A DNA stretch of 64,000 bases from Candidatus Omnitrophota bacterium (GTDB taxonomy: Bacteria > Omnitrophota > Gorgyraeia > Aquiviventales > Aquiviventaceae): NCBI GenBank assembly GCA_016193175.1, contig JACPSR010000052.1, positions 11,226 through 75,225 of the forward strand, in the 5' to 3' direction. Shown piece by piece: positions 1 to 64,000 of the stretch. The position numbers and the translations under genes are program-made. How positions within the stretch are numbered: position 1 is the first letter of the stretch; each line of letters opens with the position of its first letter. Under the pieces are notes generated by a model. The model was not told the origin of the DNA. It ran no database searches and saw only the letters and a program-made list of their open reading frames with translations.

Positions 1-250
1 TGCACCACGTCCTGGACAAGCGTTGGGAAGTTCTGGGGGTGCACACCCGGTATGGCCTCATCCACCTGGCGCTCAACCTCGACCGTCACCGCGACATCGC
101 TCCCTGGAATGTTCGGCCGTGCGACCTCCAGATCTAACAAGGTGAGTCTCGGGGCCCCACTCTTCTCAGCCTGCTCCCTGGCCCAGTCGAGTTGCACCTG
201 CAGCGCGTTGAGGTCCACCAACGCCAGCGGTGTTGCGGCAGGCTCGCGTG
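1..250 (-). repeat. Internal coding repeat (pairs with 3990..4240, ~92% identical; spacing ~3990 bp), encoding PLALxDLxALQVQLDWAREQAEKSGAPRxTLLDLEVARPNIPGSDV...VDEAIPGVHPQNF.TLVQDVV.
   Basis: + strand 1-250 against 3990-4240, aligned by eye. The shadow ORFs 52..579 and 4039..4452 start with near-identical peptides. Confidence 0.9.
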
Positions 251-3200
251 TGGGCGTAGCCGTAGTCTTCGCGCCAGCCTCGGCGACGGCGGCCTGCAAT
301 CGCGTAAAGAGCTCGCCTTGTGGCAGGAGGGAGAGGGTCTCTCCCCCCTCCATCCTGGGCCCTGAAAGCGCAGGGATCGATAGCTGCTTTGCGAGAGCGG
401 CCAGCTCCCGCACGCGCCCATCCAGCGAGCCATCTCTTGGGCCGACGAAAAGGACGATCCCGCCGCGCTCCGTTTGTATCGACGTCATGAGCGCCCCATC
501 CGCCTCTTTCGCCTTGATCTGGAGCGCAAGGTTCTTAACGAGATTGACGAGCGCGGTGTCCCCTTGCACCTGCTGCTGATCGAACGCCAGGCCGCCGTCG
601 GGCGCTTCGGCCCTCGCCGGGAATGCGGGTGCTGGCCGGTCTCCTTTGACGATGACTGTGGCATCGTCTTTCAGGTACACCCGGTAGAGGCTGGCTTGCA
701 TAGCCGGTTCGCCAATCCGCTGCCGGAGGTGTTGCTCGACTTGATCGGTCAGCCGCTCGCGGTCCACTAGCCAGTCGCCACGCTGTCTCCATACCTCTTG
801 TCCGTTGACCAGCACAACAAGATCCATCACACGCCCGGCGATGCGATCAGTCGCATCCTGCGCCGCTTCGATGAGCGCCGAACGGAGTTCTGCAAACGTC
901 CTCCAGGCCTGGGCCTGTCGAATCTGCTTGATGGAGCGATCCACGATGTACCGCCGCATTTCCTCGTCCACGTGCGGGCGCAAGCCCTCAAGGGCACCGA
1001 GGATGCGTTGCTGGTCCTCGCCGGGAGCCTCCACACCGATCTGTCCGAGGGCCACCACCACCTTCGCCTTCTCGTAGACGACCGGGTCGTTGAGCAGCTC
1101 GAGGAGCGGCGGAATGGCCTCAACCGGGCGCGGCTCGATTTGACCGAGGACATACGCCAGGGCGCCGCGGTGTTTCCGACGGATGCTGGTGAATCTTCGA
1201 AGCAGCGTGGGGATGACCTCTGGCGCCTCGTTGGCAATGGCAATCAACACTTTTTCTGCGTGATAGACCACAAATGGATCGTCGTCCCCCAGGGCCCGGC
1301 GTAACAGAGGAACCGCGTCTTGTGCCTCCCTCCCGTACGCTTCGAGGGCATCACCGGCACCAGCCCGGAGCGACGCCGGGTCCTGACGCAGCTGCCCGAC
1401 CAACGCGGGAACGGCCAACTGAGCGGGAGGCTTGAAGCGTCCCACCAGATGCATGCTAATGGAGCGGATGAACGGATCATCGTGATCCACGAGCGCGACC
1501 AATTCGCGCAGGTCCGCTGCCTCCGTTACCCCAATCCGCTCGAGCGTCCTCGACACCTCCCCGGCAACTTCGCGGAACTCGAGCTCCTCCGACGCGTGAG
1601 GTCCCTGCTCCACCAGGAACGCCAGCAATGGCTCAACGGCTGCGGTCGGTTTTGGCTCAATGCGGCCGAGCGCATTGGCTGAACGGAGGCGAACGGCGTG
1701 GTGGTGATGCCCGAGGGCATAGAGAAGATGTGGCACAGCCGGCGAACCGATCTGAACAATGACGCGTCCATAGATGTCCCCCACCTCTTCCGGGAACTGG
1801 CTCAACCCTGGGAGCGGCACAGAGGCGAGCGCATTGATGAGCGCCGGAACCGCCTGCTCCCCGAGCTGAATCAAGCCGGTCACGGCCGCTTCACGCACAG
1901 ATGGCTCCTGGGCTTTCAGATTTCCGACCAAGGTTTCGATCTCCTGATTCGCGCCGCCGGCTCGTTGATCATTCGGAGCAGGATCGCCTTCGGGTTCGGC
2001 AAGCCAATCCAGGCCGCGGCCTCGGGCACCGACATCCTCCTGAGTGGTGGTGGCTCGGCGCAGAGGTCGGTTGTCCACGAACCACGCGGCTGGAGTCGGC
2101 CAGACCCCTGCCGAGGTGAGTTGCGCGATCGCTTCCTCTCTATCTCGTGGCGACATCGCGCGGCCGCCTCGTCGAAGCCGTGGAAACTGTTGATCGACTC
2201 TGACCAACGCCTCCCTCACCTCCCGGCGCAGCTCGAAGGTGACGGAAGCTCCTGGTGGCCCGACCGCTTCCAGTCCGTATCCTGCCGCGATGGCTCGCAG
2301 TTTTTCCTCCCCGCCTACCCGACTCATGGCATCCTGATGCACCTCAATGCGATGATCCGCTCGGGCATGTTGTTGGAGGAGGGACCGAACGTTGGCTTCA
2401 GGATTGGTGGTCCCCCGAACGACATCATCCCAAGTCATCACGAAGAGCGGCAACTGTTGACGCGCGGGGGCCGACGGCGGAGCGGGTCGGTCTTCTTCTA
2501 CACTCACCAGCCAGTCCTCAAGCCACTGGATCGCTTGGATCTCCGCTCGCAGCTTCTGGTAAGACATCACCTGCCTGACCTCTGTGGGATTACGTGTGTT
2601 GAGGGCGTCAATCCACGATGAGACCGTGTGAGGAAGCCAGCCCACCCGATAGGCGGGGCTGATGAACAGTTGGCGGAAGAAGCGATGCAGCGATGGGACG
2701 CCTGTGGACTGCGCATCTCGTCCAGCTTGTTCAAAGGCCATCGAGAACGCTCGCCACTGATGCTCCCATTCCCCTTGGGTGGAGATTTCATTTGTGAGCT
2801 GGTCGAGTCGCTTCCAATCAAGCTGGCCACCGGCCAACTCGCGCATGAGCGCCTCCACGTGCCCCCGAGCCCACGCAAGAACGGGGTGCACCTTGGCACG
2901 GAGTCTCCGCACAATCACTTGGCTCGCCTCCATCTTGTCAGGCGGGATGGTCGGTACCTCGGGAACCCCTGACTCCGCCGGCGCGCCGCCGGCCACAGGG
3001 GGCAGACTGCCTTGGAAGCTGCGCAGCAGACGGCTAAGGTCCTGCTCATCGGTTAGGGTAATGCGCGCTTCCGCTAGAGCCTGCCGCAACTGAACCTCAG
3101 TGGGCGCGGTGTGCTCCACACGCAGATGCGCCAGCACTGGCAACAGTAAGGGATGGGCCTGCAGGAGCGCTGGGTCGACATTGGCCGTGACAAACGCCTC

Positions 3201-6200
3201 GGCGCGGTCATACGCTGCCAGTCGCGACACGGCGGTGATTGCCTCATGAGCCGCACGATCAACCGCACCCGCACTCTCAGGAATGACGATTCCCTGCTGG
3301 GCGGCTACCTCGAGCAGTTGCTGATGGGCTTCGCGCTCGTTGAGCTGATCTCGATAGAGGCGGGCAAGTACGTTCAGCGCCGGCAGGTTCAGTTGACGCG
3401 GTGGGCGGGGATCGATCAGCCACGGATGTCCAACCACCCTCTTGATGTGTAGTTGCGTATCCGTCGGCAGCTCCTCGAACGGCCCTCCTAACGTTGCGAA
3501 CGCGCCTCGAAAGTCGGCAGGCAAATCAGCGTTCCGGAGGATCGCGCGAACGATGTCGTCAGGCGTGGCGTCGGCATCGATCCTAATCGAGATGGACACA
3601 ATGTTCCCCTGAACATCTCTTTTGTCCAGAGGGGGTGGGAACCAGACACCCGAGCCCAATTGCGTTGAACGATACAGCCGCACTGTCAGTGGTGCGCCCT
3701 CTCCTCCTCGACGCCAGACCTCAAGAGGCCCAACCGGTCGCTCTCTCGTGAGGTTGAGCGCTGTGGTGAACACGCGCTCGATATCAGCCGATGTCAAGCC
3801 CTGCGGGGCCGGCACTTCCCTCGGCGCGCCGCCGGCCACCGGGACAAGATGCGGGGCTTTGGCTCTCGCGAGTGTGAGGAAGGCGTCTCGAACATCTCCC
3901 GGGAGGCCTGGTTTCGCCAGGACGGTACGGACGATCGCTGTGGCGATCGCTTCGTCGGTTGCGTCGACGTTGGCGGTGGCGCGAACGCGCACCACGTCCT
4001 GAACAAGCGTTAGGAAGTTCTGGGGATGCACACCCGGTATGGCCTCATCCACCTGGCGCTTAACCTCAACCCTCACCGTGACATCGCTCCCTGGAATGTT
4101 CGGCCGCGCGACCTCCAGATCTAACAAGGTGGGTCTCGGGGCCCCACTCTTCTCAGCCTGCTCCCTGGCCCAGTCGAGTTGCACCTGCAGCGCGTCGAGG
4201 TCCGCCAACGCCAGTGGACGCTGCGGAACAGATGGTGTCGACCTGCCCGCCACTGGAATGGGCCGATTCAGGAGCAACTGCTGCACGGCAAGTGAGGTGA
4301 GCCACTCTTCACCTCGGGCAGGCACGGTGTGCCATCCTAATCTGGTGGGATACGCAAGGTTCTCCGCCGTATCATCGACAAACAAGATTTCACTCATCAA
4401 CCTAACGCCACTGGGCTGTTCCTGTCTGAGAATCGTCAGCGCCCGTGCGTAGAATGCTTCGGGGTTGTCTTTCAGGACTCCGACTTCTCCTGAGGTAATG
4501 ATGCGAAGACCACCCAGAAATGGAAAACGGCCTTGGAGGTGCCGGGCACGCTCTTGGTCCATATTGGTGAGGACCGCAAGACGATACCCGCGTTCCATCA
4601 ACGCCTGAACCAGTTTCGCCACGCCAGGGATTTCCTCATAGCTCTCGTAGAGCCAGCGCCGGAGCTGCTCGCGCTGCTGGGCTTCAGGCAGGGCGAAAAA
4701 TGTCCGTGCCTCGGTAGTGGCTGTTTCTTTCCCAGCAGTGATCCGTGTCAGCTCTCCAAGGACGTAACCCCAGTACGCATCAGCATCCAAGGTCCCCAAC
4801 CTGAGTTGCTTGGCCGGCTCACCTGTTTCAAGCCACTCTCTCACCGTCTCAGGCTCGACACTGAATGTCCGGCTGATCTGGTCAGCCGCCTTGCTCAGTC
4901 CGTTGGTGAGCAGCGTGCCTGTCAAATCGAACAGCACAGTCTGTACCGTCAGGAGCTGCCCGGCGGCTAACCGTTGCTGAAAGGCCTCCAGGCGTTCAAT
5001 CGCGTCTCGCACCTCAGGCCCTCCCTCTCTCACACCGTCCAGAGACCGAGCTTCGACCGTTTCACGTAACCTTGATGCCAGCGAAGGAATCCAGCCCACC
5101 ATGTTTCCAAAGACATCGCTCATGGAATGAAACAGCAAGAGCAAGCCCGATGCTTGGGCAGCGCGGAGGGCCTGATTGATCGCCCCGTCAAATGCCTCCC
5201 AGTTGCCTTGGAACTGACGCATAAGCGCTCCGAGCCGATCCCAATCAAGCTCCGCATCAGGCCGTTCGATCTCACGCGCCACTTCACCCAACCGTTCCTG
5301 AACTTGCTGAAGAGAGGGTTGCGTGAAGGGGTGGAATGTTGCCATGATCGCCTCGGCAATTCCCGCCTTGGCAGCGTGAAGGACCGCATCGGGCGTGGCG
5401 TCCGCATCGGCATAGAGGGCCACGATGTTCCCCGGGGCGTCCGCATGTCCCGGAAGGACTCGCACCCGCACCTCGGAACCCGAACGCTGTGAGCGATGCG
5501 CCCACACCGTCAGCGGCGGACCCTCTGTGCTCCGCCACACCTGCACCGTCGGACCGCTCTTGTCTTCCTGTCGTGTGAACTTCAGCTCTGTGGTTAACAC
5601 CTGATCAACGCTGCCCCAATCCTGTGGTGGTACCTCGGGAACCCCTGTCTCCGTCGGCGCGCCGGCGGCCGGCAGGCCGCCGCGGGCGGAGTCGGCCATG
5701 GAAGTGAGCAAGGGGACTTGCCGGACGTAGGCCTCGGCCATGTCTCGCTTGATGCCCAGACCAACCAAATGGTCGACAGCCGTCGCTCGATCGAGATCGC
5801 CGAGATAGACGAGCGCTAAGACTTCACGAACCGCTCGGTCGCTGTGGATCCTCGTGATCGTCCGACGGTCGTTCGCGGCCAGCGCATTGACCGGAGACGC
5901 CTGTGATACGTACGGTTCTGCTTCCCGCGCAGTGATCCCGAGGCCCTTGAGCTGTCCAATCGCGCCTGCTGGTGTCAGCTCGAGAAGGTAGCGTCGCGCC
6001 AGCACCTCGCGCACCGCGGGGTCCTTGTGGATGTTGCCGATGAACGCCCGGCGAGCGTTCGTCAAGCGCTCATACGCTGGCGCTACGATGGTAGGACTCG
6101 GCCCACGAGTGGCGGCTGAAGGAAGCACCTCGTCTGCAGTAGCACGCGGAAGGGTTTGGAGATTCGCATATCTTGGCTGGTTGATCGAAGATTCCGTCGC

Positions 6201-9200
6201 GTCGACAAGCGCGATATCGCCGCGTGCCGAAATCAAGAAAAAGCCATGCCCGCCTTCAGTGATTTCTCTCCGGCCTTCGAAGGGACCGAGAATGTTCCCT
6301 TCTGACGTCACGATGCTGACTCGGCCCTGCTCATTGACAATGAGGAGCTCTGCGCTGGCATCAGCTGAGGTGTCTGCGAGCACGATTGAATCAATGTAAC
6401 GGCGCTCCCCTTCTCCCAATAAGCGCGACAGCAGCTTCTTGCCTTCAGCAACACTCAAACGCGCTGCGCCCCTCTGATACGCTGGAACTCTCAAGTGCGG
6501 TTCCACCAGCGCGCCGCCGGCAGCGGGGAGGAGATGCAGAGCGTTCTTCTCTCTTACTAAGTTTGTGAAAGCGCCTCGAAAGTCGGCAGGCAAATCAGCG
6601 TTCCGGAGGATCGCGCGAACGATGTCGTCAGGCGTGGCGTCGGCATCGATCCTAATCGAGATGGACACAATATTCCCCATCACATCTTTTGCGTCCAGAG
6701 GGCGTGGGAACCAGACACCCGAGCCTAATCGCGTTGAACGATGCAGCCGCACTGTCAGTGGTGCGCCCTCTCCTCCTCGACGCCAGACCTCAAGAGGCCC
6801 AACCGGTCGCTCTCTCGTGAGGTTGAGTGCTGTGGTGAACACGCGCTCGATATCAGCCGATGTCAAGCCCTGCGGGGCCGGCACTTCCCTCGGCGCGGCG
6901 CCGGCCGGCGCAGGAGGAATCCATTGCACCGCCGCTGAGCCGACCGATAAATCGGGTACTTCAACCTGAGCATGCGACTTCGCAGCGACCAGACTATAAA
7001 AGCCTTTCGTCGTCTGCCCCGCCATCGCCCCGCGATTGCCCTCGCCCATGACGAGGATCACGTCGGCCGCTTCCCACGCCGCAAGGAACTCCGGCGCAGG
7101 CCGATACGGGTCAAGCGCTCGTGTCTGCGAGCCGGTTGAAATGACACGCAGGCGCGATCCGCCTCCACCCAAGAAGCCGCGCACCGGGTCTGCGTCCAAC
7201 CGCGCGCGCTCATCCGTCACCGTGCTGTCCACATCAGCCTCGACGGCTTTGGCCGCAATGGTGACTGTATGGCCCTGCTCCGTCAACCGCCGCTCCATCG
7301 CCGTGCGACCCACGCCCTCCACGATGTCGTTATCGACGAGAATCAAGACGTTCTTGGGACCTTCGCTCAGTTCCTGACTGAGCTGAGTGCGGTCATCGAT
7401 TGCCAGCGCCCTTGCCTCCTGCTGCTGCAAGAACGCCAGCATCTTGCGAGCGTACTCCCCCAACGCTGTCTCGCCGCCTGCCGCAGACCTCAGCAGATCG
7501 CTAGAGCCCGCGCTGTTCGCCAACGCGGCAATCCCCAGCACCCAGCGATCGCGCTGATCGGGAGCCAGTTCGTCATAGCGTTGCGCCAGCCACGGCATCA
7601 TCACGGCCACAGCCGTTTGCCGGGCTGAGGATTTGAACTGGGCGAGCGGCTCCCCCATGATCTCGCGGAGCGCGGCGTACCACAGCCCTTCAACTTCGCG
7701 TACCGTCCGTTGCTGGAGACGCCCCAGACGAGCCACGAGGGCACCTCTTGCCTGTTCGGCCGCTGACCGTGATTCTGGTTTGACATGTCCGATGGTTTCG
7801 ACGTAGAGATCGAGGTGGCGGAGCAATTGGTCGCGAATGGCCGGCTCGCTCACGGGTCCAGGCCCAAAGACGTAGGTGGCGGGATTCGCGATAATCCGTC
7901 CATCCGCCGGCCCGCGCGCCTCGAGTTGTACCACCAGCCGCTCCACGACAGCTTCAGGGGTAGCGGCCGGCTGAGACCGATCATCTCTCGGGGTGTAGCC
8001 GGCTTCGGGCTCGCCAAGCCCATCGTGACCTTTGCCCTCCACACCCTGCCGCTCCTGGAAGTACGGGGACTCGCCCGTCGGGGCAACGCCGTAGAGGTTC
8101 CTGAGGGCACGGAATTCAGGATCCGCATCTTGCCGGCGGATGAAGTCGGCGGCCTCGTCAAGATTGGAGAGCTCCTTGAAGTCGTGGAGCTCTTCTCCTT
8201 CGACCATGAAGAAACCGGTGTTCAGCTCGGGATACTGCGTGACATCCCCCGTCACGTACTGGGGGAGGAGGTAGCGGGTCAGCTCCTTCCCCTCTGCGTC
8301 CTTCACCACCCTCAGCTCAAGGTTGACATCGGCGCCTCGCTGCTGGAGGACCTCCCCGACCTCTTTGATCTTGGACAGACCGGAGAACTTGTTGTACGGG
8401 ATTCCTCCTTTGGCGGCGAGCTCCCTCTCCACCATGTCCTTGGTGGTAGGATCTGAGGTTGAGATGGTCTCGCCTAAGAATTTCGGCGCCAGCCGGGGAT
8501 CGGGTTTGGTGGTGATGAGCTTCTCCGGGTTCTCCGAATCCGGTCGTCCCTTATTCTCAACGAGCTCCACCAGGTAGCGGTGGCCCTTATTCAGCAGGCG
8601 CAGGCCAAGCGCCAACCAATCCACATCCACGGTGGCGCTGGTGAGCTTCGTCAGATCATTGATGCGGTACTGCTGGATGACCTCTCCGCCGCGCGCGAGG
8701 AGGGTCTCGGCGAGCAGGCCAGGGACGAGCATACGCTGTTTGTTGAGGAGCCGGTAGCCGCTATCCTCCTGCACAAAGACATGCATGGCGGGGTAGAGAT
8801 GCCCAGGCATCACAGGGTCGACGTCGATCGCCTGGACGATGACTCCCTCCTCCAACCGATAGGGGTGAAAGACCGGTACCGGCACGATGTAGAACCGCTC
8901 CGGGGAGAAACCATAGAATTGATTCGCGATGAGATCCTGGACGATCTCCCGCTCCATCCGGGCGCTCACATGGAAGATGATCTGTTGGTTCGCGACCGCT
9001 TGTTCCGGGGAGATCCCAAGCTCCAGATGCGCGCGGGCCAGCCGTTCAATCTCCAGCCGAAGCTGGAGCAACTGCCTGGGACCCCAGGGCAGCGTGTAGG
9101 GGCTACCGGCGAGATGCCCGACGTCCAGGAAGTATATGGCCCCCACCTCGCGATCAGTCACGTCTTTCCCATGCTTCCTGAGGTCCTCGCGCATCCGCCA

Positions 9201-12200
9201 GGCATCTCCGGCAGCTATGATCTGCCGCACGATCGCGCCCCGCAGTTGTTTCTGGATCGCGGCGGCCCGTTCTTCCGTGGTGAGATCGCGCTGGGAGCGC
9301 TCCCTGGGCAAGACGACGTCTGGCCCGGCCAACTCTAAATCCGTCGTGGGATTCAGGCCATATCGGCGAGCTAACGAGGAGATGAGCTTGAGGTCCGCGT
9401 CGGTCAAGTCCGCCATCGTCCGAATGGTTCGGCCGGTCTGGCGGGCGTACTCGGCAATCAGCTGGCCAACCCGCTGGCGCGTGAACGCCTCGGAACGGAC
9501 CGGGGTCCTGAAGGCTTCGGCCTCCGGGATGAGCGGCGCAGGCGGTTGGACGACTCCCACGCGCCCGATGAAGTCGCGCAAGGCGCCGGCCGCCTCCTCC
9601 GGCGTTCGGGTCCCAAGATATTTGACGGTCAGGGCGCCCGCGATAAATTGCTCAAGCACTTCCTCTAAGGACTCGCGCTCTGGGAAGCCGCCTCGAGCCA
9701 GCCGACGATGCACCGCCTGTAGCAGGATCTCTTGATTCGCCGGGGTGATCGTCGTGACGCTCAAGGTATCGATCAACCTCCAGAGGCTCGTGGCCTGTTC
9801 AATCTCGGTGACGGTCGCCTGGTCGAGGCGGTTGGCCGCCTCCTCACGCAACCGCTGGAGCATGACCTGATCCTGTGCGCGATCGCCAGTCCCCTCCACC
9901 TCAAAGTAGACCCGATTGAGCGGTTCGGTCCCTGAGGCTCGAATCTTATAGCTGATGAGCTTGCCCGTCTGTGGGTTGCGAAAGACAAAGAGGAGTTTAT
10001 CGAAATAGGTCCCTCCGAATTCCGGCCGAATGGCCACCAGTGGAAATCCCGCGATCGCAGTCAGCCGCCCCTGGGCGTAGTCATCCAGGTATCCACTGAT
10101 CAACTGCTTCTTGGCCCAGGGGCTGGCGGTCACATCGTCTCGCGCGGCTTCGACATAGCCCAGCTCTTGCTCGATATCCCGGATGATCTGGGTGATGCTC
10201 TTGCGTTCTTTAGCCTGGATGGCTGCAATGAGCAGGCCGGTCAGCAAGCCGTCTTTATCCGGCATCAAAAGCGGTCGCGTCGGGCCAGGCACCTTGACCC
10301 CGATGCTGAACCCGCCGCTCTCTTCATAGCCGATGGCCACGTCGGCGCCTTTGGCCAGCGCGTCCATCATCGGAGGGCCAACGTACTTAAACCCCACGTC
10401 CACCTGGTAGTCCACCTGGTCACGCGTCACGGCATCAAGAGCCTCGTTGGCGATGAGCCGACGGTAAAAGGGATGCAGGAGTTCATCGTTCGTGCCTGAG
10501 GGCGCAACATCCCGCGGACGCAGAATCCGATCGCGATAGCGAGGATCTCGCAACAAGCCCTGGAGGACGACCTCGGTCCACAGGGTTGACGGACCGCTTT
10601 TCACGACAGCTACGCGCCTGCCGCGCTGTTGTTCGGAGCGAATCACCCGATCAATGAGCGCGGTCATGAATCGGTTCGGCGTCTCATACCGATAGTCGTT
10701 GCTGGCGGGGTCCCACCCAAAGACCCCAATCCGATCACCGTCGGTATCATTGCCTTGAATCGAGATGGGTCGGGAGGGCCTGGCCAGCTCCAGGCTCCCC
10801 GCCTTGCGCATAAACGGCTCCTCGGAATTCGAGGGGATCGTCCCCAAGAGATCAGGGTTCGTGTCTCGTCGCAGTTCAACCACTCCCTCAGGCAATCCGA
10901 TGAGGTTCTTAAACAGCGCGACCATCTCTCCATGGGCTGAGCCGTAGAGATCGTCATGGGCATACCGATGTTGACGGTAAAACTCGCGCATCTGATCCGT
11001 GATGTCAGGCCCAAAGAGCGCCGTGAGCACCCCCCGGAGGTAGGCGGCATACGCCTGACGGTATTCCTCGGTGCGGACCAGCCTGAAGGAGGGGTGGCTT
11101 GCCAAACTTCTTTGGATCGTCGCATCATCCGCCTCGGCTTCTGGGAGAGGTGCTCTCAGGACTTTCAGGTCATTCAAGATCTGCCCGATGCGGTCCGTGA
11201 CCGACGTGGGGGCGGGCGCGCCGGAGGGTGGCGAGTAGCGGATCCCATACCACGGCAGTGGATTGTGGCTCGGGGTGATGTTGATCACGCCGGCGAGATC
11301 CTCTCCTACTTGGGACAACGCCCAGTAGACGGCGGGTCCCGTTGCGGTCGCTTTGTCAAAGAGGTGGACCCGGAATCCGGCACGGAGCAGAACCGCCGCC
11401 GTTAACCGTGCGACCGCATCCCCATCGCGACGGGTGTCATACGTGACGACCATTGTCTGCTTGATGGGAGAGGCCTCCTTGGCATAGCGCGCGATCGCCT
11501 CAACGGTGTAGGCGGCCTCGCGGCGGTTGAAGTCGATTCCCCACCTCGCCCGCACCCCGCTTGTGCCAAACCGCTGATACTTTTGGGCGTAGACGGCGTC
11601 AATGAGCCGGCGAACACCCGCTTCCGTCGTCCGGAACTTCAGTTCATAGAGCGCATCGTAGACCTGACCAGCCAGCAGGGCTCGGAAGGGGAGGTAGTTG
11701 TTCGGCTCCTTCGGATCCAGTGTCCCGCGCACCGCCTCCCAGACCAACGGCATGACCTCATCGCGGAGGTACCCGCGCTCCCTCAGCACGCCAAACTCCG
11801 GCCTCTGGAAGAGACCCTCCAGGGTTCGCCCAATCGCTTCCCGCAGGCCACGCATCTGCTGGAAGATCTCACGCCGCTCTTCTTCAGAGACCTTCGGCTT
11901 TTCGCCTCGAGCCTCGTAACGATACGGGCCCGCTTCCACGAGCCACAGCAAGAGGCCGGCAGCCAATTCCGTGATCAGCTCGTGCGACAGGTGCCCTGCG
12001 GCGAGGCGCTGATGCACTTCACTGAGGAAGCTATGGGCATTGTCCAAGGCGCGTGCCCGCGTGGCTGGATCTGACGCGTCCACGAACGCTCGCTTCCCCG
12101 TGATGAAGCGGTTGGCGAACTCCGATGCTGGAACTGCGCCTGCGCCGGCCGCGACACCACTCTGAGCGTCGCGGAGGCGACCCACGACGAGGCGGTCACC

Positions 12201-15200
12201 CGCTTGACGGATTGAGATGCGAGGCTCCTTCGCCTTCGCCACGGCCCACAGGTCGCGCACACTCTCGCCAATCCGTTTCCTCACATCTTTCCGGATATCC
12301 TCATGCAGCGCTTCGCGTTTCGCCTTGCGCTGCTCATTCTCGGCAGGCGACAGTTCAGGATCCGGCAAACTTGCAAGGATCTCGCGGACGCGCTTGCGCT
12401 CATGGTCGGAGACGATGGCCCCACCGGCGCTCGCCACCGAGTCGTGAAAGACGATCACGCCACGCTCGAAGAGCGTCTTGTCGGCCGCTTCTTCGATAGG
12501 ACCGTTGGCCTCCTCGACAATGAGGGTGGCCTGGACAGCCCCGACGTTCTTGGTGGTGATCGTGTTCTCCAGCGCCGCAAGAATCAAGATATCGGTCTTG
12601 CGTGAGAGGACCGCCTCGTTCCCTGCCTGCGTTCCCTCAACGACGACACTCCCGGGAATGCGCGATGCCGCCGTGATCACAGAACGCCGTTCGTCTTTGG
12701 CTTGCTTGATGAGTTCGACCTCTTCTCTCGTGAAGCCACCGACCTTGATCAGGGCGCCTCCTGTGTCGTTGATGGCCTCGACCCTTCGCTCGCGCTCCAC
12801 ATTTTCGATCAGTGCAAAGCGGGCGGCATTCCCCGCCCCGATGATCACGACGGTTGGCACATCGGGGTTGCCCCCCCGGTCCCTGATGGCTTGGCGAATG
12901 TCTTCAATCTTCAGCGCCGCATCAATGGCGTAGGTGCCACCCAGGCCTGTGGCTTCGGTGCGGACGGCAATACCACCAAGCTCGATGGGTTTGGTTGAGA
13001 AGGTGCCCAGGGCTTTGACGATATCCGGCAGATCACGCTGTTCACGAATCGCCTTCTGCCCTTCGCGGATGACGGCCCGGACGTAGGGCAGCGGGCCGAG
13101 GGAGATCTCTTCTTCATTGCGCTTGATGATGACAGGCTCACTGAACTCTGCCTGGGTGGGTTGGACGGTCGGACGGCCCGCAGCGGTCTCACGCTGGGTG
13201 AAGGTGTGCAGGTAGCCTTCGGTGAGCCAGATCATTTCTTGCTCGCCGGTGTTGACGTCTGGGGCGGGGCCGTCGATGCCGATGCCGACGATGGGGGCAG
13301 GATCCCTCTCACGCGTGATGGTGCTGGGTGCGCCCCAGGCTGAACCGATCGCGAGAAAGAGCTCTCGTTGAGCCTCGCGTGGGAATTCTGGTCGAGGATC
13401 AGACGCGCTCGTTTTCTTCAAGACCCATGTCTTGACGGCAACGACATTCCCGCCGGCATCCTTCTGGTAGCCCAGCAGCGCAACGGTTCCCTTGCCGCCA
13501 CCGGTATCTAGACCCACAGAAGCCAGCTTCAGCGTCATCCCCTTCGCGAGGCCCTGCGCTTCTTCTCTCATCCACTGCCGAAGATCGCGCACGAGCTTGG
13601 TCAGCTCCTCCTTTGGTGGAGAATGTTCTAGACGTGAGAGAGCGGCCAAGCGCGACTTCAGCGTTTCGCCCCATGCATCGGAGCCCGCATCGAGCTCACG
13701 GATGCCGCCCTGGAACGGGCCGATGCGGTTGTTATCCTGGGCGCGGACGTGTGGGAAGAACCAGGTTTGGCCATCCACTGGGAGACTCACTTCACCCTCA
13801 TGGATGGCTTGCGTGCCAACGAGCTGCTGGATCAGCTCTGGCGGGAGTTCCTCCGCTTGGGCTGCCGCTTGGGCTGCCGCGCGCATCCGCTCCTGCATCT
13901 TCGTCAGCAGCGGGTTCTGCGATGGCTCGGCAGCCCCTCGCGCGAGCGCCAGGTCCTTGATGAGGGTGATCGCCGAGGCGGCTCGCTGCCACTGGTCATC
14001 CGCCAAGACGATGAGGATCGCGTCCTGGCCATCAATCACCATCGTCCGAGAGGTATCAAATACCGCCTGTCTGCGACCCCGGACTGCAGCCGTCACGAAC
14101 GCTTCACCGGTTTCAAGGTGCGGCAGGCCGCGCACGGCATCCTGCACGACCTGATTCACCTCAGCGCTATCTTTCATCGGCTTGCCGGTCGAGATCAAAA
14201 GGGCGTAGACATCTCCTGAAGTGACAGGAACGCTGACGGCTTCCACCTCGGAATGAGGTGAATCAGGAGTTCCTGCAGGGCTTGGGATGTCTTGCTCAGC
14301 TAATACTTGTTCGAAGGTAGCTGAGAGGGCTACCCCCCTGCGCTTCAAGTCCTCCTGTGTCAACGGCACGATGTTCTGTACCGCAGACTCTTTTCGGTAG
14401 GTGTCGAGCGCCGGCTGATCACGGTTAATCGCCAGATTCAGAGCAAGCGTGACGTGTTTCGTCCCATACTTCTGGTGGATGGCCTGTAGAACCGGCAAGA
14501 GGCTGGCCTCGAGCGGCGACGCAGGGGTGTAGAGGCTTCGTTCGTCATCCACGGGGCGGGTCGGGAGCGTCCGAACAGCTTCCTTCGGCTGCTGCTGACG
14601 CAGATCGATGGTCGTGACGCCTTCCTTCTGATAGAACGGGACGTCTTTGTTGTAGCCAAGGTCAATGACAAAGTCGACCTCAGGCAGTGTGGAGAGATCT
14701 GTTTCATTGCGCACGCTGAAGTTCAGTTGGTCTCCAAGACTCACGACGTAGTCGCCCGCCGTGGTCTTCCCGTGATTGATCGGGACGTCCAAGTGCCCAT
14801 AGTCGGAGTGGGTCTTCAAGCCCTCCGCATACGCGCCTGCCGCAGATGCCGGCATCCCATTGACCCACACCAGCTCGATATCCTGATCCCGCATGCGGGT
14901 CAGGTCATAGAAGATGAGCTGATCGAGTCGGCCGGCATTCTCGGCAATGCCGTTGATCCCCACCCGGACCTTGCGGGTCAGGCGATGCGCGTGGGCTTGA
15001 CGCTTTGCCTTAAGGGCTTGGGCCAACTGACGCGCCGTGCGGACGATCTCCTCGGCTGGGACAGGCGGGGCGGCCGCTGCGGCCGCTCGTCCCCTGCGAC
15101 GCCTGCCGCCTCCACCAACCGCCTCGGGGGGCGCTGTAGGCTGCTGGAGCTTCCCGGCAGCTTCCAAGATATGCAGACTTTCAGCCAGGTCATTGACCCG

Positions 15201-18200
15201 CGCCACATACCCCCATTCGTTGTCATACCAGGGAGAGACGACGACGTACTTCCCGACCGGCCGATCATCGGTGTCGGTGAGCTCGCGCCCGCGCTCATCG
15301 AAGACGCGGATGCGGTCTTCATCAATGATGCTGCTGATTTCACTCTGTTTGACCAAGCCCATGGTCACGTTCTTGGTGACTTGAAGCATCCGGGGATCCT
15401 TCGCGGCCTTGTCTTTGAAGGCCTGGACGACCGCCTTTCTCGTCGCCGGGATTCGCAATGTGGCCCGATACACCAGCATAGACACCGTCGCGGTGGGCAC
15501 GCGGATCGCCAGCCCATTGTGCGGACCGGGGGCGCTCCCGTCGATCGTCTCGATCATCTGCATGGTCGAGATCGACGAAGCCGCTCCGGTCGTGGTCAAG
15601 CCGCTCTCGCGCGTCGCTGGAAAGGCCCGGCTCGGATCCCCCGAGGCGAAGCTCTGCACCGGCGACTGCGTGTTCGTCACGGAGTGGATGGTGATCATCT
15701 CCCCTCGCTCCACCCCAAAGGCGTGATTCAGCGCGGCGACAACCGTTGCCAGCCCGTTGGTGGTGCAGGACGCCACGGAGTGAATGCGCGGATCGATGAG
15801 CTCCATGAGGTCATCCACCGTGGCCCCCAGCACCACCATGGGGGTCTGCGCATCGCCGGGTGGGTTGGTCATCTGCACCTTGGCCGCGCCGTTGTTGATG
15901 TGCTTCTTGATCGCCCCGGCCATGGTATAGGCTTCGCGATCCCCCGAGGAGTCAACGATGTACAGCCGGTTGTGGCCGCCGGGACCCTTGACGTGGGGGG
16001 CGTCCTCCCATTTCTTCCAGGGGAGGACCTGACGCTCGTTATCCACCAGCATGATCCACCCGCCGATCGAGACCCAGTCTTGTCGATAGCGTGTGCCGTT
16101 GATCTTGAGAAAGTGGCCGTACTTGATCTCAAGGCCTTCAAACAAGCGGCCATACGTTGAGTCGCTCTCCGCCATCTTTTGGGCAAGGCGCGCCAACGGT
16201 TCTGAGCCGACCCCGTTCAGATGGATCACGTTCATCCCTCCGCGCCGCAAGGCTTGCGCCAGGTCAAGGAATCCAACGCGTCCCAGGCCGTTAATGGCCG
16301 TCGGGATGGGGTTGGCCAGCACCCGATTCACAAACGCTTCCTGCTCCGCTCGCGTCGTGAACGAGAGACGCCCCGACTTGACCAACCGCTCAACCAACTG
16401 CTCGGTGGGTTTCCGGCGTTCTTCATTCGGAACGAACTGTTCCACTGTCCCGCCAGCTTGCACGGGGATCGCATCCACGAGGTTAGCCTCGGTCAAGGGA
16501 GCGGTCAACGCCGTCAGAGGCGGCGCCTGAAGCTGCGGGCCGGCGACGGTCCCCGACAGCTCCTCGATGCGGCGTTTGAGCTCCGGGGAGGTGGGCGCGG
16601 CTTCTTGCGCAATCGTCAGGTAATGCTGCGCCGTGAACGGGTCATCCTTGCCCTCGGTCCTGGCCAGGTGGAGGGCCAGCTCTGCCGCCTGGTTGCGCGT
16701 GTCAGGATGCAGCTCGTGCGCGTTGTAGGTGTTGAGGAGGAAGCGCAGGAGTTGCAACGCATTCCGATCGTCGTTGTCCGATGGCACCGTGATGGCATCC
16801 TGTTCGAGCTCACTCAGCTCAACCGCTTGCAGACCGTCTTGCTGGATGCGGCGGGCACGGAAGTACCCTCGCGCCGCCTCCACGCGCCGACGGTGTGTCG
16901 GATGGCGGTTGTAGGCCAGCGCATCCGCGAAGGCTTCTTCGGCTTGCTCAAAGAGCCCCAGGTCTCCATACGCCACACCGAGCCGATACGCGGCGTAGGC
17001 CCGCTCGCCGTCCGACCGAGCCGCGCGCACCTGGGCGCGCCAGACGCTGATGTCGGTCTCGATAGTGAACCGGTAGGTTCGGTGGAGGCCGGAGGAGGAC
17101 ACCTGCAGTTGCTCGAGGGTCAGCTCGCCGGTCTTGGGGTTGACCTCGGGCGCGGCCATCGCCCGGCCATCGACGTCCACCCACGGCACCGGACTGACCG
17201 CGGTGAACCACGTCGCAGCAGGGCCTCGCACGAGGTGCTTGGCCTCGTCCGACGAGTCAGAGTCGTACTCGGTCTCCCACGAGACCGCCTTCGTCCGACG
17301 CGCCAGCATGGCGGCAAGCAGCGCGATCTTCCGGCGGTCCTCTTGAAACAGCGCATCGGACAACCCGCGACGGGTCAGGGACGCCCGATGCTCCTGAAGA
17401 AGCGCGGTGAGCGCCGCGGCGATCTCCTGCTCTTTCTGAGCCACTGCGTGCTGTGGGTGTTGCATGATCGCCACGACCCGAGGATGGGTCCACACCGTCT
17501 CATCCTGCGCCAGCTCGATCATCTCATCGAGCGTGTAGCGCTGATAGTCGGAGGGTTCGAAGGAACCTTTCTGGGCCTCGCTCCAGACCCTGGCGGCGGC
17601 CAGGCGCGCCTTATACGACACCTCCAGCCCTGCGGCCATCGCCGCCTTGATGGCCATCTCGGGCGAGGCGCCGATCCCCCACAGGAGATGCAGCCGGTTT
17701 CCGTTCGATGTCACATCCTTCGCCGCCACGGAGAGCACCGGAAGGACGTCGCCGTCTCGGAACGTGTAGAGACCGCCGATCTCAAGAAGGCGTCGGCCGA
17801 GGAACCTGATCGGCGGTAGTTTCTTCAATTTCAGCGGCTGGCCGGTCTCGATGGCCGCCGCGACGGCCTCCTGCAGCCCGGTCCATGCCTGCTCGTCGAT
17901 CGCCCGGCCCCACAGTTGCTCGAGGCCGGCTCTCAGTTGAACGCGATCCTCTTGCACCAAGCCGCCCAGCGCCTTCCACACCGCGTCAAACTGCTTCTCC
18001 CTTCCGAACTTGGCTTCCCATGCGGCCTGCAAGAACGGGCGGTTGCGGTCTCGGTAGAGCGCCGCGCTGCGGAGGTTCTTTGCGCTCACGCCCACCGCCT
18101 TGGCGACGGATTCCAAGTTCTTCGCAGGCGGCGCGTTCAAGTCGACCCTGCGCGTCGCTCCCTTCGGCGCGAAGACATACTGGCCGTAGATATCGACGGC

Positions 18201-21200
18201 GCGCAGCGCCCCGCTCGGCGTCGTCACCGACGCCACGGAGTTGGCCCCCGGCACCCCTGGCGCTCCGATCCGGGCGGTCACCTCGAGCGGGTCGACCGAT
18301 AACGACACGCTGAGCCTGGTGATGGCGAATCGATTGAGGCTCCGGCTGGCTCGCCCCAGATGGCGGTCACGGCCCAGGGTGGGCGCTTCATCCCGCCGTC
18401 CTTCCGCGTTGTCGACCCGGGCGTCCACATCGATGGCGCCAAGGCCCGCGGCGATCCCCTCGGTGGTGCGCCGATCTGCGCCCCGCTTCACTGATTCACG
18501 ATTCGCATCGTGGGAGAGATCCGGCAGGATGCTCATGACGGCGGCGGCTGTGGGCGCTCCCATGCCGGCGAGCGTCTCGAACCGGCTCGGCGCGGCGGCG
18601 CGCGACGGGCCAGCAAGGTTCGTCTCGGCCGCCTCCACGCGCCTGATCCCGACGACGCGCGGATTGACGTGGCGCATGACCCGCTCGGTCCCCAGGCGCA
18701 CTTTTTCACGCTCAGCCTCATCCAACGCGCCGCTTTGCCTGAGGGCTTCGACCACAAGGAGTGTAAAGTCAACCTCAAAGGCGCCTGCCATCTGCCTGAG
18801 CAACCCTCGGGGATTTTCCTTGATCGCCGATTCCAACTCGTCGCTCGGCAAAAGCTGTGCGAAGACTGCCGGGTAGTTGCGCGGTTCGATCGCTCCATTG
18901 GCCACTCGTTGGACCAAGGCCTTCGCAGGAGCGGCCAGCCACCGAAGGCGACTCTCCGAGGTCAGTCGATTGACTCTCGTGCGGGTCAAGTAGTCTGAAA
19001 CGTTCAGGGGGCGGGAAGGAACAGGCAGGAGCTGCTCAAGTAGGATCAGCGCCTCGTGCTTCACCAAGTCGCTGTTCGCGTATAAGGCGAACCACACCAG
19101 CTCCGCCCGGACCCTCGGAAGAACGTCGCTGCCAGCTGGCGCTCTGGAGGCAGCCGCGGCGATGATCCGCAAGAGGCGCGCTTGATCTTCCCAGGATGGC
19201 GCGCCCAACGCCCTGGCTCGAAGCGTCTCGATCGTCTTCGTCGTCACCCGATCGAACTGAGCAAGCAGCCCCACCATGATGTCCAGAACGCCCGGATCCG
19301 ACTCCGTCCCGAGCCGTTGCTCAACACGGCCTTGCACCTCCTGCGCGAGCGGTTGATCCTTCAGGAGCACGGCGATCTCAGCCAAAAGCGCGACGGCCAC
19401 CCGTCGGACGCGCGGGTGGCCATGGGTCAATCCGGCCTGATCGTTGGAGGAGGCCAATAACGCCCGCGCGAGGTTCTCGATCCGTTCTCTGGGAAGACCC
19501 TTGACCGCAGCCAGCAGGACATCGAACCGATCGTTGTACTGGTCATCGGACGCGATCACCAACAGCGCATCGTCAAGGGCGGCACGCCATCCGTTCTCTC
19601 GTAACGCGGCGGCCAATCCGTTCGCTTCGACAAGCGGTTGGACCTCCGGCTGGGGGGAAGGGTATGCCGCCAGCGCAGCGGCTCTGCCTGCCTCGCTCAG
19701 TGCAGGCTTCACAGCCAGGATGGCGCTGGTCAACGCTCCGGTCCGGAGGCTCGTGGAGCCGAACATCAGCACGGACAGCTCAGGGAGCCTCGCGTAGTCG
19801 TAGACGTTCTTGGCATCCATCGCCCCGCCGTAGCCGAGCTCGATCGCTTGCGCGACGTCCGAGCCGAACTGCTCCGCGAGCAGGCGGCGGATGGCGCCGA
19901 GCACGTCATTGACGTCGGCCGGGGAGAGGCCCTTCTTCTTTTCTGGGGCTTTGTTGGGGTCTGCCGCATTGGAGAGCTCAAAGACGATCTTGATCTTCTG
20001 GAGAGCAGACGGGGAGAGGCCGGCGAGACGCGAGAGGAGCTGCCGGCGGAGCACGGTTTCGCGCTGGTCCCAGTCGGCGTCATTGACGTAGACCACGAGG
20101 ATGGGAGCGCGGCCGGAATCGAGGATGACGGTGAGACGTTCACGCACTTGGGAATCGCTTTCTCGGAGCTCTTGATGACCAACGACGACGTACGGCGGAT
20201 CCCTGCCGGCTGGAAGCAGGTGGGGATTCTGCAAACCGAGCTGAACCCCCTGAGGTGCTGCGAGCGGCCGGCCCGCGCCAAGGTCGGCCACGGACGGCAT
20301 CGGCGGCACCACCACGATCGGGCCAGGCGCGCCACGTTGGACGTCCGTCAATGCGCTCAGGTAGGCTCTGGGCTCGCCGGGAAGCTCGAACCGGTTCTCG
20401 CGCTGCCAGAGGTGCACGATGATCGCACTTGGATGCTGCCGGCGGATGCGGCGCACCTGCTCCAGGGCGGCGGCGTCGGTTCCAGCCGCCACGACCCCAG
20501 GGGTCGCTCCGGCCCACGCGCCGCTCAAACCGGCACCGGCCTCCGTCTCTGGAAGCGCCACGATGACGCGCCCCAGGTTGTCGTCGCTGACGCCATCGAG
20601 CAAGCCGGCGCTCGGCATCGCTCCGGACGAGGCGAGCACAATCGGCCGAATCCCGTTGTCGAGGCTGGCCTTGATCCGGGCGTTGCCCTGGCTCACATCC
20701 GCCCCATCGACCAGCGCGTACTGCACGCCGGCGTCTTTCAACATCCTGGCTGACACCGTGCCGGTGAACCGGCCGGACTCCTGCCGAACCTCTGGAGCGC
20801 CGACCGCGATTCCGACGCGGGCCCATGCCTCGCGCTGCAGGGCGGCCTCAGGCGTCTCGGCCAACAGGTGCGCCCCCGGCAACACGATCACCTCCACCGG
20901 CAGCCCTGCGACGGCCACGCCGAGGCGCTCGAGCTGCCGCTGAACAGGTTGATCCGCCGAATTGGCTTTATGGTTGGCGATGAACGTCAGGCGCTTGCGC
21001 GGAAGCGGCGGGATGCCCAATGCCGTTGCCGCCTGGTCACCCAACGCATCGACCACGACCGGCGGGAGCGGCGTGTTGCCCAATCGCCCGCCCGGCATGG
21101 CGTTGATCGTCTCTTCCACGAGGTCGGAGACCCTGCGGCCCCCCACCTCGGTCGTGGGAGCCAGGGCCCGACGGTAGCGCCTCATGCTCCAGGTGCGGTT

Positions 21201-24200
21201 TGTGTCCTGCTCGCTGTCCGTCCCAAAGCCAAGCTGGATCACGCTGATGAGGTGCTCGCGATCCGCTTCCGACAATGTCCCAAAGGCCCCCTCACGGAAC
21301 GGGAGGGCAAAATTCTTCATGTTGTCCTTGAACGCCTTCACGACCTCCTCCGTTGTCGCCTTCAGCGATTCGTCCACCGCCGTGAACGCCCGGAGATGAG
21401 CGAAGATGGCTTCCTGCGTAGCGGGAGGCAACGCCTTGAATTTCTCAAAGACCGCCTTGTTCTGGGCGAGCACCCAGCCGAAGATCCTCCGCTGTATCGC
21501 GTCCGGCAGCCCGAGGAACAGGAGCCACTGCCACTGGGTAGCGATGTTGGCTTTGGCGAACAACTGCCACAGCGCGCGCCCATGGGGATCCTCTTCGATT
21601 GGCGCTTCAATGTCCCGGGGATCTTCCCCTGAGGTGCCGTGCTTCATGAGCTCTGTTCTGATGGGCATCTGGGAGCCGTTGACCGAGATCGTCGTGCCTT
21701 CCAGCGCGGTAAAGATCTTCGCGGCGGAGGTTGCGACCATGTTGTAGTACGCTCGCGCATCAGCCGCAAGGCCTCGCGGGGCGCTGGCAACAGCGAGGAA
21801 ATCAGGCTGAGCCAATCTGAGGATTTCCTCTTCACTCAGGTGCGCATACCGCGGATCCGTGTTCCATCGGTCGGCCCGACGTCTTGCCACTTCCTCGATA
21901 AACAGGCGCGCTTCAATCGGCGTCGTCGCACGCTTCTTTCCATCCTCCATGACCCCGGCCTCGCCGACATCCGTCTCCAGCGATGCCCAAGGCGGCAACA
22001 GGGCGCTCAACTCCCCGACAACTTCCACGACGCGCTTGTAGCCGGCGGCCGCGATCTCTGGTTGGAGGGCTTGTGCCTCAGTGTCTTTCGACCTCCCCTG
22101 GAGCGCCATTTCCACAATCAAGTCGCTCTCCGCTTGAGTGAGGGGTGGCTTGCTGAGCATGCGGCGTAACTCGTTGGATGATCTGATCACTGTCTCCTCA
22201 ATCAGCGCTCGTGCCGCAGCCTCGTCATACAACTGGGTCGCATAGATCGCGAAGGAGGTGTAGCCGGCCCGCAGCAACCGTGGGATGAGCTGCTGCATTC
22301 GCTGAATTTCCAGCTCCTGCTCGGCTTCGGTCTTCTTCTTCTCGACCCGCAGGTTGTCCGCATGGAGCGCCCACAGGATGGCGCGATTGGCCCTGGCAAA
22401 TTCCTCCGCGGCGATCCGCCTGGCGGTTTCGGCAAACTCCTCGTACGCGTTCCAGGCATAGCCGGTCAGCGCGCCGGATTTCTCCGCGTCGCCTTCCGTC
22501 CCGGCAATCTGGAGGATGAGCGGTTGGTTCGCCTCCAGCGCATCCCGGAACGCGGCCCGAATGATCTCTTCGGTGCGCCCGGTATTCGTCACCGTCGTGG
22601 AGACGATCTGATGCGCGCGCAAGCCCTCCCGGATCAGCCGGGCGCTGACCGGAAGCACGGCCAGACGCTGCGTGATTTTTTCTCCCAACCCCGGCAGCCG
22701 TCCCAATCGCTCAAGGAGGCGCTGCTGGACGTTCGGGTCGGTGTTCGTTTTTAGCAACTCAAGAAATCGTGGGAGCTCCTGCCGCAGCGTGTCATCGTCC
22801 CAGCGTTCAGGACTGGGGGTCAGTGGGGCGGCGGGAGGCGTGGGAACCAGCGCGCTTCGCTCACGCCGGTGGATCTCGCCCAGGCGAGCCAACAGGCCGT
22901 TTGCCTCCGCCACGTTCGTCACGGACGTCCGGATGACATACCCCTGAGGCCGAGCCTCCGGCGCCAGCGCGGCCAGCTCCATTATCTGCTCGGCGCTTGC
23001 GCTGACCCCGTAGACGCTCACAAAAGAGGCAAGGCGCTCGCCATAGTCGCCCCTGAGCGCGTGACGGATGATGCTGATTCCCTCACCGACTTGCTCGGCC
23101 GTAGCGCCAGGGCTCGGGTCATAGACCGGGACCGTCAGCAACACCTCGTCATCGCGCAACCCCCGCAGGAGGCTGCGCAGTTGAAACTGAACCAGCTCAG
23201 GTGTCAGGCCGGCGCGTCGCTGCTCCTCGGTGACACCGAGCATGAGGAGCGGATGCCTGCCCCGCTCCACCACGGCCTTCACGATCCGATTGGCCGCGTC
23301 AAGATCGCCACCGAGGTCGGCGGGGTTCACCACCGCATCCCGAAGCTCATCCGGCAGACTCGTCACAGCCTTCGGATCCCTGAGATGTTGCCATCCGACA
23401 CGAATGCCACGAGGCAGTTGAGCGAATGACCCTCCGAATAAGGGGCGGTTGAGATTGATCAAGACCCGGCGATGCCCAAGCGCTCGAAGCTCCTCAGCCA
23501 ATCGGAGAAACTGCTCAGGGGGCACCGGATGGGGCGACTCGACAAGCACGGTCTTTCCAGCGTTTCCCTGGAAGAGGCGACGGTACGCGGCCTGGCCGAC
23601 CTGCTGCGGAGTCATGACGATTCCATCAAACGTCTTCAAGAGCCCAGCGAGGGTGTCCGTCTCAAGCGAACCGTAGGCCGATCCGTCAACGATCACGGGG
23701 ATGTCTGAGATCTTCAGTGTTCGTCGGACCCACAAGCCATGCGTCGTTCTCCAGGCCTCCAGCGCATCGGCGATCATCCCCCGCCTGCTCGTGAGTCGTT
23801 CTTCATCGGCATCGGGGGGAATCCGTGATTCGTCGCGGATGACAATCCGCGAGAGCTCCTCAGGCCTGACGCCGGCCAGCAACCCGGCCACCTCCTGCTT
23901 GAGGCCAATCTCCTGTTCGTCGCCGTTCAACGTGACGGCGCGAAGCCCCACCACGACGCTCGCTTGGCGATCCAAGGCCACGCGGATGGCCTGGTGTCTG
24001 GAGGGAAGCGAATCCGACGGATCCGCGCTGACGACTACCGGAGCTTCGAGGGCCCCACCCGAGAAGCCCTCGATAGCCTCCTTAACTCGCTGTGAAGCGA
24101 TCTCTTCCGTCGTCGGCGCCACAATCACCGTCACATGGTCCGGGGCGCCCAGCCTGGCAAGTTCTGATGCCAACAGCCCCCCTCCAGTGAAGACCACCGT

Positions 24201-27200
24201 CGCGCCTTGAGCGATCCCCCCTCCGGCGAAGAGCTCGGCATCCGCCCGGCGCGCATCTTCCGCCGTCAGGAAATCGACGCGCGGGGTCACGCCGTGGCGC
24301 GTCACCAAGTGGTTTGCGAGGATCGTCTCGAGCCGAGCCGCTACGTCGCGAGCTACACGTTGATCCGTCAGATCCTCAACCGGCTGACCAAGGGCCGCGG
24401 AGGACTGCGCCGCCAACTCCTCATCGCTCACGATCCAGGGGCGCAGCGCGTCCCAGATCGAGGCCCTGATCGCCGGATCATCATGCGTCACTAAGGTGCC
24501 CAGGAGACTTGGCAGTTCATGCATCAAGGCTTGGGGATCTCGCAACTCCACGGGAGGCTGCTGAGCCGAGGGTGTAGGGCTCATCATCTTGACCGGCCTG
24601 ATCACGCTCTCACGCAGGGTGCGCGCTGACTGCAACACCAGCACAGCCAGATCCGCAAAGGCCGCCAATCGGATGGCGTTGAGCTGGATCAGTTGCCGAT
24701 CGTCTAAGCGCGCATCTCCTTCGGTCTTCAGGTCCATCGCGTCGGCCAACAGAGCCGGAACGCGCATGACCGCTGCAGCCACATGGCCCACGAAGTCACC
24801 GACCGATTCAGCCGCTCCCTTCACGGAGCTGGGGGCCTGTGCGGCCACCTGCTCTTTAACCTTGGCAGCGGTTTCCCCGATACGGCGTGCGAGATGGCCG
24901 AGCTCCTCCTTAAACGGGACCATCTGTGCAAGAAAGTCTTTGGTATCCTTAACGGCTGCGGGCAGATTGAGGTCTGGGAGTCCAAAGGTCCTCAGCTCCA
25001 GCCGTATCCACTCCACATAGCTCTGCAGGCGTTGGAGCGTGTCGGAGAAACGCTCCAACTGCACCGCCAACTCGTCGAGATTGAACCGGCTGGTGGCGAT
25101 GTCCGAGAGCGGTCCGCTGATCTCCTCAGCCTGCCTGCGCAACTGTTCAAGCAGCTCCTTCGCTCGCCCACTTTCTCCGACCCCATAATCAACCGCCGAC
25201 CCTGCCTGCTCGGCTTTGTCTGCAGCCGTCTGAAGCAAGGCGGCCAGTTGACGGATCCACTGGGGCGGTTGGGCGCCGAACAACGGGATGGTGAATACTT
25301 TTCCGCTTACTTTGAGGTTGAGCTTGCCATCGACGATCTTGAGCAGGTCCTTCGCCACGTCGCGCAGTTTGGCGGGATGATAGGTCTTGGCCATCCCTTC
25401 GACCCACTCCAGCACGCGCTCCCCCCGTTCTGGCAGTTCGAGTGCCTTTGCCGCTTCTGGCTGCCATCGGCTCTTGAGCGTGTTGAGCGCATCCACCACC
25501 ACACTGGCCGCCTCGAGCACGACAATGACATTCGTGAGGTCTAGCTGGAGGGCGTCGATGCGCCGATCAAACTCATTCGGGCGGTCTCGCGTGATCAGGA
25601 CCTTCTTGGCGATCCCGCTGACGGTGTTGCGAATCGGCTCCGGCACCAGGGGCAGGTACTGGGCGATCAGCTCCTGGACGTGAACCTTGGCGTCCTCGTA
25701 CATCCGCTGATAGTTGTCCACCCTTTTCTGCACGGTCTCCGCCGGCAACATTCGTTCGGCAAGCCATCTCCCTGCCCTCGTCCCCATCGAGAGCGCTGCC
25801 ACGGCCACGGCAACGTGATGGAGGAATGACGACGCGCCTTCGAGTCCTGCTTCAAGCCGACTCCGATCCGGTTCAATCGCCTCGTCGAATGCTTGTTGAT
25901 AGCGCGACTTCCAGCCGGTCCGCTCAGGGTCCTTCAGGAACAGCAGGTGTTCCGGGTCCGGGTCCCGGATCAGTTCATACATCGGCTTGCCGCGCGCAAG
26001 GCCAAACAGCGGCACCGACGCCGCCGGCCTGGCCCATTCGATGCGGGTGAGGCGTCCCCACTGCGAATTGAGCTTGAGCTTCACCCCTCGCTCTCCGACT
26101 TTGAGCGCGAACACCGGACCGCCTCCAAGCTCCTTGACGGTTTCGTAGATCGACTCGAAGTCGTTCGCGACCCAATTGGTCATCACGAGCGGCTCATCGC
26201 TCAGTTTCACCGTGATGTGCGACCAGCCGGGTGGAATGACCAGATGATCTCCGGCCTGCACGCGCACGACTGTCACGTCCGTCACCAGAGCCCGAAGTCG
26301 AGGCTGCCACAGGATCGCCAGCCCTTCCCCGGCTTGGTACTCATACAGTTCTGGATATTTTGATCTTCGCCCAAACACGAGCGGATGCTCGTGCCCGAAC
26401 GTCTTGATGTACTCGACAAGACCGCTGGGATCGGTGATCGGCTCGCCAATAAGCATTGTGACGTCGTGCCGTAAGCCCCACGCCTCCGCCCTCATGCGGT
26501 CTTTCTGACTGGCGTAGACGCCTCGATACATCCGGTAGGCGACCCGCTTGCCTTCCTCACCTGCGGTCACGGCGTCTTTCTGAGTCGTGGCGAGAACTGG
26601 TTTCAGGTTTTGCACCGTCCGGTCTTGCACGTTGGTAACGACCGTGCCAGGACCGAAGTCCAGGCCGGTTCCTTCCCGATTCACGCTCATCTCGAGGCCG
26701 GCCGCTTCATCGAGCTCCTGTCCTGGCCGACGGACGAACAGCCGGTCCAGCAGCTCCTGCACCTGGCTGGCGTCCTCATACCCCACAATCGCCGGGAGCT
26801 CCACGTGCCTCGGTTGCGCGCCAGGCTTCTTTCCTTCAAGCAGGAGCCGCTGCTTGGTCACCTGCGCCTCCAGCAAGGCTACGATCGCATCCGTGCCGTC
26901 CAGACCCCGCGCCAGCAAGTTGAGCGACGCGCCGCCTCCGCTGGAGACATGTTTGAGCGCAACACTGCTGGTAAATTGATCGATCAGCCCGAATTGCTCG
27001 ATGGCCGCCGCAGAATCGCCACCACCAATGACCGATTGCTCGGCTAACAACATCGCCTGCGCAAGAGCCCTGGTCCCCTCCTGGAATCGCGGATCCTCAA
27101 ATTGCCCCATCGGACCGTTCCAAACCGCCAGCGTGGCATGCGTGAGATGTTCTGCGAAGAGCTTCCGCGTCTCCGGCCCGATGTCACGAAGATCATCGGT

Positions 27201-30200
27201 GGGGAGAATCTGATCGGCGCCCCGCACCGCGGTTTGCGTCCTCTCCGAATCGGTGAAGACGACGAAATCGACCGGTTGCACCAAGCGAATCTTCCCTTCG
27301 CGATGCAACCGCAGCACGTCCGTGGCGCTCTGCAGGGCGTCCTGCTCCTTCTCGCTCAGCGACCGGCCGACCTCTTTGCCTTCCGCCACTCTCAGCGTGT
27401 TGGCCAGGCCGCCGCCGACCAGAATCGTCAGGGGGCGTCCTTCCGCGATGGCCCGCTGCGCGATCGCGTTCATCACGCCGATCTTGTCCCCGATCTTCGC
27501 CCCGCCCATCACGACGACATCCGCCTCGGTGCGCGCCGCGCTCAGGGCGAGGATCTCCTTCTCCATCAAGAACCCTAACAAGGTGGTCTTGACCATCTGC
27601 TGGGCCATCTCGATGGCCACCTTCCCCACCGAGGCATGCGCGCCCCGATGGGCCGCCCCGAAGGCGTCGTTCACGTAGATGTCGGCGAGGTCCGCGAATC
27701 CCTTCGCATAGTTCTGGCTGCCGCCTGATTCCTCTGCGCTGCGAAAGCGCGTGTTCTCAAGCATCAGAACTTGCCCAGACTGCATCTTGCGGACGGCCAG
27801 CCGCGTCGGCTCGCCGACAACCTGCGCATCATCAGACAGCATGACGCGCTGACCGAGGAGATCTTCCAGCCGCTGGGCCTGAGCCTTCATGCTCCAGGAG
27901 CTGCCGTCCTGCTCCTGATGGCTGGCGATGATCACCTTGGCGCCGGCCTGGACGAGCCGCCAGATCACCGGCACGGAGGCCACGATCCTGGCGTCGTCGC
28001 TGATCGTCTTCCCGGCGTCGCTGAAGGGCACGTTATAGTCGACCCGCACCAGGACGCGCTTGCCCGCGACGGCGGCGTCGTCGTAGCGCTCCAGATACCC
28101 GTACAGCGACAGCGCGTCGAGCTCAGGATACCGCGCGATGAAGGCCTGATGCTCTTCCTCCGTCAATCCGACGGATATCCGCGAGGGCTGCGTGGTGGAA
28201 ACCGTCGAGGGGTTGAAGGAGAGGACCGACCCCATGACCAGGGCGGCCCCCATCCCTTCGGGCACGGCCGGCGGCCCCACCTGCAACGCCTGGATGGCAT
28301 CAGCGCCAGGGAGAGGGATCGCGACGTTCCTGGTCGCATCGGCGGCGCTGTCAAAGATGTTGAGGAAATCAGGAAGGTGTGGGCTGACGAGGGGGAACAA
28401 CCACAGGTACAGCAGATAGAGGCCGAAGGCGCCAGCTATGATCGCGATGCTGATGATGGCGATCGTTTTCGCTTCGCGAAGAACCTGGACCCGCCATGGA
28501 ACCGCAGGTTGTGCAGCAGGCTGCGCAGCTTGTGGTGCCGCTGGAGGAGCGGTCACCGTTGGGGCTTGCGCGGAAGAAGGCTGACCCGCCCACCATCGAT
28601 CCAGCGCCATATCGGTCCGGCGAACCGCGCTGTTCCACCGTCTGACGATAGGCCGTGACATCCGTAGGAAGAGCCCGGCTTGGAGGATCACCGCCGAGAT
28701 GAGAAGAATCGTCCCCGCAGCGGAGTGTGTGTACGTGGGGACGAGTTGGCTCCCTGTGAGATAGGTGGTGTAGGCGAGGAGGAGCGAGAGGCCAAGGTAG
28801 AGGAGTTTGAGCGTGGCGTCGACGAACCAGGCGGGCTTTCGCGCGTGTTGAACGAGCACCTCAGAAAGCTCCTGCTTGACGTGATGTTGAGCGACGATCC
28901 TGCCCACAAGGCTCGGGGTGGCATTCTGGAAGGCGCGCGCGGGGCTCACCTGGAAATGGAGCGGATCAGCCAGGGCTTCACGGGCCAGACCAAACTCCGC
29001 CAGCCCGCGGAAGAGCTCCGCATCCCGTGGATCGAGCACCAGGTGCACGTCGCCCCGGGAGAGATACTCCTTCTCAATCCACTCATAGAGCGCCGCCATT
29101 CTGATGAGGCGCACGACATCTCCTGTTCGCTCCTCAGGGGCCTTCAACAGGTAATCGCTCAACCCCCCCAAGATCGTGCCGTCATCCAACCGTCCGTCGC
29201 GGTAGAGGCTGACCATTCGACGCAGGTCGGTGTAGAGGTCTGAATCCGTCAGGGCGGCCTGGGCCATGAACCACGCCGGCAGCGCGATAATCACTCGTCC
29301 GCCGCTGAGCTGAAAGGCTGGCGCCCCAGGCTCTGGATTGATCTGAAGGGTGATGGGGATTTCCTGACCGACTCGTTGCGCCTGCCCGAGGAATCCCTGG
29401 AAGTTGCCGAGAAACTGTCGCCAGATTGGAGCGTCTTCGCCTTCTTCCGGCAACGGCTGGGACGCGGCGGCCTCCTGATAGAGGCGCCGCATGCGATCCA
29501 GCAACTCATCGCTGAGGCGCGATTGGGCCTTCAGGGCCTCCGACACGAGCAGGCCGAGAAACGGCTCGAGCCGATCATAGGCTCGTCGGTAGTCGCTCCA
29601 CAGTCGCCGGCCATCCACGCCCTTGAGATCCAGGACTGCCTGTTGGGCTGTTGGCAAGGTATCGACGCGGGTCACCGCAGGCCCCAAGTCCCGCTCCCGG
29701 AACAACGTGTCTGAGATGAGCAGCCCCGGTGCAGGCTGTTGCGCAGGTTTTCTCCCTTCCGCTTGCGCTCTTGCCCGCTCGTCCGCCGCCCGCCTCTCCC
29801 CTTCGGCCTTCAGGGGTCTCGCTAGGACACCGATCTGCTCAGGTGCTTCTCGCTGAAAACTGCCTGCCGTATAGAGATGAATCTTGTGTTCGTTCCTGGC
29901 AGGCTGGATCTCACGGTGGTTGAGCGCTTGTGGCCCTTGCGCAGGCGCCCTCACCGCCTTCAGCTCCTGCTCCAGTTGCGCTTTGAGCATGCGGGTGATC
30001 CGATACAGCCGCTGGGGCTGGGTCGCCAGCTCATTCAGCTCGCGAAACGGATCGCCACCTTGGGAAAGCAGCAGCTTATCCGTCGCCAGGATCTGGCGGA
30101 TGTGGTCGGCCCCAAACACCCCTCGCCGAAGCTCATCCAGCAGCCGCTGCCGGTACGTCGCTCCCACGAGCTCAGCGTCGCTGGCATGGATGAGAATCCG

Positions 30201-33200
30201 CGCGACGATCATCGCGTCATCCGCCACCTGCTTGCGATCCACGCCCAGCATCCCTTCGGCAAGCTGCATCGCCGACGTCGCGCCCCCGGCCGTCCGCTCG
30301 GCCAGATTCCTGATCCCCTCTGGGATGATGCCCCCTGGAAGCGCCGCCAACACCGAAGCCCTGCGCTCATCCCACTCGCTCAAAATCTCAGCCGCCACGC
30401 GCTCGGCGCTGAGCTCAAAGTCGGCGGCGTGTTTGGGATTGCGATCGCGCCGGCGAGACGCCGACGATACCTCTCTATTGCGCAAGATCCATGTCACATC
30501 GCCCGGAAGCCGCCTCAGATGATCGGCCATCTGCCCCATGGCTTCAGGCGGGACCACCACGCACAAGCGGGGAGCCGCCACCCTGCCGTTCTCGGCGCGC
30601 TGGAGCAGGCCGATGTGCCGCTGGACGAGGTAGCCGTACATGGCGGTCGCCGTCGTCTCGAGGGGATAGGTTCGCTGGAGGGCCTCCTCGACGCCGTCGC
30701 GCCGGGCTTCATCCGCTCCGTCAATCCCTCCGTAGATGAAGCGAGGCAGGGTGGAGGCAACTGTCCAGGGCAGCAGATCGCCGGCGGCGGGGTTGGTGTT
30801 CTGCAACGTCGCTTCAATGTGCCGAACGAAGTCCCAGGCGAAGAGGATCTGCTGGAAGCTTGGCCGCCGGTCGCGCGGGACGGCCAGCCACAGATACAGG
30901 CGGGCCATCAGCCTGGTGAAAAAGAAGTCTTCATAGGTGAGGTCATCGGTCGGATGGAGGCCGCGCTCCACCGCCATATTGACGAACGGCCAGCGCGGAC
31001 CGGCAAAGAAGAGCGCCCGCGGCCGCAGGATCGGCATGAGATTGTGCACCACAACGCCGTACATCCGATGCCGGGTCAGCCATCGGCGAAACGCCGACAG
31101 GCTGTCGAGCGCATTCCCCAGCGCCTGCCGCGAGGGGACATCCACATAGTGGGAGAGCACGAGAGACTCCGGAACCTCCATGCCGAACTGCTCGGCCAGG
31201 GCGGTGAAATGGTTCAGCTCAACCAGGCGATCGCCGGCATCCATCCCAAAGAGGTCCCTGAGGGCATCAGCGATGGGCTTTGCGTACCCTTCAGGCACCA
31301 CCACCGTGTGGCCGCTGTCGAGATGGTCGCGGATCGCCGCCAATTGCTCAGGGGATTGCCGCACGATCCCCAGCGCGACCGGAACGATCGCTGACACGGC
31401 ACCCTGAGTGGATTGCACGGTGAGTTCCGCCGTGCGGCTGGTGTTCGGATTATAGACATCGCCCTTCGGCAGGTACTCCCGTGACATCCGGAAGCCCCTT
31501 GCCACAGCTCGCACCAGGAGCTCGCGGCCTGTGCGCAGATGGAAGCGATACTGGCGAATCTCGCGATCCTTGTTAAAGAGATACAGTTTGAGCTCGGTCC
31601 AGACCTCGGTCATCGAGGGGGCGTTGCGGATGATTCCCGCAAGCCCCGCCAGCCACCGCTCCGCCTTGGCGCCGTCGTAGTTGCCGTGCGTATCGGCCAC
31701 TTCGGTTTCGCCACGACCCATCATGCGGCTTGCGCGAAGTCTCCAGTTGACCTCGAAGAGGTTCGTCAGCTCGAAATCCGGCATGGCCTGGTTCTGGGGA
31801 TGCCAGCGCAACTGGGTGAACGGCTCGTTAAACCACCACATCACGCCGTATTTCTGCGGATGCTCGCCGGCGAGGACGTCTGCCAACCAGAGCCGCTTGT
31901 TCGGGTCTCGCTGCGCCTGCGTCCTGAGTGGCTGTTGGGCGCCGTAGAAAAACGCGGCGAACTGCCAATCCGGGGTCGCCGCGACAACCGGGCCTGCGGC
32001 CATGTGGGCCTGGCCGCCGCCGCGCTCCACCCGCCGGCGGTAGATCGTGCCGGCCTGTGATTCCTTGACCATCTCAATCGGCATCGGCTCCCCGTACAAC
32101 TCCGCCCGGGCGCTTGCCTCAAGCATCGCCGGCAACCGCGTGGACCAGCCCGGCCGCTGGCGGTAGAACTCATCGAGCAGCGTGCCGATCTTGATCGCCG
32201 CCTCCGTATCCGACAATGCCTTGGTGAGGATCGTCGCCGCAAACCCCTGCGGCCCCCCGGCGGCTTCGCCCAGCCTGACCTGGACCCCTTCGTCCGTCAT
32301 GTCAATCCCAGGCACCAACCCGGACAGGCGGCTCAGCAGGTCGTAGAACGCCGAATCAGGCAGGATCGTGAAGCCTTCAGTCAACACGGTCTTGCGCACG
32401 AACTTGGCGGCCTCGATTCCGGTTTGCACGCCTTCGGCCACTTGCTGCCCGACCAACTCACGGGCTTGCTTGAGCGCTTCCTCGGTCAGGCCTTGAGCGC
32501 CTTGGCGAACCGAAGCAAGCTGATCACGGACAACCTCAAACGCCTGGGCTAAGGCGGGCTCGACCACCTCGCGGCGCACCCAGTACTGGCTCCAGGCCTC
32601 TGGGGAAAGGGGGTTATCGACGATCGCGTAGCGGCCGGCCACCCCCTCCTGATCCAGCCGCACCTCCTCGCCATTGGCCAGCGCCAGAAGCTGCTCGCGG
32701 TCCATCCCCTCCAGCACCGACTTGGCCCGCGCCCGCTCAAGGACTTCCCCGGTGTCACGATTGACGATGGTGACCGGGAACTGTGTGGTCCATTGCGTCA
32801 CCACGGACACTGGCTCGCGGCTGATGGCGATGACCCGGTCTGGCTCGAGGTCCGGCTTCGTCGAGAGACGCATCCCGCTGATCGTCACGTACTCGCCGTC
32901 AACCAACCGGGCGCGCTGAGCCCGATCGGCGGTAGCGAGGTTGATGCCCATCTGCACGGTGAAACGCGTATCGGTATGAGACACCGACCGGCCGGTGAGC
33001 AATTCCCAGAGCTGATCCTGCGTGATCGGCTCAATATCTTGCCGGCGACTGACGACTCCGCTGTCCGCGTCATACCATGTGAGAGGGACCGATGGCCGTT
33101 CCCCTCTCAACAGCGCAAGCGCCTCCTGGCGCGTCATCCGGCCTTCCAGTTCCACCAGCGGCGAGCGCGAATCCTGTTCCCGCCGTCGGTATGTGGCCCG

Positions 33201-36200
33201 CAACGAAACCCCCGACGGCAGCACGTCCAGCACCTGGAGCGTCACCTCCGTCCGCCGGTCGACCCATCGATGGTTCAACAGGACGCGGAGCTCATCGTCT
33301 GACAGCCGGTCCAGCGCCATCGATTCGCCAAGCTCGTTGACGGCCTGCACCGCTTCGGGCTGCTGCAAGCGCTCCTGGAGGTACGTGAACGGAATCATCA
33401 TCGGGGTGGTAGCGGCGTCAAACCCCAGCGCCTGGTACCGCGCCTCGCTCATTTGATCGAGGTAGAGGGGAATCTTCAGCCGCGCTCGAATCGTCATCCC
33501 GCCGACCGCCACCTCCTCCCCGCGGATGAGCCGGGCGAGCTGCGCCGCTGAGAGCGACCGGACCAGCGCCGAGCGAGCCCCCCCTTCCACCGGCCGTGTC
33601 GCATCGTCCTGAAGCAGCTCGATCGGGTAGTTGAGCCGGTACCGCACCCAGTGGAGCCCCAGCCCCTCCCGACGCACCAGCGCGATCACGCCGCCGAGGA
33701 GAAGGGTGCGAAGCGTATGGATCCATCGGCGATCGAGGTTCACGGCGTCTCGCGTCCCCGGCTCGGCAAACGGGTTGAGCGTCCTCCCTGCTCCGTCCGT
33801 CAGCCGCAACCGCCCCTGGAAGTCATGCGAAACCCAGCGCTGGAAGCTGCGCAGCTCCCCGGCCAGCGAGGGGGTGAGCGGCGTGTGGCCGACGAGCAGG
33901 ATTGTCGAGTTCTCCGCCGGCACTTCGAGCACGCGGAAGTGTCGAGCGAATGGCTCAGGGATCTGGATCTCATGCGGATGCGGCGCGAGGTCCCCGTGCT
34001 TGCGCCAGAGGATCGTGAGCACTCTCACGAAGCGCCGGCGCCCCTCCAGCGAGCTGAAGAGGTCCTCCACGTCCTCTTTCGAGAGGTATTTCAGAAACAC
34101 AAAGCGGGTGGCGGCTTCCTGATATTGGAGGGAGTCCCTGATCGCCGTGGCGATTCCCCGGCCGGCCGCTTGCAGATCCTCAGGGGTTGGATCGCCGGCG
34201 CGGCTGAGGCGTTCCTGATAGAGCGCGTTGAACTCGATCTGCGAGGCAAGCCAAAACTCCTGACGAGCCTCCTCTGAATCGCGTAGGGGAACCAAGGAGC
34301 CGCTGAGGATCCCGCCCATGACCTCGTGCATGGCCCGTCGGAGCAGGCCTGGATGCTCACGCACCTCCCGGGAGCGCAGCAGGTTCTGAAGCGACTCGGG
34401 CAGGAGCCGCCAGTACCCTTCAATTTCCGTCGTGAAGGCCGCCGTAGGAGACCCCGGATGGCGGCGAACGAACTCTGCACCGCTTCTGGCCGCCTTCGAG
34501 AGACCCTGCAGCACGTTGAGCAGTCCCTCCCCGGCAGCAGTCCCTGAGAGCGAGGAAACGAGGGCGGTCAGCCCGGGATGCTCTCTGAGCGCACCATCCA
34601 GGCCAGCCAACTGCCCGGCGATGGCGCCCGTCACGCTCTCGAGGGCCCCAAATTTCTCTGCGGTTGAGAAATCCCAGTCGGGGGGGGTCGTGCGTCGCCG
34701 CTGGAATTCATCCAAATCCGGCCGATAGTCGGCGTTGCGGAGAAACTCGAGGGCGAGACGATGATTGCCCTGCGAGGTCAAGAAGTGAAAGAGGGAGAAC
34801 TCATCCACGCCCTCAGCGCTGAACACCCGCAACGCGAGATTCTCACGAGGGAGCAGGGGTTGTGGGATCTCACCTGCCGCCGCTCGCAGGTTGAGTGGGA
34901 CCTCAATGCCATACAGATATTCGACCAGCGAGGGGAGGAGCCGCAGCTCATACGGATCGCGGCCGGTCCGCAGCCTGACCTGCTGCGCCTTGAGGAGCGG
35001 AGGGCCCATCACCCCAAGGGCGATGCTCTTGCGATTCCCTTCGCTGGGATCTTCGTACGCAAGGTCGTACTGGAGCGCCGTCCAATCGGCCACCGCGACC
35101 CGCACAGCGTCCCGCACAAAGGGAAGGGCTGCCAGCGCTTGCACAAGCGAAAGGAGGCGAAGCCGCTTCAGGATCGCGTAGCCGAGATCCACCCACAGCA
35201 TCCGGGTCCTGACGTCCCGCTGCTGCCGGTACCATGCCGAGTGGAAATCGTTCTGATAATCGATCAGGCCGCGGAGGGTCTCGTATCGTTCCTCGCCCAT
35301 CCCCAGATTGGGGATCTCCCCTCCGCGACTCAAACCTTGGAGCCCTCCCGTCGGTTCGCCGATGAGAGGCCGGGTGACCGCGTCACGGAACAGCCCTTCA
35401 GAAGAACGCAGGCGCCCACGCTTCGCTTCCACATCCCTGAGGCCCTTGACGCTTCCCTCCAGCGGTCCGAATGACCCATACACGTTGAATCGCCCGTCTG
35501 GACTGGCAAAGTCCGGCACATGCTCAAACGGTTTCACCTGCTCGGCGAACTGGACGTTTCCAGCAGCCGCAACACGCACCTCCTGCCACACACTGAGGAT
35601 GGCCGTGAGGAACCCGTCCAGATCCCGCTGCAAGTCTCCATGCAGCTCATCGCTAATCACCCGGCCCGTGCGCAGCATATTCAGGAGCCGCACGGCGTCG
35701 TCCTGATTCTCGTAGATGAGCCGGCCAAGCTCCGCTTCCCAGTTGCCTCTCAACTGCGCCTCGGCGCCCAACAGAATCTGCCGACGGATCGAACCGAGCC
35801 TGAGCGTCCGCAAGATCGGTGGCGCCAGGACGACGCCTGCAAAGACCGCCAGGCCAACCGTCGCGCCGATCCACATAGCACTCACACCTGCGCCGATTGC
35901 GCCGATCCAGAGCGAGACGATCCCAAAGACCGTCACTCCACTCACCACGCCGGCAGCAAGACCCGCAAGCACGCGAGGAAGCAGCCGCCTGGGAGCCGGG
36001 GCGCTCGGTGTCGGAGCAGGTGGAACGGGTTGACCGACTGCAGGAATGTGGCCTTTCGTCGCTTTGAGCTCGTTCCAGAAACCGGTCTGGACCTCGTACG
36101 CCGCGAAGCGGAATGGCTGCTCAAGGAGGGCCGTGGCGACTCCCGCCACAAGACCCAGGTCGACCTTCTTCACGCGAGGTGACTCAGCGCGCGCATCCTC

Positions 36201-38798: not shown

Positions 38799-38802
38799 CC
38801 TC

Positions 38803-40395
38803 TTAATCGGCTTGGCCACGGCGCGCAGAAACCCTCCACTGCGCATACTTGGCCTTGAGGATCGTGGCATAGCGGGTCTTGTCGGCTTCGTCAGGGCCGC
38901 CCTGCCCCGTCAACGGCGTGACCACCACAAGCTGCGCCTGCTGCTTCGTCAGCCGCTCGATCAGGTCGCCGGTATGGAATCCCCCGGCAATCAGCGCGGC
39001 CATCCGCTCTCCGTCGGCCTCCATCTTCGAAAGCGCGCGTCGAGCCAGCTCGGCGTCGCGCGCGTGGGCGATGGTATAGAAGCGCACCGCGCGCGCCAGA
39101 TGCGCCTCAAGCGCCGTGCCGTCGCCCGCCCAGTCAAACGCCACCCCCACCCGCGCGGCGTGCCCTCGCAGCGCCGGCAGCCACTGGGTGACCCGAATCT
39201 GATCCGGTTGCTCCCGGTAGGCCTGGTAGTCCGCCGGGGTCCACTCCAACGCCGCCAATCGCTCACAGAACGCGACCCGGTCAGCCAGCGAGGTGAGCGC
39301 CGCCTCGCTCGCGGAACTCGCCAGCCGCCACTTGAGCTGCCGCTGCACCTCGCCCAACTCAAACCACAACGGCCTCGGCTCAAGGTCAGCCTTGAGCCGC
39401 AGGTAGCGAATATAGTGAACGAGGTGCGGGAAATCGGCGAGGGCAAGGTGGGCCTGCTGCGCGAGCGCCTCCAGTTGCGTGTAGAAGGTGACGGATCCGA
39501 TCTCCCCGGCGCGCAGTTTGTCCGCGGTAGCCCTGAGGGTGGCCCACTCCTGCTCGGTGGCTTGCGGGCGCAGGCGTTCCATGATCTGACGCTGCTCCTC
39601 CTCCACCTGCTTCACATCCATCTGCGCTTCCCATTCCGAAGCGGTCACCAAGCGCTGAAGATTCGGATAGGTGGCAATCGCCACGCCAAGTCGCTTGCTC
39701 TCGCCAAGCAGGGAGTCCAGGTACTCGCCAAACCCCAGCTTCCCGGCGTCGAACCGGGCCTGGATCGTTTCAAACCTCCGCAGGGCCTCATTGGGCGCCT
39801 GCGCCCGAACGCGCTCAAGCATCTGGCGAAGCTGACCGAGATCGCGCCCGACCGCTTCGGGTACCCGCTCCACGTCGAGAAACACCTTCAGATGCGCGTC
39901 GTAGAGGGTGGGGTCATCAACGCCCCAGAGGATCAGGGGATCGTCTGAGACGATGTCCAGATACTCCTCCCCGGAGAGGAAGCCGGAACGCAGACGCTCC
40001 TCCGCCACCTGCTGCCGCACCGCTCGAGAGCCTCGGCTACGCAGGTGGGAGAGGCTGACGTCTCCTTCTCCTCCCTCCACAAGGATGAGCCGGATGCCGT
40101 AGCGCGAGACGAGCCAGTCGAGGATATCGGCAAGATGCTTCTGCGCCTCATAGTTCACGTGGGTATCTTGGATCACGATCAGGAGTTTGGCGGAGGGATC
40201 CGCGGTGGGCGCTTCGTAGACTTGCGCGATGCTTCCGATCTCTGGAGGGATAAACACATCAGCGGCTCGAAGGGAAGGCACCGAGGAGGAAGATGAGGGG
40301 GACGGGGCAGGAAGCGCTACCTTCGCGAGGCTGAAAAAAAGGAGGGCGTATAGCCCGATGCCAAGAGGCCCGCCCGTCTTTTTCACGATGTTCAT
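38803..40395 (-). CDS. Secreted hypothetical protein of ~530 aa. The ORF track gives 557 aa starting at 40476, but that N-terminal extension overlaps the promoter-like AT-rich island, so the start is more likely the ATG at 40395 (MNIVKKTGGPLGIGLYALLFFSLAKVALPAPSP).
   Basis: Track ORF 38803..40476. It has a signal-peptide-like N-terminus, then a Ser/Pro-rich linker and a mostly alpha-helical body. There is only a weak resemblance (IQDTHVNYEAQKHL...IRLILVEGGEG) to the TraB/GumN/ChaN-type N-terminal segment, not enough to assign a family. TAA stop at 38803-38805. Confidence 0.7.
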   Translation of the reverse strand: MNIVKKTGGPLGIGLYALLFFSLAKVALPAPSPSSSSSVPSLRAADVFIPPEIGSIAQVYEAPTADPSAKLLIVIQDTHVNYEAQKHLADILDWLVSRYGIRLILVEGGEGDVSLSHLRSRGSRAVRQQVAEERLRSGFLSGEEYLDIVSDDPLILWGVDDPTLYDAHLKVFLDVERVPEAVGRDLGQLRQMLERVRAQAPNEALRRFETIQARFDAGKLGFGEYLDSLLGESKRLGVAIATYPNLQRLVTASEWEAQMDVKQVEEEQRQIMERLRPQATEQEWATLRATADKLRAGEIGSVTFYTQLEALAQQAHLALADFPHLVHYIRYLRLKADLEPRPLWFELGEVQRQLKWRLASSASEAALTSLADRVAFCERLAALEWTPADYQAYREQPDQIRVTQWLPALRGHAARVGVAFDWAGDGTALEAHLARAVRFYTIAHARDAELARRALSKMEADGERMAALIAGGFHTGDLIERLTKQQAQLVVVTPLTGQGGPDEADKTRYATILKAKYAQWRVSARRGQAD

Positions 40396-40447
40396 GGCTT
40401 GCTGCCTGCTACGGTTACCGCGCCACGACCATCCTAATATTAAACAC

Positions 40448-40476
40448 ATAATAATAGATTTCAAAAACATTGTCAA
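40448..40476 (-). promoter_or_regulatory. Sigma70-like promoter TTGACA-N17-TATTAT, in the only AT-rich island of the window. It would drive the 530-aa gene and the downstream megaprotein gene.
   Basis: Minus strand reads ...aattgcTTGACAatgtttttgaaatctatTATTATgtgtttaatattaggatgg. The -35 sits at 40476..40471 and the -10 at 40453..40448 with a 17-nt spacer. It lies between the stop of the 5401-aa gene (40504) and the ATG at 40395, in an otherwise >60% GC window. Confidence 0.5.
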
Positions 40477-40486
40477 GCAATTTTTT

Positions 40487-40502
40487 ATTAGTGGCTTAGT
40501 GG
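40487..40502 (-). repeat. Tandem direct 8-mer GCCACTAA x2 immediately 3' of the 5401-aa gene stop.
   Basis: + strand ttagtggc ttagtggc at 40487-40502. The TAA stop at 40504-40506 is the start of the first copy on the minus strand. No clear hairpin terminator accompanies it. Confidence 0.6.
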
Positions 40503-40503
40503 C

Positions 40504-43500
40504 TTAGTTGAAGCGTTCCGCAACATGATTCGACTTTATGCCAGGCTCCACGTCCTCGATGGTGCGACCCGCTGGGGGTCGGGGCCAGGACGGCTCAGCC
40601 TGGGGTCGATCCATCAACGCGTTCCCCGGCCCATGGAATTTTGCCGTTGGTAATGTTCCGCGTGGAGCTCCAGGAAAGGAGCCGCCGCTTGGCGGGATGG
40701 TCGGAGGCGTGTCCTTCCAAATCTTCCGGATGGCACGCTCGATGTCGTAACCGTTCCCAAGCAGGGCCAGGAACTTCACCGCGTTTTCCGGATCTCCAGT
40801 CCAATGCCCCAGTTGCCACGCGGCTCCTGCGTAGACGCTCCCTTTCAGCTCTCCGAAGGTATGCGATTCGCCATGAATCTCGACGCGCCATCCCTCGCTA
40901 CGGTACAACATTCTCACGCCACGGACCAAGTCGCGAGAGGCGAGGGCTGTGCGTTTCATCAGGCGCGCCCCTTCCTGAAAATAGCGGTCAAACCCCATCA
41001 GGTTGCTTTGGCCATAGGCCCCTTGAGAACCCCACAGGAAGACAAACGCCCAGGCCAACGCCCCCCCAGCCTTCAACCAGGGACTTGGCTTCAGATCGCC
41101 TCGCCTGATCAGGAGCTGGATGAGGTTCAAGTCCAGCGCGCGCCATCGCTCTTGTTGAGGCAATGAAGAGTAACGCATGTCTCTGAAGCGACCCCGGAAG
41201 AACTGGCGTCCCGACAACAGGTCGGCAAGGAACCGCCGGAAGGTGCGCTTGTCCGTCACCCAGGCCTTGAGCTCTTGCGCAAGAGCGGCTTTGGTCTCAG
41301 GCGGCCGATCGGCCAGCGCCCCCACCACGAATTGGATGCGCGCATCCAATTCCTTGGCCAAGAGCTCGCGCAGCAAGATCTCGATCCATCCCCGGATCCG
41401 ATACCCACCCTTTTGATCCCTGAGGAACTCAATGAGCGTGGAGCGAATCCACCGATGCAACTCTGGATAGGTTTGAAGAAGACGGCTCACGCCATCCACC
41501 AGCAAGGAACCTCGCTTGTCCGAACGACTCCCAAGGTCCTGGATGAGTTCGAGGAGGAGCTCCCGCGATTCCTCAATGCGGCCTTGGATCAATCGGGCAT
41601 GAACGTCTTGAACCCACCGCTCGCCTATCGAAGGTTGCTCGCTCCGTAGCCACCGAGCCACACGCCGTGACGGCTGACCTCCTAAGCGAGAGAGGGCGTA
41701 GAGCACGCGGGGCGTCGGGGTGGGAGGCACGAGCCCTGCGCGGAGCAAGAGATACGCCATGAGCAAGAACGCGATGCGATGGTTGTGGTCCACCAACCAC
41801 TGACCCTTCACGAGCCCGCGATACGCCCGCGCCGCCAACTGAATCGACGGCCCCTGTCGCTGCCAGGCGCGGGAGAGGCGTTCAAAAAAGACCTCAATGT
41901 CTCCCCAGTACACGCCCCTTGCCCGCTGTTGCGTCATCAGGGCCAGCTTGTCGTGCCACGCGAGGACCATGTCCTGCAGCTCTTTCGCTGAGGAGGCGGT
42001 CGTTCGGCGCGCGGCCTCCTGCAACATCATCCGCGCCGCCGCCAGAAACGCCTGCCGTTCCACCACGGCGAAGGACCCCTGCGGATCATCAAACTGATCC
42101 AGCGCGCGGTCCCAATCCTCCAGATTGACCTGATCAACGGGGGCAACGAGCTGCGGCGTCTCGCCGTCTCTGAGCGACGAGGATCGTCCCCAACGGTGTC
42201 GCCGCAGCCACCAGGGCCAGGCGAGGCCGACGGCGACCATGAGGAGCGAGAGGGTCACCCAATCCGGCGCGAGGCTAAGCGCGGCGTGGCGAACGGCGGC
42301 CTCCACCGGTACAGCGGCGAGCAGGATCATGCCGACGGCGACCGCGAGCGCAAGCGGGAGCGCCTTGACAGCTGATTGCTTTTTCGCACGCGGCTGGGTA
42401 GAATTGAGGAGGAAGGAGCTTGAGCGATGGACATCACGTTTGATGAGCACGCTGACGCCCTCTACATTCGGTTTCAACCCGGCAAGCGCGTCAGGAAGAC
42501 GGTGAAGTTGCAGGACGGGTTGCTGGTCGATCTCGACCGATCCGGTAGGATCTTCGGAATTGAGATTCTCGACGTGAGCCATCGCATGCCCATCGCGCAG
42601 CTCGGACACGTGAATATCAACCTTCCCGTCCACGCGTAGCCGCTCCACTGCGCGTTCCGCCAACGCACCCACCACCAAGACGCTAGTGATCGGCTCCGGC
42701 CCCCCGCCCATTGAACCGGCGGTGAATTTGATACGGGGCAGCTTGTCATGGGTATCCTCGGGAGAATCGCTCGTACCACCGTTGCCGCCGACCACGGCAA
42801 TCATTATCGTTGTGCCGAGGCCGACCAGGAATGCGAGGGCGCCCGTCAAGTCCGGTGCAAGCAACCAGACCAGAAAGCCGCCGAGGATGGGCGCCGCCTG
42901 CACCGTCGAGCCACCGAGGGTGAACTTCTCCACGAGACTATCGATCGTCTCCTGATAGGACTCAGCCGATCGGAACGTTGCCGGTCGCGCGATCACACCA
43001 GGGAAGTACGGAGCCATGAGCGCCTCAAGCTGTCCTTCCACTGGATGCAACTGCGCTCGTAACCGCACCGCTTTGCGCGCGCGAAAGATCTCAAGAAGCC
43101 AACCCAGCGAAGTGGCTGTCTGTGTGGCCTTCTCTTCGTTCCCGCTGACGTCGTCCAAGAGGACGGAGGCGTTCGTTTGCTTCAACGCGCTCTGGACCCG
43201 ACCGTAAGGCGCAGCGGTCCTGAAGCGCCTTGCCGCATATCGCAAGCGGTTTCTCAAGCCGGCCGCCACTTCGTTCGTCTTCGTCTTGGCGGGCAAGTCG
43301 GCAAACCGTTGCAGGGCTTTCTCTGCTGAGACGAGAAATCGCTCTGGGGTCATCTGGCGCCTTCCAGATGTTGTTCCGCGGATCAGGTGCTTGATCCCAG
43401 CGGGAATGACCTTGCGCAGTGGGTCGGAAACCAGTTCGATTTGTTGAGCCGGCGCCGGCTTGGAAGGTTCGGGAGCAGGCGTGCCGACCGCCCATCCCCC

Positions 43501-46500
43501 GCCGCCTCCGCGGCGACCAGCGGAGCGGTGGTGGTGATCGGCCCACGGAAGGTTTTCCCACGCGCCACGGAATCGATCCCCATGCCGATCCCGCTCCCCA
43601 TGGTCCCGCTCGCCATCACCCGATGGCGTTCGAGGATCCCCCTGCCATGGCTTCGCCCGTTCAAAATCCAGGAGCCGCTGAACTACTTCCTGCAATCTGT
43701 CCGGGAGAAATTCAACGCCCACCGCATAGGCGCCGAAGGTATTGGGGGCGTCCTCATGGGTATGATCAAACCATTCAGCGAACAGCCGAAGGGAGGGGAC
43801 CTCAGCGCCGCTGGCTCGGAGATACTCAACGAAACGTTGGACTTGGCGTTTCGCCTGTTCCGCTTCCTGGCGAATGGGTTCAAGAAATCTCTGGTACGCC
43901 TGGCCCAGCGGCGGGAGCTGATGGGTCTCTAACTCCGCAGGGGTGAGATAGCTCCTATAGGAGCGGCTGTCAAAATCCCACTCCTTCCCCCAGAACTGAA
44001 TCACAAACTTCCCCCACGCTGGATTCAGAGAGGGACGGAAGTCTCTGGTCAATAACCGATAGGGGGTAGAACGCAGCTCCGGCAGGCGCTGCAAGTCTTT
44101 CGCCTGCTCCACGATCTCGAGCCCGACTTGACGCGCGGACTTCCCAAGCTGACTCCCCTTCTCCAGGAGCAGCTCATACAGGAAATGGGCGGAGAGCCCA
44201 TGCGCAATCGTGTTCCTGCCAGCCGTTACGATCTCCTCGACCGCCTGTGGTCGGTGCGTTCGAAGCCAACGCCAGGTTCGGTCAGCAGTCAGGGCGGCGG
44301 ACAAGGACCGGTCATGAGCTTGAAGAACGGTCTGATAGTCCGTCCCGCCGTACGCTTGCGTCACGCTGTCCTTGAGCGCCTGGAGATCAAAACCTGGAGC
44401 CGCCGGCATCTCGCGCAACGCGTGCCACTCTTCAGGGATGAATGCCACCACGACCTTTTCCGCACCATCCATAGCGACGAGGGAGCCTTCTGGAACTCGA
44501 CGCTCAACCCTCGCGCCGCGCCCCCACTCCCACACATGACGGACAAGGGCTCCCTCATCAATCTCGGTCGGATAGGACTGGTTGAAGGCGACGACTGGAA
44601 CGTCGAAGTATTGGAGCAGTTGTCGCGTATGGGTCCCTGGAGCAACGCCCTCTGACAGGATAACGCCGCTCAAGCGGTTGGCCGAGAGCAACTCCTTGAG
44701 CAGGTCCTGTTGGCCCTCTTGGGCCACGAAGATGATCGGTTCGCCCGAGCGGATCGCCGCCAACGCGCGCTCCCTCGTGAACACCAGATGCCCCACCACC
44801 ATGTCGGTGCCACTGAGCCGGGAGGGATCCCCCACGATGACTCGACGTTTCGCGGTGTCCATGTCGCGGAACCGGCCAACCATCGTCTTCCGCGGTGGGG
44901 ATGAGTACTGGAGCCGCTCAAGGACCGTGGGGATCAGATCAATTGTGGAAGCACCCGCCTCCCTCGCCTGACGCTCGATCAGAGGGAGGAGGGCTGCCGG
45001 CATCAAGACCTGGGGTTGCGCCTGTGTGATGAGCACCCGCCCATGCGCGAAGGCAAACTCAATATCCTGGGGAACGTGATGGCGAGCTTGGACGATCCGT
45101 TCCCTGAGCGCTGAGAGCTGCTCGAAAACTGCGGGGAACCGGCTTCGAAGTTCTTGCACGGGAACTAAGGACCTTCCCTGAACCAATTCGTCACCGGAGG
45201 CGGTCACACGGAAAGACCCAAAGAGACCCGGTTCTCCGGTTTGAGAATCATGGGTTGAGAACATTCCAACGCCCGAATCCTCATCCAGCGTGTTGAGCAT
45301 TGGGCTCAGGATGACCGCCACAGGCGCTGGTCCTGTCTGTCCATGTATCACGCGGAAATTCTTGACGGCGTCAGCGCGACCTGACTGGACGACAGCTTCA
45401 ATCGCCGCCACGAGTTGGTCGTGCGGGTCCTCGGGAATGCGGAAGCCGGATTCGGCGATGATGCGCTCGAACGCGTTGGCGACTTCCTCAGGGCTACTGG
45501 GTTTGTTGAGTGCCCGGTCAAACGACTGTGCAGGCATCTTCAAGACCCCCACGGCCCAACTCCGCAACCAGGCCGCGTACGTCCGGAAAGCCACCGGCTC
45601 TCCCCTGGAACGCTTCAGACCTTCCAAGACATCCCTGGTCATGCCCACGAACAGCACCGAGGTCAACAGCCCTGGGTATGCTTGGTCGGCTGAACTTCTC
45701 ACTGCCAAGAGGAGCGGTGCTTCTGCATCACCAAGTTTGGTGCCGGTCCGTTGCTCGAGCTGGCGGAGCCCCTCTTGGAGCTGCTGTTGGTAGGACCGGA
45801 CGTGAGCGGCTGCCTGAACGGTGAGGACGAGCGCATCAGGCGTCGGGATGCCAAGCTGCCGGAGCTCGGCAAGCGCTTTGGCCTTTTCGCCGATTTCATC
45901 CACCGAGAGGGTCGCCGCGTCATCGAGCATCACCGTCGGCGGCTGAAGCGGCTTGCTCGAACCTGTTTCCACGCGCCCGGGCCCTTGGCTATGGAACCGG
46001 CGGTCCTGATGTCCAAACATCCGCTCCAACGGACTCTGCCTGAGTTCGGGCGGCAGATAGTGCTCTTTCTCTTCTGGTGGCCCGCGCCGCCCCGTGCGTC
46101 GTCCTCGCCCGCGCGGTTCCTTCGGTGGTGCGGCTTGCGGTTGAGCCGCCTGCAGCGACCGGATGAGCTCGTCGATTGCCGCGTTCATTGCCTCATCGAT
46201 CCTACTCTTCGTTTTGACCGCTTCATCCAGGTGCGTCCTGACGGCCCCATCGCTGATCATCGTCGCCAGTGCCTCGAGGCGATTTCCTTTCAGCTCTGCC
46301 GCCTCGGCCTTTCTCGTCATGGACTCGATCGTCTGAAGGGAGAGCTTGGCGTGAGATTCTGCCGCGGCCTTCGCCAGCCGCTCAACCAGGAGCTTCGGCG
46401 CCGGCGTTTCCGCTTGCAAGACCAGGGCCAATGCCCACGCGCGCCCGGTCGCCCAGCCTTCCGGAGGCGTGACGCGGCCGGTCTCCTCCGCTTGGTGAAC

Positions 46501-49500
46501 CACCGCCTCGGCTTGCTGGCGAAGCTCGGCATCAAGCTCAGAGCGCTTCAGAATTTCAGGCAACGCCTCTGCAAGCTCTCTTGCGAGCCCATCAGCCCCA
46601 AGCGCAGAGGTCCGTTGCTCCATGACGAGTTGAGCGTGAACTCGCCGATCCTCCTCAGCCTGCTCGCGCGTACGCGCCAGTTTCGCTTCGAGCGATGGCC
46701 TGACGGCGTCAAGCTGCGCTCGCTGCTCGGCCGAGAGATCCAGCGCATCGAGCCATCCGATCAATTCAACAGCAGCCGTCAGCTCAGCCTCATCGCTGGA
46801 CGAGCGCTTGATGAGGCTCACGGCCAGCCCCTCGCCTCCCTCAACGAGGTAGTTGACGATGCGCGGCGTGAGGGTCTGGAGTCCTCTCGTCATCTGGAGA
46901 AGCTCTGCCAGCGTCGGGGGTGCGGGCTCTTGAGCGATCGCGCCATACCCGTGGAGCGTCTCGATGAGCGCTTGATGCAACGTCTGTGCGGCCTCGTTCC
47001 ATTCCGCCTTTTTGAGGTGCAGGCGACCGCTCAGGAAGAGCAGATCCACGTAGGTCCATCCGACCACTGGCCTGATCGATTGAGCCAAGCTGAGCGCCTC
47101 GCCGATCTCTCGCCTGGCGCCGTCGAGATCGCCGAGGCGGAGCAACGCCTCTGCCAGGTATCGTTTGATCGCGACGGTCCCCGCAGGGGTGAACCACCCC
47201 TTCGTTTGGTCCTGCGCCAAATCGCTGACTCCTAGCTCAAGCTGCCCGCTCTGTCCGCTGAACAATCGGATCGAGCCGCGAGTCACGAGCGCACGCGCCT
47301 GGGCCTGTTCCAGCTCCCTGCGCCTGCGCGTCAACTCGGCTTCATGTGGCGCGTTGGCTGCTGATCCCGCCTCCCGCGCCAGCCGTTTCAATCCCTCGTT
47401 GGCTGCCCTCAACTCGGCCTCGATCTTCCGCACCACGTCTTCCATCTTGTTCGTCGCCGGCTCATACCGCTTCAGTCCCCAGAGGGCGAGCGCTTCGGAT
47501 CGGAGGACCGCCCGGTCCATCCCCTCTTTCCGTTGTCGATCCTCCACCCCATACACGCTGCGGGCACGACGCCCCAACTCCAACACCTTCTCATAGGCCT
47601 GGGGCTCCTCAGTGTCCAACGCATGCTGGAGCTGCGCGGCGGCCATCTGGGTCAAGAGGTATTTCTCCTGGACTGGCGGATCATTCAGGAACGCGGTGTA
47701 CGCCGCCCAGTCGAGCGGCTCGGTCCTGATCGACTGGAGCAGCGTCAACGCCTCCGTCAGCGCCTCCAGGCTCTCCAGCGCTCGCGGACGGTCAAGCTCC
47801 AGGAGGCTGACGCCGAGCACCCGTGAGATATCCATGAGCAAACGGCGGTCGCCTGGCCGCATCCGCTTCGCCGTATCCCGCGCGGTGGTCAGCCACTGGA
47901 CCGCCTCGTCATAACGACCGCGCAGATACGCCACGCGGCCCGCTGCGAAGCGGCTCACGATGTCCTCCGCATTGACGTCAAGGGCCCGCGCATATTCCTG
48001 TCGCGCAGCCTCGATCTGCCCCGCCTGTTCCAGATGGAAGGCGCGCAGAGAGGCCTCGGCAGCGAGCAGCCGATTCGAGGCCGTTTCTGGATTGATGCGG
48101 CTGCGGATCGCTTCAAAGAGCTGCTGGATCGTCGAGGACGATGGCCCTGCGACTTCTTTGAGGCGCATGACCGCTTCCAACACGAGAAACGCCAACAGCT
48201 GGCGCTCCGGCTCCGGCTGCTTGGCATACACACGGCCCAACGCGCGCAGGGCCTCTCCCAGCGGAGGATGATAGGCGATCAGGAGTTGCCGTCCTCGCAC
48301 AACGCTCACGCCTCGTTTCTCGAGCTCTCGGACGCGCGCCTTCCCCGCCTGCTTGAGGGCCGCCACCAAGATCGGCACATCCGATTCGGTGTCCCGAAGG
48401 GGCAGCGTCGGACCCAAGAAGCTGCACCCATGGGCCAGCACCCGACGAAATCGCGTGATGGCCTCCTCGACATTGTTCGCTTGCTCCGCGACCCGCCCCT
48501 TCACGACGTCCAGCGCGTCATCGATTGTCGGATGCGGATCGGCCCCATGCGCCCGCTCATAGAGCCGGCGAGCCCCTTGGAGGTCGCCTTCGGCATAGGC
48601 CAGGTGGCCCTGGAGCATGAGCGCGTAGGCCAGCACCGAGGGCTGCCGCTCAGCGAGGATGGCGGAGTAGCGTCTCAGCTCCTGGATGGACGCCCGCGCC
48701 TCGTTGTGGCGATCCAAGCTGTAATAGGTTTGGGCCTTCGTGATGCCCACGATCGCAGCGAACCGCTGGATCTCTCTCAGCTCGGCAGGGCGTTTCGTGC
48801 GTTTCGCAAGCGCCTCAAGCGCCTCGATGGTCTCGTCAAACAACCGAAGCCCCTCGTCGGGCCGCCCCAATTCCACCAGGGCATCTGCCAACTTGTAGAG
48901 CAGCTCCGCTCTGATCATCGAGGGGTCCGGCGCGAGCACGAGCGCCTCGCGCGCAGACTCTTCAACCTCTTCGTATCTGTTCAGGCGGAGTGCCTCTTCG
49001 AGACGGCCAGCCTGCTCATGCCCTTCTCCCTGCTGGAACTGCTTGTGCGCCTCGGCCTTCCGCTGCTGCTGCGCCTTCGAATCGCCTGTCGCAACGGTGG
49101 GATCGATCCCAACTTTCAGTGGAGGGGAGTCCCCTGGCCTCGTGGCGGCTTGAGGCGTTGGCTCAGCAGGCTGGGACGATCGGGGAGGCTCAGGCGGTGC
49201 CGGTGGGGGCGCCGGCGTAATCGGTGGAGGAGGGATTTTGGCCGACTCCTTCGGCGCTGCGTCCCCCTCGACAGCCTGGCCTTGCAGTTCTTGCGGAAGT
49301 CCGTTGACTTCCGCGCCCAATTGCTCGATCTCAGCCCGCAACTTGCCTGCTTCGTCTTGGTTCACCTCACCTGGCTTGAGGGCCCGCTCGGAACGATCTT
49401 TGAGCGTCTTGATCCGCTGTTGCAATTGGTCCAAGAGCTTCCAATCGTCGATGACAGCCAGCCGTCGCCGCTCACTGTCGGGGACGAGGGTGCCGCCGCT

Positions 49501-52500
49501 CGCGTAATCATATGCGTTCCACGGTGCCTCAAGCTCCAGCTCCTCATCGCCAATCACGTTGCGATGCCCGCCCCTTCGATGCGCGCGATCCGATCGCTCC
49601 GTTCGGTTCACCCTCGCCCCGCCATTTCCCATGTTGCCCGGCGCGGCAGGGCCAAGGCGTCGCTGGGTCTCGTAGCGCTCAACAAGGAATTCGATGTCGG
49701 ATTCGTTAAAGGCCGGATCAGCGCGCGTTAGCGACTGCTTCAATGGGTTGCGGAGATCTTCCGCTGTAACCTTATGATCAACAACCTTGACGATCAGGTC
49801 GAACAGTTGCTGGGCTTCCTCGTAATCGCCCCGCATCTGGGCCAGCTGAACCAAGCGCCTCACCGCCTTCACGGTGAACGAGGGATCAGCAAAGTCAGGG
49901 AATTCCTTGGCCTCCGTAAACAGTTGAAAATACTTCTGCAAGACCATGTGCCGATGCTCGCTCGCATTGGCGCTCACGGCTGCTTGCAGCGCGGCGAGGG
50001 CCTTAGGGGTCGCGAAGTACCACTTATCAGGATGGTAGGGAAACTCGGGGAACAGCGGGTATAAGAGCTTCCTGACCGGCATGGGTCTGAGACACACATC
50101 CACGTGAAGGTGTACTCCGACCAGCTCGAATTTCTTCGCAATGGCCGATGTGAGGGTCTGGGATCTTTGGCGTCGATTCAGGTCTATCACGCCAAACTCG
50201 CTAAAGAAGTCATCTGACCACTCGTCAGGGAGGTAGAGGACAATGTCTAACTCAGGCTCTCCGTTCACGTGTCCAATACCTGGCCAGTAGATCTTCCCCT
50301 CGCGATCACGCAGGTAGGCGACGCTCCCCCCAATTTCGATGATGATGCGGTCAGGCTGAAAATCCTCGGGTGTTTTGACAAGCTGTCGCTTAATCGCTGG
50401 CCAGACTTCCCTGATGGCCTCGTCAATCAGATCGACAACGTTCACTCGTGTGTGGCGGATTGCTGAGTCAAGAGACGCGGGTGGGAGGTCGAGCAAGTGT
50501 TTATCTTTTGGCTGGTACGGCTGCTCCGCGTTGGCTTGGTCGAGGATCGCCGTGACTTGAGCGGTTTGCTTCACCGCAGGCGACTCCTCAGACGGCACCT
50601 TGGCGGCGTCGGGGTTGGGCGGCTCGTTGACGCTGATCCCATCAAGCCCCTCTGTGGCGATCTCGCGAGGAGTCGGCTCAAGGTTTCTGGACGGGGATAT
50701 CGCCGCCGATCCCTGAGCTTCCTCCTTAAGGACCTGCTGGAACTGGGCGAGCAGGGGGTCGTGAACGAGCGGATCAAGTCGCTTCACCCACGCCCTGGTC
50801 AGTGTGAGCCCGCCCTCCCATGCCATCGGCTCTGGAAGGTCCTCCTGGTGATAGCCTAACCCTGGCATGTCCTGATCATAGACGATATCCGCCAATGCCC
50901 TCGCGATGCCTGGCGATTCCACGTCTGATTGAACGTCTGGGGGCCACCGCTGTTGAATCTGCTCACTGGTGGGGCTGACGATTTGTTCAACCCCCACCCC
51001 CCGCGCATACGCTTCAAGACCCAACCGCATCTCCTTCTGCCAGTCCCTGTAGCGCGATTTGGTCGTTCCCTCCTGACGCAAGGCTCTGTAGACATCGCTT
51101 TGGATCGCGCCGATGACGAGGGTCTTGCCGCGGAGATAGAAGTGGACATACGCCAGGGCCCCAGGCACGTGTCCCCCCGGCAATGAGAGCGGCTGGGCTT
51201 CCAGCACGCGAAGCTCCTGATCATCTGGGAAGAGGGCGAGCACGCGGGCCTCAAGAGGCACTCCGTCCACGCGGGCGGTCGCGAGATACGGAACGGTCCG
51301 CAGGCGGCCTCCAAAGAGTCTGACGGTTACTCCGTTGGCTTTCAGGGTCGCTCCACCAGGTGGGGGTCGAATGGAGGCCTGAAACGTCGGGACACCAAAC
51401 AGCACATCGCCAATGACCAGTCGTTGCGCATAGGGGATCGATCCGAGATGTTGACCCAACTCGGCCATGATCCCGTATCGTTTCACCTCAGGAAGCTGCG
51501 CCAGGGCCCACGCAAGATGCCGTGGGCCGATCGCTCCCTCGCGCAGGCTTGACGAGAGCGCCTGGGCGGCGTGGGCATATTGTTCTGACTCTTCTTCGCT
51601 CAGGAACTGAGGCGCGCGCGGCACCTTCAAGGATCCTAAGATCGGCGTGACAGACTCGATCTTCGCTGCGTCGCCAAGCCGGTCGTGTGGGGGAGACGCT
51701 CGCTGGCTCACCTCGCCCGGCGCGGGCGGCTGGGCATCGGTGTCGGCGGCTGGATTTGATGCGGGCGGCGCGGCGGCGGGGGGCGTCTTTCCGTTCTCAA
51801 TCGCGGGGTGTGGCGCGGCTCCCGGCGTCCGAGTCGCGATGAGGATGCCGGAGGTCGACCGACCGATGGCGTACTCGTACGGCTGCACGTGGAACCCTCG
51901 GTCCTCGAGCATGCCTCGAATGCGGTGAAACGCGCGGACATGCCGATGGTTGACCTGCCCAAATTGTGAAAGGAAATACCCTGAGTTAATGAGCAGTTGA
52001 ATCTTCGGTCGCCGGCTTAGGAAGTCAACCGCCATCTCATTAGCACGGCGATAGTTGTTCCAAGGCCCAATGCTCACAAGGGCGCTGGTCGCCTGTTCGA
52101 GAGGCGAGGAAGGCTCCGCGAGTGCAGCGAGATCAATCGGGTCGGTCAAATCGGCGTGCCGGATCGTGAACTGGCCGCCCTGCCCCGCACCCTCACGCCA
52201 CCCGTCGGCCAGCAGCAGCGCTCGGGCCAACTCCAGGACAGGCCGCTTCTTGTCAATCAGCACCGCGTGGCGAGCGCCAAGCCGCAAGCCACCCCGAGAG
52301 TGGATCCCCGATTCCGCCCCCGCATCGACGACCGTCGCGCCTGGGAAGTAGTCCGCATACCCGAGCATGGAGGCGAATGTTCCTACGGTGTAGTCATTGA
52401 AGGGATGGTCCGTCGCGTATGAGGGCGCGACGAAGAGGAAATTGCCTGCGGTGCTGGGGTAACGATCCTTCAGGTGCGCTGCGAGGCGCGCCCGGAACTG

Positions 52501-55500
52501 CTCAATGGTCTGTCCAATTCGCCGCTGGAGCGTGGGAGGATCATGGTGAAAGCGCTTTTCATCTCCTTTTGCGCTCCGGAAGATGAGGAAGATGAACGGC
52601 CCGATCCGGTACAAAGCCGGTAGACCTGGTCCGTAGGCGCGCTCGAACCCGACGCGGTGACCGTTGATCTCAAACTCGTAATCCGTCGTTAAGGCCCCGA
52701 CGGGTGCAAAGGCATGGATCGACGATTCAGCCAAGTCCACGGCGTCATCCTCGCTGAGCCATTGCATGGCCCTCTGACCGGCCTCACCGTCATGGCGCTC
52801 CTCCGGGGCCGGGGGAACGCCGGGTGGCTGATGCACCATCGTGAACGCGGCGGTGAGGGCGGCGCCGACGGCGAGGCTGAGTCGCGCGAAGCCAGCGCGG
52901 CTGAGGAGGGGTGCAGCCTCGGCGCCGGCGAGATACGCGACCGCGGCGAGGAGGCCGGCGACGAGCCATGCCGCGCTGAGGAGGAGCAGGAGCTTGGGGA
53001 GCTTCTCCCTGAACCGGACCAGGGTTGCCTCGATCCCTGCAAAATAGCTGGGCAGGGCTTTCCCTAATTGGCTTCGATACACTTCCGCCTCTCGGCGGAT
53101 CTGCTCCGCAAGCGCGGGCTGGGTGGGTTCCGCTTGTTGGGCGAGCTGCTCGAATTGTTCCAGGGTGATGAGGATGGGGTCGCGCGTAAGTGTTCGTGGC
53201 GCTTGCCCCGCCGTCAGTTCTTGGGGAGAAGCGGGCGGCGCGCGGCCGGCCGCCCGGCGCGCGAACCAGGCGCTGAGTTGTTGAGCTCCGCGCGCTACTC
53301 GCCGGAGGACCCACAGGCCGGCAGCAACCCCGCCGAGCGCCAGGGCGTATGGCAGCAGATGAAGGGCCCGGGTCAGGGAGAACACCATGACAGGACCAAT
53401 GATTGCCGTCTCGGGCGGGAGGGTCTCCACAACCCACGTGGCCAGCGTCAGCCCGAGGGTCATCGCGAGCCCGAGCGTGCCAACCCGCAGCCAGCGCCGG
53501 CCTCTCGCGCCAGGCCCCGCGCTCGTTCCGAGGAGCGCCAGGGCCACGAGGGCGGCAAGTCCGCTCAGAACGGGGAGGGCGGCGCCAAGGCTGGCCCAAT
53601 CAACCGACGGGCCTCGAGCGAGGTCCACCACCCCCTCCGCGGAGGTGCCGGCCAGGAGCGCGCCGAGGCCCACGATCCAGGCCGCCAGCCGGCCGGAACC
53701 AGAACCCCGTACCCTTCTTCTCACGACGGTTTCAACCCGCTTCCCCTGAGCCTGAGACGCTGACTCCAGGAGGGTTTCCGCTTGCTTGACGTGCTCCACG
53801 ATGTCCTTCAGGATCTGCGTGGCCTGACGATAGTCGGTTTCCTGTTTCGGCCACTGCTCCACGCGGTGATCGATGCGATTCTGCACCGTCTCTACGTCAT
53901 GCCTGATGGCCTGAAGGGTAGCCACGAGACGTTTCTGCAAATCCTTCAGCGGCCTCTGCTCGCCCAAGGAGCGACGGATACGCTCCAGCAGACGCGCAGT
54001 CGTCTGCGTGGCCTTGCCTAACCGCTCTTCCAGGATCCGCGGCGATCCGATTTCATTCTTCGCAACCTTGAGGGGGTAGGTGCGCACGTCCTGCCAGTCT
54101 TGGAGCAACTGTCGCCAGGCGATGACAGTGTCTTCGTCAAAAACCCTCATGGATGCGGCGAAAAACACAGTCGTCTCGAGGGGACTCCATGTCGGCGTTA
54201 ACCCGGCCCACAGCGCGGCAAGCTGGGCCGCTGCCGCCAGCGCCAGGACGAGCCAGGCGATCGTGATGAGCGGGATCACGCCGTCCTCACGGGGCGAGGC
54301 ATCCTCGGCTGGCTCCTCACGTACCGGCCTGGCGAGATCGATGAGGTCGGCGTAGATCCCCTCCAGGTAGCTTCGGAATCCTTGGAGTCTCTTGGTCGCA
54401 TCTTCGGGTGTGACGAGTGACGGGTCCGCTCGCGGGTCAAGGATCAAGGCCCGAGTCACCCCCTCAAACTCGCGCGCCAGCTCGTCAAGGTGAGGGCTGG
54501 GGGCGCCGGCCTTCGACCACAAGGACAGAAAACCTTCCCTAATCTGCCGAATCAACGTGTGCGCTTCGCCGAACTCCCGACGCTGACGCTCCGTCTGCTC
54601 CACAAGCGTCTGCAGCACCAGACGGCTTCGTTGTAGCCTAAGGAGGAGGATGAATCGCCTCAGATTCGGACGGCTGAAGAGATCGGTGGTACTCGTCAGC
54701 GCCTCCTCGGTCAGCGTCCACGCTTGCTCGACATGAGCGAGCCGATCCCGCTGGTCCATCTCCTGAAGATTGCCATCCAGAAGGCGCACGGCCTCATCGA
54801 CATCCACGGCGGCCGTCTCAACGATCAGATGCACCGGATACATCCCTGACGCGCGGTTGCCATCCTGTGGCCCGGGCGGCTCGGTGGGCGTGAGATCCTT
54901 CGCCCTCAACGCGGCTCGGATCGCCCTGATCATCGCCCATGGCCGATCACTAAAGCCAAGTCGAACAAGCTCAGCCTCATCTGAGGGTATTTCGCGGATT
55001 GAGAGCAGCGGGGGGGTCTTGGCCAAAAAGGTCTCTTTGATCCACTGATCAGTCTCGGGTCTCTTTGAAAAGCGCACATTCACGATGAAGTCCGGATCTT
55101 CTTGGAACCGGATCCTGCGAGCGGCCAAGGCGCGTGTCAAGTCCTTGAACTGCGCCAAGTGCGACCAGACCGAGCGATCAGGGGACTCGGCTTGGATCAG
55201 CCGGAAGACCTCGAAATCGGTCTTGGAGAGCAACTCGAAGATCGTGTGACCTAGCAGGATGATCTCCTGATCGGTGAGGATCGGGCGCTGGCCGCCATGT
55301 GCAGAAAAGAGTGCGTTCTTAACGAAGCCATCGCGACGCCATCCTGGAAATGTCCGGTTCTCAAGAAAGTTCGGATTCTCCCGAAGCCTGATGCCGTACG
55401 TGGCCAGGGTGTGCTTCAGGTCGTAGAACCGCTTGCGATACCACCAGCCTGGAGCGACTGGGAAGTGCTCGATGAGCAGGCGGAATACCTCCAAGTCAGT

Positions 55501-56709
55501 GATGGCTTCGAGAGCTGCAACTGTGCGGACCCCTGCAGCTTCCAAGATCTCTAAGATCTCCCGCACGTCTTTCCGTTGAATCATCAGGTCGCGAAGGAGA
55601 AGGCTCGGAGCGATGAGGCGCTCCGTCTCAAGCCTCGGTAACACTTTGGCGAGTGCCTGTTGCTCAATTTGCCGGACCCGCTCGCGAGTCAGCCTGAGAC
55701 GAGCGCCGATCTGTTCAAGCGTCTGCGAGCTCAGGCGCGATTCCAAAATCGTCCGTTCACGCTCGGAGAGATCCATAAAGATTGTGGGACCAGTGCGCGC
55801 AAACTCCCGTTGAACCTGTTGCAGCAGTGGTGAAAGCCAGGCCCTTCTCGCTCGCCGCAGAACCGTGGCAAGGCCAGCGACACCGAGCGCCCCCACGAGC
55901 GGTCCAAGCCATCCCCCAAGCGCCGCGAGTTCTGCAGCCAAACCGCCACTAGGGATCTCCACCGCCGACCAGCCGAGGGCCGGGACGCCGGCCAGGGCGA
56001 GCCCGAGGAAGAGGCCGAGCTTCTGACCGCGGCGCAGGGAACGATCCGTTCTATCGGGAGTCGACGGAGCCGGTTTCGGAATCCATCCCTCGATGATCAA
56101 CAGGCCCGCGGCGAGGATCGCAGCGACCCCGCTGACGACGAGATAGGACGTCAACGGAGACGAAACCGCCTTCGTGGTCCGGAAGAGCGAGAGGAACGGC
56201 GCGAGCACGACGGCATTGAAGAGGAACAGGAAGAACACCCCGGCAGTGAATTGCGAGATGTCCACCCTCCAACCCCGCGACCTCGCCCACCAGAGGCCGA
56301 GGGACGCCAAGGCCCAGATCCCGACAATCCCAGCCGCTGTCATCCACAACGCCGCAGACAGGGCATCTGTAAGCCCCAGGAAGGGGATGAGCGCGGGGAG
56401 AACGGCAGAGCCATTCGTTTCGGTTCGCCGACGCGCATCCGTGGCGCGCTCCTGCTTGGGCCTGCGTGCCCAGACGACCATGTCATCGGATCCGTGCACG
56501 AGCTCGAAGGCCTCCGTCCATCCCTCCTGCTGACGCAGCGCCTCGCTGTCCTTCCGCCCGGCGAAGAGCACCCCTCCTACTACTCCGCCATGTTCGGACA
56601 TCAGGGCGGCGCTGAGCGTTTTCAACTGCTCCTCAGTCAGTGGCGCGGTGACCCCTTCGATCAGGATCAGGTCGGCTGACCGAAGACCTCCCAGGGTGGC
56701 ATCGCTCAT
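40504..56709 (-). CDS. Giant multi-pass membrane protein of ~5401 aa. It carries a sigma70 region-4 HTH, two alpha-CTD-like HhH repeats, a class-I SAM-MTase-like segment, an NTase-fold core, a TPR array and a PEP-synthase/RPH-like ATP-grasp plus phosphohistidine swivel module.
   Basis: Track ORF 40504..56826 (5440 aa). The likely true start is Met40 (ATG 56709..56707), whose ATG overlaps the TGA of the upstream gene (ATGA at 56706-56709). The first 39 track codons overlap the upstream gene in another frame. Domain motifs are read directly from the track translation. Confidence 0.85.
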   Translation of the reverse strand: MSDATLGGLRSADLILIEGVTAPLTEEQLKTLSAALMSEHGGVVGGVLFAGRKDSEALRQQEGWTEAFELVHGSDDMVVWARRPKQERATDARRRTETNGSAVLPALIPFLGLTDALSAALWMTAAGIVGIWALASLGLWWARSRGWRVDISQFTAGVFFLFLFNAVVLAPFLSLFRTTKAVSSPLTSYLVVSGVAAILAAGLLIIEGWIPKPAPSTPDRTDRSLRRGQKLGLFLGLALAGVPALGWSAVEIPSGGLAAELAALGGWLGPLVGALGVAGLATVLRRARRAWLSPLLQQVQREFARTGPTIFMDLSERERTILESRLSSQTLEQIGARLRLTRERVRQIEQQALAKVLPRLETERLIAPSLLLRDLMIQRKDVREILEILEAAGVRTVAALEAITDLEVFRLLIEHFPVAPGWWYRKRFYDLKHTLATYGIRLRENPNFLENRTFPGWRRDGFVKNALFSAHGGQRPILTDQEIILLGHTIFELLSKTDFEVFRLIQAESPDRSVWSHLAQFKDLTRALAARRIRFQEDPDFIVNVRFSKRPETDQWIKETFLAKTPPLLSIREIPSDEAELVRLGFSDRPWAMIRAIRAALRAKDLTPTEPPGPQDGNRASGMYPVHLIVETAAVDVDEAVRLLDGNLQEMDQRDRLAHVEQAWTLTEEALTSTTDLFSRPNLRRFILLLRLQRSRLVLQTLVEQTERQRREFGEAHTLIRQIREGFLSLWSKAGAPSPHLDELAREFEGVTRALILDPRADPSLVTPEDATKRLQGFRSYLEGIYADLIDLARPVREEPAEDASPREDGVIPLITIAWLVLALAAAAQLAALWAGLTPTWSPLETTVFFAASMRVFDEDTVIAWRQLLQDWQDVRTYPLKVAKNEIGSPRILEERLGKATQTTARLLERIRRSLGEQRPLKDLQKRLVATLQAIRHDVETVQNRIDHRVEQWPKQETDYRQATQILKDIVEHVKQAETLLESASQAQGKRVETVVRRRVRGSGSGRLAAWIVGLGALLAGTSAEGVVDLARGPSVDWASLGAALPVLSGLAALVALALLGTSAGPGARGRRWLRVGTLGLAMTLGLTLATWVVETLPPETAIIGPVMVFSLTRALHLLPYALALGGVAAGLWVLRRVARGAQQLSAWFARRAAGRAPPASPQELTAGQAPRTLTRDPILITLEQFEQLAQQAEPTQPALAEQIRREAEVYRSQLGKALPSYFAGIEATLVRFREKLPKLLLLLSAAWLVAGLLAAVAYLAGAEAAPLLSRAGFARLSLAVGAALTAAFTMVHQPPGVPPAPEERHDGEAGQRAMQWLSEDDAVDLAESSIHAFAPVGALTTDYEFEINGHRVGFERAYGPGLPALYRIGPFIFLIFRSAKGDEKRFHHDPPTLQRRIGQTIEQFRARLAAHLKDRYPSTAGNFLFVAPSYATDHPFNDYTVGTFASMLGYADYFPGATVVDAGAESGIHSRGGLRLGARHAVLIDKKRPVLELARALLLADGWREGAGQGGQFTIRHADLTDPIDLAALAEPSSPLEQATSALVSIGPWNNYRRANEMAVDFLSRRPKIQLLINSGYFLSQFGQVNHRHVRAFHRIRGMLEDRGFHVQPYEYAIGRSTSGILIATRTPGAAPHPAIENGKTPPAAAPPASNPAADTDAQPPAPGEVSQRASPPHDRLGDAAKIESVTPILGSLKVPRAPQFLSEEESEQYAHAAQALSSSLREGAIGPRHLAWALAQLPEVKRYGIMAELGQHLGSIPYAQRLVIGDVLFGVPTFQASIRPPPGGATLKANGVTVRLFGGRLRTVPYLATARVDGVPLEARVLALFPDDQELRVLEAQPLSLPGGHVPGALAYVHFYLRGKTLVIGAIQSDVYRALRQEGTTKSRYRDWQKEMRLGLEAYARGVGVEQIVSPTSEQIQQRWPPDVQSDVESPGIARALADIVYDQDMPGLGYHQEDLPEPMAWEGGLTLTRAWVKRLDPLVHDPLLAQFQQVLKEEAQGSAAISPSRNLEPTPREIATEGLDGISVNEPPNPDAAKVPSEESPAVKQTAQVTAILDQANAEQPYQPKDKHLLDLPPASLDSAIRHTRVNVVDLIDEAIREVWPAIKRQLVKTPEDFQPDRIIIEIGGSVAYLRDREGKIYWPGIGHVNGEPELDIVLYLPDEWSDDFFSEFGVIDLNRRQRSQTLTSAIAKKFELVGVHLHVDVCLRPMPVRKLLYPLFPEFPYHPDKWYFATPKALAALQAAVSANASEHRHMVLQKYFQLFTEAKEFPDFADPSFTVKAVRRLVQLAQMRGDYEEAQQLFDLIVKVVDHKVTAEDLRNPLKQSLTRADPAFNESDIEFLVERYETQRRLGPAAPGNMGNGGARVNRTERSDRAHRRGGHRNVIGDEELELEAPWNAYDYASGGTLVPDSERRRLAVIDDWKLLDQLQQRIKTLKDRSERALKPGEVNQDEAGKLRAEIEQLGAEVNGLPQELQGQAVEGDAAPKESAKIPPPPITPAPPPAPPEPPRSSQPAEPTPQAATRPGDSPPLKVGIDPTVATGDSKAQQQRKAEAHKQFQQGEGHEQAGRLEEALRLNRYEEVEESAREALVLAPDPSMIRAELLYKLADALVELGRPDEGLRLFDETIEALEALAKRTKRPAELREIQRFAAIVGITKAQTYYSLDRHNEARASIQELRRYSAILAERQPSVLAYALMLQGHLAYAEGDLQGARRLYERAHGADPHPTIDDALDVVKGRVAEQANNVEEAITRFRRVLAHGCSFLGPTLPLRDTESDVPILVAALKQAGKARVRELEKRGVSVVRGRQLLIAYHPPLGEALRALGRVYAKQPEPERQLLAFLVLEAVMRLKEVAGPSSSTIQQLFEAIRSRINPETASNRLLAAEASLRAFHLEQAGQIEAARQEYARALDVNAEDIVSRFAAGRVAYLRGRYDEAVQWLTTARDTAKRMRPGDRRLLMDISRVLGVSLLELDRPRALESLEALTEALTLLQSIRTEPLDWAAYTAFLNDPPVQEKYLLTQMAAAQLQHALDTEEPQAYEKVLELGRRARSVYGVEDRQRKEGMDRAVLRSEALALWGLKRYEPATNKMEDVVRKIEAELRAANEGLKRLAREAGSAANAPHEAELTRRRRELEQAQARALVTRGSIRLFSGQSGQLELGVSDLAQDQTKGWFTPAGTVAIKRYLAEALLRLGDLDGARREIGEALSLAQSIRPVVGWTYVDLLFLSGRLHLKKAEWNEAAQTLHQALIETLHGYGAIAQEPAPPTLAELLQMTRGLQTLTPRIVNYLVEGGEGLAVSLIKRSSSDEAELTAAVELIGWLDALDLSAEQRAQLDAVRPSLEAKLARTREQAEEDRRVHAQLVMEQRTSALGADGLARELAEALPEILKRSELDAELRQQAEAVVHQAEETGRVTPPEGWATGRAWALALVLQAETPAPKLLVERLAKAAAESHAKLSLQTIESMTRKAEAAELKGNRLEALATMISDGAVRTHLDEAVKTKSRIDEAMNAAIDELIRSLQAAQPQAAPPKEPRGRGRRTGRRGPPEEKEHYLPPELRQSPLERMFGHQDRRFHSQGPGRVETGSSKPLQPPTVMLDDAATLSVDEIGEKAKALAELRQLGIPTPDALVLTVQAAAHVRSYQQQLQEGLRQLEQRTGTKLGDAEAPLLLAVRSSADQAYPGLLTSVLFVGMTRDVLEGLKRSRGEPVAFRTYAAWLRSWAVGVLKMPAQSFDRALNKPSSPEEVANAFERIIAESGFRIPEDPHDQLVAAIEAVVQSGRADAVKNFRVIHGQTGPAPVAVILSPMLNTLDEDSGVGMFSTHDSQTGEPGLFGSFRVTASGDELVQGRSLVPVQELRSRFPAVFEQLSALRERIVQARHHVPQDIEFAFAHGRVLITQAQPQVLMPAALLPLIERQAREAGASTIDLIPTVLERLQYSSPPRKTMVGRFRDMDTAKRRVIVGDPSRLSGTDMVVGHLVFTRERALAAIRSGEPIIFVAQEGQQDLLKELLSANRLSGVILSEGVAPGTHTRQLLQYFDVPVVAFNQSYPTEIDEGALVRHVWEWGRGARVERRVPEGSLVAMDGAEKVVVAFIPEEWHALREMPAAPGFDLQALKDSVTQAYGGTDYQTVLQAHDRSLSAALTADRTWRWLRTHRPQAVEEIVTAGRNTIAHGLSAHFLYELLLEKGSQLGKSARQVGLEIVEQAKDLQRLPELRSTPYRLLTRDFRPSLNPAWGKFVIQFWGKEWDFDSRSYRSYLTPAELETHQLPPLGQAYQRFLEPIRQEAEQAKRQVQRFVEYLRASGAEVPSLRLFAEWFDHTHEDAPNTFGAYAVGVEFLPDRLQEVVQRLLDFERAKPWQGDPRTPSGDGERDHGERDRHGDRFRGAWENLPWADHHHRSAGRRGGGGGWAVGTPAPEPSKPAPAQQIELVSDPLRKVIPAGIKHLIRGTTSGRRQMTPERFLVSAEKALQRFADLPAKTKTNEVAAGLRNRLRYAARRFRTAAPYGRVQSALKQTNASVLLDDVSGNEEKATQTATSLGWLLEIFRARKAVRLRAQLHPVEGQLEALMAPYFPGVIARPATFRSAESYQETIDSLVEKFTLGGSTVQAAPILGGFLVWLLAPDLTGALAFLVGLGTTIMIAVVGGNGGTSDSPEDTHDKLPRIKFTAGSMGGGPEPITSVLVVGALAERAVERLRVDGKVDIHVSELRDGHAMAHVENLNSEDPTGSVEIDQQPVLQLHRLPDALAGLKPNVEGVSVLIKRDVHRSSSFLLNSTQPRAKKQSAVKALPLALAVAVGMILLAAVPVEAAVRHAALSLAPDWVTLSLLMVAVGLAWPWWLRRHRWGRSSSLRDGETPQLVAPVDQVNLEDWDRALDQFDDPQGSFAVVERQAFLAAARMMLQEAARRTTASSAKELQDMVLAWHDKLALMTQQRARGVYWGDIEVFFERLSRAWQRQGPSIQLAARAYRGLVKGQWLVDHNHRIAFLLMAYLLLRAGLVPPTPTPRVLYALSRLGGQPSRRVARWLRSEQPSIGERWVQDVHARLIQGRIEESRELLLELIQDLGSRSDKRGSLLVDGVSRLLQTYPELHRWIRSTLIEFLRDQKGGYRIRGWIEILLRELLAKELDARIQFVVGALADRPPETKAALAQELKAWVTDKRTFRRFLADLLSGRQFFRGRFRDMRYSSLPQQERWRALDLNLIQLLIRRGDLKPSPWLKAGGALAWAFVFLWGSQGAYGQSNLMGFDRYFQEGARLMKRTALASRDLVRGVRMLYRSEGWRVEIHGESHTFGELKGSVYAGAAWQLGHWTGDPENAVKFLALLGNGYDIERAIRKIWKDTPPTIPPSGGSFPGAPRGTLPTAKFHGPGNALMDRPQAEPSWPRPPAGRTIEDVEPGIKSNHVAERFN
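42230..42850 (-). other. C-terminal TM helix clusters of the 5401-aa protein.
   Basis: AAPILGGFLVWLLAPDLTGALAFLVGLGTTIMIAVVGGNGG (~42700-42850) and ALPLALAVAVGMILLAAVPVEAAVRHAALSLAPDWVTLSLLMVAVGLAWPWWL (~42230-42400). Confidence 0.65.
44400..44950 (-). other. PEP-utilizing-enzyme mobile (phosphohistidine swivel) domain.
   Basis: DMVVGHLVFTRERALAAIRSGEPIIFVAQEGQQDLLKELLSANRLSGVILSEGVAPGTHTRQLLQYFDVPVVAF (verified 44581-44640) parallels G.VV...........ILV...T.P.......A.GIVT..GG.TSHAAIVARE.GIP.VVG. The catalytic-His position is retained (GTHTRQ). No PEP/pyruvate TIM-barrel domain follows. Confidence 0.65.
45000..45970 (-). other. PPDK_N-type ATP-grasp domain (PEP synthase / pyruvate-phosphate dikinase / rifampin-phosphotransferase N-terminal nucleotide-binding domain).
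   Basis: KPLQPPTVMLDDAATLSVDEIGEKAKALAELRQLGIPTPDALVLTVQA (~45900-45960), LLLAVRSSADQAYPGLLTSVLFVG (compare VAVRSSATAED...SFAGQ), GVGMFSTHDSQTGEPGLFGSF, PQDIEFAFAHGRVLITQAQP (verified 45010-45070; compare PQDIEWAI..G.LYILQSRP). Confidence 0.7.
46700..49150 (-). other. Long TPR-like repeat array (about 800 aa) preceded by a Pro-rich linker.
   Basis: Linker IPPPPITPAPPPAPPEPPRSSQPAEPTPQ (~49150-49300), then repeated patterns such as LAYALMLQGHLAYAEGDLQGARRLYERA, FAAGRVAYLRGRYDEAVQWLTTA and IKRYLAEALLRLGDLDGARREIGEALSLA. Confidence 0.6.
49900..50500 (-). other. Nucleotidyltransferase-fold (Pol-beta-like NTase) core.
   Basis: Verified at 50225-50340: IEIGGSVAYLRDREGKIYWPGIGHVNGEPELDIVLYLPDE, which fits hG[GS]x9-13[DE]h[DE]h. 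A third acidic residue may lie in VHLHVDV downstream. Confidence 0.5.
51900..52480 (-). other. Class-I SAM-dependent methyltransferase-like segment (PrmA/HemK-like motif I), tentative.
   Basis: YADYFPGATVVDAGAESGIHSRGGLRLGARHAVLIDKKRPVLELARALLLADGW...FTIRHADLTD parallels G..VLDVGCGSGILAIAA.KLGA..V.GVDID..AV..A..NA..NG. Motif I was verified at 52291-52330. Confidence 0.4.
55050..55620 (-). other. Two ~90-aa repeats resembling the RNA-polymerase alpha-CTD helix-hairpin-helix fold (tentative).
   Basis: ILEILEAAGVRTVAALEAITDLEVFRLLIEHFPVAPGWWYRKRFYDLKHTLATYGIRLRENPNF and LGHTIFELLSKTDFEVFRLIQAESPDRSVWSHLAQFKDLTRALAARRIRFQEDPDF. Compare alpha-CTD LKRAGIHTVGDLV..TE.ELL...NLGKKSL.EIK..L...GL. Confidence 0.3.
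55620..55775 (-). other. Sigma-70 region 4-type HTH domain.
   Basis: Verified by reverse complement of 55681-55780: FMDLSERERTILESRLSSQTLEQIGARLRLTRERVRQIEQQALAKVLPRL, matching the region-4 signature L.ERE..IL..R.....TLEEIG..LG.SRERVRQIE..AL.KLR. Confidence 0.7.
55790..56380 (-). other. N-terminal TM helix cluster (about 6 helices) of the 5401-aa protein.
   Basis: Track translation: AVLPALIPFLGLTDALSAALWMTAAGIVGIWALASLGLWW...FTAGVFFLFLFNAVVLAPFLSLF...LVVSGVAAILAAGLLIIEGW...LGLFLGLALAGVPALGW...LGPLVGALGVAGLATVL. Confidence 0.7.
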
Positions 56710-59700
56710 GAGTTCTGTGGTCCTTTGTCCGCCAGCCCCACGTAGTGCACGGCGATGTTGCGCGCGCCCCCTTGGGTCAGGCGTTGCAAGGTCGGCAGGG
56801 TCGAGGGCTCGGATGGGTTGGACCACAACGTCTGCACCCGAGCAGCCGCAGGCACTCCAAGGCTCCAGATGTTCAGGAGTTTGGACGCCCTGTTCGCCTC
56901 CAAGGCGCGTTCGACCGCCGGCTGCTTCAACAACGCCTCAAAGGACATCGCAGGTGGCCGGTCAGCTTGAGCCTCCGGCTGCGGCAGCGGCAGGATCCCT
57001 TGACGAGGATTGACCGGCGCCCTTCCTCTTCTTCTTGTTCTTGAGCGGAACGACGACACCGAGAGCCCCACGAGCCCAGCCCCGTACTCGGGATGCGTCT
57101 TCACCCAGGCCCAGGCCGGCCAGTCGGCCATGAGCGAGTCCACAAAACCCGTCGGGATGAGCCAGGCCGCCGCCGCAATCCCGAGCGCGAGGCCAGCGTA
57201 GACGAGGATGCCGAGTTGCAAGAAGCGAGGGTTCCCTTTTAGGGTGTCGGTCGGTTTCTCAGGACGACGGGCACTGGCCTCGTCTTGGATCACTCGCCAA
57301 TCGGGCCGGGAAGCGGCGAAGAACCCATTGAGAAGGGAGGCGGGCCACAGGAGATCCGCGTGCTCGGGGAGCAAGAGCGCAAAGACGGCAGCGGCAAGGG
57401 CCAGTGAGAGGCTCGTGATGATCCCAGCCAGGGCGATGCGAGCGGCGGCACCTCTATCAGCCTGATGCCTCACGCCCAGGCCTGCGCTGAAGAGGCCTCC
57501 GCGGATGCGGCCAAATGTCGGAGCAGCCTTCAACCGCTTGGCAACGAACCCGTGAGCCGACTCGTGGATCAGGAACGAGAAGAGGTAGATCAGGCTCAGC
57601 GGCAACAACCGGACGAGGTTGACGCCCGGCTCAACCCCCAGAAGCGACGGCAGCATCCCTCCCAGCCCCACGACCAGCGCCGCCACCCCGAGGTTCACCC
57701 ACGGCAGGGCCGATGAGGATGAGGCTGATGGGGGCGTCGGTGCCGCCTCATCCACCCCCTCCCTCGCCACGCCGCTGGTGCCCGCTGATGGGCCGATCGA
57801 GCCTGTGGGCCCGCGAGGTGTTTGGGTGTAAGGAGCAATGAGGGACGGTTCTATGTTCCTGGCGAAGAACGGCGAAAAATCCTCGATGTTAGCCCACAGC
57901 CAGATCGCGCCGCGCCACGCCGCGAGACTCCCGACGAGGGCAAGCCCACCGAATGCCCATCCATAGGCGCCGGTGATCGCGAGCCACGCCAGCACCGGGC
58001 TGATGGAGAACCCGTACACGAGCCAGTGGATTGCTGCCTCGCGGCCGGTGCGGCGGCCCCGGCTCGCCCAGTGGATCGCCGCATGGCCAAGCTCATGGCC
58101 AAGGAGGAAGGCCTGCACGTAGGCGCGGTAGCGACGGAGTTGAGGATGCGCATGGATCGCGCGATCGTCGGGATTGTAGTGGAGGAGAGCCGGGATATTG
58201 CCTTCGCTCAAGCCAGGCAGCAGAGCCCCTCGGGTGGATCGGACAATCGAAAACCACAGGAGCCGCTTGAGCCAACCCTGAGGAACATCTCCCGGCCCTG
58301 CACGCTCGGGATGAATCGTGGCAATCATCTGCTGATCAACGACCATCCGGCTCCCGAGCACTGCGAGCCATGCGGAAATTAAGACGCCGAGCCACGAAAG
58401 GAGAAAGAGCCGCCCCGCGATCGCCGGATCGCCTCCTGTGAACCAACTGACCCCGCTGGCTGCCATGAGAAGCCAGAGCAGCCCGCTGATCACCCCCGCA
58501 CTCGCCAGCAGCCCCCCGCCCCGCACCGGCGCTGCCTTGCCTTTGGGTGTTGAGCTTGCCTCCGATGATGGCGGGGCTGTCCCTCCTGCGGCATGCCGCT
58601 TTTCGAGCAAGCGCACGAGCGCTTCGGCATGATCAGCGAGCGTCACGAGCGTTGCCACGTTGCGCTGCATTTCCGGAATGCGCGTGTGGAACGACCCAAG
58701 CTCAAGGCGGTAGTCATCGGCGGCCTGACGAAGGAGGTCCCCCGCCTTTTCGGCAATCTCTGGTAGCGGCCGGTGCTGAGCCAAGCCTGCCTGAATCATC
58801 TGCCCCACTTGCTGAACTCGACGTAACCCTGCCGCGGCAAACGCTCGATCCTCCTCGAGTTGGCGAACTTGCGCTTCAAACCGGGAAGGCTCAGCGGTCT
58901 CCGTGACCGCCCACACGCCCCGGCCGGACCAAAGCTTGAAGGCGCGCAGGAACCGCGCCCGGGCATCCGAAGGCAGCCCGGCCAGCGCCTCTTGGGTGAC
59001 CAGACGTTTCCTCGGCACGACAGGGACCGGAAACATCCGTTGGAGCTCGGCGTCGCGGAGGCCGCCGGGTCCTGACACGCCCAGCTCGAACACGGGCCGG
59101 CCTACGTCGTCCAGCCCAATGCTGATCGCCTTGCCCGCGCTTTTGCCCATTATCCGTTTCCATATGGTCGGCTCGAATCGCCGCAAGACCAACCGCAGCG
59201 GCTTGTCCGGAGCATTCAGATACACCTTGTCGGCTGATGCAGGATTGAGCGGATCCGTCGGCACAAACGTCACCAGCAGCGCCTGCCCATTCGCGTGATT
59301 GATGAGGTACAGCACCCGGCCCTGCTCGGAGACGGCGTAGCTGATCATTGGGGCTGGCGCTCGTTGCGCGAGGCGCACGACGATCTGGCTGGAGGGACCC
59401 TGGCCTTCCGCGGCCAGCGCGCCGAGCACGACGCTCGTGTGGGGCGTCATGAGCATAAGCCGCTCCGGCAGATGCTGCATCAAGCGCCGCGCTTCTTCTT
59501 GCAAGGCGATCCTGGAGGCAACGTCTAATTCATCGGAAGGACGACGGGCACGGGCGTCTGACCCAACCCAGACTTTGAGATACCTCTGAAGCTCAGGCGA
59601 TACCCCGGACGCAGCGTCCTCGATCCATTCCATGAGCCGGAATCTCATATAGAAGGGGCGCGGCTGAGACCGACCCATCGCCCGCGCTTGATCCCCCGGC

Positions 59701-62700
59701 GTGGCGCCTTCGAGCGCCAAGGCCAACAGTTCGAGTTCCCCGAGCGCATCGTCATAGGTCAGCGTGTCGCTGCGACCTTCAACCCATTGCGTGAAGCCCT
59801 GAACCTCATGCCGCTGATCGATCCATCGCATCAACTCGCCGGCGAGCGCCTCGACCCGCGCCAGCTCAGCACCGCTCAGCACCAAGCCGTGCTGCGCCGC
59901 GGCCTGGATGCGCTGGCGGATCTCCACAAGGCGGGCTCGCCAGACCTGCTGCAACTGGCGATAGAGGTCCGCATCCTGAAAGAGTCGGGTGAGCACAGAA
60001 TCGCCTCGTTTGAGACGGAGGGCGTGAGCCATGGCATAGAGATTTCCGTCGCTGCGTTCCAAGAGTTCGGCAAGGCGTGCCTTTTCTCCGGGATCCATTG
60101 CTGGCGGCGCTTCGGCAGCCTTCGGTGGCCGTGTCTCCAGCACAAGCTGTCCCCGCGCGAACTCATCCAGCGCCCGGTCGAGCGCGCCTCCGGATCCCAG
60201 CGTGTCGAGATCAAACCACCTCGGCCGCGCTCCGGGGCGAGCCAGACAGAATCGATCGGATGTCTCTGCACGCTTGGGGTCGGCGGGGAGGAAGGTGATC
60301 AGCAACTGCTCCCCGGTCCAGTCGTTGACGAGGAGGGCGAGGCGGCCTTGGCCCGAAACGGCGTAGCGGATCTCGGCGCCGCGCGCGGGATCTGATCTCA
60401 AGCGAAAGACCAGTTGGATCGCTGGCGCGCCAAGCACCACATCGCTCTCTGGAGTGAGAGGTTGAAGTGGCTCCGAAGCGCGCGCTCGGACGAGCGTAGA
60501 CGCCTCTTCTTGCAGGGCGATCCGGCTGGCCATGTCCAACTGATCATCGGACCGACGTCTAACTGTCAACCACTCCCTCAAGTAGTCCGTGAGCGGCCGG
60601 GATAACTCGGAGCCGCGGACGCTGACCGTAGCCTGTAAATCAGAGAGTAGCCCGGCCGCAGAAGCCGCAGGTCGACCCATGGTCCTGGCCTGGGCTGACA
60701 GGCTGGCTCCTTCGAGCGCCAGGGCAAGGAGCTCGAGCTGCGCCAGCGTCCGAGGCGAGGGAAGCCGACCGGCGCCTCCCTCGAGCCACTGCCGGAGCTC
60801 CTCCACGTCAGGAAGCCCCTTGAGCCATTGCATGAGTTCTTCGACGAGCGATTCCGTCAGGTAGCCGCCGTGGCGGAGGAAAAGACTGCGTTCCGCCGCG
60901 CGCCGGATTCGCTGCTCGACTGCATTCAGTCTCCTGCGCCAGACGCTGCGCAACTGCCGCCGAAGCCTGACGTCCCCTAAGAGCCGCTTGAGGAGCCGCC
61001 GGGAGTTCATGCGCCGTTCTTCGGCCATCTGGTAGAGATCGCCATCGGTCTGCTTCATGAGTTCCTTCAGACGGGCTCGTTCGGCTGGGTGCATGGCTCG
61101 GACGGCCTTTTGGGGTCGAGCGGGACGAGGACGTCGAGCCTGAGGTTCGCGAAGACTCGGTGGTGGGGCAGGCCGCTCAGAGGCCGGCCTCGCCTGCGCC
61201 GGCTGCTCTTCAGGACCACGCACGGCTGGTTGAGGTTTCCGCCACCACCATTGAGCTCTGGATGGCTGACGCAAGCGCCCTAATGCCCTCTGTGCAATTG
61301 CCCCCACGTCTTGCCTGGAAACCCCCCAGGCGGCGCCGATGGCTTCAAAGCTCCTCTCGTCCTGGCTGTATCGAGCTCGGATAACCCGCTCCTCCCTTGT
61401 AGACAGCGTTGCAAGCACGCGATCTTTTATGGACCTGAGGAGCCCCTGCTCGGCTCGTCGCTCTCCTAACGCTTCCTCGGGATCAGCGACCTTCGCTTCG
61501 ATGCGCGCGGTGGCTGGGACGGCTGACATGATCCTGAGAGCCTGCTCAAACCGTTCGCTGAGCGAGGGGTCCTTCCATCTCATCCACTCGCGCAACCCGG
61601 CGCGGTCCGTGGGGCTCAAAGCCTTGAGGCCAGGATCCCCGTAGGACGGCCATTGGCGCAGCAGCTCCAACGCCAAGCTCAGATTTGTTGGAGCCTCCAG
61701 CCCAAGTGCCTCGGCTATGTGGAAAACGAGGTCCCATTCAATTCGGTTCCACATCGTACCTAACGGTACCCTGATCCCTGGCCGCCCCTGTAGCCAGCTC
61801 ACCACAGCAACATGCATCTCAGCCCAGAACTCCTCCTCATCGATGGCTGACGCGGGCCCGCCAAACAATTCGATTAGGAAGCTCAGGTCATCAAACAGCC
61901 GCTGGGCAGAGCGATGCACGTCCTCAGGACGTAGCGCAATGCCATAAGTCCTGGGCCGCCTGTTCGTCAACGCCAGGTAGACCTTCAGCCACTGGCCGAA
62001 CCCGCCTGGGAGGCGGGCCATCGCGTCGAGGAGCGCTTCGCGCATCCACTTGGCGTGCGGCCTGCGCTGGCTCATCGCCTCCTCCAAGGCCGGTCCTTCC
62101 CGCGTGGCAAGATTGCTGATCTCTTCGCCGAGGCGGCGCAGGCGCTTGGCGGCGCCTGGGCTCTCTCGATAGACCACCTGCGCCAGCGCGGTCACTAGTA
62201 CCTGTAAGTCGCGGAGTCGTCTAACGTAGTGGTCGCTGCGCGTCGTCGCCTGCAATGACGCGATGTGGCGCTGCATCTCAGATACCAACCAGGGGACGCG
62301 CGCGCGCGGAAGGCGTTGACCGCTCACCATCCATACCGAGACGCCCGCCGCCAGCAAGAGGAGGCCGCCGACCGTCACCCAGGCTGGGATTCCCGCAGTC
62401 CCGCCGGGGAGCGGCGCCATCGCGAGCGAGCCCAAGCCGAAGACAACGATGCTGAGGTGCATCAGCCGTTGACTTATGCTTGGGGTCAGACCCCAAGCAC
62501 GAAGTTCCCCGATTGGGGTCTGACCCCTACGCAGACGCCAGGCTATCCCCACCACCACCCCGGCCAGACCGAGGAGGCCGCCGCCGAGGAGCCAGGCCGC
62601 CAAGCCGCCGTGCGTCCCGAGCCAGGAGCCGAGCCCGCCCCACGAGGGCCCGTGCGCCGCGGCCCAGGTGGCGAGGGCCGCCAGTCCTGCGCTCGCGCCG

Positions 62701-63998
62701 ACCGTCTCCAGGGCGAGGAACCCGCGCGGGCCGGTTGGCTTGACACGTCCGTCGACGGGTGCTACACTTGCGGCAGTGGAGGCACGTAATGGGAAAAGTC
62801 TATCCAACGTTGCTACGGTGCTATGCGCGTCCTGAAGGCGATCATTACCTCGCCTTCTGCCTCGAGGTAGGCCTGTGCGATCGGGGCGAGACGCTGGACG
62901 CTGCGAAGGCGTCGCTTGAGGAAGATCTCGTCGGGTATTTAGAATCCTTAACCCCTGAGAATCTCGCCGACCTGTTCCCCCGCCCTGCTTCGTGGGAGGT
63001 GTATCTGGACTACTACCGGGTGTGGTGCCTGGTAGCCCTCGCGCGACGTTTCCGTCAGCTCGCCCACCACTGGCTTGTCTTCGTCGAGCCCCTCGTGCTA
63101 ACGCCTCGTCTGGCGCATGGGGCGTTTCGTCCTTAGCCAGCGGGACCTTGTCCGCGTCCTGCACTCCCACGGCTTCAGGCAGATCTCCCAACGCGGCTCC
63201 CACCAATACTGGGAGCGGCCTGGCTACAAAGTGACGGTTGACGTCAAGTATCCGGAGTACAGCGGGTGGTTGCTCCGCATGATGATTGAGCAATCCGGTC
63301 TGCCGAAGTCCGTGTTTCGTCCCACCAGCCACTAAGAGCGCCACCGTCACCGCACCGATCCCGCCCCACCGTCGCACGAAGGTCACCCCCACCCAGACCG
63401 CTAGCCCTAGCAGAAGGCCGCCGAACGTCACCCACGAGGAGATGCCGAAGGTTGTGAGCCATGCCGCGAGCGCGGAAATCCCGATCCCGACGCCCGCCGC
63501 GAACGGGACAACAGTGAGGGGCGTGTTGGGGCTCGGGCCGCTGGACGAACCAACTGAGCCATTCGATTCCGCTGGTTCTGGGAAGAAGGTGCGGACTTCA
63601 GATTCGTAGTAGTCCTGCAAACGCCGGAAGAGCGCGCGGGCAGTGCGATCTTCAGGGGAGTCCGTAGGAGTTGGCTCACCGGTAAAGGTGCGCGAATCCC
63701 AGATGATACTAAGGTTTTCTTGTGCGCGAGAGAGGCCCACGTTGAGGCGACGCAAATCCTTCACAAAGCCGATTCGCCGATCCGCGTTACTGCGCACGAA
63801 GTCAAAGATGATCGCCCGGTTCTCCCCACCCTGGTAGCTATCGATTGTGGTCACGAATGGCCAGCGAGTGGCCTGTGGGTAGGCTTCCTGGAGCAGCTGG
63901 CGAATGAGCTCGACTTGGTCGTTGTATGGCGTGATGACGGTAATCTGGTCTAACGGAATGCTCCGAGCCTCATAGAGCCTGATGAGTTGTAGAACTTG
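56706..63998 (-). CDS. Giant protein, 5'-truncated (N-terminus lies beyond the window end; at least 2430 codons in window). It has an SF1 Upf1/AAA_12-like helicase domain at the N-terminal side, then multi-pass TM segments, a sigma70-r4-like HTH, two tandem ~330-aa repeats and two HExxH M50/site-2-protease-like motifs.
   Basis: Track ORF 56706..63854 begins at a GTG within helicase motif V. Manual translation of 63855..63998 in the same frame is stop-free (...SMRLGIPLDQITVITPYNDQVELIRQLLQEAYPQATRWPFVTTIDSYQGGENRAIIFDFVRSNADRRIGFVKDLRRLNVGLSRAQENLSII), so the gene continues off the window. TGA stop at 56706-56708. Confidence 0.85.
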   Translation of the reverse strand, partial: QVLQLIRLYEARSIPLDQITVITPYNDQVELIRQLLQEAYPQATRWPFVTTIDSYQGGENRAIIFDFVRSNADRRIGFVKDLRRLNVGLSRAQENLSIIWDSRTFTGEPTPTDSPEDRTARALFRRLQDYYESEVRTFFPEPAESNGSVGSSSGPSPNTPLTVVPFAAGVGIGISALAAWLTTFGISSWVTFGGLLLGLAVWVGVTFVRRWGGIGAVTVALLVAGGTKHGLRQTGLLNHHAEQPPAVLRILDVNRHFVARPLPVLVGAALGDLPEAVGVQDADKVPLAKDETPHAPDEALARGARRRQASGGRADGNVARGLPGTTPGSSPDTPPTKQGGGTGRRDSQGLRILNTRRDLPQATPSQRPASRPDRTGLPRGRRRGNDRLQDAHSTVATLDRLFPLRASTAASVAPVDGRVKPTGPRGFLALETVGASAGLAALATWAAAHGPSWGGLGSWLGTHGGLAAWLLGGGLLGLAGVVVGIAWRLRRGQTPIGELRAWGLTPSISQRLMHLSIVVFGLGSLAMAPLPGGTAGIPAWVTVGGLLLLAAGVSVWMVSGQRLPRARVPWLVSEMQRHIASLQATTRSDHYVRRLRDLQVLVTALAQVVYRESPGAAKRLRRLGEEISNLATREGPALEEAMSQRRPHAKWMREALLDAMARLPGGFGQWLKVYLALTNRRPRTYGIALRPEDVHRSAQRLFDDLSFLIELFGGPASAIDEEEFWAEMHVAVVSWLQGRPGIRVPLGTMWNRIEWDLVFHIAEALGLEAPTNLSLALELLRQWPSYGDPGLKALSPTDRAGLREWMRWKDPSLSERFEQALRIMSAVPATARIEAKVADPEEALGERRAEQGLLRSIKDRVLATLSTREERVIRARYSQDERSFEAIGAAWGVSRQDVGAIAQRALGRLRQPSRAQWWWRKPQPAVRGPEEQPAQARPASERPAPPPSLREPQARRPRPARPQKAVRAMHPAERARLKELMKQTDGDLYQMAEERRMNSRRLLKRLLGDVRLRRQLRSVWRRRLNAVEQRIRRAAERSLFLRHGGYLTESLVEELMQWLKGLPDVEELRQWLEGGAGRLPSPRTLAQLELLALALEGASLSAQARTMGRPAASAAGLLSDLQATVSVRGSELSRPLTDYLREWLTVRRRSDDQLDMASRIALQEEASTLVRARASEPLQPLTPESDVVLGAPAIQLVFRLRSDPARGAEIRYAVSGQGRLALLVNDWTGEQLLITFLPADPKRAETSDRFCLARPGARPRWFDLDTLGSGGALDRALDEFARGQLVLETRPPKAAEAPPAMDPGEKARLAELLERSDGNLYAMAHALRLKRGDSVLTRLFQDADLYRQLQQVWRARLVEIRQRIQAAAQHGLVLSGAELARVEALAGELMRWIDQRHEVQGFTQWVEGRSDTLTYDDALGELELLALALEGATPGDQARAMGRSQPRPFYMRFRLMEWIEDAASGVSPELQRYLKVWVGSDARARRPSDELDVASRIALQEEARRLMQHLPERLMLMTPHTSVVLGALAAEGQGPSSQIVVRLAQRAPAPMISYAVSEQGRVLYLINHANGQALLVTFVPTDPLNPASADKVYLNAPDKPLRLVLRRFEPTIWKRIMGKSAGKAISIGLDDVGRPVFELGVSGPGGLRDAELQRMFPVPVVPRKRLVTQEALAGLPSDARARFLRAFKLWSGRGVWAVTETAEPSRFEAQVRQLEEDRAFAAAGLRRVQQVGQMIQAGLAQHRPLPEIAEKAGDLLRQAADDYRLELGSFHTRIPEMQRNVATLVTLADHAEALVRLLEKRHAAGGTAPPSSEASSTPKGKAAPVRGGGLLASAGVISGLLWLLMAASGVSWFTGGDPAIAGRLFLLSWLGVLISAWLAVLGSRMVVDQQMIATIHPERAGPGDVPQGWLKRLLWFSIVRSTRGALLPGLSEGNIPALLHYNPDDRAIHAHPQLRRYRAYVQAFLLGHELGHAAIHWASRGRRTGREAAIHWLVYGFSISPVLAWLAITGAYGWAFGGLALVGSLAAWRGAIWLWANIEDFSPFFARNIEPSLIAPYTQTPRGPTGSIGPSAGTSGVAREGVDEAAPTPPSASSSSALPWVNLGVAALVVGLGGMLPSLLGVEPGVNLVRLLPLSLIYLFSFLIHESAHGFVAKRLKAAPTFGRIRGGLFSAGLGVRHQADRGAAARIALAGIITSLSLALAAAVFALLLPEHADLLWPASLLNGFFAASRPDWRVIQDEASARRPEKPTDTLKGNPRFLQLGILVYAGLALGIAAAAWLIPTGFVDSLMADWPAWAWVKTHPEYGAGLVGLSVSSFRSRTRRRGRAPVNPRQGILPLPQPEAQADRPPAMSFEALLKQPAVERALEANRASKLLNIWSLGVPAAARVQTLWSNPSEPSTLPTLQRLTQGGARNIAVHYVGLADKGPQNS
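57400..58400 (-). other. Polytopic membrane region with two HExxH motifs resembling the M50 (site-2 protease/RseP/SpoIVFB) intramembrane metalloprotease core.
   Basis: QAFLLGHELGHAAIHWASRGRR (verified 58061-58110) and LFSFLIHESAHGFVAKRLKAAP (verified 57541-57590). Both sit inside predicted TM helices, as in M50 (LHELGHAL.A). Confidence 0.5.
59100..61100 (-). repeat. Two tandem, diverged ~330-aa (~990-nt) protein repeats.
   Basis: Unit A starts MHPAERARLKELMKQTDGDLYQMAEERR (~61095). Unit B starts MDPGEKARLAELLERSDGNLYAMAHALR (~60105, verified). They share ...ELELLALALEGA..GDQARAMGR..., ...ELDVASRIALQEEA..L..., ...IRYAVSGQGRLALLVN.../...ISYAVSEQGRVLYLIN.... Confidence 0.75.
61290..61420 (-). 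other. Sigma-70 region 4-like HTH in the helicase-linked giant protein.
   Basis: Verified at 61330-61440: LATLSTREERVIRARYSQDERSFEAIGAAWGVSRQDVGAIAQRALGRLRQ. Confidence 0.55.
62300..63560 (-). other. TM helix clusters following the helicase domain.
   Basis: LTVVPFAAGVGIGISALAAWLTTFGISSWVTFGGLLLGLAVWVGVTFV...GIGAVTVALLVAGG (~63300-63520) and LAALATWAAAHGPSWGGLGSWLGTHGGLAAWLLGGGLLGLAGVVVGIAW...IVVFGLGSLAMAPL...VTVGGLLLLAAGVSVWMV (~62300-62750). Confidence 0.65.
63690..63998 (-). other. SF1 helicase C-terminal RecA-like domain (Upf1/DNA2/AAA_12 type), motifs IV-VI. The domain continues beyond the window end.
   Basis: ITVITPYNDQVELIRQLL (motif IV-like), VTTIDSYQGGENRAIIFDFVRSN (motif V; compare TVDSFQGREKDVIIFSCVRSN), IGFVKDLRRLNVGLSRAQENLSIIWD (motif VI; compare IGFL.D.RRLNVALTRAK..L.IVG). 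Confidence 0.8.
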
Positions 63999-64000
63999 TT

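Follow-up and report, generated by a model that had tools for sequence, protein, structure and literature searches.

A 64-kb stretch of DNA (the window) filled by four very large genes on one strand raises the questions of whether these genes are intact, to what organism and kind of system they belong, and what their products might do. The initial annotation had described four co-directional minus-strand genes filling the window, and both this arrangement and the in-window sizes are borne out by independent six-frame translation, which gives at least 2,430 codons for gene A, 5,401 for B, 530 for C and at least 12,932 for D. No in-frame stop occurs in any of them, including D's register of 1-38798. 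The underlying minus-strand open frames are 56709-63998 (2,430 codons, running to the window edge), 40507-56937 and 38806-40503, which share a second frame, and 3-38909 (12,969 codons, running to the window start). The tight packing that had been reported, with an A/B overlap and a C/D gap of 4 nt (GAGG, 38799-38802), and the claim of a single non-coding island were likewise confirmed. The genes and the features between them are as follows.

56706-63998, minus strand: gene A, partial, N-terminus off-window; 11 candidate transmembrane (TM) segments, 1 Cys
56706-56709, minus strand: ATGA in the sequence, the stop of A overlapping the start of B
40504-56709, minus strand: gene B, 5,401 aa; 10 candidate TM segments, 2 Cys
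40396-40503, minus strand: AT-rich intergenic island, 108 bp, 40% GC, the only non-coding stretch of the window
40476-40448, minus strand: promoter-like site TTGACA-17-TATTAT, an 11/12 match to TTGACA-17-TATAAT
38803-40395, minus strand: gene C, 530 aa, with an N-terminal signal peptide; same as an NCBI-annotated protein
3-38798, minus strand: gene D, C-terminus off-window, at least 12,932 codons; 3 Cys

At the rate of 0.028 stops per codon given by base composition, about 367 stops would be expected by chance in D and about 605 over the 21,293 codons of all four ORFs; since none is seen, chance does not explain the open frames. GC1/GC2/GC3 are about 0.70/0.46/0.74 and are uniform along each of the four ORFs, and the lineage hosting the window has a GC content of 63%. 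The giant ORFs could still be products of mis-assembly, or pseudogenes in decay that do not yield single proteins. Such an explanation can draw on the scope of the independent assembly confirmation, which covers window 28803-42597 only (100.000% identical in seven independent Logan assemblies), and on L100, another MAG assembly from this population, which differs from the window by indels of 88, about 106 and about 65 nt that shift the A/B ORF boundaries, the insertion of about 106 nt joining the C-terminus of A to B in frame. It is nevertheless very improbable: the ORFs of 1,276 and 1,977 codons in the L100 indel variant stay open, equivalent loci are held by hundreds of independent metagenomes, and the lack of stops, the uniform codon-position GC and the conservation of catalytic motifs all argue against it. 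In L100, gene A runs at least 165 codons past the window, to a length of at least 2,595 codons, while the ceiling for D on the 87-kb contig is about 20,600 aa.

The locus had initially not been recognised as a described system, a view that does not stand. The product of C is 100% identical to the NCBI entry 'MAG: hypothetical protein HYY59_02590 [Candidatus Omnitrophica bacterium]', and giant ORFs are a published hallmark of the Omnitrophota (West-Roberts 2023, bioRxiv 10.1101/2023.11.21.568195; Seymour 2023; 2026 preprint 10.64898/2026.06.07.730766), with TIM, PGI, FBPase, PGM/PMM, FBA and PPDK domains reported among them (West-Roberts 2023); given this match and the published giant ORFs with the same enzyme domains, the locus is not undescribed. 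There are 199 homologues of protein C, and every named one is from Omnitrophica/Omnitrophota. The window thus very probably lies within a giant-gene island of an uncultured Candidatus Omnitrophota (OP3) bacterium and belongs with the giant proteins already published for this phylum (Archaeovorin-like, of the 'multi-enzyme metabolic' type).

No homology could be detected for about 60% of D or for the greater part of A and B. The two genes upstream of C encode giant proteins with multiple candidate TM segments and with modules of helicase, sigma-region-4, TPR and PPDK-like type, located as follows.

63696-63995, minus strand: A, C-terminal half of an SF1 (Upf1/DNA2-like) helicase domain, AAA_12 (Pfam E=1e-26)
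61266-61418, minus strand: A, sigma-70 region-4 HTH, aa 861-911 (Pfam 3e-8)
57294-57593, minus strand: A, M50-like stretch with HESAH (aa 2145), an HExxH motif, after a TM helix
55642-55773, minus strand: B, sigma-70 region-4 HTH, aa 313-356 (Pfam 6e-10)
46960-48903, minus strand: B, TPR repeat region, aa ~2603-3250 (domain search)
45232-45789, minus strand: B, PPDK_N / PEP-synthase-like ATP-grasp fragment, aa ~3641-3826 (Pfam 2e-10)

The helicase homologues of A (P0123-P0127) are SF1 helicases of 1,255-1,625 aa, the top PDB matches of its HTH are region 4 of RpoD/SigA, and the PPDK_N fragment of B aligns with the gene that follows C in a related locus (L009). An alternative earlier start for B is the GTG at 56826. 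The domain content originally proposed for the locus is thereby recovered in part: helicase, PEP-synthase-like and J domains and metabolic enzymes are present, but the M50 assignment is weak (Peptidase_M50 E=0.023, sub-threshold for Pfam, with the second M50 motif not found), and no NTase turned up, either by motif scan or by Pfam, which was run at E <= 0.01 in D and in B aa 2701-3600 and at E <= 1 across most of the remainder of A and B.

The core of protein C has the EreA/ChaN/TIKI/TraB fold, interrupted by a helical insert of about 300 aa (AlphaFold2 model, pLDDT 91), and its residues H79, E107, R446 and H474 are invariant. The family is present across the Omnitrophota, with signal-peptide-like N-termini in all sampled members, and C is described as an exported, putative hydrolase of the EreA/ChaN/TIKI fold that forms part of a conserved core. 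The fold family also takes in the toxin-effector domains RRSP and HopBA1. Within the EreA / ChaN / TIKI / TraB-PrgY / RRSP / HopBA1 superfamily, C is set apart by its all-helical insertion and signal peptide, by a gene context specific to Omnitrophota giant-gene clusters, and by sequence similarity that falls under Pfam thresholds.

The suggestion that all four genes form a single operon can be kept only within pairs. The A/B overlap and the 4-nt C/D gap are compatible with coupling inside each pair, but a conserved promoter is predicted between B and C: the B/C island contains a near-consensus box, and the same box (CTTGACAA...TAT(T/A)AT) also lies upstream of the C homologues in six other Omnitrophota loci, so that C-D is predicted to have its own promoter and the conserved unit, as judged from sequence, would comprise the promoter, C and the downstream enzyme genes.

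Gene D has the following architecture, in which topology calls are from crude Kyte-Doolittle windows.

38649-38798, minus strand: Sec-type signal peptide (..PSAFA, then WG) followed by an 'LRP' motif, aa 48-50
38154-38336, minus strand: J domain, aa 155-215, HPD intact (Pfam 1e-13)
35802-35984, minus strand: cluster of 2-3 hydrophobic segments, aa 939-999 (hydropathy)
28410-28721, minus strand: two TM candidates, aa 3360-3378 and 3445-3463 (hydropathy)
26913-28082, minus strand: phosphoglycerate kinase (PGK), full-length (Pfam 1e-101; PDB 1php 4e-74, motifs conserved)
26079-26621, minus strand: cupin-type glucose-6-phosphate isomerase (PGI), TFGHEH..E and PPGWSH motifs
22968-23297, minus strand: second triosephosphate-isomerase-like (TIM) fragment
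19731-20867, minus strand: TIM domain with ~170-aa insertion; His and Glu kept, loop 6 divergent
17601-18488, minus strand: class II (GlpX) fructose-1,6-bisphosphatase (FBPase II); RDEAP, VDPxExT and DGD kept
15168-16304, minus strand: GAPDH domain; catalytic Cys (ASCTTN, codon 15765-15767) and His kept
12399-13571, minus strand: Glu/Leu/Phe/Val dehydrogenase (GDH), GGGKG lysine motif
9867-11576, minus strand: phosphoglucomutase/phosphomannomutase (PGM); TPSHNP, DTDGDR and SGTEP kept
6951-7649, minus strand: ARMT1-like damage-control phosphatase domain (domain search)
4359-4943, minus strand: HAD-superfamily hydrolase domain (domain search)
1038-1934, minus strand: HEAT repeats (domain search)

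Catalytic motifs are retained in PGK, GAPDH, PGM, FBPase II, PGI and GDH, the exception being TIM with its divergent loop 6, and D carries a near-complete sugar-phosphate enzyme set on one ORF, behind a predicted export signal. Its 12,932 in-window codons contain no internal repeats or low-complexity windows, and a search for internal cleavage motifs found none. Only 7 cysteines occur in the 21,293 residues of A-D (A 1, B 2, D 3), those of D lying in the signal peptide, at aa 2746 and at the GAPDH catalytic position. The PGK of D is 42-50% identical to canonical 400-aa PGKs but 29-30% identical to the PGKs of low-GC Omnitrophota proteins that begin with a signal peptide and LRP (SP-LRP proteins), and because it is nearer to the former, the enzyme modules are not simple orthologues across the phylum.

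In related loci on long contigs, the C homologue is preceded by a 2.5-34 k-aa gene in six of seven cases and followed by genes with recorded glycolytic/gluconeogenic domains in five of seven (PGM, FBA+PFK+GAPDH, FBPase_3, PGK, PFK, PPDK). A further 80 metagenome loci yield 63 non-redundant ORFs downstream of C, of which 55 open with a hydrophobic segment at the N-terminus, directly followed by L[RK]x in 45 and by strict LRP in 24; among the other ORFs of the same loci with N-terminal hydrophobic segments, strict LRP occurs in 19 of 161, all 19 being further co-directional members of the same clusters (253-3,178 aa). As all related loci were found with C as the seed, these counts are not an independent test of association between C and SP-LRP proteins. 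Eleven of 16 sampled downstream proteins contain FBA, FBPase_3, PFK, PPDK/PEP-utilizer or GAPDH domains. The SP-LRP N-termini resemble AxA-type signal peptides, further TM segments are absent from 19 of 26 full-length relatives, and cysteine makes up 0.28% of SP-LRP proteins compared to 0.86% of ordinary TM-free neighbours (p = 1e-8). The conserved core consists of the promoter, C, and one or more large glycolysis/gluconeogenesis proteins that open with a Sec-type signal peptide and 'LRP'; these are separate proteins of 0.8-3.3 k-aa in relatives, and in the lineage of the window they are fused into the single ORF of D.

What such a core does is a more tentative matter. With confidence a little short of even, we infer a Sec-exported, envelope-associated enzyme array that lies outside the cell's own cytoplasm and is used to exploit prey. 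The signal peptide would thread D through Sec and its few TM segments would keep it associated with the envelope, so that a cysteine-poor, catalytically competent array of sugar-phosphate and triose-phosphate enzymes would be presented outside the predator's cytoplasm, possibly in the periplasm, at the cell surface or in the prey contact zone, where it would convert prey-derived metabolites to forms that the cell can import. The exported proteins would probably be the targets of C, which might, for instance, recognise their N-terminal LRP module or trim it, a role that is speculative. Touching on the import step, relatives (L010, L019) encode PilZ and sugar-binding ABC components just downstream; T2SS-like and PilZ/SBP genes, reported beside giant genes, are not seen inside the 64-kb window, a point against the proposal.

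Against an extracytoplasmic array stand the requirements of PGK, GAPDH, GDH and the J domain for ATP/ADP, NAD(P) or an Hsp70 partner, which are not expected outside the cytoplasm, and the parity of the hydrophobic segments of D (signal peptide + 3 + 2), which could return all of the enzyme domains to the cytoplasm. The same observations favour a membrane-tethered cytoplasmic metabolon, in which the N-terminal and later TM segments do no more than anchor the proteins and the enzyme modules face the cell's own cytoplasm as a scaffolded, possibly housekeeping, glycolysis/gluconeogenesis line beside sugar importers: ATP, NAD(P), Pi and DnaK would be at hand for enzymes whose catalytic motifs are intact, TM parity can put aa 3464 to the end inside the cell, the PGK of D resembles canonical housekeeping PGKs, and close to half of the long proteins of Omnitrophota are interpreted in the 2026 preprint (10.64898/2026.06.07.730766) as TM-only, their domains being cytoplasmic. 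This arrangement is nonetheless rather unlikely, since most full-length SP-LRP relatives (19 of 26) carry a typical cleavable AxA signal peptide and then no TM segment, the positive-inside rule places SP-LRP protein bodies outside the cytoplasm, the J domain of D comes after the signal peptide but ahead of the first TM cluster, and it leaves unexplained why cysteine is so strongly depleted compared with the cytoplasmic proteins encoded nearby.

Export signals and cysteine depletion would be reconciled with cofactor-dependent enzymes and a J domain if D and its relatives were polyprotein effectors injected into the prey cytoplasm, where ATP, NAD and Hsp70 exist, there rewiring central carbon metabolism towards exportable hexose phosphates, while the sigma-region-4 modules of A and B disturbed prey transcription and C processed the LRP N-terminal module during export. 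The gluconeogenic flavour of the enzyme set (FBPase II, FBPase_3, PPDK, PGM), the predatory or parasitic lifestyle of the phylum, the rise of giant-protein peptides on attached cells of V. archaeovorus (Seymour 2023), the T2SS/T4P-like systems that adjoin giant genes and the presence of RRSP and HopBA1 in the fold family of C are in keeping with this. It is improbable, however, because the window shows no delivery apparatus, transport across two envelopes is unprecedented for a protein larger than 12,900 aa, and D yielded no internal cleavage motifs or repeats. MARTX and other multi-effector polyprotein toxins, very large exported proteins that combine several unrelated enzymatic modules as D is proposed to do, provide a functional analogy for prey injection only; RRSP, an effector domain of MARTX, shares the fold of C. 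Delivery of D into another cell is hypothetical, and D has no RTX repeats, cysteine-protease autoprocessing domain or T1SS signal. More doubtful still is a non-catalytic surface scaffold or adhesin, with enzyme-like modules acting as moonlighting binding domains or inert spacers of a surface coat; it would parallel the surface GAPDH, PGK and enolase of pathogens, and be in keeping with a literature in which adhesion and attack on cell walls are the favoured roles of giant Omnitrophota proteins (West-Roberts 2023; Seymour 2023), with the HEAT and TPR repeats and with a TIM module that has a divergent loop 6 and large insertion, but catalytic residues are kept across six enzyme modules, and the presence of the GAPDH nucleophile among just 3 Cys in D's 12,932 residues argues for selection on catalysis.

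Fusion of consecutive glycolytic enzymes on one polypeptide with active sites kept, as in D, is also found in PGK-TIM of Thermotoga maritima and TPI-GAPDH of stramenopiles, but these are two-domain, cytoplasmic or organellar proteins without signal peptides or the thousands of unassigned inter-module residues of D. The nearest systems are the Archaeovorins (10.1101/2023.11.21.568195), whose type protein (Kizina et al. 2022, as cited in PMC10066038) is 39,678 aa long and comes from Ca. Velamenicoccus archaeovorus LiM. They share with the window the phylum, huge non-repetitive ORFs, multiple TM segments, HEAT and TPR repeats and a 'less common', predicted extracellular TIM, PGI, FBPase, PGM/PMM and PPDK set, and with its relatives L010 and L019 the downstream PilZ and solute-binding proteins. 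D falls below their 30,000-aa 'giant' cut-off and has PGK, GAPDH, GDH, J and ARMT1 domains in addition, and the window, unlike Archaeovorins, yielded no SecA_DEAD, C39/S8 peptidase, glycosyltransferase, methyltransferase or NUDIX domain. The 'multi-enzyme metabolic cluster' class (10.64898/2026.06.07.730766) resembles D in that many enzyme Pfam families tile one polypeptide with none dominant, and in its signal-peptide-plus-TM architecture and sugar-metabolism modules (PGM, HAD, HEAT), but its examples are 80-147 k-aa proteins of low-GC Gorgyraeia from deep groundwater, whereas the window is from a 63% GC lineage and its proteins are much shorter and split over several adjacent ORFs.

The explanation as a whole, comprising identity, conserved core and mechanism, is held with somewhat better than even confidence. 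What it adds to the known system is the enzyme modules of D with their retained motifs, the depletion to 7 cysteines, the fold of C, the rule of a signal peptide followed by LRP, and the fusion in D; West-Roberts et al. 2023 (10.1101/2023.11.21.568195) make no mention of the C family, of the LRP motif or of cysteine depletion.

Re-translation of the minus strand in all frames shows that the window is tiled by four open frames, which contain none of the in-frame stops expected from base composition (about 0.028 per codon, or about 367 in the D frame and about 605 across the four ORFs):

56709..63998, minus strand: gene A, the helicase-linked giant gene, 2,430 codons, open at the window edge; C-terminal half of an SF1 helicase (AAA_12) by Pfam, several TM pairs, and an HExxH beside a TM helix
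40507..56709, minus strand: gene B, the second giant gene, 5,401 codons from ATG; TM clusters, TPR repeats and a PPDK_N (PEP-synthase-like) fragment by Pfam
38806..40395, minus strand: gene C, encoding the exported EreA/ChaN/TIKI-fold protein, 530 codons
3..38798, minus strand: gene D, the giant enzyme-string gene, 12,932 codons from ATG; no stop interrupts its frame between 38909 and the window start

The stop of A and the start of B share an ATGA overlap, B and C are separated by an island of 108 bp (40% GC), and a gap of 4 nt (GAGG) separates C from D; these boundaries are as the initial annotation gave them, and the zero count of in-frame stops bears out its description of four tightly packed, co-directional, giant or large minus-strand ORFs. 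The GC content at the three codon positions (about 0.70/0.46/0.74) is even across every 500-codon block, and numerous ORFs of 150-565 aa also lie on the plus strand, an antisense by-product that is usual when the coding strand has 63% GC.

The exact C protein is also called on seven Logan assemblies from separate sequencing runs, and all seven Logan contigs are 100.000% identical, over their full length, to window 28803-42597, so the joins between the end of B, the island, C and the start of D are not chimeric. The identity and architecture of the locus are established, and it is very unlikely that the locus is an artefact of assembly. The same population yielded a second MAG (L100; HYW10, contig JACPJH010000066.1), which overlaps window 54832-64000 and continues 496 nt beyond it. 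The A frame is still open across this extension, its start not being reached, which brings A to a minimum of 2,595 codons. Compared with the window, L100 has an 88-nt deletion, an insertion of about 106 nt just before the A stop, and a difference of about 65 nt, the sites being 60712-60799, approximately 56716-56720, and 56480-56525; in L100, A ends earlier and the C-terminal part of A is joined in frame to B. Long ORFs are found in both versions, since L100 keeps ORFs of 1,276 and 1,977 codons open despite the indels. These indels imply that the ORF boundaries in the island are strain-variable or assembly-sensitive: either the boundaries are fluid or one of the two assemblies is wrong. On the 87,084-bp source contig D can have a size of at most about 20,600 aa, unless the contig is itself truncated.

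D begins with a Sec-type signal peptide (…PSAFA before WG) followed by a J domain (PF00226, 51.4 bits against a cut-off of 27.8) in which the HPD is intact (KVVHPDRN). The N-terminal sequence, …AFAWGQASE LRP LPTALTG, is the same N-terminus that is found in the SP-LRP proteins of relatives, which combine a signal peptide with an "LRP" motif and are encoded downstream of C homologues. After TM clusters at aa 939-999 and 3360-3463 come the enzymes, whose catalytic signatures were read from alignments to solved structures. In order, they are PGK (E = 1e-101; about 38% identity to 1php, full length), a cupin PGI (GHxH…E and a second His), a TIM-like enzyme in two pieces (His and Glu kept, loop 6 divergent), a class II FBPase (RDEAP, VDPxExT, DGD), GAPDH (ASCTTN with the nucleophilic Cys, plus the His), a Glu/Leu/Phe/Val dehydrogenase (GDH; GGGKG), PGM/PMM (TPSHNP, DTDGDR, SGTEP), an ARMT1-like phosphatase and a HAD hydrolase, followed by HEAT repeats. 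Over its 12,932 aa D has no fewer than 12 distinct families, and the catalytic motifs given above are retained. The two TIM-like pieces (22968-23297 and 19731-20867) lie about 800 aa apart; the larger contains an insertion of about 170 aa, and each of its two halves opens with a segment like Y(A/V)(L/V)V(D/G)(G/H), a shared opening which suggests a partial duplication of the barrel. Neither BLASTP nor k-mer counts detected internal repeats in D, and internal LRP sites are not in excess over expectation and k-mers are not enriched, so D bears no sign of repeated cleavage sites. A homologue search with the first 1,000 aa of D returned unrelated DnaJ only, and giant proteins seem to be absent from the database searched; a single-sequence AlphaFold2 model of aa 1001-2000 has a pLDDT of 38.8.

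The four proteins together contain 7 cysteines in 21,293 residues (0.033%). Of these, three belong to D, at aa 2746, in the signal peptide and, as the catalytic cysteine, in GAPDH. Such a pattern would hardly be expected without selection against cysteine at all positions other than those where it is needed for catalysis. Depletion is also seen in the SP-LRP proteins, whose median cysteine content is 0.28%, compared to 0.86% in ordinary TM-free neighbours (p = 1e-8). Since cysteine is avoided even in the helicase and sigma-4 parts of A, for which a cytoplasmic location would be expected, it may be the island as a whole, and not its exported parts alone, that is depleted.

C matches the NCBI entry [quoted passage not shown] with 100% identity from end to end. 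Its homologues number at least 199 in the protein database, where all of the named ones are from Omnitrophica/Omnitrophota, and at least 366 in JGI metagenomes. No Pfam family scores above threshold on C. Four residues, H79, E107, R446 and H474, which lie in the motifs IQDAHxNYEAQ, LVEGG and GGFH, are invariant in an alignment of 64 sequences and appear to stand in the order expected for EreA/ChaN/TIKI/TraB. The AlphaFold2 model (pLDDT 91) predicts the alpha/beta fold of that superfamily, with a core that is split by a helical insert of about 300 aa, and signal-peptide-like N-termini occur in all of the family members sampled. The invariant residues, the fold model and these N-termini together point to C being an exported, putative hydrolase.

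Pfam matches in A, B and D agree with the initial annotation on the helicase, the PEP-synthase-like region, the J domain and the metabolic enzymes. Its M50 peptidase in A is weakly supported, since the HESAH after a TM helix is not accompanied by the second motif (NxxPxxxLDG) and Peptidase_M50 reaches a sub-threshold 14.5 bits against a cut-off of 27.2. Its NTase was found neither with a motif scan nor with Pfam, for which the limit was E <= 0.01 in D and E <= 1 across most of A and B. At the C-terminus of B, a candidate Fic/DOC domain was rejected, the Pfam match being weak (E = 0.003-0.007) and the HxFx[DE]GNGRxxR motif absent. Sigma-70 region-4 HTH domains, closest to region 4 of the primary sigma factors RpoD/SigA, are present in A (61266-61418) and in B (55642-55773), in both cases between TM segments. 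TM candidates number 11 in A, 10 in B and 9 in D by the crude Kyte-Doolittle measure, about 6 of those in D being convincing. For most of A and B, and for about 60% of D, there is no match in Pfam or among PDB sequences, and these unmatched regions are neither repetitive nor of low complexity; the PDB sequence searches covered the "dark" stretches D 216-3560, B 360-2650 and B 3850-5401, all with no match. By BLASTP, A, B and D show neither internal repeats nor paralogy with one another, and a chimeric query made from A N-terminal and D C-terminal fragments retrieved unrelated helicases only from the GTDB representatives.

Related loci show conserved synteny with C. On long contigs C usually follows a giant gene (34,114, 26,119, 11,572, 6,624, 6,471 or 2,551 aa), and the genes downstream of C encode enlarged enzyme proteins, as in the following five loci:

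locus with PGM, 2,747 aa
locus with FBA+PFK+GAPDH, 1,673 aa, then PPDK, 2,590 aa
locus with FBPase_3, 983 aa, then PPDK, 2,010 aa
locus with PGK, 794 aa
locus with PFK, 1,177 aa, then PPDK-PGK, 1,880 aa

FBA is present in relatives and not in the window, and in two loci (L010 and L019) genes for PilZ and a sugar-binding protein (SBP_bac_1) come after the enzyme genes. In one locus (L011:11745-13827), two Y1 (IS200/IS605-type) transposase genes lie between the C homologue and the next giant gene, which fits the mobile-element-rich flanks that have been reported for giant-gene loci.

A further 80 loci yielded 63 non-redundant ORFs directly downstream of C, and 55 of these start with a charged n-region and a hydrophobic segment. 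An L[RK]x immediately follows the hydrophobic segment in 45 of the 63 (for example "…PAWA LRP EG" and "…PPAYA LRP SAS"), and the strict LRP is found in 24; the pattern is broken by GlmS genes, which occur in one clade, and by a few spurious ORFs. Strict LRP also occurs in 19 of 161 other ORFs with N-terminal hydrophobic segments, every one of which is a further co-directional ORF (253-3,178 aa) of the same clusters. The motif anchored on LRP has small residues at +4 to +6 and often a KDGG about 22 residues later. Domains of FBA, FBPase_3, PFK, PPDK/PEP-utilizer or GAPDH were found in 11 of the 16 downstream proteins sampled, and 19 of the 26 full-length SP-LRP members have no other TM candidate. 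In the GlmS clade (L039, L041, L046, L057 and L090) the C homologue is directly followed by glmS (609-632 aa, MCGI… start, no signal peptide), whose product, glutamine-fructose-6-phosphate aminotransferase, is still a sugar-phosphate enzyme, but a cytoplasmic one. The SP-LRP N-termini of L047, L078 and L084 have twin-arginine-like n-regions (…RRFFAxL…), which hint that one sub-clade may export these proteins by Tat instead of Sec; an RR pair is absent from D.

D seems to be a fusion that joins into one protein modules encoded elsewhere by separate genes, and the modules are shuffled across loci rather than strictly orthologous. In the closest relative (L009, C 59% identical) the downstream gene shares the N-terminus of D without the J domain and carries a PPDK-like piece, which in the window is found in the upstream gene B. 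The giant genes that flank C in L009 are almost unalignable with A, B and D, with short patches of 37-47% identity over 90-450 aa; the giant ORFs evolve much faster than C and swap modules. The PGK of D has 42-50% identity to canonical 400-aa PGKs, compared to 29-30% to the PGKs of low-GC Omnitrophota clusters, and a search of 1.84 billion representatives with the PGK domain revealed no special clade of embedded PGKs, the best matches being PGKs of the ordinary 400-aa kind, together with two proteins that have PGK-PGK in tandem and no signal peptide.

The island between B and C contains a sigma-70-type promoter, TTGACA-17-TATTAT (40448-40476, 11/12 match), preceded by an A-tract, and a CTTGACAA…TAT(T/A)AT box is conserved upstream of the C homologues in 6 relatives whose GC content ranges from 42 to 68%. 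Given this conservation and the short gaps between C and the next gene in all of the loci compared, the conserved transcription unit is predicted to consist of the promoter, C and the enzyme genes; A and B, joined by the ATGA overlap, are probably a separate unit or are read through. The single operon claimed in the initial annotation is supported in part only, given the internal, conserved promoter; no terminator-like site was found after B. Immediately after the B stop (40482-40503) is a tandem direct repeat, GCCACTAA GCCACTAA, followed by the A-tract just upstream of the -35; its GCCAC core recurs in hairpins in the leaders of relatives. In low-GC relatives the leader, from the promoter to the start of C, holds a strong hairpin (L016:9797-10000, L017:9745-10000, L018:9812-10000, L019:9799-10000) with an invariant GCCACGG/CCGUGGC closing stem, inner stems that vary by locus, and then a U-run, which on single-sequence folds (z-scores -5.2 to -6.7; no Rfam match) looks like a terminator or attenuator. 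RNAalifold gave no consensus for these leaders because the hairpins differ in length. The leader in the window is shorter and is without this hairpin, and no Rfam family was found in the window or in 6 related loci.

Omnitrophota are a widespread phylum of ultra-small predators or parasites, and giant genes fill a sizeable share of their small genomes. Giant ORFs are a published hallmark of the phylum (Seymour 2023, PMC10066038), and two surveys describe proteins of the kind found here. West-Roberts 2023 (10.1101/2023.11.21.568195) defined "Archaeovorins", proteins of at least 30,000 aa encoded by genes of more than 90 kb. It listed TIM, PGI, FBPase, PGM/PMM, FBA and PPDK among their domains, predicted to be extracellular, and described many TM helices, SecA_DEAD, N-terminal C39/S8 peptidases, and HEAT/TPR repeats with glycosyltransferase, methyltransferase, glycosyl hydrolase, peptidase and NUDIX domains; their loci have T2SS/T4P-like genes upstream and PilZ/SBP genes downstream (West-Roberts 2023), and a beta-helix tubule has been reported for them. 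The window resembles these loci in belonging to Omnitrophota, in its many TM candidates, and in having TIM, PGI, FBPase II and PGM in D and PPDK_N in B, with FBA missing. It differs in that D is below 30,000 aa (at least 12,932 codons in the window), and in that the Pfam scans found neither SecA_DEAD nor the SecA preprotein-binding domain in A, B and D within the window, and no C39/S8 peptidase domains in the visible part of the island. HEAT repeats are present in D and TPR repeats in B, and the scans found no GT, MT, GH or NUDIX domains in the window. D fits the "multi-enzyme metabolic" class (at least 10 k-aa, many Pfam families, none dominating), whose members reach 147,155 aa (2026 preprint, 10.64898/2026.06.07.730766). 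The window is therefore a known kind of Omnitrophota giant-gene locus, closest to the "multi-enzyme metabolic" description, and the suggestion that the system is undescribed does not stand, the kind having been published (West-Roberts 2023; 2026 preprint; Seymour 2023). Both giant-gene surveys (West-Roberts 2023; 2026 preprint) leave unmentioned the C family, the LRP motif, the depletion of cysteine and the retention of active sites; the C family, the LRP module and the promoter are modest but testable additions to the known kind.

The reading preferred here, held tentatively and at slightly less than even confidence, is that D and its relatives would be exported by Sec and associated with the envelope, that the enzyme arrays would work outside the cytoplasm of the producer during prey exploitation, and that C would act on these exported arrays. 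Export-type N-termini are present in D, in the C family and in most of the downstream ORFs, and the retention of active sites makes a purely adhesive role for the giant proteins unlikely. What chiefly stands in the way of this reading is the dependence of PGK, GAPDH, GDH and the J domain on ATP, NAD(P) or Hsp70. One way out of this difficulty is that the enzymes belong to a membrane-tethered metabolon and face the producer's own cytoplasm after all, an arrangement that the TM parity of D permits but that relatives with a single signal peptide do not, and which is considered rather unlikely. The other is that D is a polyprotein effector whose enzymes end up in the cytoplasm of the prey, which is improbable.

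A more novel reading is a dedicated Omnitrophota export and processing pathway, an account which, taken as a whole, is improbable. The N-terminal module (signal peptide, "LRP", small-residue stretch and often KDGG some 22 residues on) would mark the substrates, and the conserved, exported C, with its EreA/ChaN/TIKI fold, would recognise or trim that module. The cargo would be cysteine-free, catalytically intact enzymes of glycolysis and gluconeogenesis, which in the lineage of the window would have been fused with a J domain into a polyprotein of more than 12,900 aa; this would reach prey cells, or be passed into them, and would find cofactors and Hsp70 there, acting as a metabolic-hijack effector array.

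The window provides a compact and unusually readable example of a giant gene, in which an export signal is followed, in one ORF that has hardly any cysteine, by no fewer than seven recognisable central-carbon enzymes, most of which have intact active sites; it stands out for this compact fused array and for its extreme avoidance of cysteine. Compared with the published surveys, it offers new handles in the conserved promoter, the exported TIKI/EreA-fold C, the shared N-terminal LRP motif, and the occurrence of the same modules as separate genes in relatives. These handles make the function of giant proteins testable, through processing by C, through secretion, and through the question of whether the enzymes are extra copies or the sole glycolytic enzymes. 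If the enzymes truly work outside the cytoplasm of the producer, predation of this mode would be unusual; otherwise the locus would be a striking case of a membrane-tethered metabolon.

Follow-up and report, generated by a model that had tools for sequence, protein, structure and literature searches.

The window, a 64-kb stretch of DNA from an uncultivated Omnitrophota bacterium, holds a real gene, designated G1, that spans at least 12,932 codons. Its product very probably belongs to the multi-enzyme giant proteins of this phylum, and it is a striking further example of them, not an unprecedented architecture. The best explanation, held at close to even confidence and drawn from sequence features, is that G1 is a Sec-targeted, membrane-anchored enzyme array that faces outward; the membrane-tethered scaffold suggested in the initial annotation remains a live explanation. 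In such an arrangement, G1 would be inserted into the membrane by Sec, and its enzymes would be exposed on the external side of the cytoplasmic membrane, where they would process phosphorylated sugars and trioses released by a host or prey cell. A GDH-family domain beside GAPDH would recycle NAD(H), while the terminal phosphatases would free sugars for uptake. The features that point to export are signal peptides, Cys depletion, the charges around the last transmembrane (TM) segment, and sugar-binding proteins as neighbours.

The giant gene and its genomic setting

An ORF scan of the window found a frame of 12,969 codons without stops on the minus strand (3..38909). The frame is unbroken, as the initial annotation had it in describing a single ORF of more than 12,900 codons, and the peptides quoted there are all present in G1 where they had been placed. 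The genes and the intergenic region of the window are the following:

3..38798, minus strand: G1, giant ORF (at least 12,932 aa; C-terminus beyond the window start; alternative start ATG 38846)
38803..40395, minus strand: S1, 530 aa (N-terminal signal/anchor; Tiki/ChaN/erythromycin-esterase-like core)
40396..40503, minus strand: AT-rich intergenic region (sigma-70-like TTGACA-N17-TATTAT upstream of S1, read directly from the sequence)
40504..56826, minus strand: G2, 5,440 aa (multiple TM segments; Sigma70_r4 at nt 55642-55773; TPR arrays)
56706..63998, minus strand: G3, at least 2,430 aa and open at the window end (TM segments; C-terminal part of an SF1 helicase, AAA_12, at nt 63699-63995; Sigma70_r4 at nt 61266-61418)

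G1 starts at ATG 38798, which sits 4 nt past the TAA of the upstream gene S1. Gene callers in independent assemblies picked ATG 38846 as the start, which adds 16 aa. GC content by codon position is 0.70/0.46/0.74, a coding pattern that is uniform, and GC is 63%, in the higher part of the range of the fetched Omnitrophota loci (38-68%). The part of the gene within the window amounts to 38.8 kb, and the 87,084-bp source contig sets a ceiling of about 62 kb. The G2-S1-G1 junction is reproduced in four independent Logan assemblies; in the longest of them (L005), 3,332 codons from the start of G1 are covered at 100% identity.

It is extremely improbable that G1 is a chimeric assembly, or a series of ordinary genes whose stops were lost through assembly or consensus errors. 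The source is a metagenome-assembled genome, an internal repeat with 88.6% identity (aa 10678-10747 vs aa 11701-11770) could mislead an assembler, and independent assemblies confirm only the first 10 kb of the gene. However, chance cannot give 12,969 sense codons in a row at 63% GC. Thousands of in-frame residues lie between the enzyme domains without promoter-like or AT-rich gaps, whereas the sole true intergenic region, 40396-40503, is plainly AT-rich. The uniformity of codon-position GC along G1 and the agreement of the four assemblies at its 5' end also argue against an artefact. In addition, a 2026 preprint documents the same architecture class in long-read complete genomes (10.64898/2026.06.07.730766).

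S1 and G1 probably form one operon, and the layout suggests that G1 is co-transcribed and translationally coupled with S1. G2 and S1 share a frame with one TAA between them; read-through from one to the other was rejected because the gap is AT-rich and carries a putative consensus promoter. The S1 family is marked by the invariant motifs IQDAHxNYEAQ, VEGGxGD and GGFH. The S1 protein has the same sequence as P0276 from a Candidatus Omnitrophica MAG (100% identity) and has 199 homologues at E<=1e-5, the organism names among the matches listed being all Omnitrophica/Omnitrophota. PF04187 matched 6 of 38 family members. The AF2 model of S1 has a pLDDT of 88, and Foldseek returned only weak (E>=0.17) but coherent matches to EreC, BcR135, HopBA1 and ChaN; a profile search against the PDB gave no meaningful match. 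The 64-kb window gave no tRNA or Rfam matches and carries no housekeeping genes.

Enzyme domains embedded in G1

Domains were called by Pfam and NCBIfam profile searches of G1, with PDB sequence searches in addition. These searches recovered PGK, GAPDH, GDH, PGM, cupin PGI, TIM, HAD, the J domain and HEAT, all of them named in the initial annotation, and the order it had described from N- to C-terminus (J, TM, PGK, cupin PGI, TIM, GAPDH, GDH, PGM, HAD, HEAT) is confirmed. Its class-II-aldolase-like segment had no counterpart in the Pfam, NCBIfam or PDB results, and PF01116 had no match in any G1 chunk at E<=0.1; a class II aldolase domain is present in the relatives P0136 and P0150. Two domains had been missed, a GlpX-type fructose-1,6-bisphosphatase (FBPase) and an ARMT1/DUF89 phosphatase. 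The features downstream of the membrane segments are the following:

26913..28082, minus strand: PGK (aa 3573-3962; PF00162, 341 bits)
26079..26621, minus strand: cupin-type phosphoglucose isomerase, GPI (aa 4060-4240; PF06560, 106 bits)
22968..23297, minus strand: partial TIM-like segment, second half of the barrel only (aa 5168-5277)
19710..20987, minus strand: split TIM module (N-half aa 5938-6060, C-half aa 6150-6363; PF00121, 79 bits)
17514..18488, minus strand: class II (GlpX) fructose-1,6-bisphosphatase (aa 6771-7095; PF03320, 86 bits)
16905..17000, minus strand: TPR, after the FBPase (aa 7267-7298)
15168..16301, minus strand: type I GAPDH with insertions (aa 7500-7877; TIGR01534, 161 bits)
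14019..14543, minus strand: degenerate second GAPDH-like segment (aa 8086-8260; Gp_dh_C, E=4.5e-4; NF033735, E=0.008)
12393..13781, minus strand: ELFV/glutamate-dehydrogenase-family domain (aa 8340-8802; PF00208, 103 bits; PF02812, 45 bits)
9867..11588, minus strand: PGM/PMM (aa 9071-9644; PGM_PMM I, III and IV, 82, 40 and 23 bits)
6951..7649, minus strand: ARMT1/DUF89 damage-control phosphatase-like domain (aa 10384-10616; PF01937, 42 bits)
4359..4943, minus strand: HAD-family hydrolase (aa 11286-11480; PF00702, 46 bits)
1029..1934, minus strand: HEAT repeats (aa 12289-12590; HEAT_2, 85 bits; also HEAT_PBS and HEAT)

The PGK domain scores 341 bits against a cut-off of 27 bits and covers profile positions 2-376 of 379 (PF00162). 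It shares 41-46% identity with ordinary PGKs and keeps RVDYNVP, ENTRF, NDAFGAAHR, GGAKIGDK, GGGDSAAA and SGGGAS. The residues invariant in a five-sequence alignment are all kept, except for a 4-aa deletion of LGRP after SH, which removes Arg65 (human numbering), part of the 3-PG site. All proteins found in a search with this domain were ordinary PGKs about 395 aa long. P0001 (482 aa) also turned out to be an ordinary PGK, which contains an assembly duplication. In the cupin PGI, the metal ligands GHEH...E...H are retained.

TIM is represented by a partial segment and a split module. The partial copy scores 17-20 bits with PF00121, below the gathering score, and matches 1b9b (T. maritima TIM) at E=7.7e-7 and NF010569 at 32 bits. 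The split module aligns with PDB 2btm at 54 bits. Its N-half retains the Asn and Lys (LTFIANHKAN), with GHSERR replaced by VDGAD. Its C-half retains the His (in GHQELR) and the Glu (in FELS), but loop 6 (PVWAIGTG) is replaced. A hydrophobic stretch at aa 5961-5979 is not a TM segment but TIM strand beta-2. The FBPase retains EGRRDEAP, DPLEVT, DGDV and GIGASPE, and its region shares 50-55% identity, in collinear order, with P0121 and P0122, two Omnitrophota/TARA fragments.

The GAPDH covers positions 3-328 of 330 of TIGR01534, but its score stays under the equivalog cut-off (367). The score for Gp_dh_C is 66.5, with a cut-off of 24.4, and that for Gp_dh_N is 30.3, slightly below its cut-off of 31.7; PDB 7u4s matches at 107 bits. 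The motifs NGLGRVG, ASCTTN (Cys7678), TIHSVT, RVPT and WYDNEWGY are retained. On inspection, the second GAPDH-like segment contains no Cys and hence lacks the catalytic one. The GDH-family domain matches PDB 8kao at 79 bits and retains GGGKGT and PAPDVNT, with GPFQGG for GPxKGG (Gln for Lys) and an N-domain interrupted by long insertions. It belongs to the ELFV family, and its specificity for glutamate is uncertain. PGM/PMM has GTSGVR, TPSHNP, DTDGDR (aa 9351), GYEESGG and RASGTEP; Pfam did not detect PGM_PMM domain II in G1. The DUF89 domain is homologous to that of the Omnitrophota proteins P0162 and P0271. In the HAD domain, motif I is FDLTGT, which has Thr at the Asp+2 position, and motifs II-IV are present.

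Catalytic and ligand-binding motifs are thus kept in PGK, PGI, FBPase, GAPDH and PGM, and largely in GDH and TIM. The motif alignments support the initial view that catalytic residues persist in PGK, GAPDH, PGM and GDH. From this conservation the enzymes are predicted to be active, and jointly they would interconvert glucose-1-phosphate and 3-phosphoglycerate, with the exception of the aldolase step. Searches of the window part of G1 turned up no aldolase, PFK, mutase, enolase or pyruvate kinase. However, the loss of Arg65, the replaced TIM loop 6 and the Lys-to-Gln change in GDH mean that some domains may be impaired or re-specialised.

The cysteine content of G1 also bears on activity. The protein has 3 Cys in 12,932 aa, one of which is the GAPDH catalytic Cys7678, the only Cys in the 9,460-residue TM-free stretch of the protein. 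In the unrelated giant L004, there are 3 Cys among 3,327 aa, and ASCTTNC contains two of these. The retention of the catalytic GAPDH Cys in proteins nearly free of this residue argues for selection for activity. It also bears on the very unlikely alternative that the enzyme folds serve as a scaffold without catalysis, either as structural modules or as binding sites for sugar phosphates, nucleotides or host surfaces. Such a role would fit the degenerate second GAPDH-like copy and the two partial TIM copies. It would also fit the NCBIfam matches, all of which fall far under the equivalog cut-offs, and the changes at PGK Arg65, TIM loop 6, the GDH Lys and the HAD Asp+2. Furthermore, recognised domains make up only about 28% of G1, and the remaining 72% has no recognisable domain. 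Against this, catalytic and metal-binding motifs are almost fully kept in seven domains, the GAPDH Cys is kept in three independent lineages, and the domains form a coherent pathway and not a random set.

Membrane anchoring, possible export and related loci

The features that bear on the location of G1 lie ahead of the PGK domain:

38643..38798, minus strand: predicted Sec-type signal-peptide-like segment (basic n-region, h-region IVCATIAVSVSPAMAV, AFA|WG site)
38154..38336, minus strand: J domain (aa 155-215; Pfam DnaJ, 51 bits, and NCBIfam DnaJ models)
35823..35972, minus strand: TM hairpin 1 (aa 943-961 and 974-992; Kyte-Doolittle and Hessa-scale scans)
28383..28805, minus strand: TM cluster 2 (marginal aa 3332-3350; strong aa 3360-3378 and 3445-3463)

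The signal peptide was assigned by reading the sequence and by the matching layout in other loci; a conserved ELRP motif comes after the AFA|WG site. The J domain is followed by about 3,300 residues without a recognisable domain, the two TM clusters included, and the N-terminal 3,145 residues had no PDB sequence match. Hydrophobicity scans give 4-5 TM segments, all before PGK. The TM clusters that had been placed between the enzyme domains were not found, the segments being confined to aa 943-992 and 3332-3472. After the last of them, 9,460 TM-free residues bear all the metabolic enzyme domains, which are spaced by TPR, HEAT and sequence without a recognised family. The loop of the strong pair in cluster 2 has a net charge of +7 and the C-flank a net charge of -3. 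By the positive-inside rule, these charges place the C-terminal side outside. The marginal segment at aa 3332-3350 leaves the TM count, and with it the side of the enzyme array, uncertain.

Related loci in Omnitrophota provide further evidence on location. In four other loci examined, an S1 homologue precedes glycolytic fusion proteins that bear signal peptides. The recurring order is a giant gene, the S1 homologue, and then one or more glycolytic fusion proteins with a signal peptide and an N-terminal LRP motif. The individual loci and a further fusion protein are the following:

Locus L012: after the S1 homologue, PGM (2,747 aa)
Locus L013/L014: after the S1 homologue, FBA+PFK+GAPDH (1,673 aa), then PPDK
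Locus L016: after the S1 homologue, aldolase-like+PFK; PPDK+PGK; PilZ and a sugar-binding protein
P0136: FBPase-TPR-FBA-TIM (1,865 aa)

In P0246 (5,511 aa), an S1-like region is fused to GH77+FBPase+TIM+ROK. All eight S1-neighbouring multi-enzyme proteins with complete N-termini carry a basic/hydrophobic/AxA-type signal peptide followed by [LM]R[PT], and in three of the eight no further TM segment is present. At two of the S1-type loci, a sugar-binding protein of an ABC importer lies alongside. The S1-neighbouring multi-enzyme proteins contain 0.02-0.27% Cys; among neighbours, most cytoplasmic proteins contain 0.3-3.9% and the exported OEP/MFP ones 0%.

A somewhat unlikely alternative is a metabolon on the cytoplasmic face, in which the N-terminal segment stays uncleaved, the TM segments form hairpins, and the array lies inside and channels glycolytic or gluconeogenic intermediates, while the J domain recruits DnaK for folding. 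The HPD motif of the J domain is intact (VVHPDRN), which implies contact with cytoplasmic DnaK and conflicts with a cleaved signal peptide that would place residues 43-942 outside. With its positively charged flanks, TM hairpin 1 is also consistent with an N-terminal region in the cytoplasm, and the two strong segments of cluster 2 could pair as a hairpin. PGK, GAPDH and GDH use substrates and cofactors that, by established biochemistry, are found in the cytoplasm. That sugar phosphates, ADP/ATP, NAD(H) and glutamate are metabolites of the cytoplasm speaks against outward display, as does the expected vulnerability of the GAPDH thiol outside the cell. According to the 2026 preprint, 46% of Omnitrophota long proteins form a TM-only class that is read as cytoplasmic-domain proteins, and sugar-metabolism modules are called compatible with it (10.64898/2026.06.07.730766). 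However, published DeepTMHMM and TMHMM surveys put the metabolic domains of such giants outside (10.1101/2023.11.21.568195; 10.64898/2026.06.07.730766). The conservation of canonical signal peptides in all S1-linked glycolytic fusions, the charges at the last TM segment, and the sugar-uptake binding protein beside related loci likewise argue against an array inside the cell. So does the Cys depletion, which resembles that of exported neighbours. However, the N-terminal 3,300 residues, which may be cytoplasmic, are depleted as well, and the cause may therefore be something besides location.

A more specific form of the outward-facing array is also proposed, although it is rather unlikely. A predatory or episymbiotic bacterium may export a covalently linked stretch of glycolysis/gluconeogenesis (PGK, GAPDH and an NAD(H)-recycling dehydrogenase) that works at the contact zone or in the emptied host cell. 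Export would proceed via an undescribed signal peptide plus LRP sorting motif handled by S1. Neither the S1 link and the LRP motif nor the extreme Cys depletion of these proteins is described in the available portions of the two Omnitrophota preprints.

Proteolytic release of the enzymes is improbable. In that case, the giant chain would be a polyprotein precursor cut by S1 or another protease, perhaps into the working glycolytic enzymes of the cell. S1 falls weakly in the Tiki/TraB-type superfamily, which includes proteases. The motif RSE[LVA]R occurs 12 times in P0246, against 0.027 expected, where it flanks enzyme domains, and it is also found in the L004 giant and in P0137. Several of the enzymes are normally oligomeric, and release would ease their assembly. 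Cleavage of giant proteins after translation was proposed by West-Roberts et al. (10.1101/2023.11.21.568195). However, G1, G2 and G3 contain neither RSE[LVA]R nor another enriched punctuation motif, Pfam searches found no peptidase domain in the window, and the degenerate extra TIM and GAPDH copies could act as in-cis partners.

Comparison with known multi-enzyme proteins

The closest relative of G1 is P0121, with 50% identity and an Omnitrophota label; P0136, P0150 and P0162 are likewise Omnitrophota by name, as are all more distant relatives that carry a name. With aa 5951-7150 as the query, a word-index search was empty and an exhaustive search found P0121 at E=4e-135; the empty result was thus a failure of sensitivity. 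An alignment search of genome and metagenome contig collections with G1, P0121 and P0122 gave no confirmed relatives, and an alignment of seven sequences had no conserved stretch suitable for such a search. A 60-mer taken from the PGK region had no exact match in the two collections.

The smaller Omnitrophota fusions (P0136, L013, L016, L012 and P0246) resemble G1 in several respects. They have a signal-peptide N-terminus, with [LM]R[PT] in the S1-neighbouring ones, are depleted in Cys, and embed central-carbon enzymes among TPR spacers. They also adjoin an S1 homologue as G1 does, except that P0246 is fused to one and P0136 does not adjoin one. In contrast, the length of G1 is 5-10 times theirs, and enzymes that elsewhere occupy several proteins are combined in its single chain. 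Its identity with them outside the enzyme cores is negligible. The PGKs embedded in G1 and other giants are nearer to ordinary PGKs than to one another. A shared origin of these domains is unsupported: the PGKs of G1 and L004 share 29% identity, vs 42% and 32% with ordinary PGKs.

The initial statement that no natural protein fuses these enzymes is outdated. According to West-Roberts et al. (2023), Omnitrophota giant proteins carry TIM, glucose-phosphate isomerase, FBPase, PGM/PMM, FBP aldolase and PPDK (10.1101/2023.11.21.568195), and the 2026 preprint defines the "multi-enzyme metabolic cluster" as class 1 of Omnitrophota giants (10.64898/2026.06.07.730766). Further public Omnitrophota fusions combine GAPDH+PGK, FBA+PFK+GAPDH, PPDK+PGK and FBPase+FBA+TIM. 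As in class 1, G1 comes from an Omnitrophota genome, has at least 10,000 aa with TM helices and/or a signal peptide, and combines some 12 enzyme or repeat families that occur once or twice each. Class 1 giants and Archaeovorins share with G1 a length above 10,000 aa, many tiled enzyme Pfams, HEAT/TPR scaffolding, PGM, TIM, PGI, FBPase and HAD content, anchoring by TM segments or signal peptides, and giant neighbours. The PGK, GAPDH, GDH, DUF89 and J domains of G1 are not named for them in the available preprint text; PGK and GAPDH are also found in other public Omnitrophota giants. Archaeovorins are said to be typified by glycosyltransferase, methyltransferase, glycoside hydrolase, peptidase, NUDIX and SecA_DEAD domains. 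G1, G2, G3 and S1 showed no domains typical of Archaeovorins (Pfam, E<=0.01-0.1), and the window parts of G1-G3 had no match to SecA_DEAD or the SecA preprotein-binding domain. In the strict sense, an Archaeovorin has a gene of more than 90,000 bp and a protein of more than 30,000 aa, whereas G1 reaches at most about 62 kb.

Other systems offer more distant parallels. The Thermotoga-type PGK-TIM fusion (NF010569; e.g. P0019) has PGK and TIM on one chain, as does G1, which matches NF010569 with both parts (323 bits vs a cut-off of 883 bits). However, in G1 the two are separated by about 2,000 residues that include other enzymes, on a membrane-anchored chain that is 20 times longer. Fungal AROM, type I fatty-acid and polyketide synthases, glycolytic metabolons and glycosomes keep consecutive pathway steps physically together. 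In contrast to these systems, G1 has no carrier domains or covalent intermediate, its domain order is not the reaction order, and it has far longer spacers, a membrane anchor and a signal peptide. Gram-positive pathogens display moonlighting GAPDH, PGK and enolase on their surface, which are ordinary cytoplasmic proteins without signal peptides. If G1 faces outward, it would likewise place glycolytic enzymes outside the cytoplasm, but as dedicated, fused copies that bear a signal peptide.

Omnitrophota giants are among the largest proteins predicted anywhere. G1 is informative among them because at least seven central-carbon enzymes with intact active-site motifs lie in one TM-free stretch, in which the GAPDH nucleophile is the sole Cys, and because the locus type recurs, in the other Omnitrophota loci examined, with a well-foldable S1 partner and a common N-terminal motif. 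If the array works inside the cell, it would be the most extreme natural pathway fusion. If it works outside, it would change the view of how such ultra-small predators feed.

G1, a real giant gene, and its neighbours

The initial annotation's description of a single giant ORF held up: 12,969 codons run without a stop on the minus strand from 38909 to 3, and every peptide string quoted there was located at the position assigned to it. The first plausible start of this ORF, G1, is ATG 38798, with the TAA of the upstream gene lying 4 nt earlier. From this start 12,932 aa are visible, and the C-terminus lies past the window; in independent assemblies the called gene begins at ATG 38846, which adds 16 aa. 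The codon-position GC content of G1 (0.70/0.46/0.74) is a coding signature. The segment holding the G2 end, S1 and the G1 start is reproduced in four independent Logan assemblies from different runs, the longest of which (L005) matches the first 3,332 G1 codons at 100%. Together, these observations establish G1 as a real giant gene. Internal repeats are a possible assembly hazard: aa 10678-10747 and 11701-11770 are 88.6% identical (nt 3489-3698 and 6558-6767, minus), and aa 11496-11603 and 12818-12932 are 69.6% identical (nt 3-347 and 3990-4313, minus). The shared repeat module in C-terminal G1 comes after the DUF89, HAD and HEAT domains. That G1 itself is an assembly product is extremely improbable.

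Other minus-strand features of the window
38803-40395, minus: S1, 530 aa, between G2 and G1
40504-56826, minus: G2, giant ORF, 5,440 aa
to the window end and open, minus: G3, giant ORF, at least 2,430 aa
55642-55773, minus: Sigma-70 region 4 helix-turn-helix in G2
61266-61418, minus: Sigma-70 region 4 helix-turn-helix in G3
63699-63995, minus: C-terminal part of an SF1 helicase (AAA_12) in G3, whose start lies outside the window

The Sigma-70 region 4 motifs of G2 and G3 are lodged among TM segments, an odd combination for membrane-anchored giants. Stop-free stretches of 450-630 codons lie on the plus strand opposite the giant genes (e.g. 47827-49728, 14490-16157, 16206-17816). GC-rich coding DNA typically shows shadow ORFs, and these stretches are most likely of that kind.

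Enzyme domains, cysteine pattern and placement

To assign its domains, G1 was cut into overlapping 1,000-aa pieces and scanned against Pfam and NCBIfam; about 28% of its length falls within a recognised domain.

Domains of G1 (aa from ATG 38798; minus strand)
155-215: J domain, HPD intact
3573-3962: PGK, 341 bits, whole profile
4060-4240: cupin PGI, 106 bits
5168-5277: partial TIM, under the gathering score
5938-6060 and 6150-6363: split TIM module, 79 bits
6771-7095: GlpX FBPase, 86 bits
7267-7298: TPR
7500-7877: type I GAPDH, TIGR01534, 161 bits, positions 3-328 of 330
8086-8260: degenerate GAPDH-like piece, no Cys
8340-8802: ELFV/GDH, 103 bits
9071-9644: PGM/PMM
10384-10616: ARMT1/DUF89 phosphatase
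11286-11480: HAD hydrolase
12289-12590: HEAT repeats

PGK, PGI, TIM, GAPDH, GDH, PGM, HAD and HEAT had been recognised in the initial annotation, which overlooked FBPase and DUF89; its class-II-aldolase-like segment was recovered by none of the searches. The first ~3,300 residues had no PDB match by sequence.

Catalytic motifs of the enzyme domains are largely intact. PGK keeps all residues invariant in a five-sequence alignment, and LGRP (Arg65, human numbering) is lost through a 4-aa deletion. GAPDH keeps GxGxxG, ASCTTN, TIHSVT, RVPT and WYDNEWGY; PGM keeps four of four signature loops, including DTDGDR, with domain II undetected by Pfam; the cupin PGI keeps GHEH...E...H; and FBPase keeps EGRRDEAP, DPLEVT, DGDV and GIGASPE. 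GDH retains GGGKGT and PAPDVNT, has GPFQGG in place of GPxKGG and carries long insertions. In TIM, Asn/Lys lie in one half and His/Glu in the other, and loop 6 is replaced, while HAD keeps motifs II-IV, with FDLTGT as motif I.

A strong independent argument comes from cysteine, which selection has purged nearly everywhere except where catalysis needs it. The counts are 3 in 12,932 residues for G1, 2 in 5,440 for G2, 1 in 2,430 for G3 and 1 in 5,511 for P0246, a related protein. One of the three in G1 is the GAPDH nucleophile. In the distantly related giant ORF of locus L004, 3 of 3,327 residues are Cys and ASCTTNC accounts for two of these; a 1,673-aa protein of locus L013 retains LSCTSN among its 4 Cys. 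Because the catalytic Cys of GAPDH is kept in almost Cys-free proteins, enzyme activity is likely. Multi-enzyme proteins contain 0.02-0.27% Cys, compared with 0.3-3.9% in most cytoplasmic neighbours and 0% in exported OEP/MFP neighbours. Extreme depletion extends over G1-G3 (window 3-63998) and is also seen in L002, L003, L004, L012, L013 and L016.

The enzymes are predicted to be active, and a role as a scaffold of pseudoenzymes is most improbable. G1 would cover the route from glucose-1-phosphate to 3-phosphoglycerate through PGM, PGI, FBPase, TIM, GAPDH and PGK, aldolase excepted. That G1 carries FBPase and not PFK suggests a gluconeogenic direction or phosphate removal. GDH, adjoining GAPDH, could recycle NAD(H), and DUF89 and HAD could dephosphorylate products. 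We infer that enzymes which are normally oligomeric may find in-cis partners in the partial TIM copies and in the GAPDH-like copy that lacks Cys.

G1 has two TM clusters, confined to aa 943-992 and 3332-3472, and a signal-peptide-like N-terminus; all its enzymes lie within 9,460 residues without a TM segment. A further hydrophobic candidate at aa 5961-5979 was rejected as TIM strand beta-2. The N-terminus (AFA|WGQASELRP, 38643-38798) follows a layout found in all eight S1-adjacent multi-enzyme proteins with a complete N-terminus: a basic n-region, a hydrophobic core, an AxA-like site, 5-10 residues and then [LM]R[PT] (variants ELRP, HLRP, ALRP and NLRP). Three of the eight have no other hydrophobic segment. 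The layout, a Sec-type signal peptide with the short motif after it, looks like a sorting or processing signal.

Occurrences of the N-terminal signal layout
38643-38798, minus: G1
L010: from 11511
L012: from 11431
L013: from 11563 and 16743
L015: from 1648
L016: from 11559 and 15126

Outward display of the enzyme array has close to an even chance of being correct. It is favoured by the signal peptides conserved across the class, the charge pattern at the last TM segment (+7 in the loop before, -3 after), Cys depletion, published topology surveys and nearby sugar-uptake genes. A metabolon on the cytoplasmic face is a possible but rather doubtful arrangement; it would suit the cytoplasmic substrates and cofactors, the intact HPD of the J domain and the positive flanks of hairpin 1, and the TM count could tip in its favour through a third hydrophobic segment, which is marginal. 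Processing of G1 as a polyprotein, combinable with the outward or the cytoplasmic placement, is improbable.

P0246 (L002 2758-19293) contains 12 copies of the pentapeptide RSE[LVA]R, where 0.027 are expected, and these flank its enzyme domains. The L004 stretches concerned are 3-9986 and 10001-13300; the giant of that locus has two copies, P0137 has one, and G1, G2 and G3 have none. The pentapeptide may be specific to some lineages and act there as punctuation, at cleavage sites or in linkers.

S1 and its recurring locus

At E<=1e-5 the gene upstream of G1, S1, has 199 homologues, most of them ~500-550 aa long, and every organism name among the matches listed is Omnitrophica or Omnitrophota. 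S1 is 100% identical to HYY59_02590, a protein of a MAG named Candidatus Omnitrophica bacterium. Invariant motifs are IQDAHxNYEAQ, VEGGxGD and GGFH, containing invariant His, Glu and His. PF04187 (ChaN/Tiki family) matches 6 of 38 S1 members. In the AF2 model, which is confident (pLDDT 88), a long helical insertion divides the alpha/beta core. Its Foldseek matches, though only weak, form a coherent set (erythromycin esterase, BcR135, HopBA1 and ChaN).

In four other loci a giant ORF lies ahead of the S1 homologue (34,114, 26,119, 11,572 and 6,471 aa), and in three of them glycolytic fusion proteins follow it. In the fourth, with the 34,114-aa giant, the downstream protein is visible for 3,175 aa before the locus sequence ends. 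In P0246 (5,511 aa) an S1-like region is fused at the N-terminus, followed by GH77, FBPase, TIM and ROK. One further locus has intervening transposases and shows no glycolytic domain. Overall, in five of six loci examined, S1 either adjoins glycolytic fusion proteins or forms part of one through fusion. Immediately beside such loci PilZ-domain proteins recur, as does a binding protein of sugar ABC transporters, SBP_bac_1 (L012 19728-21425; L016 9466-9798, 20897-21515).

Of the gaps examined in the window, 40396-40503 alone is clearly AT-rich; by direct reading it contains TTGACA-N17-TATTAT, a consensus sigma-70-like promoter upstream of S1. This suggests that S1 and G1 form one operon. Read-through from G2 into S1, which share a frame with a single TAA between them, was rejected; because the promoter and the AT-rich gap lie between them, they are taken as separate genes.

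Relatives and published Omnitrophota giants

The window contains no housekeeping genes, tRNAs or Rfam matches, and exact matching against the genome and metagenome collections did not recover it. Runs SRR12113419, SRR12113390, SRR12113401 and SRR12113422 belong to the source samples. When G1 aa 6001-7150 was used in an exhaustive HMMER search, just four close relatives came up, each of them a short fragment. A Ca. Omnitrophota MAG protein matches best (50% identity), and another of the four is from a TARA mesopelagic sample; more distant named matches are all Omnitrophota. Locus L001 (42% GC) holds the closest relative of the FBPase region (50% amino-acid identity). The window has 63% GC, L012 68% and other S1-bearing loci 46% to 68%, so carrier lineages vary widely in base composition. 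The G1 PGK (26913-28082) is 42-46% identical to ordinary bacterial PGKs and 29% identical to the PGK embedded in the L004 giant ORF (6378-7916), which suggests repeated recruitment or very fast divergence of embedded PGKs, not one ancestral fusion.

The premise that no natural protein fuses these enzymes is wrong, because two preprints already report such giants. West-Roberts et al. 2023 (10.1101/2023.11.21.568195) describe homologues of TIM, glucose-phosphate isomerase, FBPase, PGM/PMM and FBP aldolase in Omnitrophota giants, often with pyruvate phosphate dikinase, and predict these domains to be extracellular while voicing doubts; their text makes no mention of PGK, GAPDH, GDH or DnaJ. The 2026 preprint (10.64898/2026.06.07.730766), which covers 229 Omnitrophota genomes, distinguishes three architectural classes among proteins of at least 10,000 aa. 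One of these is the "multi-enzyme metabolic clusters", with PGM, ROK kinase, hexokinase, HAD and HEAT in its modules, and inside versus outside topology is debated. The architecture of G1 belongs to this documented class. Comparable combinations in other public giants are an ORF of 5,321 aa or more that carries GAPDH and PGK and precedes an FBPase protein (L004), an FBA+PFK+GAPDH protein followed by PPDK (L013), an aldolase-like+PFK protein followed by PPDK+PGK (L016), and FBPase-TPR-FBA-TIM (P0136). G1 is not a strict "Archaeovorin", a type said to be marked by glycosyltransferase, methyltransferase, hydrolase, peptidase, NUDIX and SecA_DEAD domains (10.1101/2023.11.21.568195); Pfam scans recovered none of these in the window.

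The accessible text of neither preprint describes the S1-giant-glycolytic locus, the [LM]R[PT] motif or the cysteine depletion. Through its S1 partner, its LRP motif and its cysteine pattern, G1 offers concrete handles on how the giant class may function.

Follow-up and report, generated by a model that had tools for sequence, protein, structure and literature searches.

The question raised by this locus is how two pairs of nearly identical DNA tracts came to lie three to four kilobases apart within a single very long gene, and what the copied segments do there. The window analyzed, 64,000 nucleotides in all, belongs to an uncultured member of the Omnitrophota and carries very long genes that form one operon, with all coding on the same strand; the source runs are from agricultural groundwater at Modesto, California. 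A preliminary description of the sequence had placed both pairs inside the same open reading frame and had read them as the recent duplication of modules of about 1 kb. Direct alignment found both pairs at the places described, and both lie in one minus-strand frame, nt 38909..3. The recent copying was borne out as well, but the module of about 1 kb was not: the unit that was copied is instead a connector of about 115 amino acids together with a short junction peptide.

The gene that carries the tracts, here called G, lies in a frame open from nt 38909 for 12,969 codons without a stop, and its C-terminus is beyond the start of the window. Its start codon stands in the context TAA-GAGG-ATG, immediately after an upstream gene, ORF B. 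The recognizable domains of G (Table 1) comprise an N-terminal J-domain, a run of sugar-phosphate and central-metabolism enzymes, and three domains near the far end (ARMT1-like, HAD-hydrolase-like and HEAT-repeat) that are referred to below as cargo. Each assigned family occurs once (DnaJ, PGK, GPI, TIM, FBPase_glpX, Gp_dh_N/C, ELFV_dehydrog, PGM_PMM I/III/IV, ARMT1-like, Hydrolase and HEAT), and telling motifs are retained, including the catalytic SCTTN of GAPDH and the RVDYNVP and GGGD of PGK. About 60% of G is without a domain assignment, and a Pfam search of the unannotated 8,240 amino acids at E <= 0.5 returned nothing credible. A search with the PGK domain recovered only ordinary PGKs of 390-400 amino acids and PGK-TIM fusions of 646 amino acids, with best identity at or below 46%, and revealed neither a giant relative nor a taxonomic signal. 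When G and ORFs C and D of the window were compared by BLASTP with 80 related loci, homology was confined to the enzyme domains.

Table 1. Features of the operon and of gene G, in the order of transcription (window coordinates; residues are those of G).
Feature	Coordinates (nt)	Strand	Residues	Basis
Sigma-70-like promoter, TTGACA-17-TATTAT	40448..40476	-		11/12 consensus matches
ORF B, 530 aa, upstream of G	38803..40395	-		exact match NCBI MBI3020873.1
Giant gene G, at least 12,932 codons from ATG 38798	3..38798	-		six-frame scan, start context, Pfam and PDB matches
J-domain, HPD motif at aa 220	38151..38339	-	191-253	Pfam DnaJ E = 2e-13
Sugar-phosphate and central-metabolism enzyme run	9867..28082	-		Pfam, PDB phmmer
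PGK	26910-28082	-		Pfam; PDB phmmer 1php 1.7e-72
Cupin GPI	26079-26621	-		Pfam
TIM, split	19731-20981	-		Pfam
FBPase glpX	17511-18488	-		Pfam
GAPDH	15168-16307	-		Pfam; PDB phmmer 7u4s 1e-26
Glu/Leu dehydrogenase (GDH)	12399-13571	-		Pfam; PDB phmmer 1b3b 1e-18
PGM/PMM	9867-11576	-		Pfam
ARMT1-like, directly upstream of J1	6951..7649	-	10421-10653	Pfam PF01937 E = 2e-10
Junction J1, IPPAPAGAAPRE	6885..6914	-		motif scan
Pair 1 copy A: J1 and X domain	6561..6905	-	10669-10783	alignment
X copy 1	6504..6884	-	10676-10802	profile from copies; AF2 model
Junction J2, LLPAAGGALVE	6501..6530	-		motif scan
Two tandem ~60-aa HTH-like helical repeats	5718..6086	-	10942-11064	z = 18 vs shuffles
Junction J3, GLPAAGAPTETGVPEVP	5646..5675	-		motif scan
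X', old diverged copy, ~47% aa identity to X	5310..5636	-	11092-11200	profile
Helical LDWxRL module, copy 1	5025..5270	-	11214-11295	Smith-Waterman
HAD-hydrolase-like cargo, motif FDLTGT	4359..4943	-	11323-11517	Pfam PF00702 E = 2e-11
Junction J4, PIPVAGRSTPS, degenerate	4230..4259	-		motif scan
X'', diverged X paralogue, ends in J5	3822..4217	-	11565-11696	profile
Pair 2 copy A: X'' N-terminal two-thirds	3990..4217	-	11565-11640	alignment
Junction J5, LVPVAGGAPRE	3816..3845	-		motif scan
Pair 1 copy B: J5 and X domain	3492..3836	-	11692-11806	alignment
X copy 3	3489..3815	-	11699-11807	profile
Junction J6, LPPVAGGAPAESGVPEVP	2973..3002	-		motif scan
Helical LDWxRL module, copy 2	2571..2843	-	12023-12113	Smith-Waterman
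HEAT-repeat cargo	1038..1934	-	12326-12624	Pfam HEAT_2 E = 1e-23
Pair 2 copy B: X'', cut by window start	3..230	-	12894-12969	alignment

The copies of pair 1 differ at 17 of 345 nt (95.1% identity, offset 3069 nt) and those of pair 2 at 12 of 228 nt (94.7% identity, offset 3987 nt), the latter being a partial extent that is set by the start of the window. The longest identical runs are 101 nt in pair 1 and 63 nt in pair 2. The edges of the tracts are sharp, with identity falling to the background level of about 45% just outside, and the whole 64 kb contains no further direct repeat of at least 50 nt, no inverted repeat and no tandem array. The differences between copies affect 5 codons synonymously and 9 non-synonymously in pair 1, and 5 and 7 in pair 2; ratios of 9:5 and 7:5 indicate little purifying selection since the copying, and so do not speak for a functional importance of X. 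That such repeats could serve as substrates for homologous recombination, as had been proposed for them, is plausible, and because both offsets are divisible by 3, an exchange that deleted or duplicated the DNA between copies would preserve the reading frame. A diversity-generating retroelement was rejected as their source, since the mismatches are not specific to adenines, all four bases being affected in either direction, and the window encodes no reverse-transcriptase domain.

The reason for abandoning the module of about 1 kb lies in what separates the junctions. Their spacing ranges from 378 to 1416 nt, and the successive segments are heterogeneous, holding an X domain; a beta/HTH-like region; X' with a helical region and the HAD domain; X''; X with a helical region; and a helical region with the HEAT repeats. 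The cargo between the copies is likewise unrelated, HAD in one unit and HEAT in the other, and is included in neither tract.

The junction peptide itself was present at all four places where a recurring linker had been described (exact PVAGGAP near nt 2993 and 3836, PAAGAP near 5666 and PAPAGAAP near 6905), and there are two further variants, PAAGGA near nt 6521 and PVAGRS near 4250. These six occurrences follow the consensus hP(P/V/A)AG(G/A)AP, and all are at domain boundaries. The motif is confined to aa 10669-11973 of G and absent from the other 10,600 amino acids; in the 21,000 amino acids encoded by the window, the only matches elsewhere are two chance-level partial ones to PxAG, at aa 2707 of G and aa 5378 of ORF C. 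A junction-type motif running along the whole protein was also sought by k-mer and reduced-alphabet enrichment, which gave none outside the same interval. The tetrapeptide AGLE occurs four times in G, against about one occurrence expected by composition, and two of the four are not at a boundary but within the FBPase-like region. In the AF2 model of X, the pLDDT at junction J2 is about 47, and by this model the junction is predicted to be disordered.

The domain that accompanies the junction, X, is an alpha/beta domain of about 115 amino acids whose copies form a graded series of 92%, 47% and roughly 30% amino acid identity. Its AF2 model (pLDDT 81, pTM 0.76) has the order alpha, four beta strands, two alpha helices, and Foldseek found no significant PDB fold match for it. 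A single-sequence search of 1.84 billion representatives detected no relative of X, and within aa 10660-11859 the HAD-like domain alone has homologues in that collection. Word-indexed protein searches with the X-domain alignment and with the C-terminal region of G (2369 aa) gave no match, nor did a scan of JGI metagenomes using the X''-junction-X block or a megablast of nt 1-20000 against a plasmid collection. X-like domains do flank a homologous HAD domain in P0130 (locus L045), a second Omnitrophota protein, where a profile built from the copies in G only scored 17.0 bits; 500 local shuffles reached at most 1.7 bits. X is a lineage-restricted orphan connector domain. Another recurring element, the helical LDWxRL module, follows both J3 and J6 (z = 12 for one copy against the other, relative to shuffles). 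The regions designated Y (aa 10930-11079) and Y' (aa 11812-11971) show no significant similarity to each other (z = 1.4). From their position, we infer that connector and junction separate the cargo domains as spacers or hinges, or else serve as processing sites between them.

In the C-terminal part of G, cargo domains (ARMT1-like, HAD-like and HEAT) are strung together by three recurring elements, namely the X/X'/X'' connector, the helical LDWxRL module and a disordered Pro/Ala/Gly junction peptide. The tracts of about 95% identity are recent in-frame copies of two connectors, junction plus X in one case and X'' in the other, with a short segmental duplication and gene conversion among older connector paralogues as the two candidate routes. 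The copying is judged recent because the tracts have diverged by only about 5% and have sharp edges, amid older paralogues at 30-47% amino acid identity. Overall, a multi-enzyme giant gene with recently copied connectors, whether by duplication or by gene conversion, is the likely reading of the locus, with the arrangement of nt 1-7000 taken from one assembly.

A stricter version of the conversion route holds that gene conversion simply continues among old paralogous connectors, as concerted evolution, with no new insertions and a stable copy number. This is a reasonable possibility, though we lean against it. The tracts start exactly at the junction and end within the last helix of X, not at a domain edge; both pairs have diverged by about 5% despite their different offsets; older diverged copies of X were already in both super-modules; and a separate 42-nt tract at J3 is 93% identical to that at J6 amid different neighboring sequence. 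Had conversion replaced part of an older homologous domain, however, some paralogue-level similarity should persist just outside the tracts, and the nucleotide identity there, about 45%, is that of the background. A single genome also gives no polarity or history of the event.

A more trivial origin would be the assembly itself, in that wrong joins or a collapse during short-read metagenome assembly might have produced the repeat arrangement or the order or copy number of the 3-4-kb units, a hazard that the preliminary description had raised. West-Roberts et al. (10.1101/2023.11.21.568195) report local assembly errors where Omnitrophota giant genes were assembled from Illumina data only, offsets in multiples of 3 would let an erroneous join keep the frame, and nt 1-7000 are known from one assembly. 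Against this, the 17 and 12 differences are spread along the tracts, the identical runs are probably shorter than one read, and all four copies have unrelated flanks that are read through in frame. With copies that differ, short identical runs and unrelated flanks, a forced collapse is unlikely, and we consider an artefact of this kind very improbable. Over nt 28803-42597 (13.8 kb, outside the repeats), the window is matched at 100% identity by six assemblies made independently from individual runs; this perfect match indicates a clonal, well-covered population and supports the contig there, not in the repeat region. A strain-chimeric tandem assembly was rejected on the unrelated flanks of the copies.

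The gene immediately upstream of G bears on what the junctions might do. The protein identical to ORF B, MBI3020873.1, comes from a Candidatus Omnitrophica MAG, on a contig of 87,084 bp, and the promoter predicted for the operon sits in the sole AT-rich intergenic gap. Relatives of ORF B number 93 in GTDB genomes, nearly all of them Omnitrophota MAGs, and each heads or precedes ORFs open for thousands of codons; in P0130 and another such protein, P0123, an ORF B-like module is fused at the N-terminus. ORF B is a head module that is conserved in the long genes of Omnitrophota. A signal-like segment is predicted at its N-terminus.

In 40 homologues of ORF B, residues D77, H79, E107, R446 and H474 are invariant, with E107 lying 28 residues past H79 and H474 28 residues past R446. 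The two-His, two-Glu and basic-residue signature of the TIKI superfamily is thereby found at its characteristic spacing, with Asp rather than Glu as the first acid; the corresponding residues are E3900, H3902, E3930, R4001 and H4030 in RRSP, and H85 and E113 in Bcr135 (PMC6254334). Pfam PF04187 (ChaN/Tiki) matches 7 of the 40 members weakly (best E 0.0015, below the cut-off), and the TIKI members HopBA1 and EreC are listed among the Foldseek matches to the AF2 model at a non-significant E = 1.9-2.9. Nothing significant came from Foldseek against the PDB with the ORF B model, and there was no match in a PDB profile search or an NCBIfam scan with the family, or when ORF B by itself was scanned against GTDB genomes. 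ORF B is a candidate TIKI-superfamily hydrolase.

Cleavage of the Omnitrophota giants has been proposed before by West-Roberts et al., who suggested C39 or S8 domains as the agents (10.1101/2023.11.21.568195). Here, the junctions could be proteolytic sites in a polyprotein, with the head module ORF B as a TIKI-type endopeptidase and X in a recognition or presentation unit, a reading that we consider rather unlikely. A short motif recurring at domain boundaries, as in processed polyproteins, is present both as the six junctions in G and as exact pentapeptides in relatives headed by ORF B, where they appear every ~20-1000 amino acids in otherwise non-repetitive sequence. Examples are RSEMR six times (L077), RSELR seven times (L046), [AS]SLG[KE] eight times (L086), R[ASP]EMR nine times (P0123), [AG][AS]SLG nine times (P0130) and AGLEE (L043, L048 and L013); in P0123 and P0130, the recurring motifs bracket PGM, PGK and HAD domains. 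Together with the TIKI-type signature of ORF B, the junction peptides of these relatives (RSEMR, RSELR, ASLGK) suggest that polyprotein processing may occur.

Several observations weigh on the other side. None of the matches to TIKI proteins, whether by Pfam or by Foldseek, reaches significance, the superfamily holds esterases and haem binders besides proteases, and the predicted N-terminal signal-like segment bears on the topology of ORF B relative to the cargo. The motif in G spans just 1,300 of 12,969 amino acids and resembles an ordinary flexible linker in its richness in Pro, Ala and Gly, and its conservation, at the codon level included, is explained equally well if the duplicated connectors share a common ancestor. 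The most extended form of the proposal, in which the giants would be polyproteins cut by a TIKI-like head at a peptide peculiar to each lineage (PVAGGAP, RSEMR, RSELR, ASLG(E/K) or AGLEE) and the 95%-identical copies would be newly added processing units, is more doubtful again; if it is true, added connector and junction units let the gene gain and release new cargo domains. Processing would add to the structural-linker role and does not exclude it.

The finding itself is ordinary, in that internal repeats are expected in a giant Omnitrophota gene and both the gene class and the MAG are already public. The connector architecture, with an orphan X domain and a junction around interchangeable cargo, gives a concrete picture of gene growth. 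Lineage-specific junction peptides and a TIKI-like head domain find no mention in term searches of the preprints on Omnitrophota giant genes (10.1101/2023.11.21.568195; 10.64898/2026.06.07.730766), and they make the long-standing question of giant-protein cleavage directly testable.

Several known systems share part of this design. Like NRPS and PKS genes, G is a giant ORF with Pro/Ala-rich inter-domain linkers and near-identical segments able to recombine, but its domains are glycolytic or gluconeogenic enzymes, and an NRPS/PKS megasynthase was rejected on finding no condensation, adenylation, carrier, KS, AT or ACP domain in 21,000 amino acids. MARTX toxins and viral polyproteins are likewise very long chains of unrelated domains with short recurring inter-domain sequences. 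G, for which cleavage is a proposal, differs in having no CPD-type or other recognized protease domain and in a cargo that consists of housekeeping-type metabolic enzymes rather than effectors. RRSP, a TIKI-superfamily domain, occurs in MARTX toxins (PMC6254334), where it is a cargo effector and not the processing protease. ORF B resembles the TIKI superfamily (Tiki, TraB/PrgY, erythromycin esterases, ChaN, RRSP and HopBA1) in its residue spacings and predicted alpha/beta core, and departs from it in a helical insertion of about 300 amino acids between the two halves and in the Asp at the first acidic position.

The closest parallels are within the phylum. West-Roberts et al. described Omnitrophota giant proteins of an "Archaeovorin" type with HEAT, TPR, TIM, GPI, FBPase and PGM/PMM domains, reserving "giant" for at least 30,000 amino acids (10.1101/2023.11.21.568195), and a "multi-enzyme metabolic cluster" class has since been defined (10.64898/2026.06.07.730766). 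G comes from an Omnitrophota genome, has at least 10,000 amino acids and contains many distinct enzyme Pfams with none dominant, and it is a "multi-enzyme metabolic" giant protein of this already described kind. It shares with the Omnitrophota giants the phylum, a length above 10,000 amino acids, strand-uniform coding, a few hydrophobic anchor segments, a large unannotated fraction and domains highly diverged from free-standing relatives (PGK at or below 46%), and the window has the same HEAT and TPR scaffolding with TIM, GPI, FBPase and PGM/PMM. The Archaeovorin type consistently has glycosyltransferases, methyltransferases, glycosyl hydrolases, peptidases and NUDIX hydrolases, together with the helicase domain SecA_DEAD and a C39 or S8 peptidase at the N-terminus (10.1101/2023.11.21.568195). 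The window differs in this respect: with G incomplete in it, its four ORFs show none of these enzyme families at E <= 1e-3 (the sole trace is NUDIX at E = 0.47), and neither SecA_DEAD nor any C39 or S8 peptidase was found, the sole helicase-type match being AAA_12 in ORF D. Conversely, the N-terminal J-domain, PGK, GAPDH and GDH of G are not in the domain lists taken from these two preprints. Finally, nucleotide-level repeats have mostly dissolved in the Omnitrophota giant genes surveyed (10.64898/2026.06.07.730766), whereas G keeps two dispersed tracts at 95% identity, which show that module turnover is still under way despite the repeat decay reported in that survey.

G is an Omnitrophota multi-enzyme giant gene, of a kind that is already known, and the repeats inside it represent connector units that were copied recently. 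All 64 kb are coded on the minus strand in four ORFs, namely D, C, B and G (Table). A six-frame scan places G in an open frame of 12,969 codons (nt 38909..3) that continues past the window start; its likely start is ATG 38798, four bases past the stop of the upstream gene, which gives a product of >12,932 aa as a lower bound. The same frame is already open across the final 35 codons of ORF B, a separate gene in a different frame. ORFs D and C overlap by an ATGA (56709-56706). The promoter-like site upstream of ORF B lies in a 110-nt gap, the only AT-rich intergenic gap, and no terminator-like sites were found in 38600-40700. ORF B is identical to NCBI MBI3020873.1, MAG hypothetical protein HYY59_02590 [Candidatus Omnitrophica bacterium], from a contig of 87,084 bp, and its exact sequence also occurs in six SRR12113xxx runs assembled in Logan; across nt 28803-42597 the six Logan contigs match the window at 100.000% identity. 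These runs are assumed to share a dataset with SRR12113421 of that series, which is described as groundwater from Modesto, California (He et al. 2021, as cited in bioRxiv 10.1101/2024.02.19.580942). Two Logan contigs, independent and from different runs (L001 and L002, window 28803-42343), both stop exactly at nt 28803, which suggests a graph branch point at a short repeat or population variant.

G is not a modular synthase; the domains found along it by Pfam and PDB searches are listed in the Table. Catalytic motifs are retained in the PGK and GAPDH domains. The TIM-like domain may be catalytically inactive, judging by its sequence, because the canonical EPVWAIGTG and GHSERR are absent. A weak second fragment that resembles Gp_dh_C occurs at aa ~8224-8297, and about 60% of G matches no Pfam family even with a cut-off of E <= 0.5. 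A hydropathy scan shows a pair of hydrophobic hairpins in G, at aa ~980/1011 and ~3397/3482, with practically no others beyond aa 3500. A signal-peptide-like segment (nt 38630-38798, …IVCATIAVSVSPAMAVPSAFA/WGQ) precedes the J-domain. The N-terminus also looks signal-like, so that the enzyme part may lie on either side of the membrane: export of the segment would place the J-domain, and with it the enzyme domains that depend on ATP or NAD, on the wrong side. The identical topology paradox was remarked by West-Roberts et al. 2023 (bioRxiv 10.1101/2023.11.21.568195).

Features of the window and junction peptides of related proteins
Feature	Position	Strand	Remarks
ORF D		minus	>2,430 aa; AAA_12 helicase, Sigma70_r4, ~11 hydrophobic segments
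ORF C		minus	5,401 aa; Sigma70_r4, TPRs, 7 hydrophobic segments
Sigma-70 promoter-like site	40448-40476	minus	TTGACA-17-TATTAT, 11/12 match, near-consensus
ORF B	38803-40395, ATG 40395	minus	530 aa
J-domain	G aa 191-253, nt 38151-38339	minus	intact, HPD at aa 220
PGK	G aa 3610-4000		full-length; 339 bits; PDB 1php 1.7e-72
Cupin GPI	in G		Pfam/PDB searches
TIM-like	G aa 5977-6393, nt 19731-20981		split by ~170-aa insertion
FBPase, glpX-type	in G		Pfam/PDB searches
GAPDH	in G		catalytic SCTTN + His kept
Glu/Leu dehydrogenase domain	in G		Pfam/PDB searches
PGM/PMM	in G		Pfam/PDB searches
ARMT1-like domain	in G		Pfam/PDB searches
HAD domain	in G		Pfam/PDB searches
HEAT repeats	in G		Pfam/PDB searches
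X copy	G aa 10676-10802		profile of copies
X' copy	G aa 11092-11200		47% identity; profile of copies
X'' copy	G aa 11565-11696		more diverged; profile of copies
X copy	G aa 11699-11807		92%; profile of copies
X'' copy 2	G aa 12894-12969+		profile of copies
Repeat pair 1	3492-3836 vs 6561-6905		345 nt, 17 differences, 95.1% identity; codon-register comparison
Repeat pair 2	3-230 vs 3990-4217		228 nt, 12 differences, 94.7% identity; codon-register comparison; extent limited by window edge
RSEMR x6	L077 (9914-21625)		exact recurring junction peptide
RSELR x7	L046 (9890-21412)		exact recurring junction peptide
[AS]SLG[KE] x8	L086 (9911-21445)		recurring junction peptide
R[ASP]EMR x9	P0123		recurring junction peptide
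[AG][AS]SLG x9	P0130 (= L045:9959-18124)		recurring junction peptide
AGLEE	L043, L048, L013		recurring junction peptide

Protein self-comparison confines the internal similarity of G to aa 10,650-12,969. A profile of the copies delimits X, a domain of ~115 aa that includes the diverged forms X' and X''. The six junctions hP(P/V/A)AG(G/A/R) (J1 to J6, at aa 10669, 10797, 11082, 11554, 11692 and 11973) all lie at domain edges; elsewhere in G, B, C and D there are only two chance-level PxAG matches. A helical 'LDWxRL' module comes after J3 and J6 (z = 12), and the J2-J3 interval holds two HTH-like repeats (z = 18). The region can be read as a loosely parallel pair of super-modules (aa ~10668-11690 and ~11690-12969+) that have related connectors but carry different cargo, a HAD domain in the former and HEAT repeats in the latter. 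From one junction to the next, the segments measure 126-472 aa and are mutually dissimilar, and therefore the 'repeated ~1-kb modules' of the preliminary description are incorrect. Its interpretation was half right: there has been recent internal copying, but of connector units. GCCGGCGGCGCGCCG encodes the junction core (nt 2973-3002, 3816-3845 and 5646-5675) and holds two adjacent palindromes, GCCGGC and GGCGCGCC, the latter occurring 12 times in the window, 3 of them at junctions; the junction palindromes probably result from the use of Ala/Gly/Pro codons in DNA of 63% GC. In the HAD-like domain (nt 4359-4943, G aa 11323-11517), the motif is FDLTGT, in which Thr replaces the second Asp of DxD, as in P-type ATPases. 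Close HAD relatives (P0122-P0130) also lack this Asp, with FDLTGT, FDLAGT, FDLVGT, FDFSGT, SDLTGT and LDLKGT.

Direct repeats were sought first in nt 1-12000 and then across the whole window; this gave exactly two long families, 3488-3787 versus 6557-6856 and 2-230 versus 3989-4217, both at 95%, and a window search found no inverted repeats or tandem arrays. The near-identical tracts already described are therefore real, and they are the sole repeats in the 64 kb. By content, pair 1 is J1+X and J5+X, and pair 2 is X'' and X''. The tracts fit a recent event, either duplication of a short stretch or gene conversion, after which selection has been slight: their edges are sharp (identity falls to ~45% directly beyond them), divergence is ~5% in both pairs, the two pairs have different offsets (3069 and 3987 nt), each divisible by 3, pair 1 runs from a junction into the last X helix, and synonymous to non-synonymous codon differences stand at 5:9 and 5:7. 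From a single genome, duplication and gene conversion fit equally. A diversity-generating retroelement was ruled out, the mismatches not being adenine-specific and reverse transcriptase being absent. The arrangement could instead be an assembly artefact, as the preliminary description had cautioned, but this is unlikely because 17 and 12 positions tell the copies apart, identity is unbroken for at most 101 and 63 nt, and the flanks of the copies are unrelated.

An AlphaFold2 model of X from an alignment of eight X domains (pLDDT 81, pTM 0.76) runs from one alpha helix through four beta strands to a further two alpha helices, and its junction is disordered; Foldseek found no match to this fold in the PDB (best E 0.076, TM 0.28). 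Exhaustive phmmer of aa 10660-11859 against 1.84 billion representatives gave matches through the HAD part only, so that the HAD subtype alone has detectable homologues within the repeat region. The best matches include the long proteins P0123 (5,447 aa), P0126 and P0130, the last an ORF of Omnitrophota MAG contig JACROU010000002.1 (L045). In P0130, the homologous HAD is flanked by four X-like domains that have motifs in common with X, e.g. DIERV, DATPxDxVRxxL and RxAFxxLARxKAPxL, and a profile of the G copies only scores 17.0 bits on P0130 against a maximum of 1.7 in 500 local shuffles. Thus X is not confined to G and is a lineage-restricted connector family. Three other HAD-bearing relatives (P0124, P0125 and P0129) have a common C-terminal domain, which starts with GGID(F/L)N and closes with …FTPVI.NITP…; it looks like a conserved sorting or anchoring signal and is absent from the window.

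Over ~490 aa, ORF B aligns at 25-27% identity (E 1e-30 to 1e-35) with the N-terminal parts of P0123 and P0130, in which this head module is fused to a multi-enzyme protein. A GTDB scan with the ORF B/P0123/P0130 alignment found 93 relatives, nearly all in Omnitrophota MAGs (GC 35-68%), with up to three paralogues per MAG, so that ORF B belongs to a family found throughout the Omnitrophota; every one either heads or immediately precedes an ORF without a stop for thousands of codons. The closest (L007, 45% identity, same groundwater) has a Sigma70_r4-bearing long ORF upstream and a PGM-bearing ORF downstream. Some third-party contigs labelled 'uncultured Planctomycetia' or 'Actinomycetota' (L008, L010, L012, L015 and others) also carry ORF B homologues and long ORFs; these bins may be mislabelled, because their homologues group among those from Omnitrophota MAGs. 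In 40 homologues D77, H79, E107, R446, G471-G472 and H474 (GGFH474) are invariant. This pattern, acid-x-His, Glu +28 residues, Arg, then His +28 residues, matches the 2His/2Glu+Arg signature and spacing of the TIKI superfamily (RRSP E3900, H3902, E3930, R4001, H4030; Bcr135 H85, E113; PMC6254334). Weak Pfam ChaN/Tiki matches occur in 7 of the 40 (best E 0.0015), and an AlphaFold2 model of ORF B (pLDDT 77), in which a long helical insert divides the alpha/beta core, retrieves the TIKI members HopBA1 and EreC at non-significant E-values only. The evidence is suggestive of ORF B as a candidate TIKI-type member.

Several of the related long proteins each have an exact junction peptide of their own (Table); its copies lie ~20-1000 aa apart in otherwise non-repetitive sequence and bracket enzyme domains wherever domains are recognisable, including PGM, PGK and HAD in P0123 and P0130. 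A term search of the two giant-gene preprints (West-Roberts et al. 2023 and a 2026 preprint, bioRxiv 10.64898/2026.06.07.730766) found no mention of such motifs. The recurring peptides and the TIKI-like signature of ORF B are a hint, not proof, and they motivate a rather improbable reading in which the giant proteins would be polyproteins with the junction peptides as putative processing sites.

Proteolytic processing was proposed as possible by West-Roberts et al. 2023, who also cautioned about assembly errors and reported Omnitrophota giant genes reaching 85,804 aa. In the type that they call 'Archaeovorin', HEAT and TPR repeats occur, while domains of TIM, GPI, FBPase, PGM/PMM and aldolase are less frequent. 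In the 2026 preprint, 65% of long proteins repeat a Pfam domain, and nucleotide-level repeats have mostly decayed. Unlike the Archaeovorins, G is without their defining GT, MTase, GH, NUDIX, C39 and SecA_DEAD set within the part in the window, and it fits the 'multi-enzyme metabolic cluster' class defined in the 2026 preprint.

Follow-up and report, generated by a model that had tools for sequence, protein, structure and literature searches.

A predicted active/inactive GAPDH tandem and a glutamate dehydrogenase-family module within a giant multi-enzyme protein of Candidatus Omnitrophota

Giant proteins of Omnitrophota have been described as 'Archaeovorins' (West-Roberts et al., 2023, bioRxiv 10.1101/2023.11.21.568195) and, in a 2026 preprint, as 'multi-enzyme metabolic clusters' (10.64898/2026.06.07.730766), and in both preprints sugar-phosphate enzymes are among the domains of these giant multi-enzyme proteins. 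By the definition of West-Roberts et al., such proteins reach 30,000 aa or more and carry glycosyl transferase (GT5/GT1), methyltransferase, NUDIX, peptidase, and SecA_DEAD domains. In the window analyzed here, meaning the whole stretch of 64,000 nucleotides, the minus strand carries a giant gene, ORF-D (3-38798), with its ATG at 38798 and its 3′ end beyond the window, leaving at least 12,932 codons. Its product belongs with these known Omnitrophota giants ('Archaeovorin-like' or 'multi-enzyme metabolic cluster'): the ORF, at 12,932 aa or more, is above the 10,000-aa mark and is tiled by many different enzyme Pfam domains together with HEAT/TPR scaffolding. As in the described giants, the gene exceeds 10,000 codons, neighboring giant genes lie on one strand, HEAT and TPR repeats are accompanied by long unannotated stretches with TM helices, the TIM, GPI, FBPase, and PGM/PMM domains are highly divergent, and PPDK-type domains occur in the neighboring ORF-B. 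All four relatives with an organism name (P0153, P0007, P0044, and the cluster of P0003) belong to Candidatus Omnitrophota; the window itself includes no marker gene. GT5/GT1, methyltransferase, NUDIX, peptidase, and SecA_DEAD domains were not detected at E<0.01 in the 64-kb window, nor was a C39 domain found there; the window truncates ORF-D, the C-terminal part of which lies outside it. ORF-D differs from the described giants in its GAPDH, PGK, and GDH-family modules, which are unmentioned in the text of the 2023 and 2026 preprints. The new details are a conserved tandem of predicted active and dead GAPDH copies and a putative 'long-form' GDH clade, both undescribed in these preprints.

The enzyme modules of ORF-D, all on the minus strand, follow the order PGK, GPI, TIM, FBPase, GAPDH, and PGM, then phosphatases and HEAT repeats. 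Near the N-terminus, directly past a signal-peptide-like segment, lies a DnaJ (J) domain (38154-38336). The PGK module (26913-28082; Pfam PGK, 341 bits) is followed by a cupin-type glucose-6-phosphate isomerase (26079-26621; Pfam GPI, 106 bits), the best TIM module (19725-20402; Pfam TIM, 79.7 bits), and a GlpX-type fructose-1,6-bisphosphatase, whose best-matching stretch is 18024-18488 (Pfam FBPase_glpX, 85.9 bits). Weaker TIM-like stretches with weak PDB TIM matches lie upstream of the best TIM, at open-frame aa ~5207-5314 and ~5976-6160. Beyond the dehydrogenase-like segment, Pfam searches identified a phosphoglucomutase/phosphomannomutase module (9867-11576; domains I, III, and IV detected), an ARMT1-like damage-control phosphatase (6951-7649), a HAD-family hydrolase (4359-4943), and HEAT repeats (1038-1934), with TPR also among the matches. 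Aldolase, enolase, and phosphoglycerate mutase were not detected within the 64-kb window. Consecutive pathway enzymes on one polypeptide are also known from bifunctional glycolytic fusions, such as PGK-TIM of Thermotoga and TPI-GAPDH of stramenopiles, and the GAPDH-PGK fusions P0001 and P0002 (Gp_dh_N + Gp_dh_C + PGK) are of this type. However, such fusions join two ordinary, highly conserved enzymes in ~770 aa total, whereas ORF-D comprises at least 10 very divergent modules in more than 12,900 aa behind a signal-like N-terminus.

The initial annotation read the segment at nt 12380-16320 as a cluster of three Rossmann NAD(P) modules made up of a GAPDH, a linker, a partial second GAPDH-like domain, and a GDH-family dehydrogenase. 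The peptides it quoted are all present in frame -1 of the window, at nt 12228-16304, and its three domain assignments agree with HMM, profile, and fold searches, with the strand corrected to minus. The three dehydrogenase-like segments are not separate genes but consecutive modules of one uninterrupted gene, at about residues 7,500-8,860 of ORF-D. What had been missed is that the segment is internal to one of the multi-enzyme giants known from Omnitrophota. A single gene is concluded because a frame scan of the window found 38.9 kb without a stop on the minus strand (3-38909; 12,969 codons), because codon-position GC is uniform (GC1/GC2/GC3 ~0.70/0.46/0.75 in each 2-kb block), and because six other assemblies match the adjacent 13.8 kb of the locus at 100% identity. 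Six independent Logan assemblies agree at 100% identity over the first ~3,300 codons of ORF-D, the ATG of which lies 4 nt past the stop of the upstream ORF-C (context TAAGAGGATG). It is extremely improbable that the region instead represents three separate genes, or that misassembly or pseudogene decay accounts for the long frame. In favor of this alternative, the giant gene is truncated in the window, its C-terminal part contains internal repeats of 95% identity that could mislead assemblers, and no independent assembly carrying the GAPDH/GAPDH-2/GDH region itself was re-found. Against this stand not only the stop-free frame, its uniform coding signature, and the identical flank, but also the same module fusions in independent Omnitrophota proteins, one of which, P0044, aligns in one stretch with the C-domain of the first GAPDH, the linker, and the second GAPDH.

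The first module, GAPDH-1 (15153-16304, minus strand; open-frame aa 7536-7919), appears from its Pfam, TIGR01534, and PDB matches to be a divergent class-I GAPDH. It passes Gp_dh_C (58.5 bits; cut-off 24.4), falls just under the cut-off for Gp_dh_N (31.2 vs 31.7), and matches PDB GAPDHs at E 1e-29. Its TIGR01534 match (E 1.8e-47) reaches 162 bits where an equivalog would need 367, and the module is best classed as a GAPDH homologue and not as an equivalog. Identity to any ordinary GAPDH is only ~30% and to P0004 44%, and the N-domain carries two insertions. In the alignment, the motifs SVASCTTNG, TIHSVTN, and AIRVPT match canonical Cys149 (TGC, 15765-15767), His176 (CAC, 15684-15686), and anion-site Arg231. 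GAPDH-1 is probably an active phosphorylating GAPDH. Inspection of the coenzyme-specificity residues, as the initial annotation had proposed, placed Gly (16212-16214; local sequence HLNGVG) at Asp32, a residue that binds the NAD ribose (PMC3728087). This Asp (N-D) is invariant in 8/8 ordinary GAPDHs and absent from every giant-protein GAPDH module aligned. Its loss would allow NADP(H) use by GAPDH-1. NADP(H)-using class-I GAPDHs include the gluconeogenic GapB of Bacillus, and GAPDH-1 resembles such enzymes in combining a non-acidic residue at 32 with the catalytic Cys and His; its low identity to ordinary GAPDHs and its two insertions set it apart. The engineered triple mutant D32G/L187A/P188S of PDB 1dbv is reportedly also of the NADP(H)-using kind, and the title of this entry is listed among the Foldseek results.

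GAPDH-1 is joined to the second copy by a linker of 60 residues (14973-15152, minus strand), in which the Gly/Arg/Ala-rich sequence noted by the initial annotation was recovered as a low-complexity basic tract (core nt 15045-15143). The tract holds GGGGRRRRGRAAAAAAPPVP and is the sole G/R/A/P-rich tract of the entire ORF-D protein. A short segment behind it resembles its counterpart in the orthologue P0153, whose K/E-rich linker is of similar length and contains KSKKKKE. The second copy, GAPDH-2 (13935-14972, minus strand; aa 7980-8325), had been taken for a partial N-domain. Its relationship to GAPDH is borne out by TIGR01534 (E 1.1e-7, model positions 1-212), by PDB GAPDHs (E 7e-4), and by hhalign against canonical GAPDHs (probability 99.1%, E 1.6e-18, 309 columns). 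The AlphaFold2 model (pLDDT 84, pTM 0.84) has E4PDH/GAPDH structures as its best Foldseek matches (E 8e-25, TM 0.74-0.81), and GAPDH-2 is a complete GAPDH fold with both N and C domains.

Judged by its residues, GAPDH-2 is a conserved, catalytically dead pseudo-enzyme. Pro (CCG, 14514-14516) occupies the Cys149 position within PASPLE, Leu replaces the His (LALNLA), Arg is lost where SVP stands for RVP (AVSVPV), and the WYDNEWGY motif is degenerate. The GxGxxG glycine loop is disrupted, reading GINGIAENAGRL with an insertion. Hence the earlier description of three Rossmann NAD(P) modules was overstated, and two of the supposed three redox enzymes remain as candidates. GAPDH-2 is 47% identical to P0153, with which it shares the PASP motif and the Cys-to-Pro change, and is as well conserved as its probably active neighbor. 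The two copies in ORF-D are only ~18% identical to each other, and their duplication is therefore ancient. Tandem GAPDH pairs also occur in P0005, P0017, P0012, P0044, and P0153, with the Cys missing from the second copy in P0012, P0044, and P0153; a PGK comes next after the dead GAPDH of P0044. Because GAPDH works only in oligomeric form and a module inside a 13,000-residue chain cannot freely tetramerize, it is proposed that GAPDH-2 would serve as the obligatory structural partner of GAPDH-1, the two pairing within one chain as a pseudo-dimer with the ~60-residue linker between them.

It has also been proposed that such giants are cleaved post-translationally (West-Roberts et al., 2023, 10.1101/2023.11.21.568195). 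The giant product would then be a polyprotein cut at linkers such as the one bearing the basic tract RRRRGR, yielding conventional, normally oligomerizing enzymes, with the dead GAPDH a leftover or a regulatory subunit. Beyond that proposal, basic tracts mark the linkers of the two closest GAPDH/pseudo-GAPDH pairs (RRRRGR in the window, KSKKKKE in P0153), and KEKKKKKKG precedes the second copy in P0012; however, the sequence of the tract is not conserved and P0005 and P0017 are without one. Domain searches detected no protease domain within the 64-kb window. A candidate hydrolase is offered by the co-encoded ORF-C (38803-40395, minus strand), a 530-aa 'head' protein that is fused to the multi-enzyme N-terminus in relatives, aligns over its full length in BLASTP with the N-terminal ~500 aa of 13 long relatives, and is present as the exact protein on Logan contigs from 7 runs, but it resembles the Tiki/erythromycin-esterase hydrolase superfamily only faintly and below significance (E 0.08-0.5). 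Cleavage would also leave the 47% conservation of the dead copy unexplained, and we regard it as improbable.

The third module (12228-13850, minus strand; aa 8354-8894) was identified by Pfam, PDB, and NCBIfam matches, passing both ELFV_dehydrog (102.6 bits; cut-off 23.4) and ELFV_dehydrog_N (44.7; cut-off 25.3). Its best PDB and NCBIfam matches are archaeal/Thermotoga-type hexameric GDHs (PDB 1gtm, 8kao; GdhA_Arch), with which it shares Lys125 (13491-13493; GGGKGTV), Asp165 (13257-13259; PAPDVNT), Lys113 (13527-13529; MTLK), and the GxGxxA dinucleotide loop. In glutamate dehydrogenase, Lys89 of GPxKGGxR binds the glutamate γ-carboxylate. The module differs from these enzymes in carrying Gln at this position (13710-13712), with GPFQGGIR replacing GPxKGGIR, in its GdhA_Arch score of 108.8 bits against a cut-off of 750, and in having three insertions. 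With neither Lys89 in the alignment nor an equivalog-level score in the NCBIfam search, it is classed not as a glutamate dehydrogenase but as a predicted amino-acid dehydrogenase of the ELFV family in which the catalytic Lys and Asp are kept and the glutamate-specifying Lys is gone. The insertions, of about 45 aa, about 20 aa (about 30 aa in the window), and about 55-70 aa, are common to P0006, P0007, P0009, P0012, P0013, and P0020, and they place the module in a putative 'long-form' clade. Members co-occur with PGK/GAPDH (P0012), a PGM-like region (P0136), hexokinase (P0112), and malate synthase (P0007). Unlike the hexameric GDHs, the module sits within a giant chain, which makes hexamer formation doubtful.

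On balance we lean toward reading the segment as an internal three-module part of a giant membrane-associated Omnitrophota-type multi-enzyme protein with divergent sugar-phosphate enzymes, comprising an active/dead GAPDH pseudo-dimer and a redox-balancing GDH. The GDH module would oxidize an amino acid or reduce a 2-oxoacid, balancing the NAD(P)(H) of the GAPDH step, and the three modules would then form a self-contained redox unit of the pathway. Such recycling, already suggested by the initial annotation, is plausible given the retained catalytic residues, the loss of Asp32, and the co-occurrence with sugar-phosphate enzymes; on the other side, GAPDH-to-GDH adjacency was seen in none of the relatives examined and the GDH lacks the glutamate-binding Lys. 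It also counts against this reading that all three modules score far under the equivalog cut-offs (TIGR01534, 162 vs 367; GdhA_Arch, 109 vs 750), that aldolase, enolase, and phosphoglycerate mutase went undetected in the window, and that the duplication behind the two GAPDH copies is ancient. The same holds for the Sec-signal-like starts of ORF-D and 27/44 long relatives, the relatives having no other strong TM helix, since they predict export to where ATP and NAD(P) are lacking.

Export is taken further in a rather unlikely alternative, by which the modules are carried on the cell coat or transferred to prey, and instead of serving the cell's own metabolism bind sugar phosphates or prey surface molecules or process metabolites from lysed prey. 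Surface 'moonlighting' GAPDH, which occurs in other bacteria, provides an analogy. This alternative draws on the signal-like N-termini, on relatives such as P0005, P0129, and P0012 that have no further strong TM segment, on the strong divergence of the modules, and on the loss of catalysis in one GAPDH copy. An extracellular position was likewise predicted for the TIM, GPI, FBPase, PGM, and FBA domains of such giants by West-Roberts et al. (2023; 10.1101/2023.11.21.568195). However, divergent relatives keep both catalytic pairs, Cys/His in GAPDH-1 and Lys/Asp in the GDH, the modules together make a coherent pathway, and PGK, GAPDH, and GDH depend on ATP and NAD(P), whose presence is not expected beyond a cytoplasm. 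The topology of ORF-D is itself ambiguous, and the J domain past the signal-like segment belongs to a class that normally works with cytoplasmic Hsp70.

Under the favored reading of a metabolic redox unit, the pathway would run from 3-phosphoglycerate to hexose-phosphate. This direction is favored because in relatives TIM, PGK, and GAPDH stand beside the FBP aldolase/phosphatase, an enzyme that is strictly gluconeogenic, as in P0129 (TIM-PGK-GAPDH-FBPase_3) and P0145 (TIM-GAPDH-FBPase_3).

The initial annotation read this region as a GAPDH, a linker, a partial second GAPDH and a GDH-family dehydrogenase, and that observation is confirmed with the corrections that all of the modules lie in a single minus-strand frame and that the second GAPDH-like module is complete. 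In six-frame translation the frame is open throughout 12200-16500, and a window-wide scan detected no stop codon in it between nt 38909 and nt 3 (12,969 codons), with the frame continuing past the window edge. Since one stop-free frame spans GAPDH-1, GAPDH-2 and the ELFV (GDH-type) module, three separate genes for these modules are rejected. The likely start of this giant gene, ORF-D, is ATG 38798, which follows the upstream gene's stop codon by four bases (context TAAGAGGATG) and gives a length of at least 12,932 residues. In each 2-kb block, GC by codon position is approximately 0.70/0.46/0.75, and through this uniformity the frame looks coding throughout. By Pfam tiling on the minus strand, ORF-D begins with a signal-like N-terminus and a DnaJ domain, followed by about 3,300 residues in which nothing is recognizable. 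These are succeeded by PGK (341 bits) and a cupin GPI, by TIM-like modules, and by a GlpX FBPase with a TPR repeat. GAPDH-1, GAPDH-2 and the ELFV module come next, ahead of PGM/PMM, an ARMT1-like phosphatase, a HAD hydrolase and HEAT repeats.

Judged by its sequence, GAPDH-1 (15153-16304, minus strand) is clearly a class I GAPDH, though very divergent; the initial annotation had it as a full GAPDH. It scores 58.5 bits with Gp_dh_C and 31.2 bits with Gp_dh_N, just below the Pfam cut-off of 31.7, and it matches TIGR01534 with an E-value of 1.8e-47, although its 162 bits fall short of that model's cut-off, 367. The top GAPDH match in the PDB has an E-value of 1e-29 and about 30% identity. The catalytic motifs SVASCTTNG (Cys149) and TIHSVT (His176) are retained, as is AIRVPT. 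Inspection of the coenzyme-specificity residue, proposed as a check by the initial annotation, revealed Gly rather than Asp32, with HLN-G at a position where N-D is invariant in eight aligned ordinary GAPDHs. The classical cases of NADP-accepting GAPDHs are a D32G-containing mutant (PDB 1dbv) and Bacillus GapB. Asp32 hydrogen-bonds the 2′-hydroxyl of the NAD adenosine ribose (PMC3728087). GAPDH-1 is probably active and may be able to use NADP(H).

The Gly/Arg/Ala-rich linker of the initial annotation was also recovered, as a tract of GGGGRRRRGRAAAAAAPPVP within the 60 residues that follow GAPDH-1; no other such tract occurs in ORF-D. Linkers are roughly 45-65 residues in all tandem GAPDH pairs. 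The linker that joins active and dead copies contains a polybasic run both in the window (RRRRGR; 15045-15143, minus strand) and in the relative P0153 (KSKKKKE), while another relative, P0012, carries KEKKKKKKG ahead of its second GAPDH copy. The sequence around these runs is not conserved. Such a run could serve as a cleavage site or as a membrane- or nucleic-acid-binding site.

GAPDH-2 (13935-14972, minus strand) is a complete GAPDH-like module, so that the GAPDH-like character assigned to it earlier stands and its description as a partial N-domain does not. It matches TIGR01534 at model positions 1-212 (E-value 1.1e-7) and, over query positions 147-341, PDB GAPDHs (E-value 7e-4). A profile of the three-member GAPDH-2 family aligns with canonical GAPDHs over 309 columns at 99.1% probability (E-value 1.6e-18). 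An AlphaFold2 model built from a 20-row alignment (pLDDT 84, pTM 0.84) has solely E4PDH/GAPDH structures as its top Foldseek matches (E-value 8e-25, TM 0.74-0.81), and PDB 1dbv, identified by its title, is present among the matches. Profiles were needed to establish the homology of GAPDH-1 and GAPDH-2, since direct BLASTP between them is not significant (E-value 1.2, 19% identity). GAPDH-2 is predicted to be catalytically dead from the replacement of Cys149 by Pro (PASPLE) and of His176 by Leu, the change of RVP to SVP, a glycine loop that carries an insertion (GINGIAENAGRL), and LADDQWQR in place of WYDNEWGY. The interpretation of the cluster as three NAD(P) Rossmann modules is therefore supported as to module identities but not as to their number, because GAPDH-2 is dead and its glycine loop is disrupted. 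GAPDH-2 may instead be the structural partner with which GAPDH-1 forms a pseudo-dimer within the chain. Such pairing of an active with a dead copy suggests a general rule by which enzymes that must oligomerize are built into a single giant polypeptide.

The ELFV module (12228-13850, minus strand) passes both Pfam cut-offs (44.7 and 102.6 bits), which upholds the Glu/Leu/Phe/Val-dehydrogenase assignment, and its best matches are archaeal-type GDHs. MTLK (Lys113), GGGKG (Lys125), PAPD (Asp165), EEANGP and the GAGNAA loop are kept. However, the module reads GPFQGGIR, with Gln replacing the Lys by which GDHs bind the glutamate γ-carboxylate, and for this reason it is not called a glutamate dehydrogenase. 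By phmmer, it aligns in a single stretch with dozens of proteins, 558-6,205 aa long, and six aligned relatives have three insertions in common that ordinary GDHs lack. The module may serve to balance NAD(P)(H).

An exhaustive phmmer search with ORF-D residues 7690-8889 returned 3,067 proteins at E ≤ 0.001. Among the informative hits, P0003/P0153 (MDP6686096.1, Candidatus Omnitrophota) matches the GAPDH-1 tail, the linker and the pseudo-GAPDH; it is 45-47% identical to GAPDH-2, with the PASPMET and ADDQWGRAA motifs in common. A fragment overlapping P0153 (P0004) is 44% identical to the GAPDH-1 C-domain. The Omnitrophota protein MBU0881234.1 (P0044), which carries a head, a GAPDH, a Cys-less GAPDH-like module and PGK, aligns over query positions 16-644 in one stretch. 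Tandem GAPDH pairs recur among the relatives and the dead copy is conserved, with arrangements that include a signal peptide followed by GAPDH-GAPDH-PGK-GAPDH-GAPDH (P0005, 2,089 aa), GAPDH-GAPDH-HEAT (P0017, 1,455 aa), and GDH, PGK, GAPDH and a Cys-less GAPDH (P0012, 6,205 aa). GDH-type modules co-occur with sugar-phosphate enzymes in related long proteins. Among the modules of such proteins are TIM, PGK and a gluconeogenic FBP aldolase/phosphatase (P0129, P0145), hexokinase (P0112) and a malate-synthase barrel (P0007). Because relatives carry FBP aldolase/phosphatase, the pathway would run towards hexose phosphate. In P0020 and P0013 the GDH-type module is fused with CsrA (carbon storage regulator) domains, and P0020 additionally contains response-regulator and HTH domains; these fusions hint at regulatory modules embedded in the giants.

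Other searches were less productive. Word-indexed protein searches found two GAPDH-PGK fusions and nothing else for the complete 1,331-aa region, probably because low-complexity words were dominant. They gave no match to a pseudo-GAPDH plus GDH query, nor to the pseudo-GAPDH alignment, although P0003 belongs to the collection searched with the latter. A genome-collection scan, swamped by the universal WYDNEWGY motif, yielded 80 ordinary GAPDH loci at about 30% identity. In metagenome scans, patterns from the pseudo-GAPDH alignment matched 264 stretches, none of them related, and ADDQW.RAA gave 120 chance matches with no relative by tblastn.

The TIM-like modules of ORF-D (~19725-23290, minus strand; open-frame aa ~5207-6395) comprise one good copy and at least two weak, degenerate ones. 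The good copy scores 79.7 bits in Pfam, with GHQE at the His95 position and FE at the Glu165 position. Together with the GAPDH pair, this pattern hints that obligate-oligomer enzymes are supplied as tandem good and degenerate copies. In PDB searches aimed at aldolase, enolase and phosphoglycerate mutase, the N-terminal 3,340 aa of ORF-D had no sequence match, and the unannotated stretches of aa 4280-7300 yielded none of these enzymes and only another weak TIM-like stretch. After PGM/PMM, the ARMT1-like "damage-control" phosphatase and the HAD hydrolase (4359-7649, minus strand) may contribute metabolite repair or dephosphorylation of sugar phosphates to the chain. The C-terminal part of ORF-D also contains two pairs of 95%-identical direct repeats, one of 300 nt (3488-3787 and 6557-6856) and one of at least 229 nt (2-230 and 3989-4217), both coding for repeated segments of about 100 aa. 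They represent either recent internal duplications or a possible assembly hazard.

Localization is the strongest objection to the proposed mechanism. In a simple hydropathy scan of ORF-D no TM-like segment lies beyond residue ~3,463, which puts all of its enzyme modules in one compartment; the positive-inside rule gave contradictory answers as to which. Sec-signal-like starts are found in ORF-D and in 27 of 44 long relatives, the latter without another strong TM helix, and on this basis ATP- and NAD(P)-dependent enzymes would sit outside the cytoplasm. This conflict bears directly on the site of action during predation. At the start of ORF-D (38154-38798, minus strand), a J domain (51 bits) comes no more than 150 residues after a signal-peptide-like segment (…AVPSAFA/WGQ), which would be a strange combination for an exported N-terminus. 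It is conceivable, though we consider it improbable, that Omnitrophota run a cofactor-balanced part of central carbon metabolism outside their own cytoplasm as one exported mega-polypeptide, situated on the cell coat or else within or against prey, with obligate oligomers (GAPDH, possibly TIM) as tandem active/dead pairs and a dedicated amino-acid dehydrogenase recycling NAD(P)H for the GAPDH step. If so, the protein would be a substrate-channelling assembly line from prey-derived metabolites to hexose phosphates or glucan.

The locus shares its kind with the known Omnitrophota giants. Giant ORFs occur across Omnitrophota classes (Seymour et al., 2023), and the giant "Archaeovorins" combine HEAT and TPR repeats with glycosyl transferases; TIM, GPI, FBPase, PGM/PMM, aldolase and PPDK domains are rarer components of them, noted to be predicted as extracellular (West-Roberts et al., 2023). 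One class that a 2026 preprint defined within a set of 916 long Omnitrophota proteins is the "multi-enzyme metabolic cluster". GAPDH, PGK and GDH modules are not mentioned in the text of either West-Roberts et al. (2023) or the preprint, and the preprint's supplement does not give the Pfam accessions searched for. Two features are undescribed, namely the conserved tandem of active and dead GAPDH and the long-form clade of GDH modules. These giants are known yet functionally opaque, and the locus offers a concrete, testable unit of ~1,350 residues, consisting of an apparently active GAPDH possibly accepting NADP(H), its conserved dead partner and a distinct GDH-type dehydrogenase. GAPDH-1, the linker and GAPDH-2 together occupy aa 7536-8325 and the GDH-type module aa 8354-8894. 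Activity of this unit would reveal whether the giants really catalyze the reactions of a pathway, as well as the direction and the cofactor of that chemistry.

Upstream of ORF-D lie three further minus-strand genes. ORF-C (38803-40395, 530 aa) has a signal/TM-like N-terminus, and its entire length finds a homologue in the first ~500 residues of each of 13 long multi-enzyme relatives; the head of those proteins is thus encoded here by a separate gene just upstream of ORF-D. Q76, H79, E107 and G471-G472-H474 are invariant in the head alignment. The head profile had no significant match among PDB sequences and Pfam, with a faint Tiki/ChaN similarity (E-value 0.055), and Foldseek of an AF2 model (pLDDT 80.9) placed erythromycin-esterase/BcR135 structures in three of the top seven, below threshold and not significant. 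The 108 nt that separate ORF-B from ORF-C are AT-rich and contain a near-consensus σ70-type promoter-like site (TTGACA-17 nt-TATTAT, 11/12 matches; 40448-40476, minus strand), which suggests a separate transcription unit for ORF-C and ORF-D. ORF-A (> 2,430 aa) and ORF-B (~5,400 aa) together span 40507-63998 (minus strand) and contain σ70 region-4 HTH segments, many TM helices, TPR arrays, an AAA_12 helicase end, and PEP-utiliser_N and PPDK_N segments; the σ70 region 4, TPR, PEP-utiliser and PPDK_N segments fall in ORF-B. PEP-utiliser_N and PPDK_N would extend the pathway theme to pyruvate/PEP. The ORF-A stop overlaps the likely ORF-B start as ATGA (56706-56709, minus strand), with AAGGA 11 nt upstream, suggesting that the two giant genes are translationally coupled; an alternative GTG start for ORF-B would give a 118-nt overlap with ORF-A. 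A eukaryotic or viral origin of the locus is rejected given GlpX, σ70 region 4, the σ70-type promoter, ATGA coupling and the Omnitrophota relatives. Logan contigs from seven runs (numbered within SRR12113385-425) contain the exact ORF-C protein, and six of these contigs are 100% identical to window 28803-42597. One run, SRR12113421, is described in a paper as agricultural groundwater from Modesto, California, and the numbering suggests that the others come from the same project.
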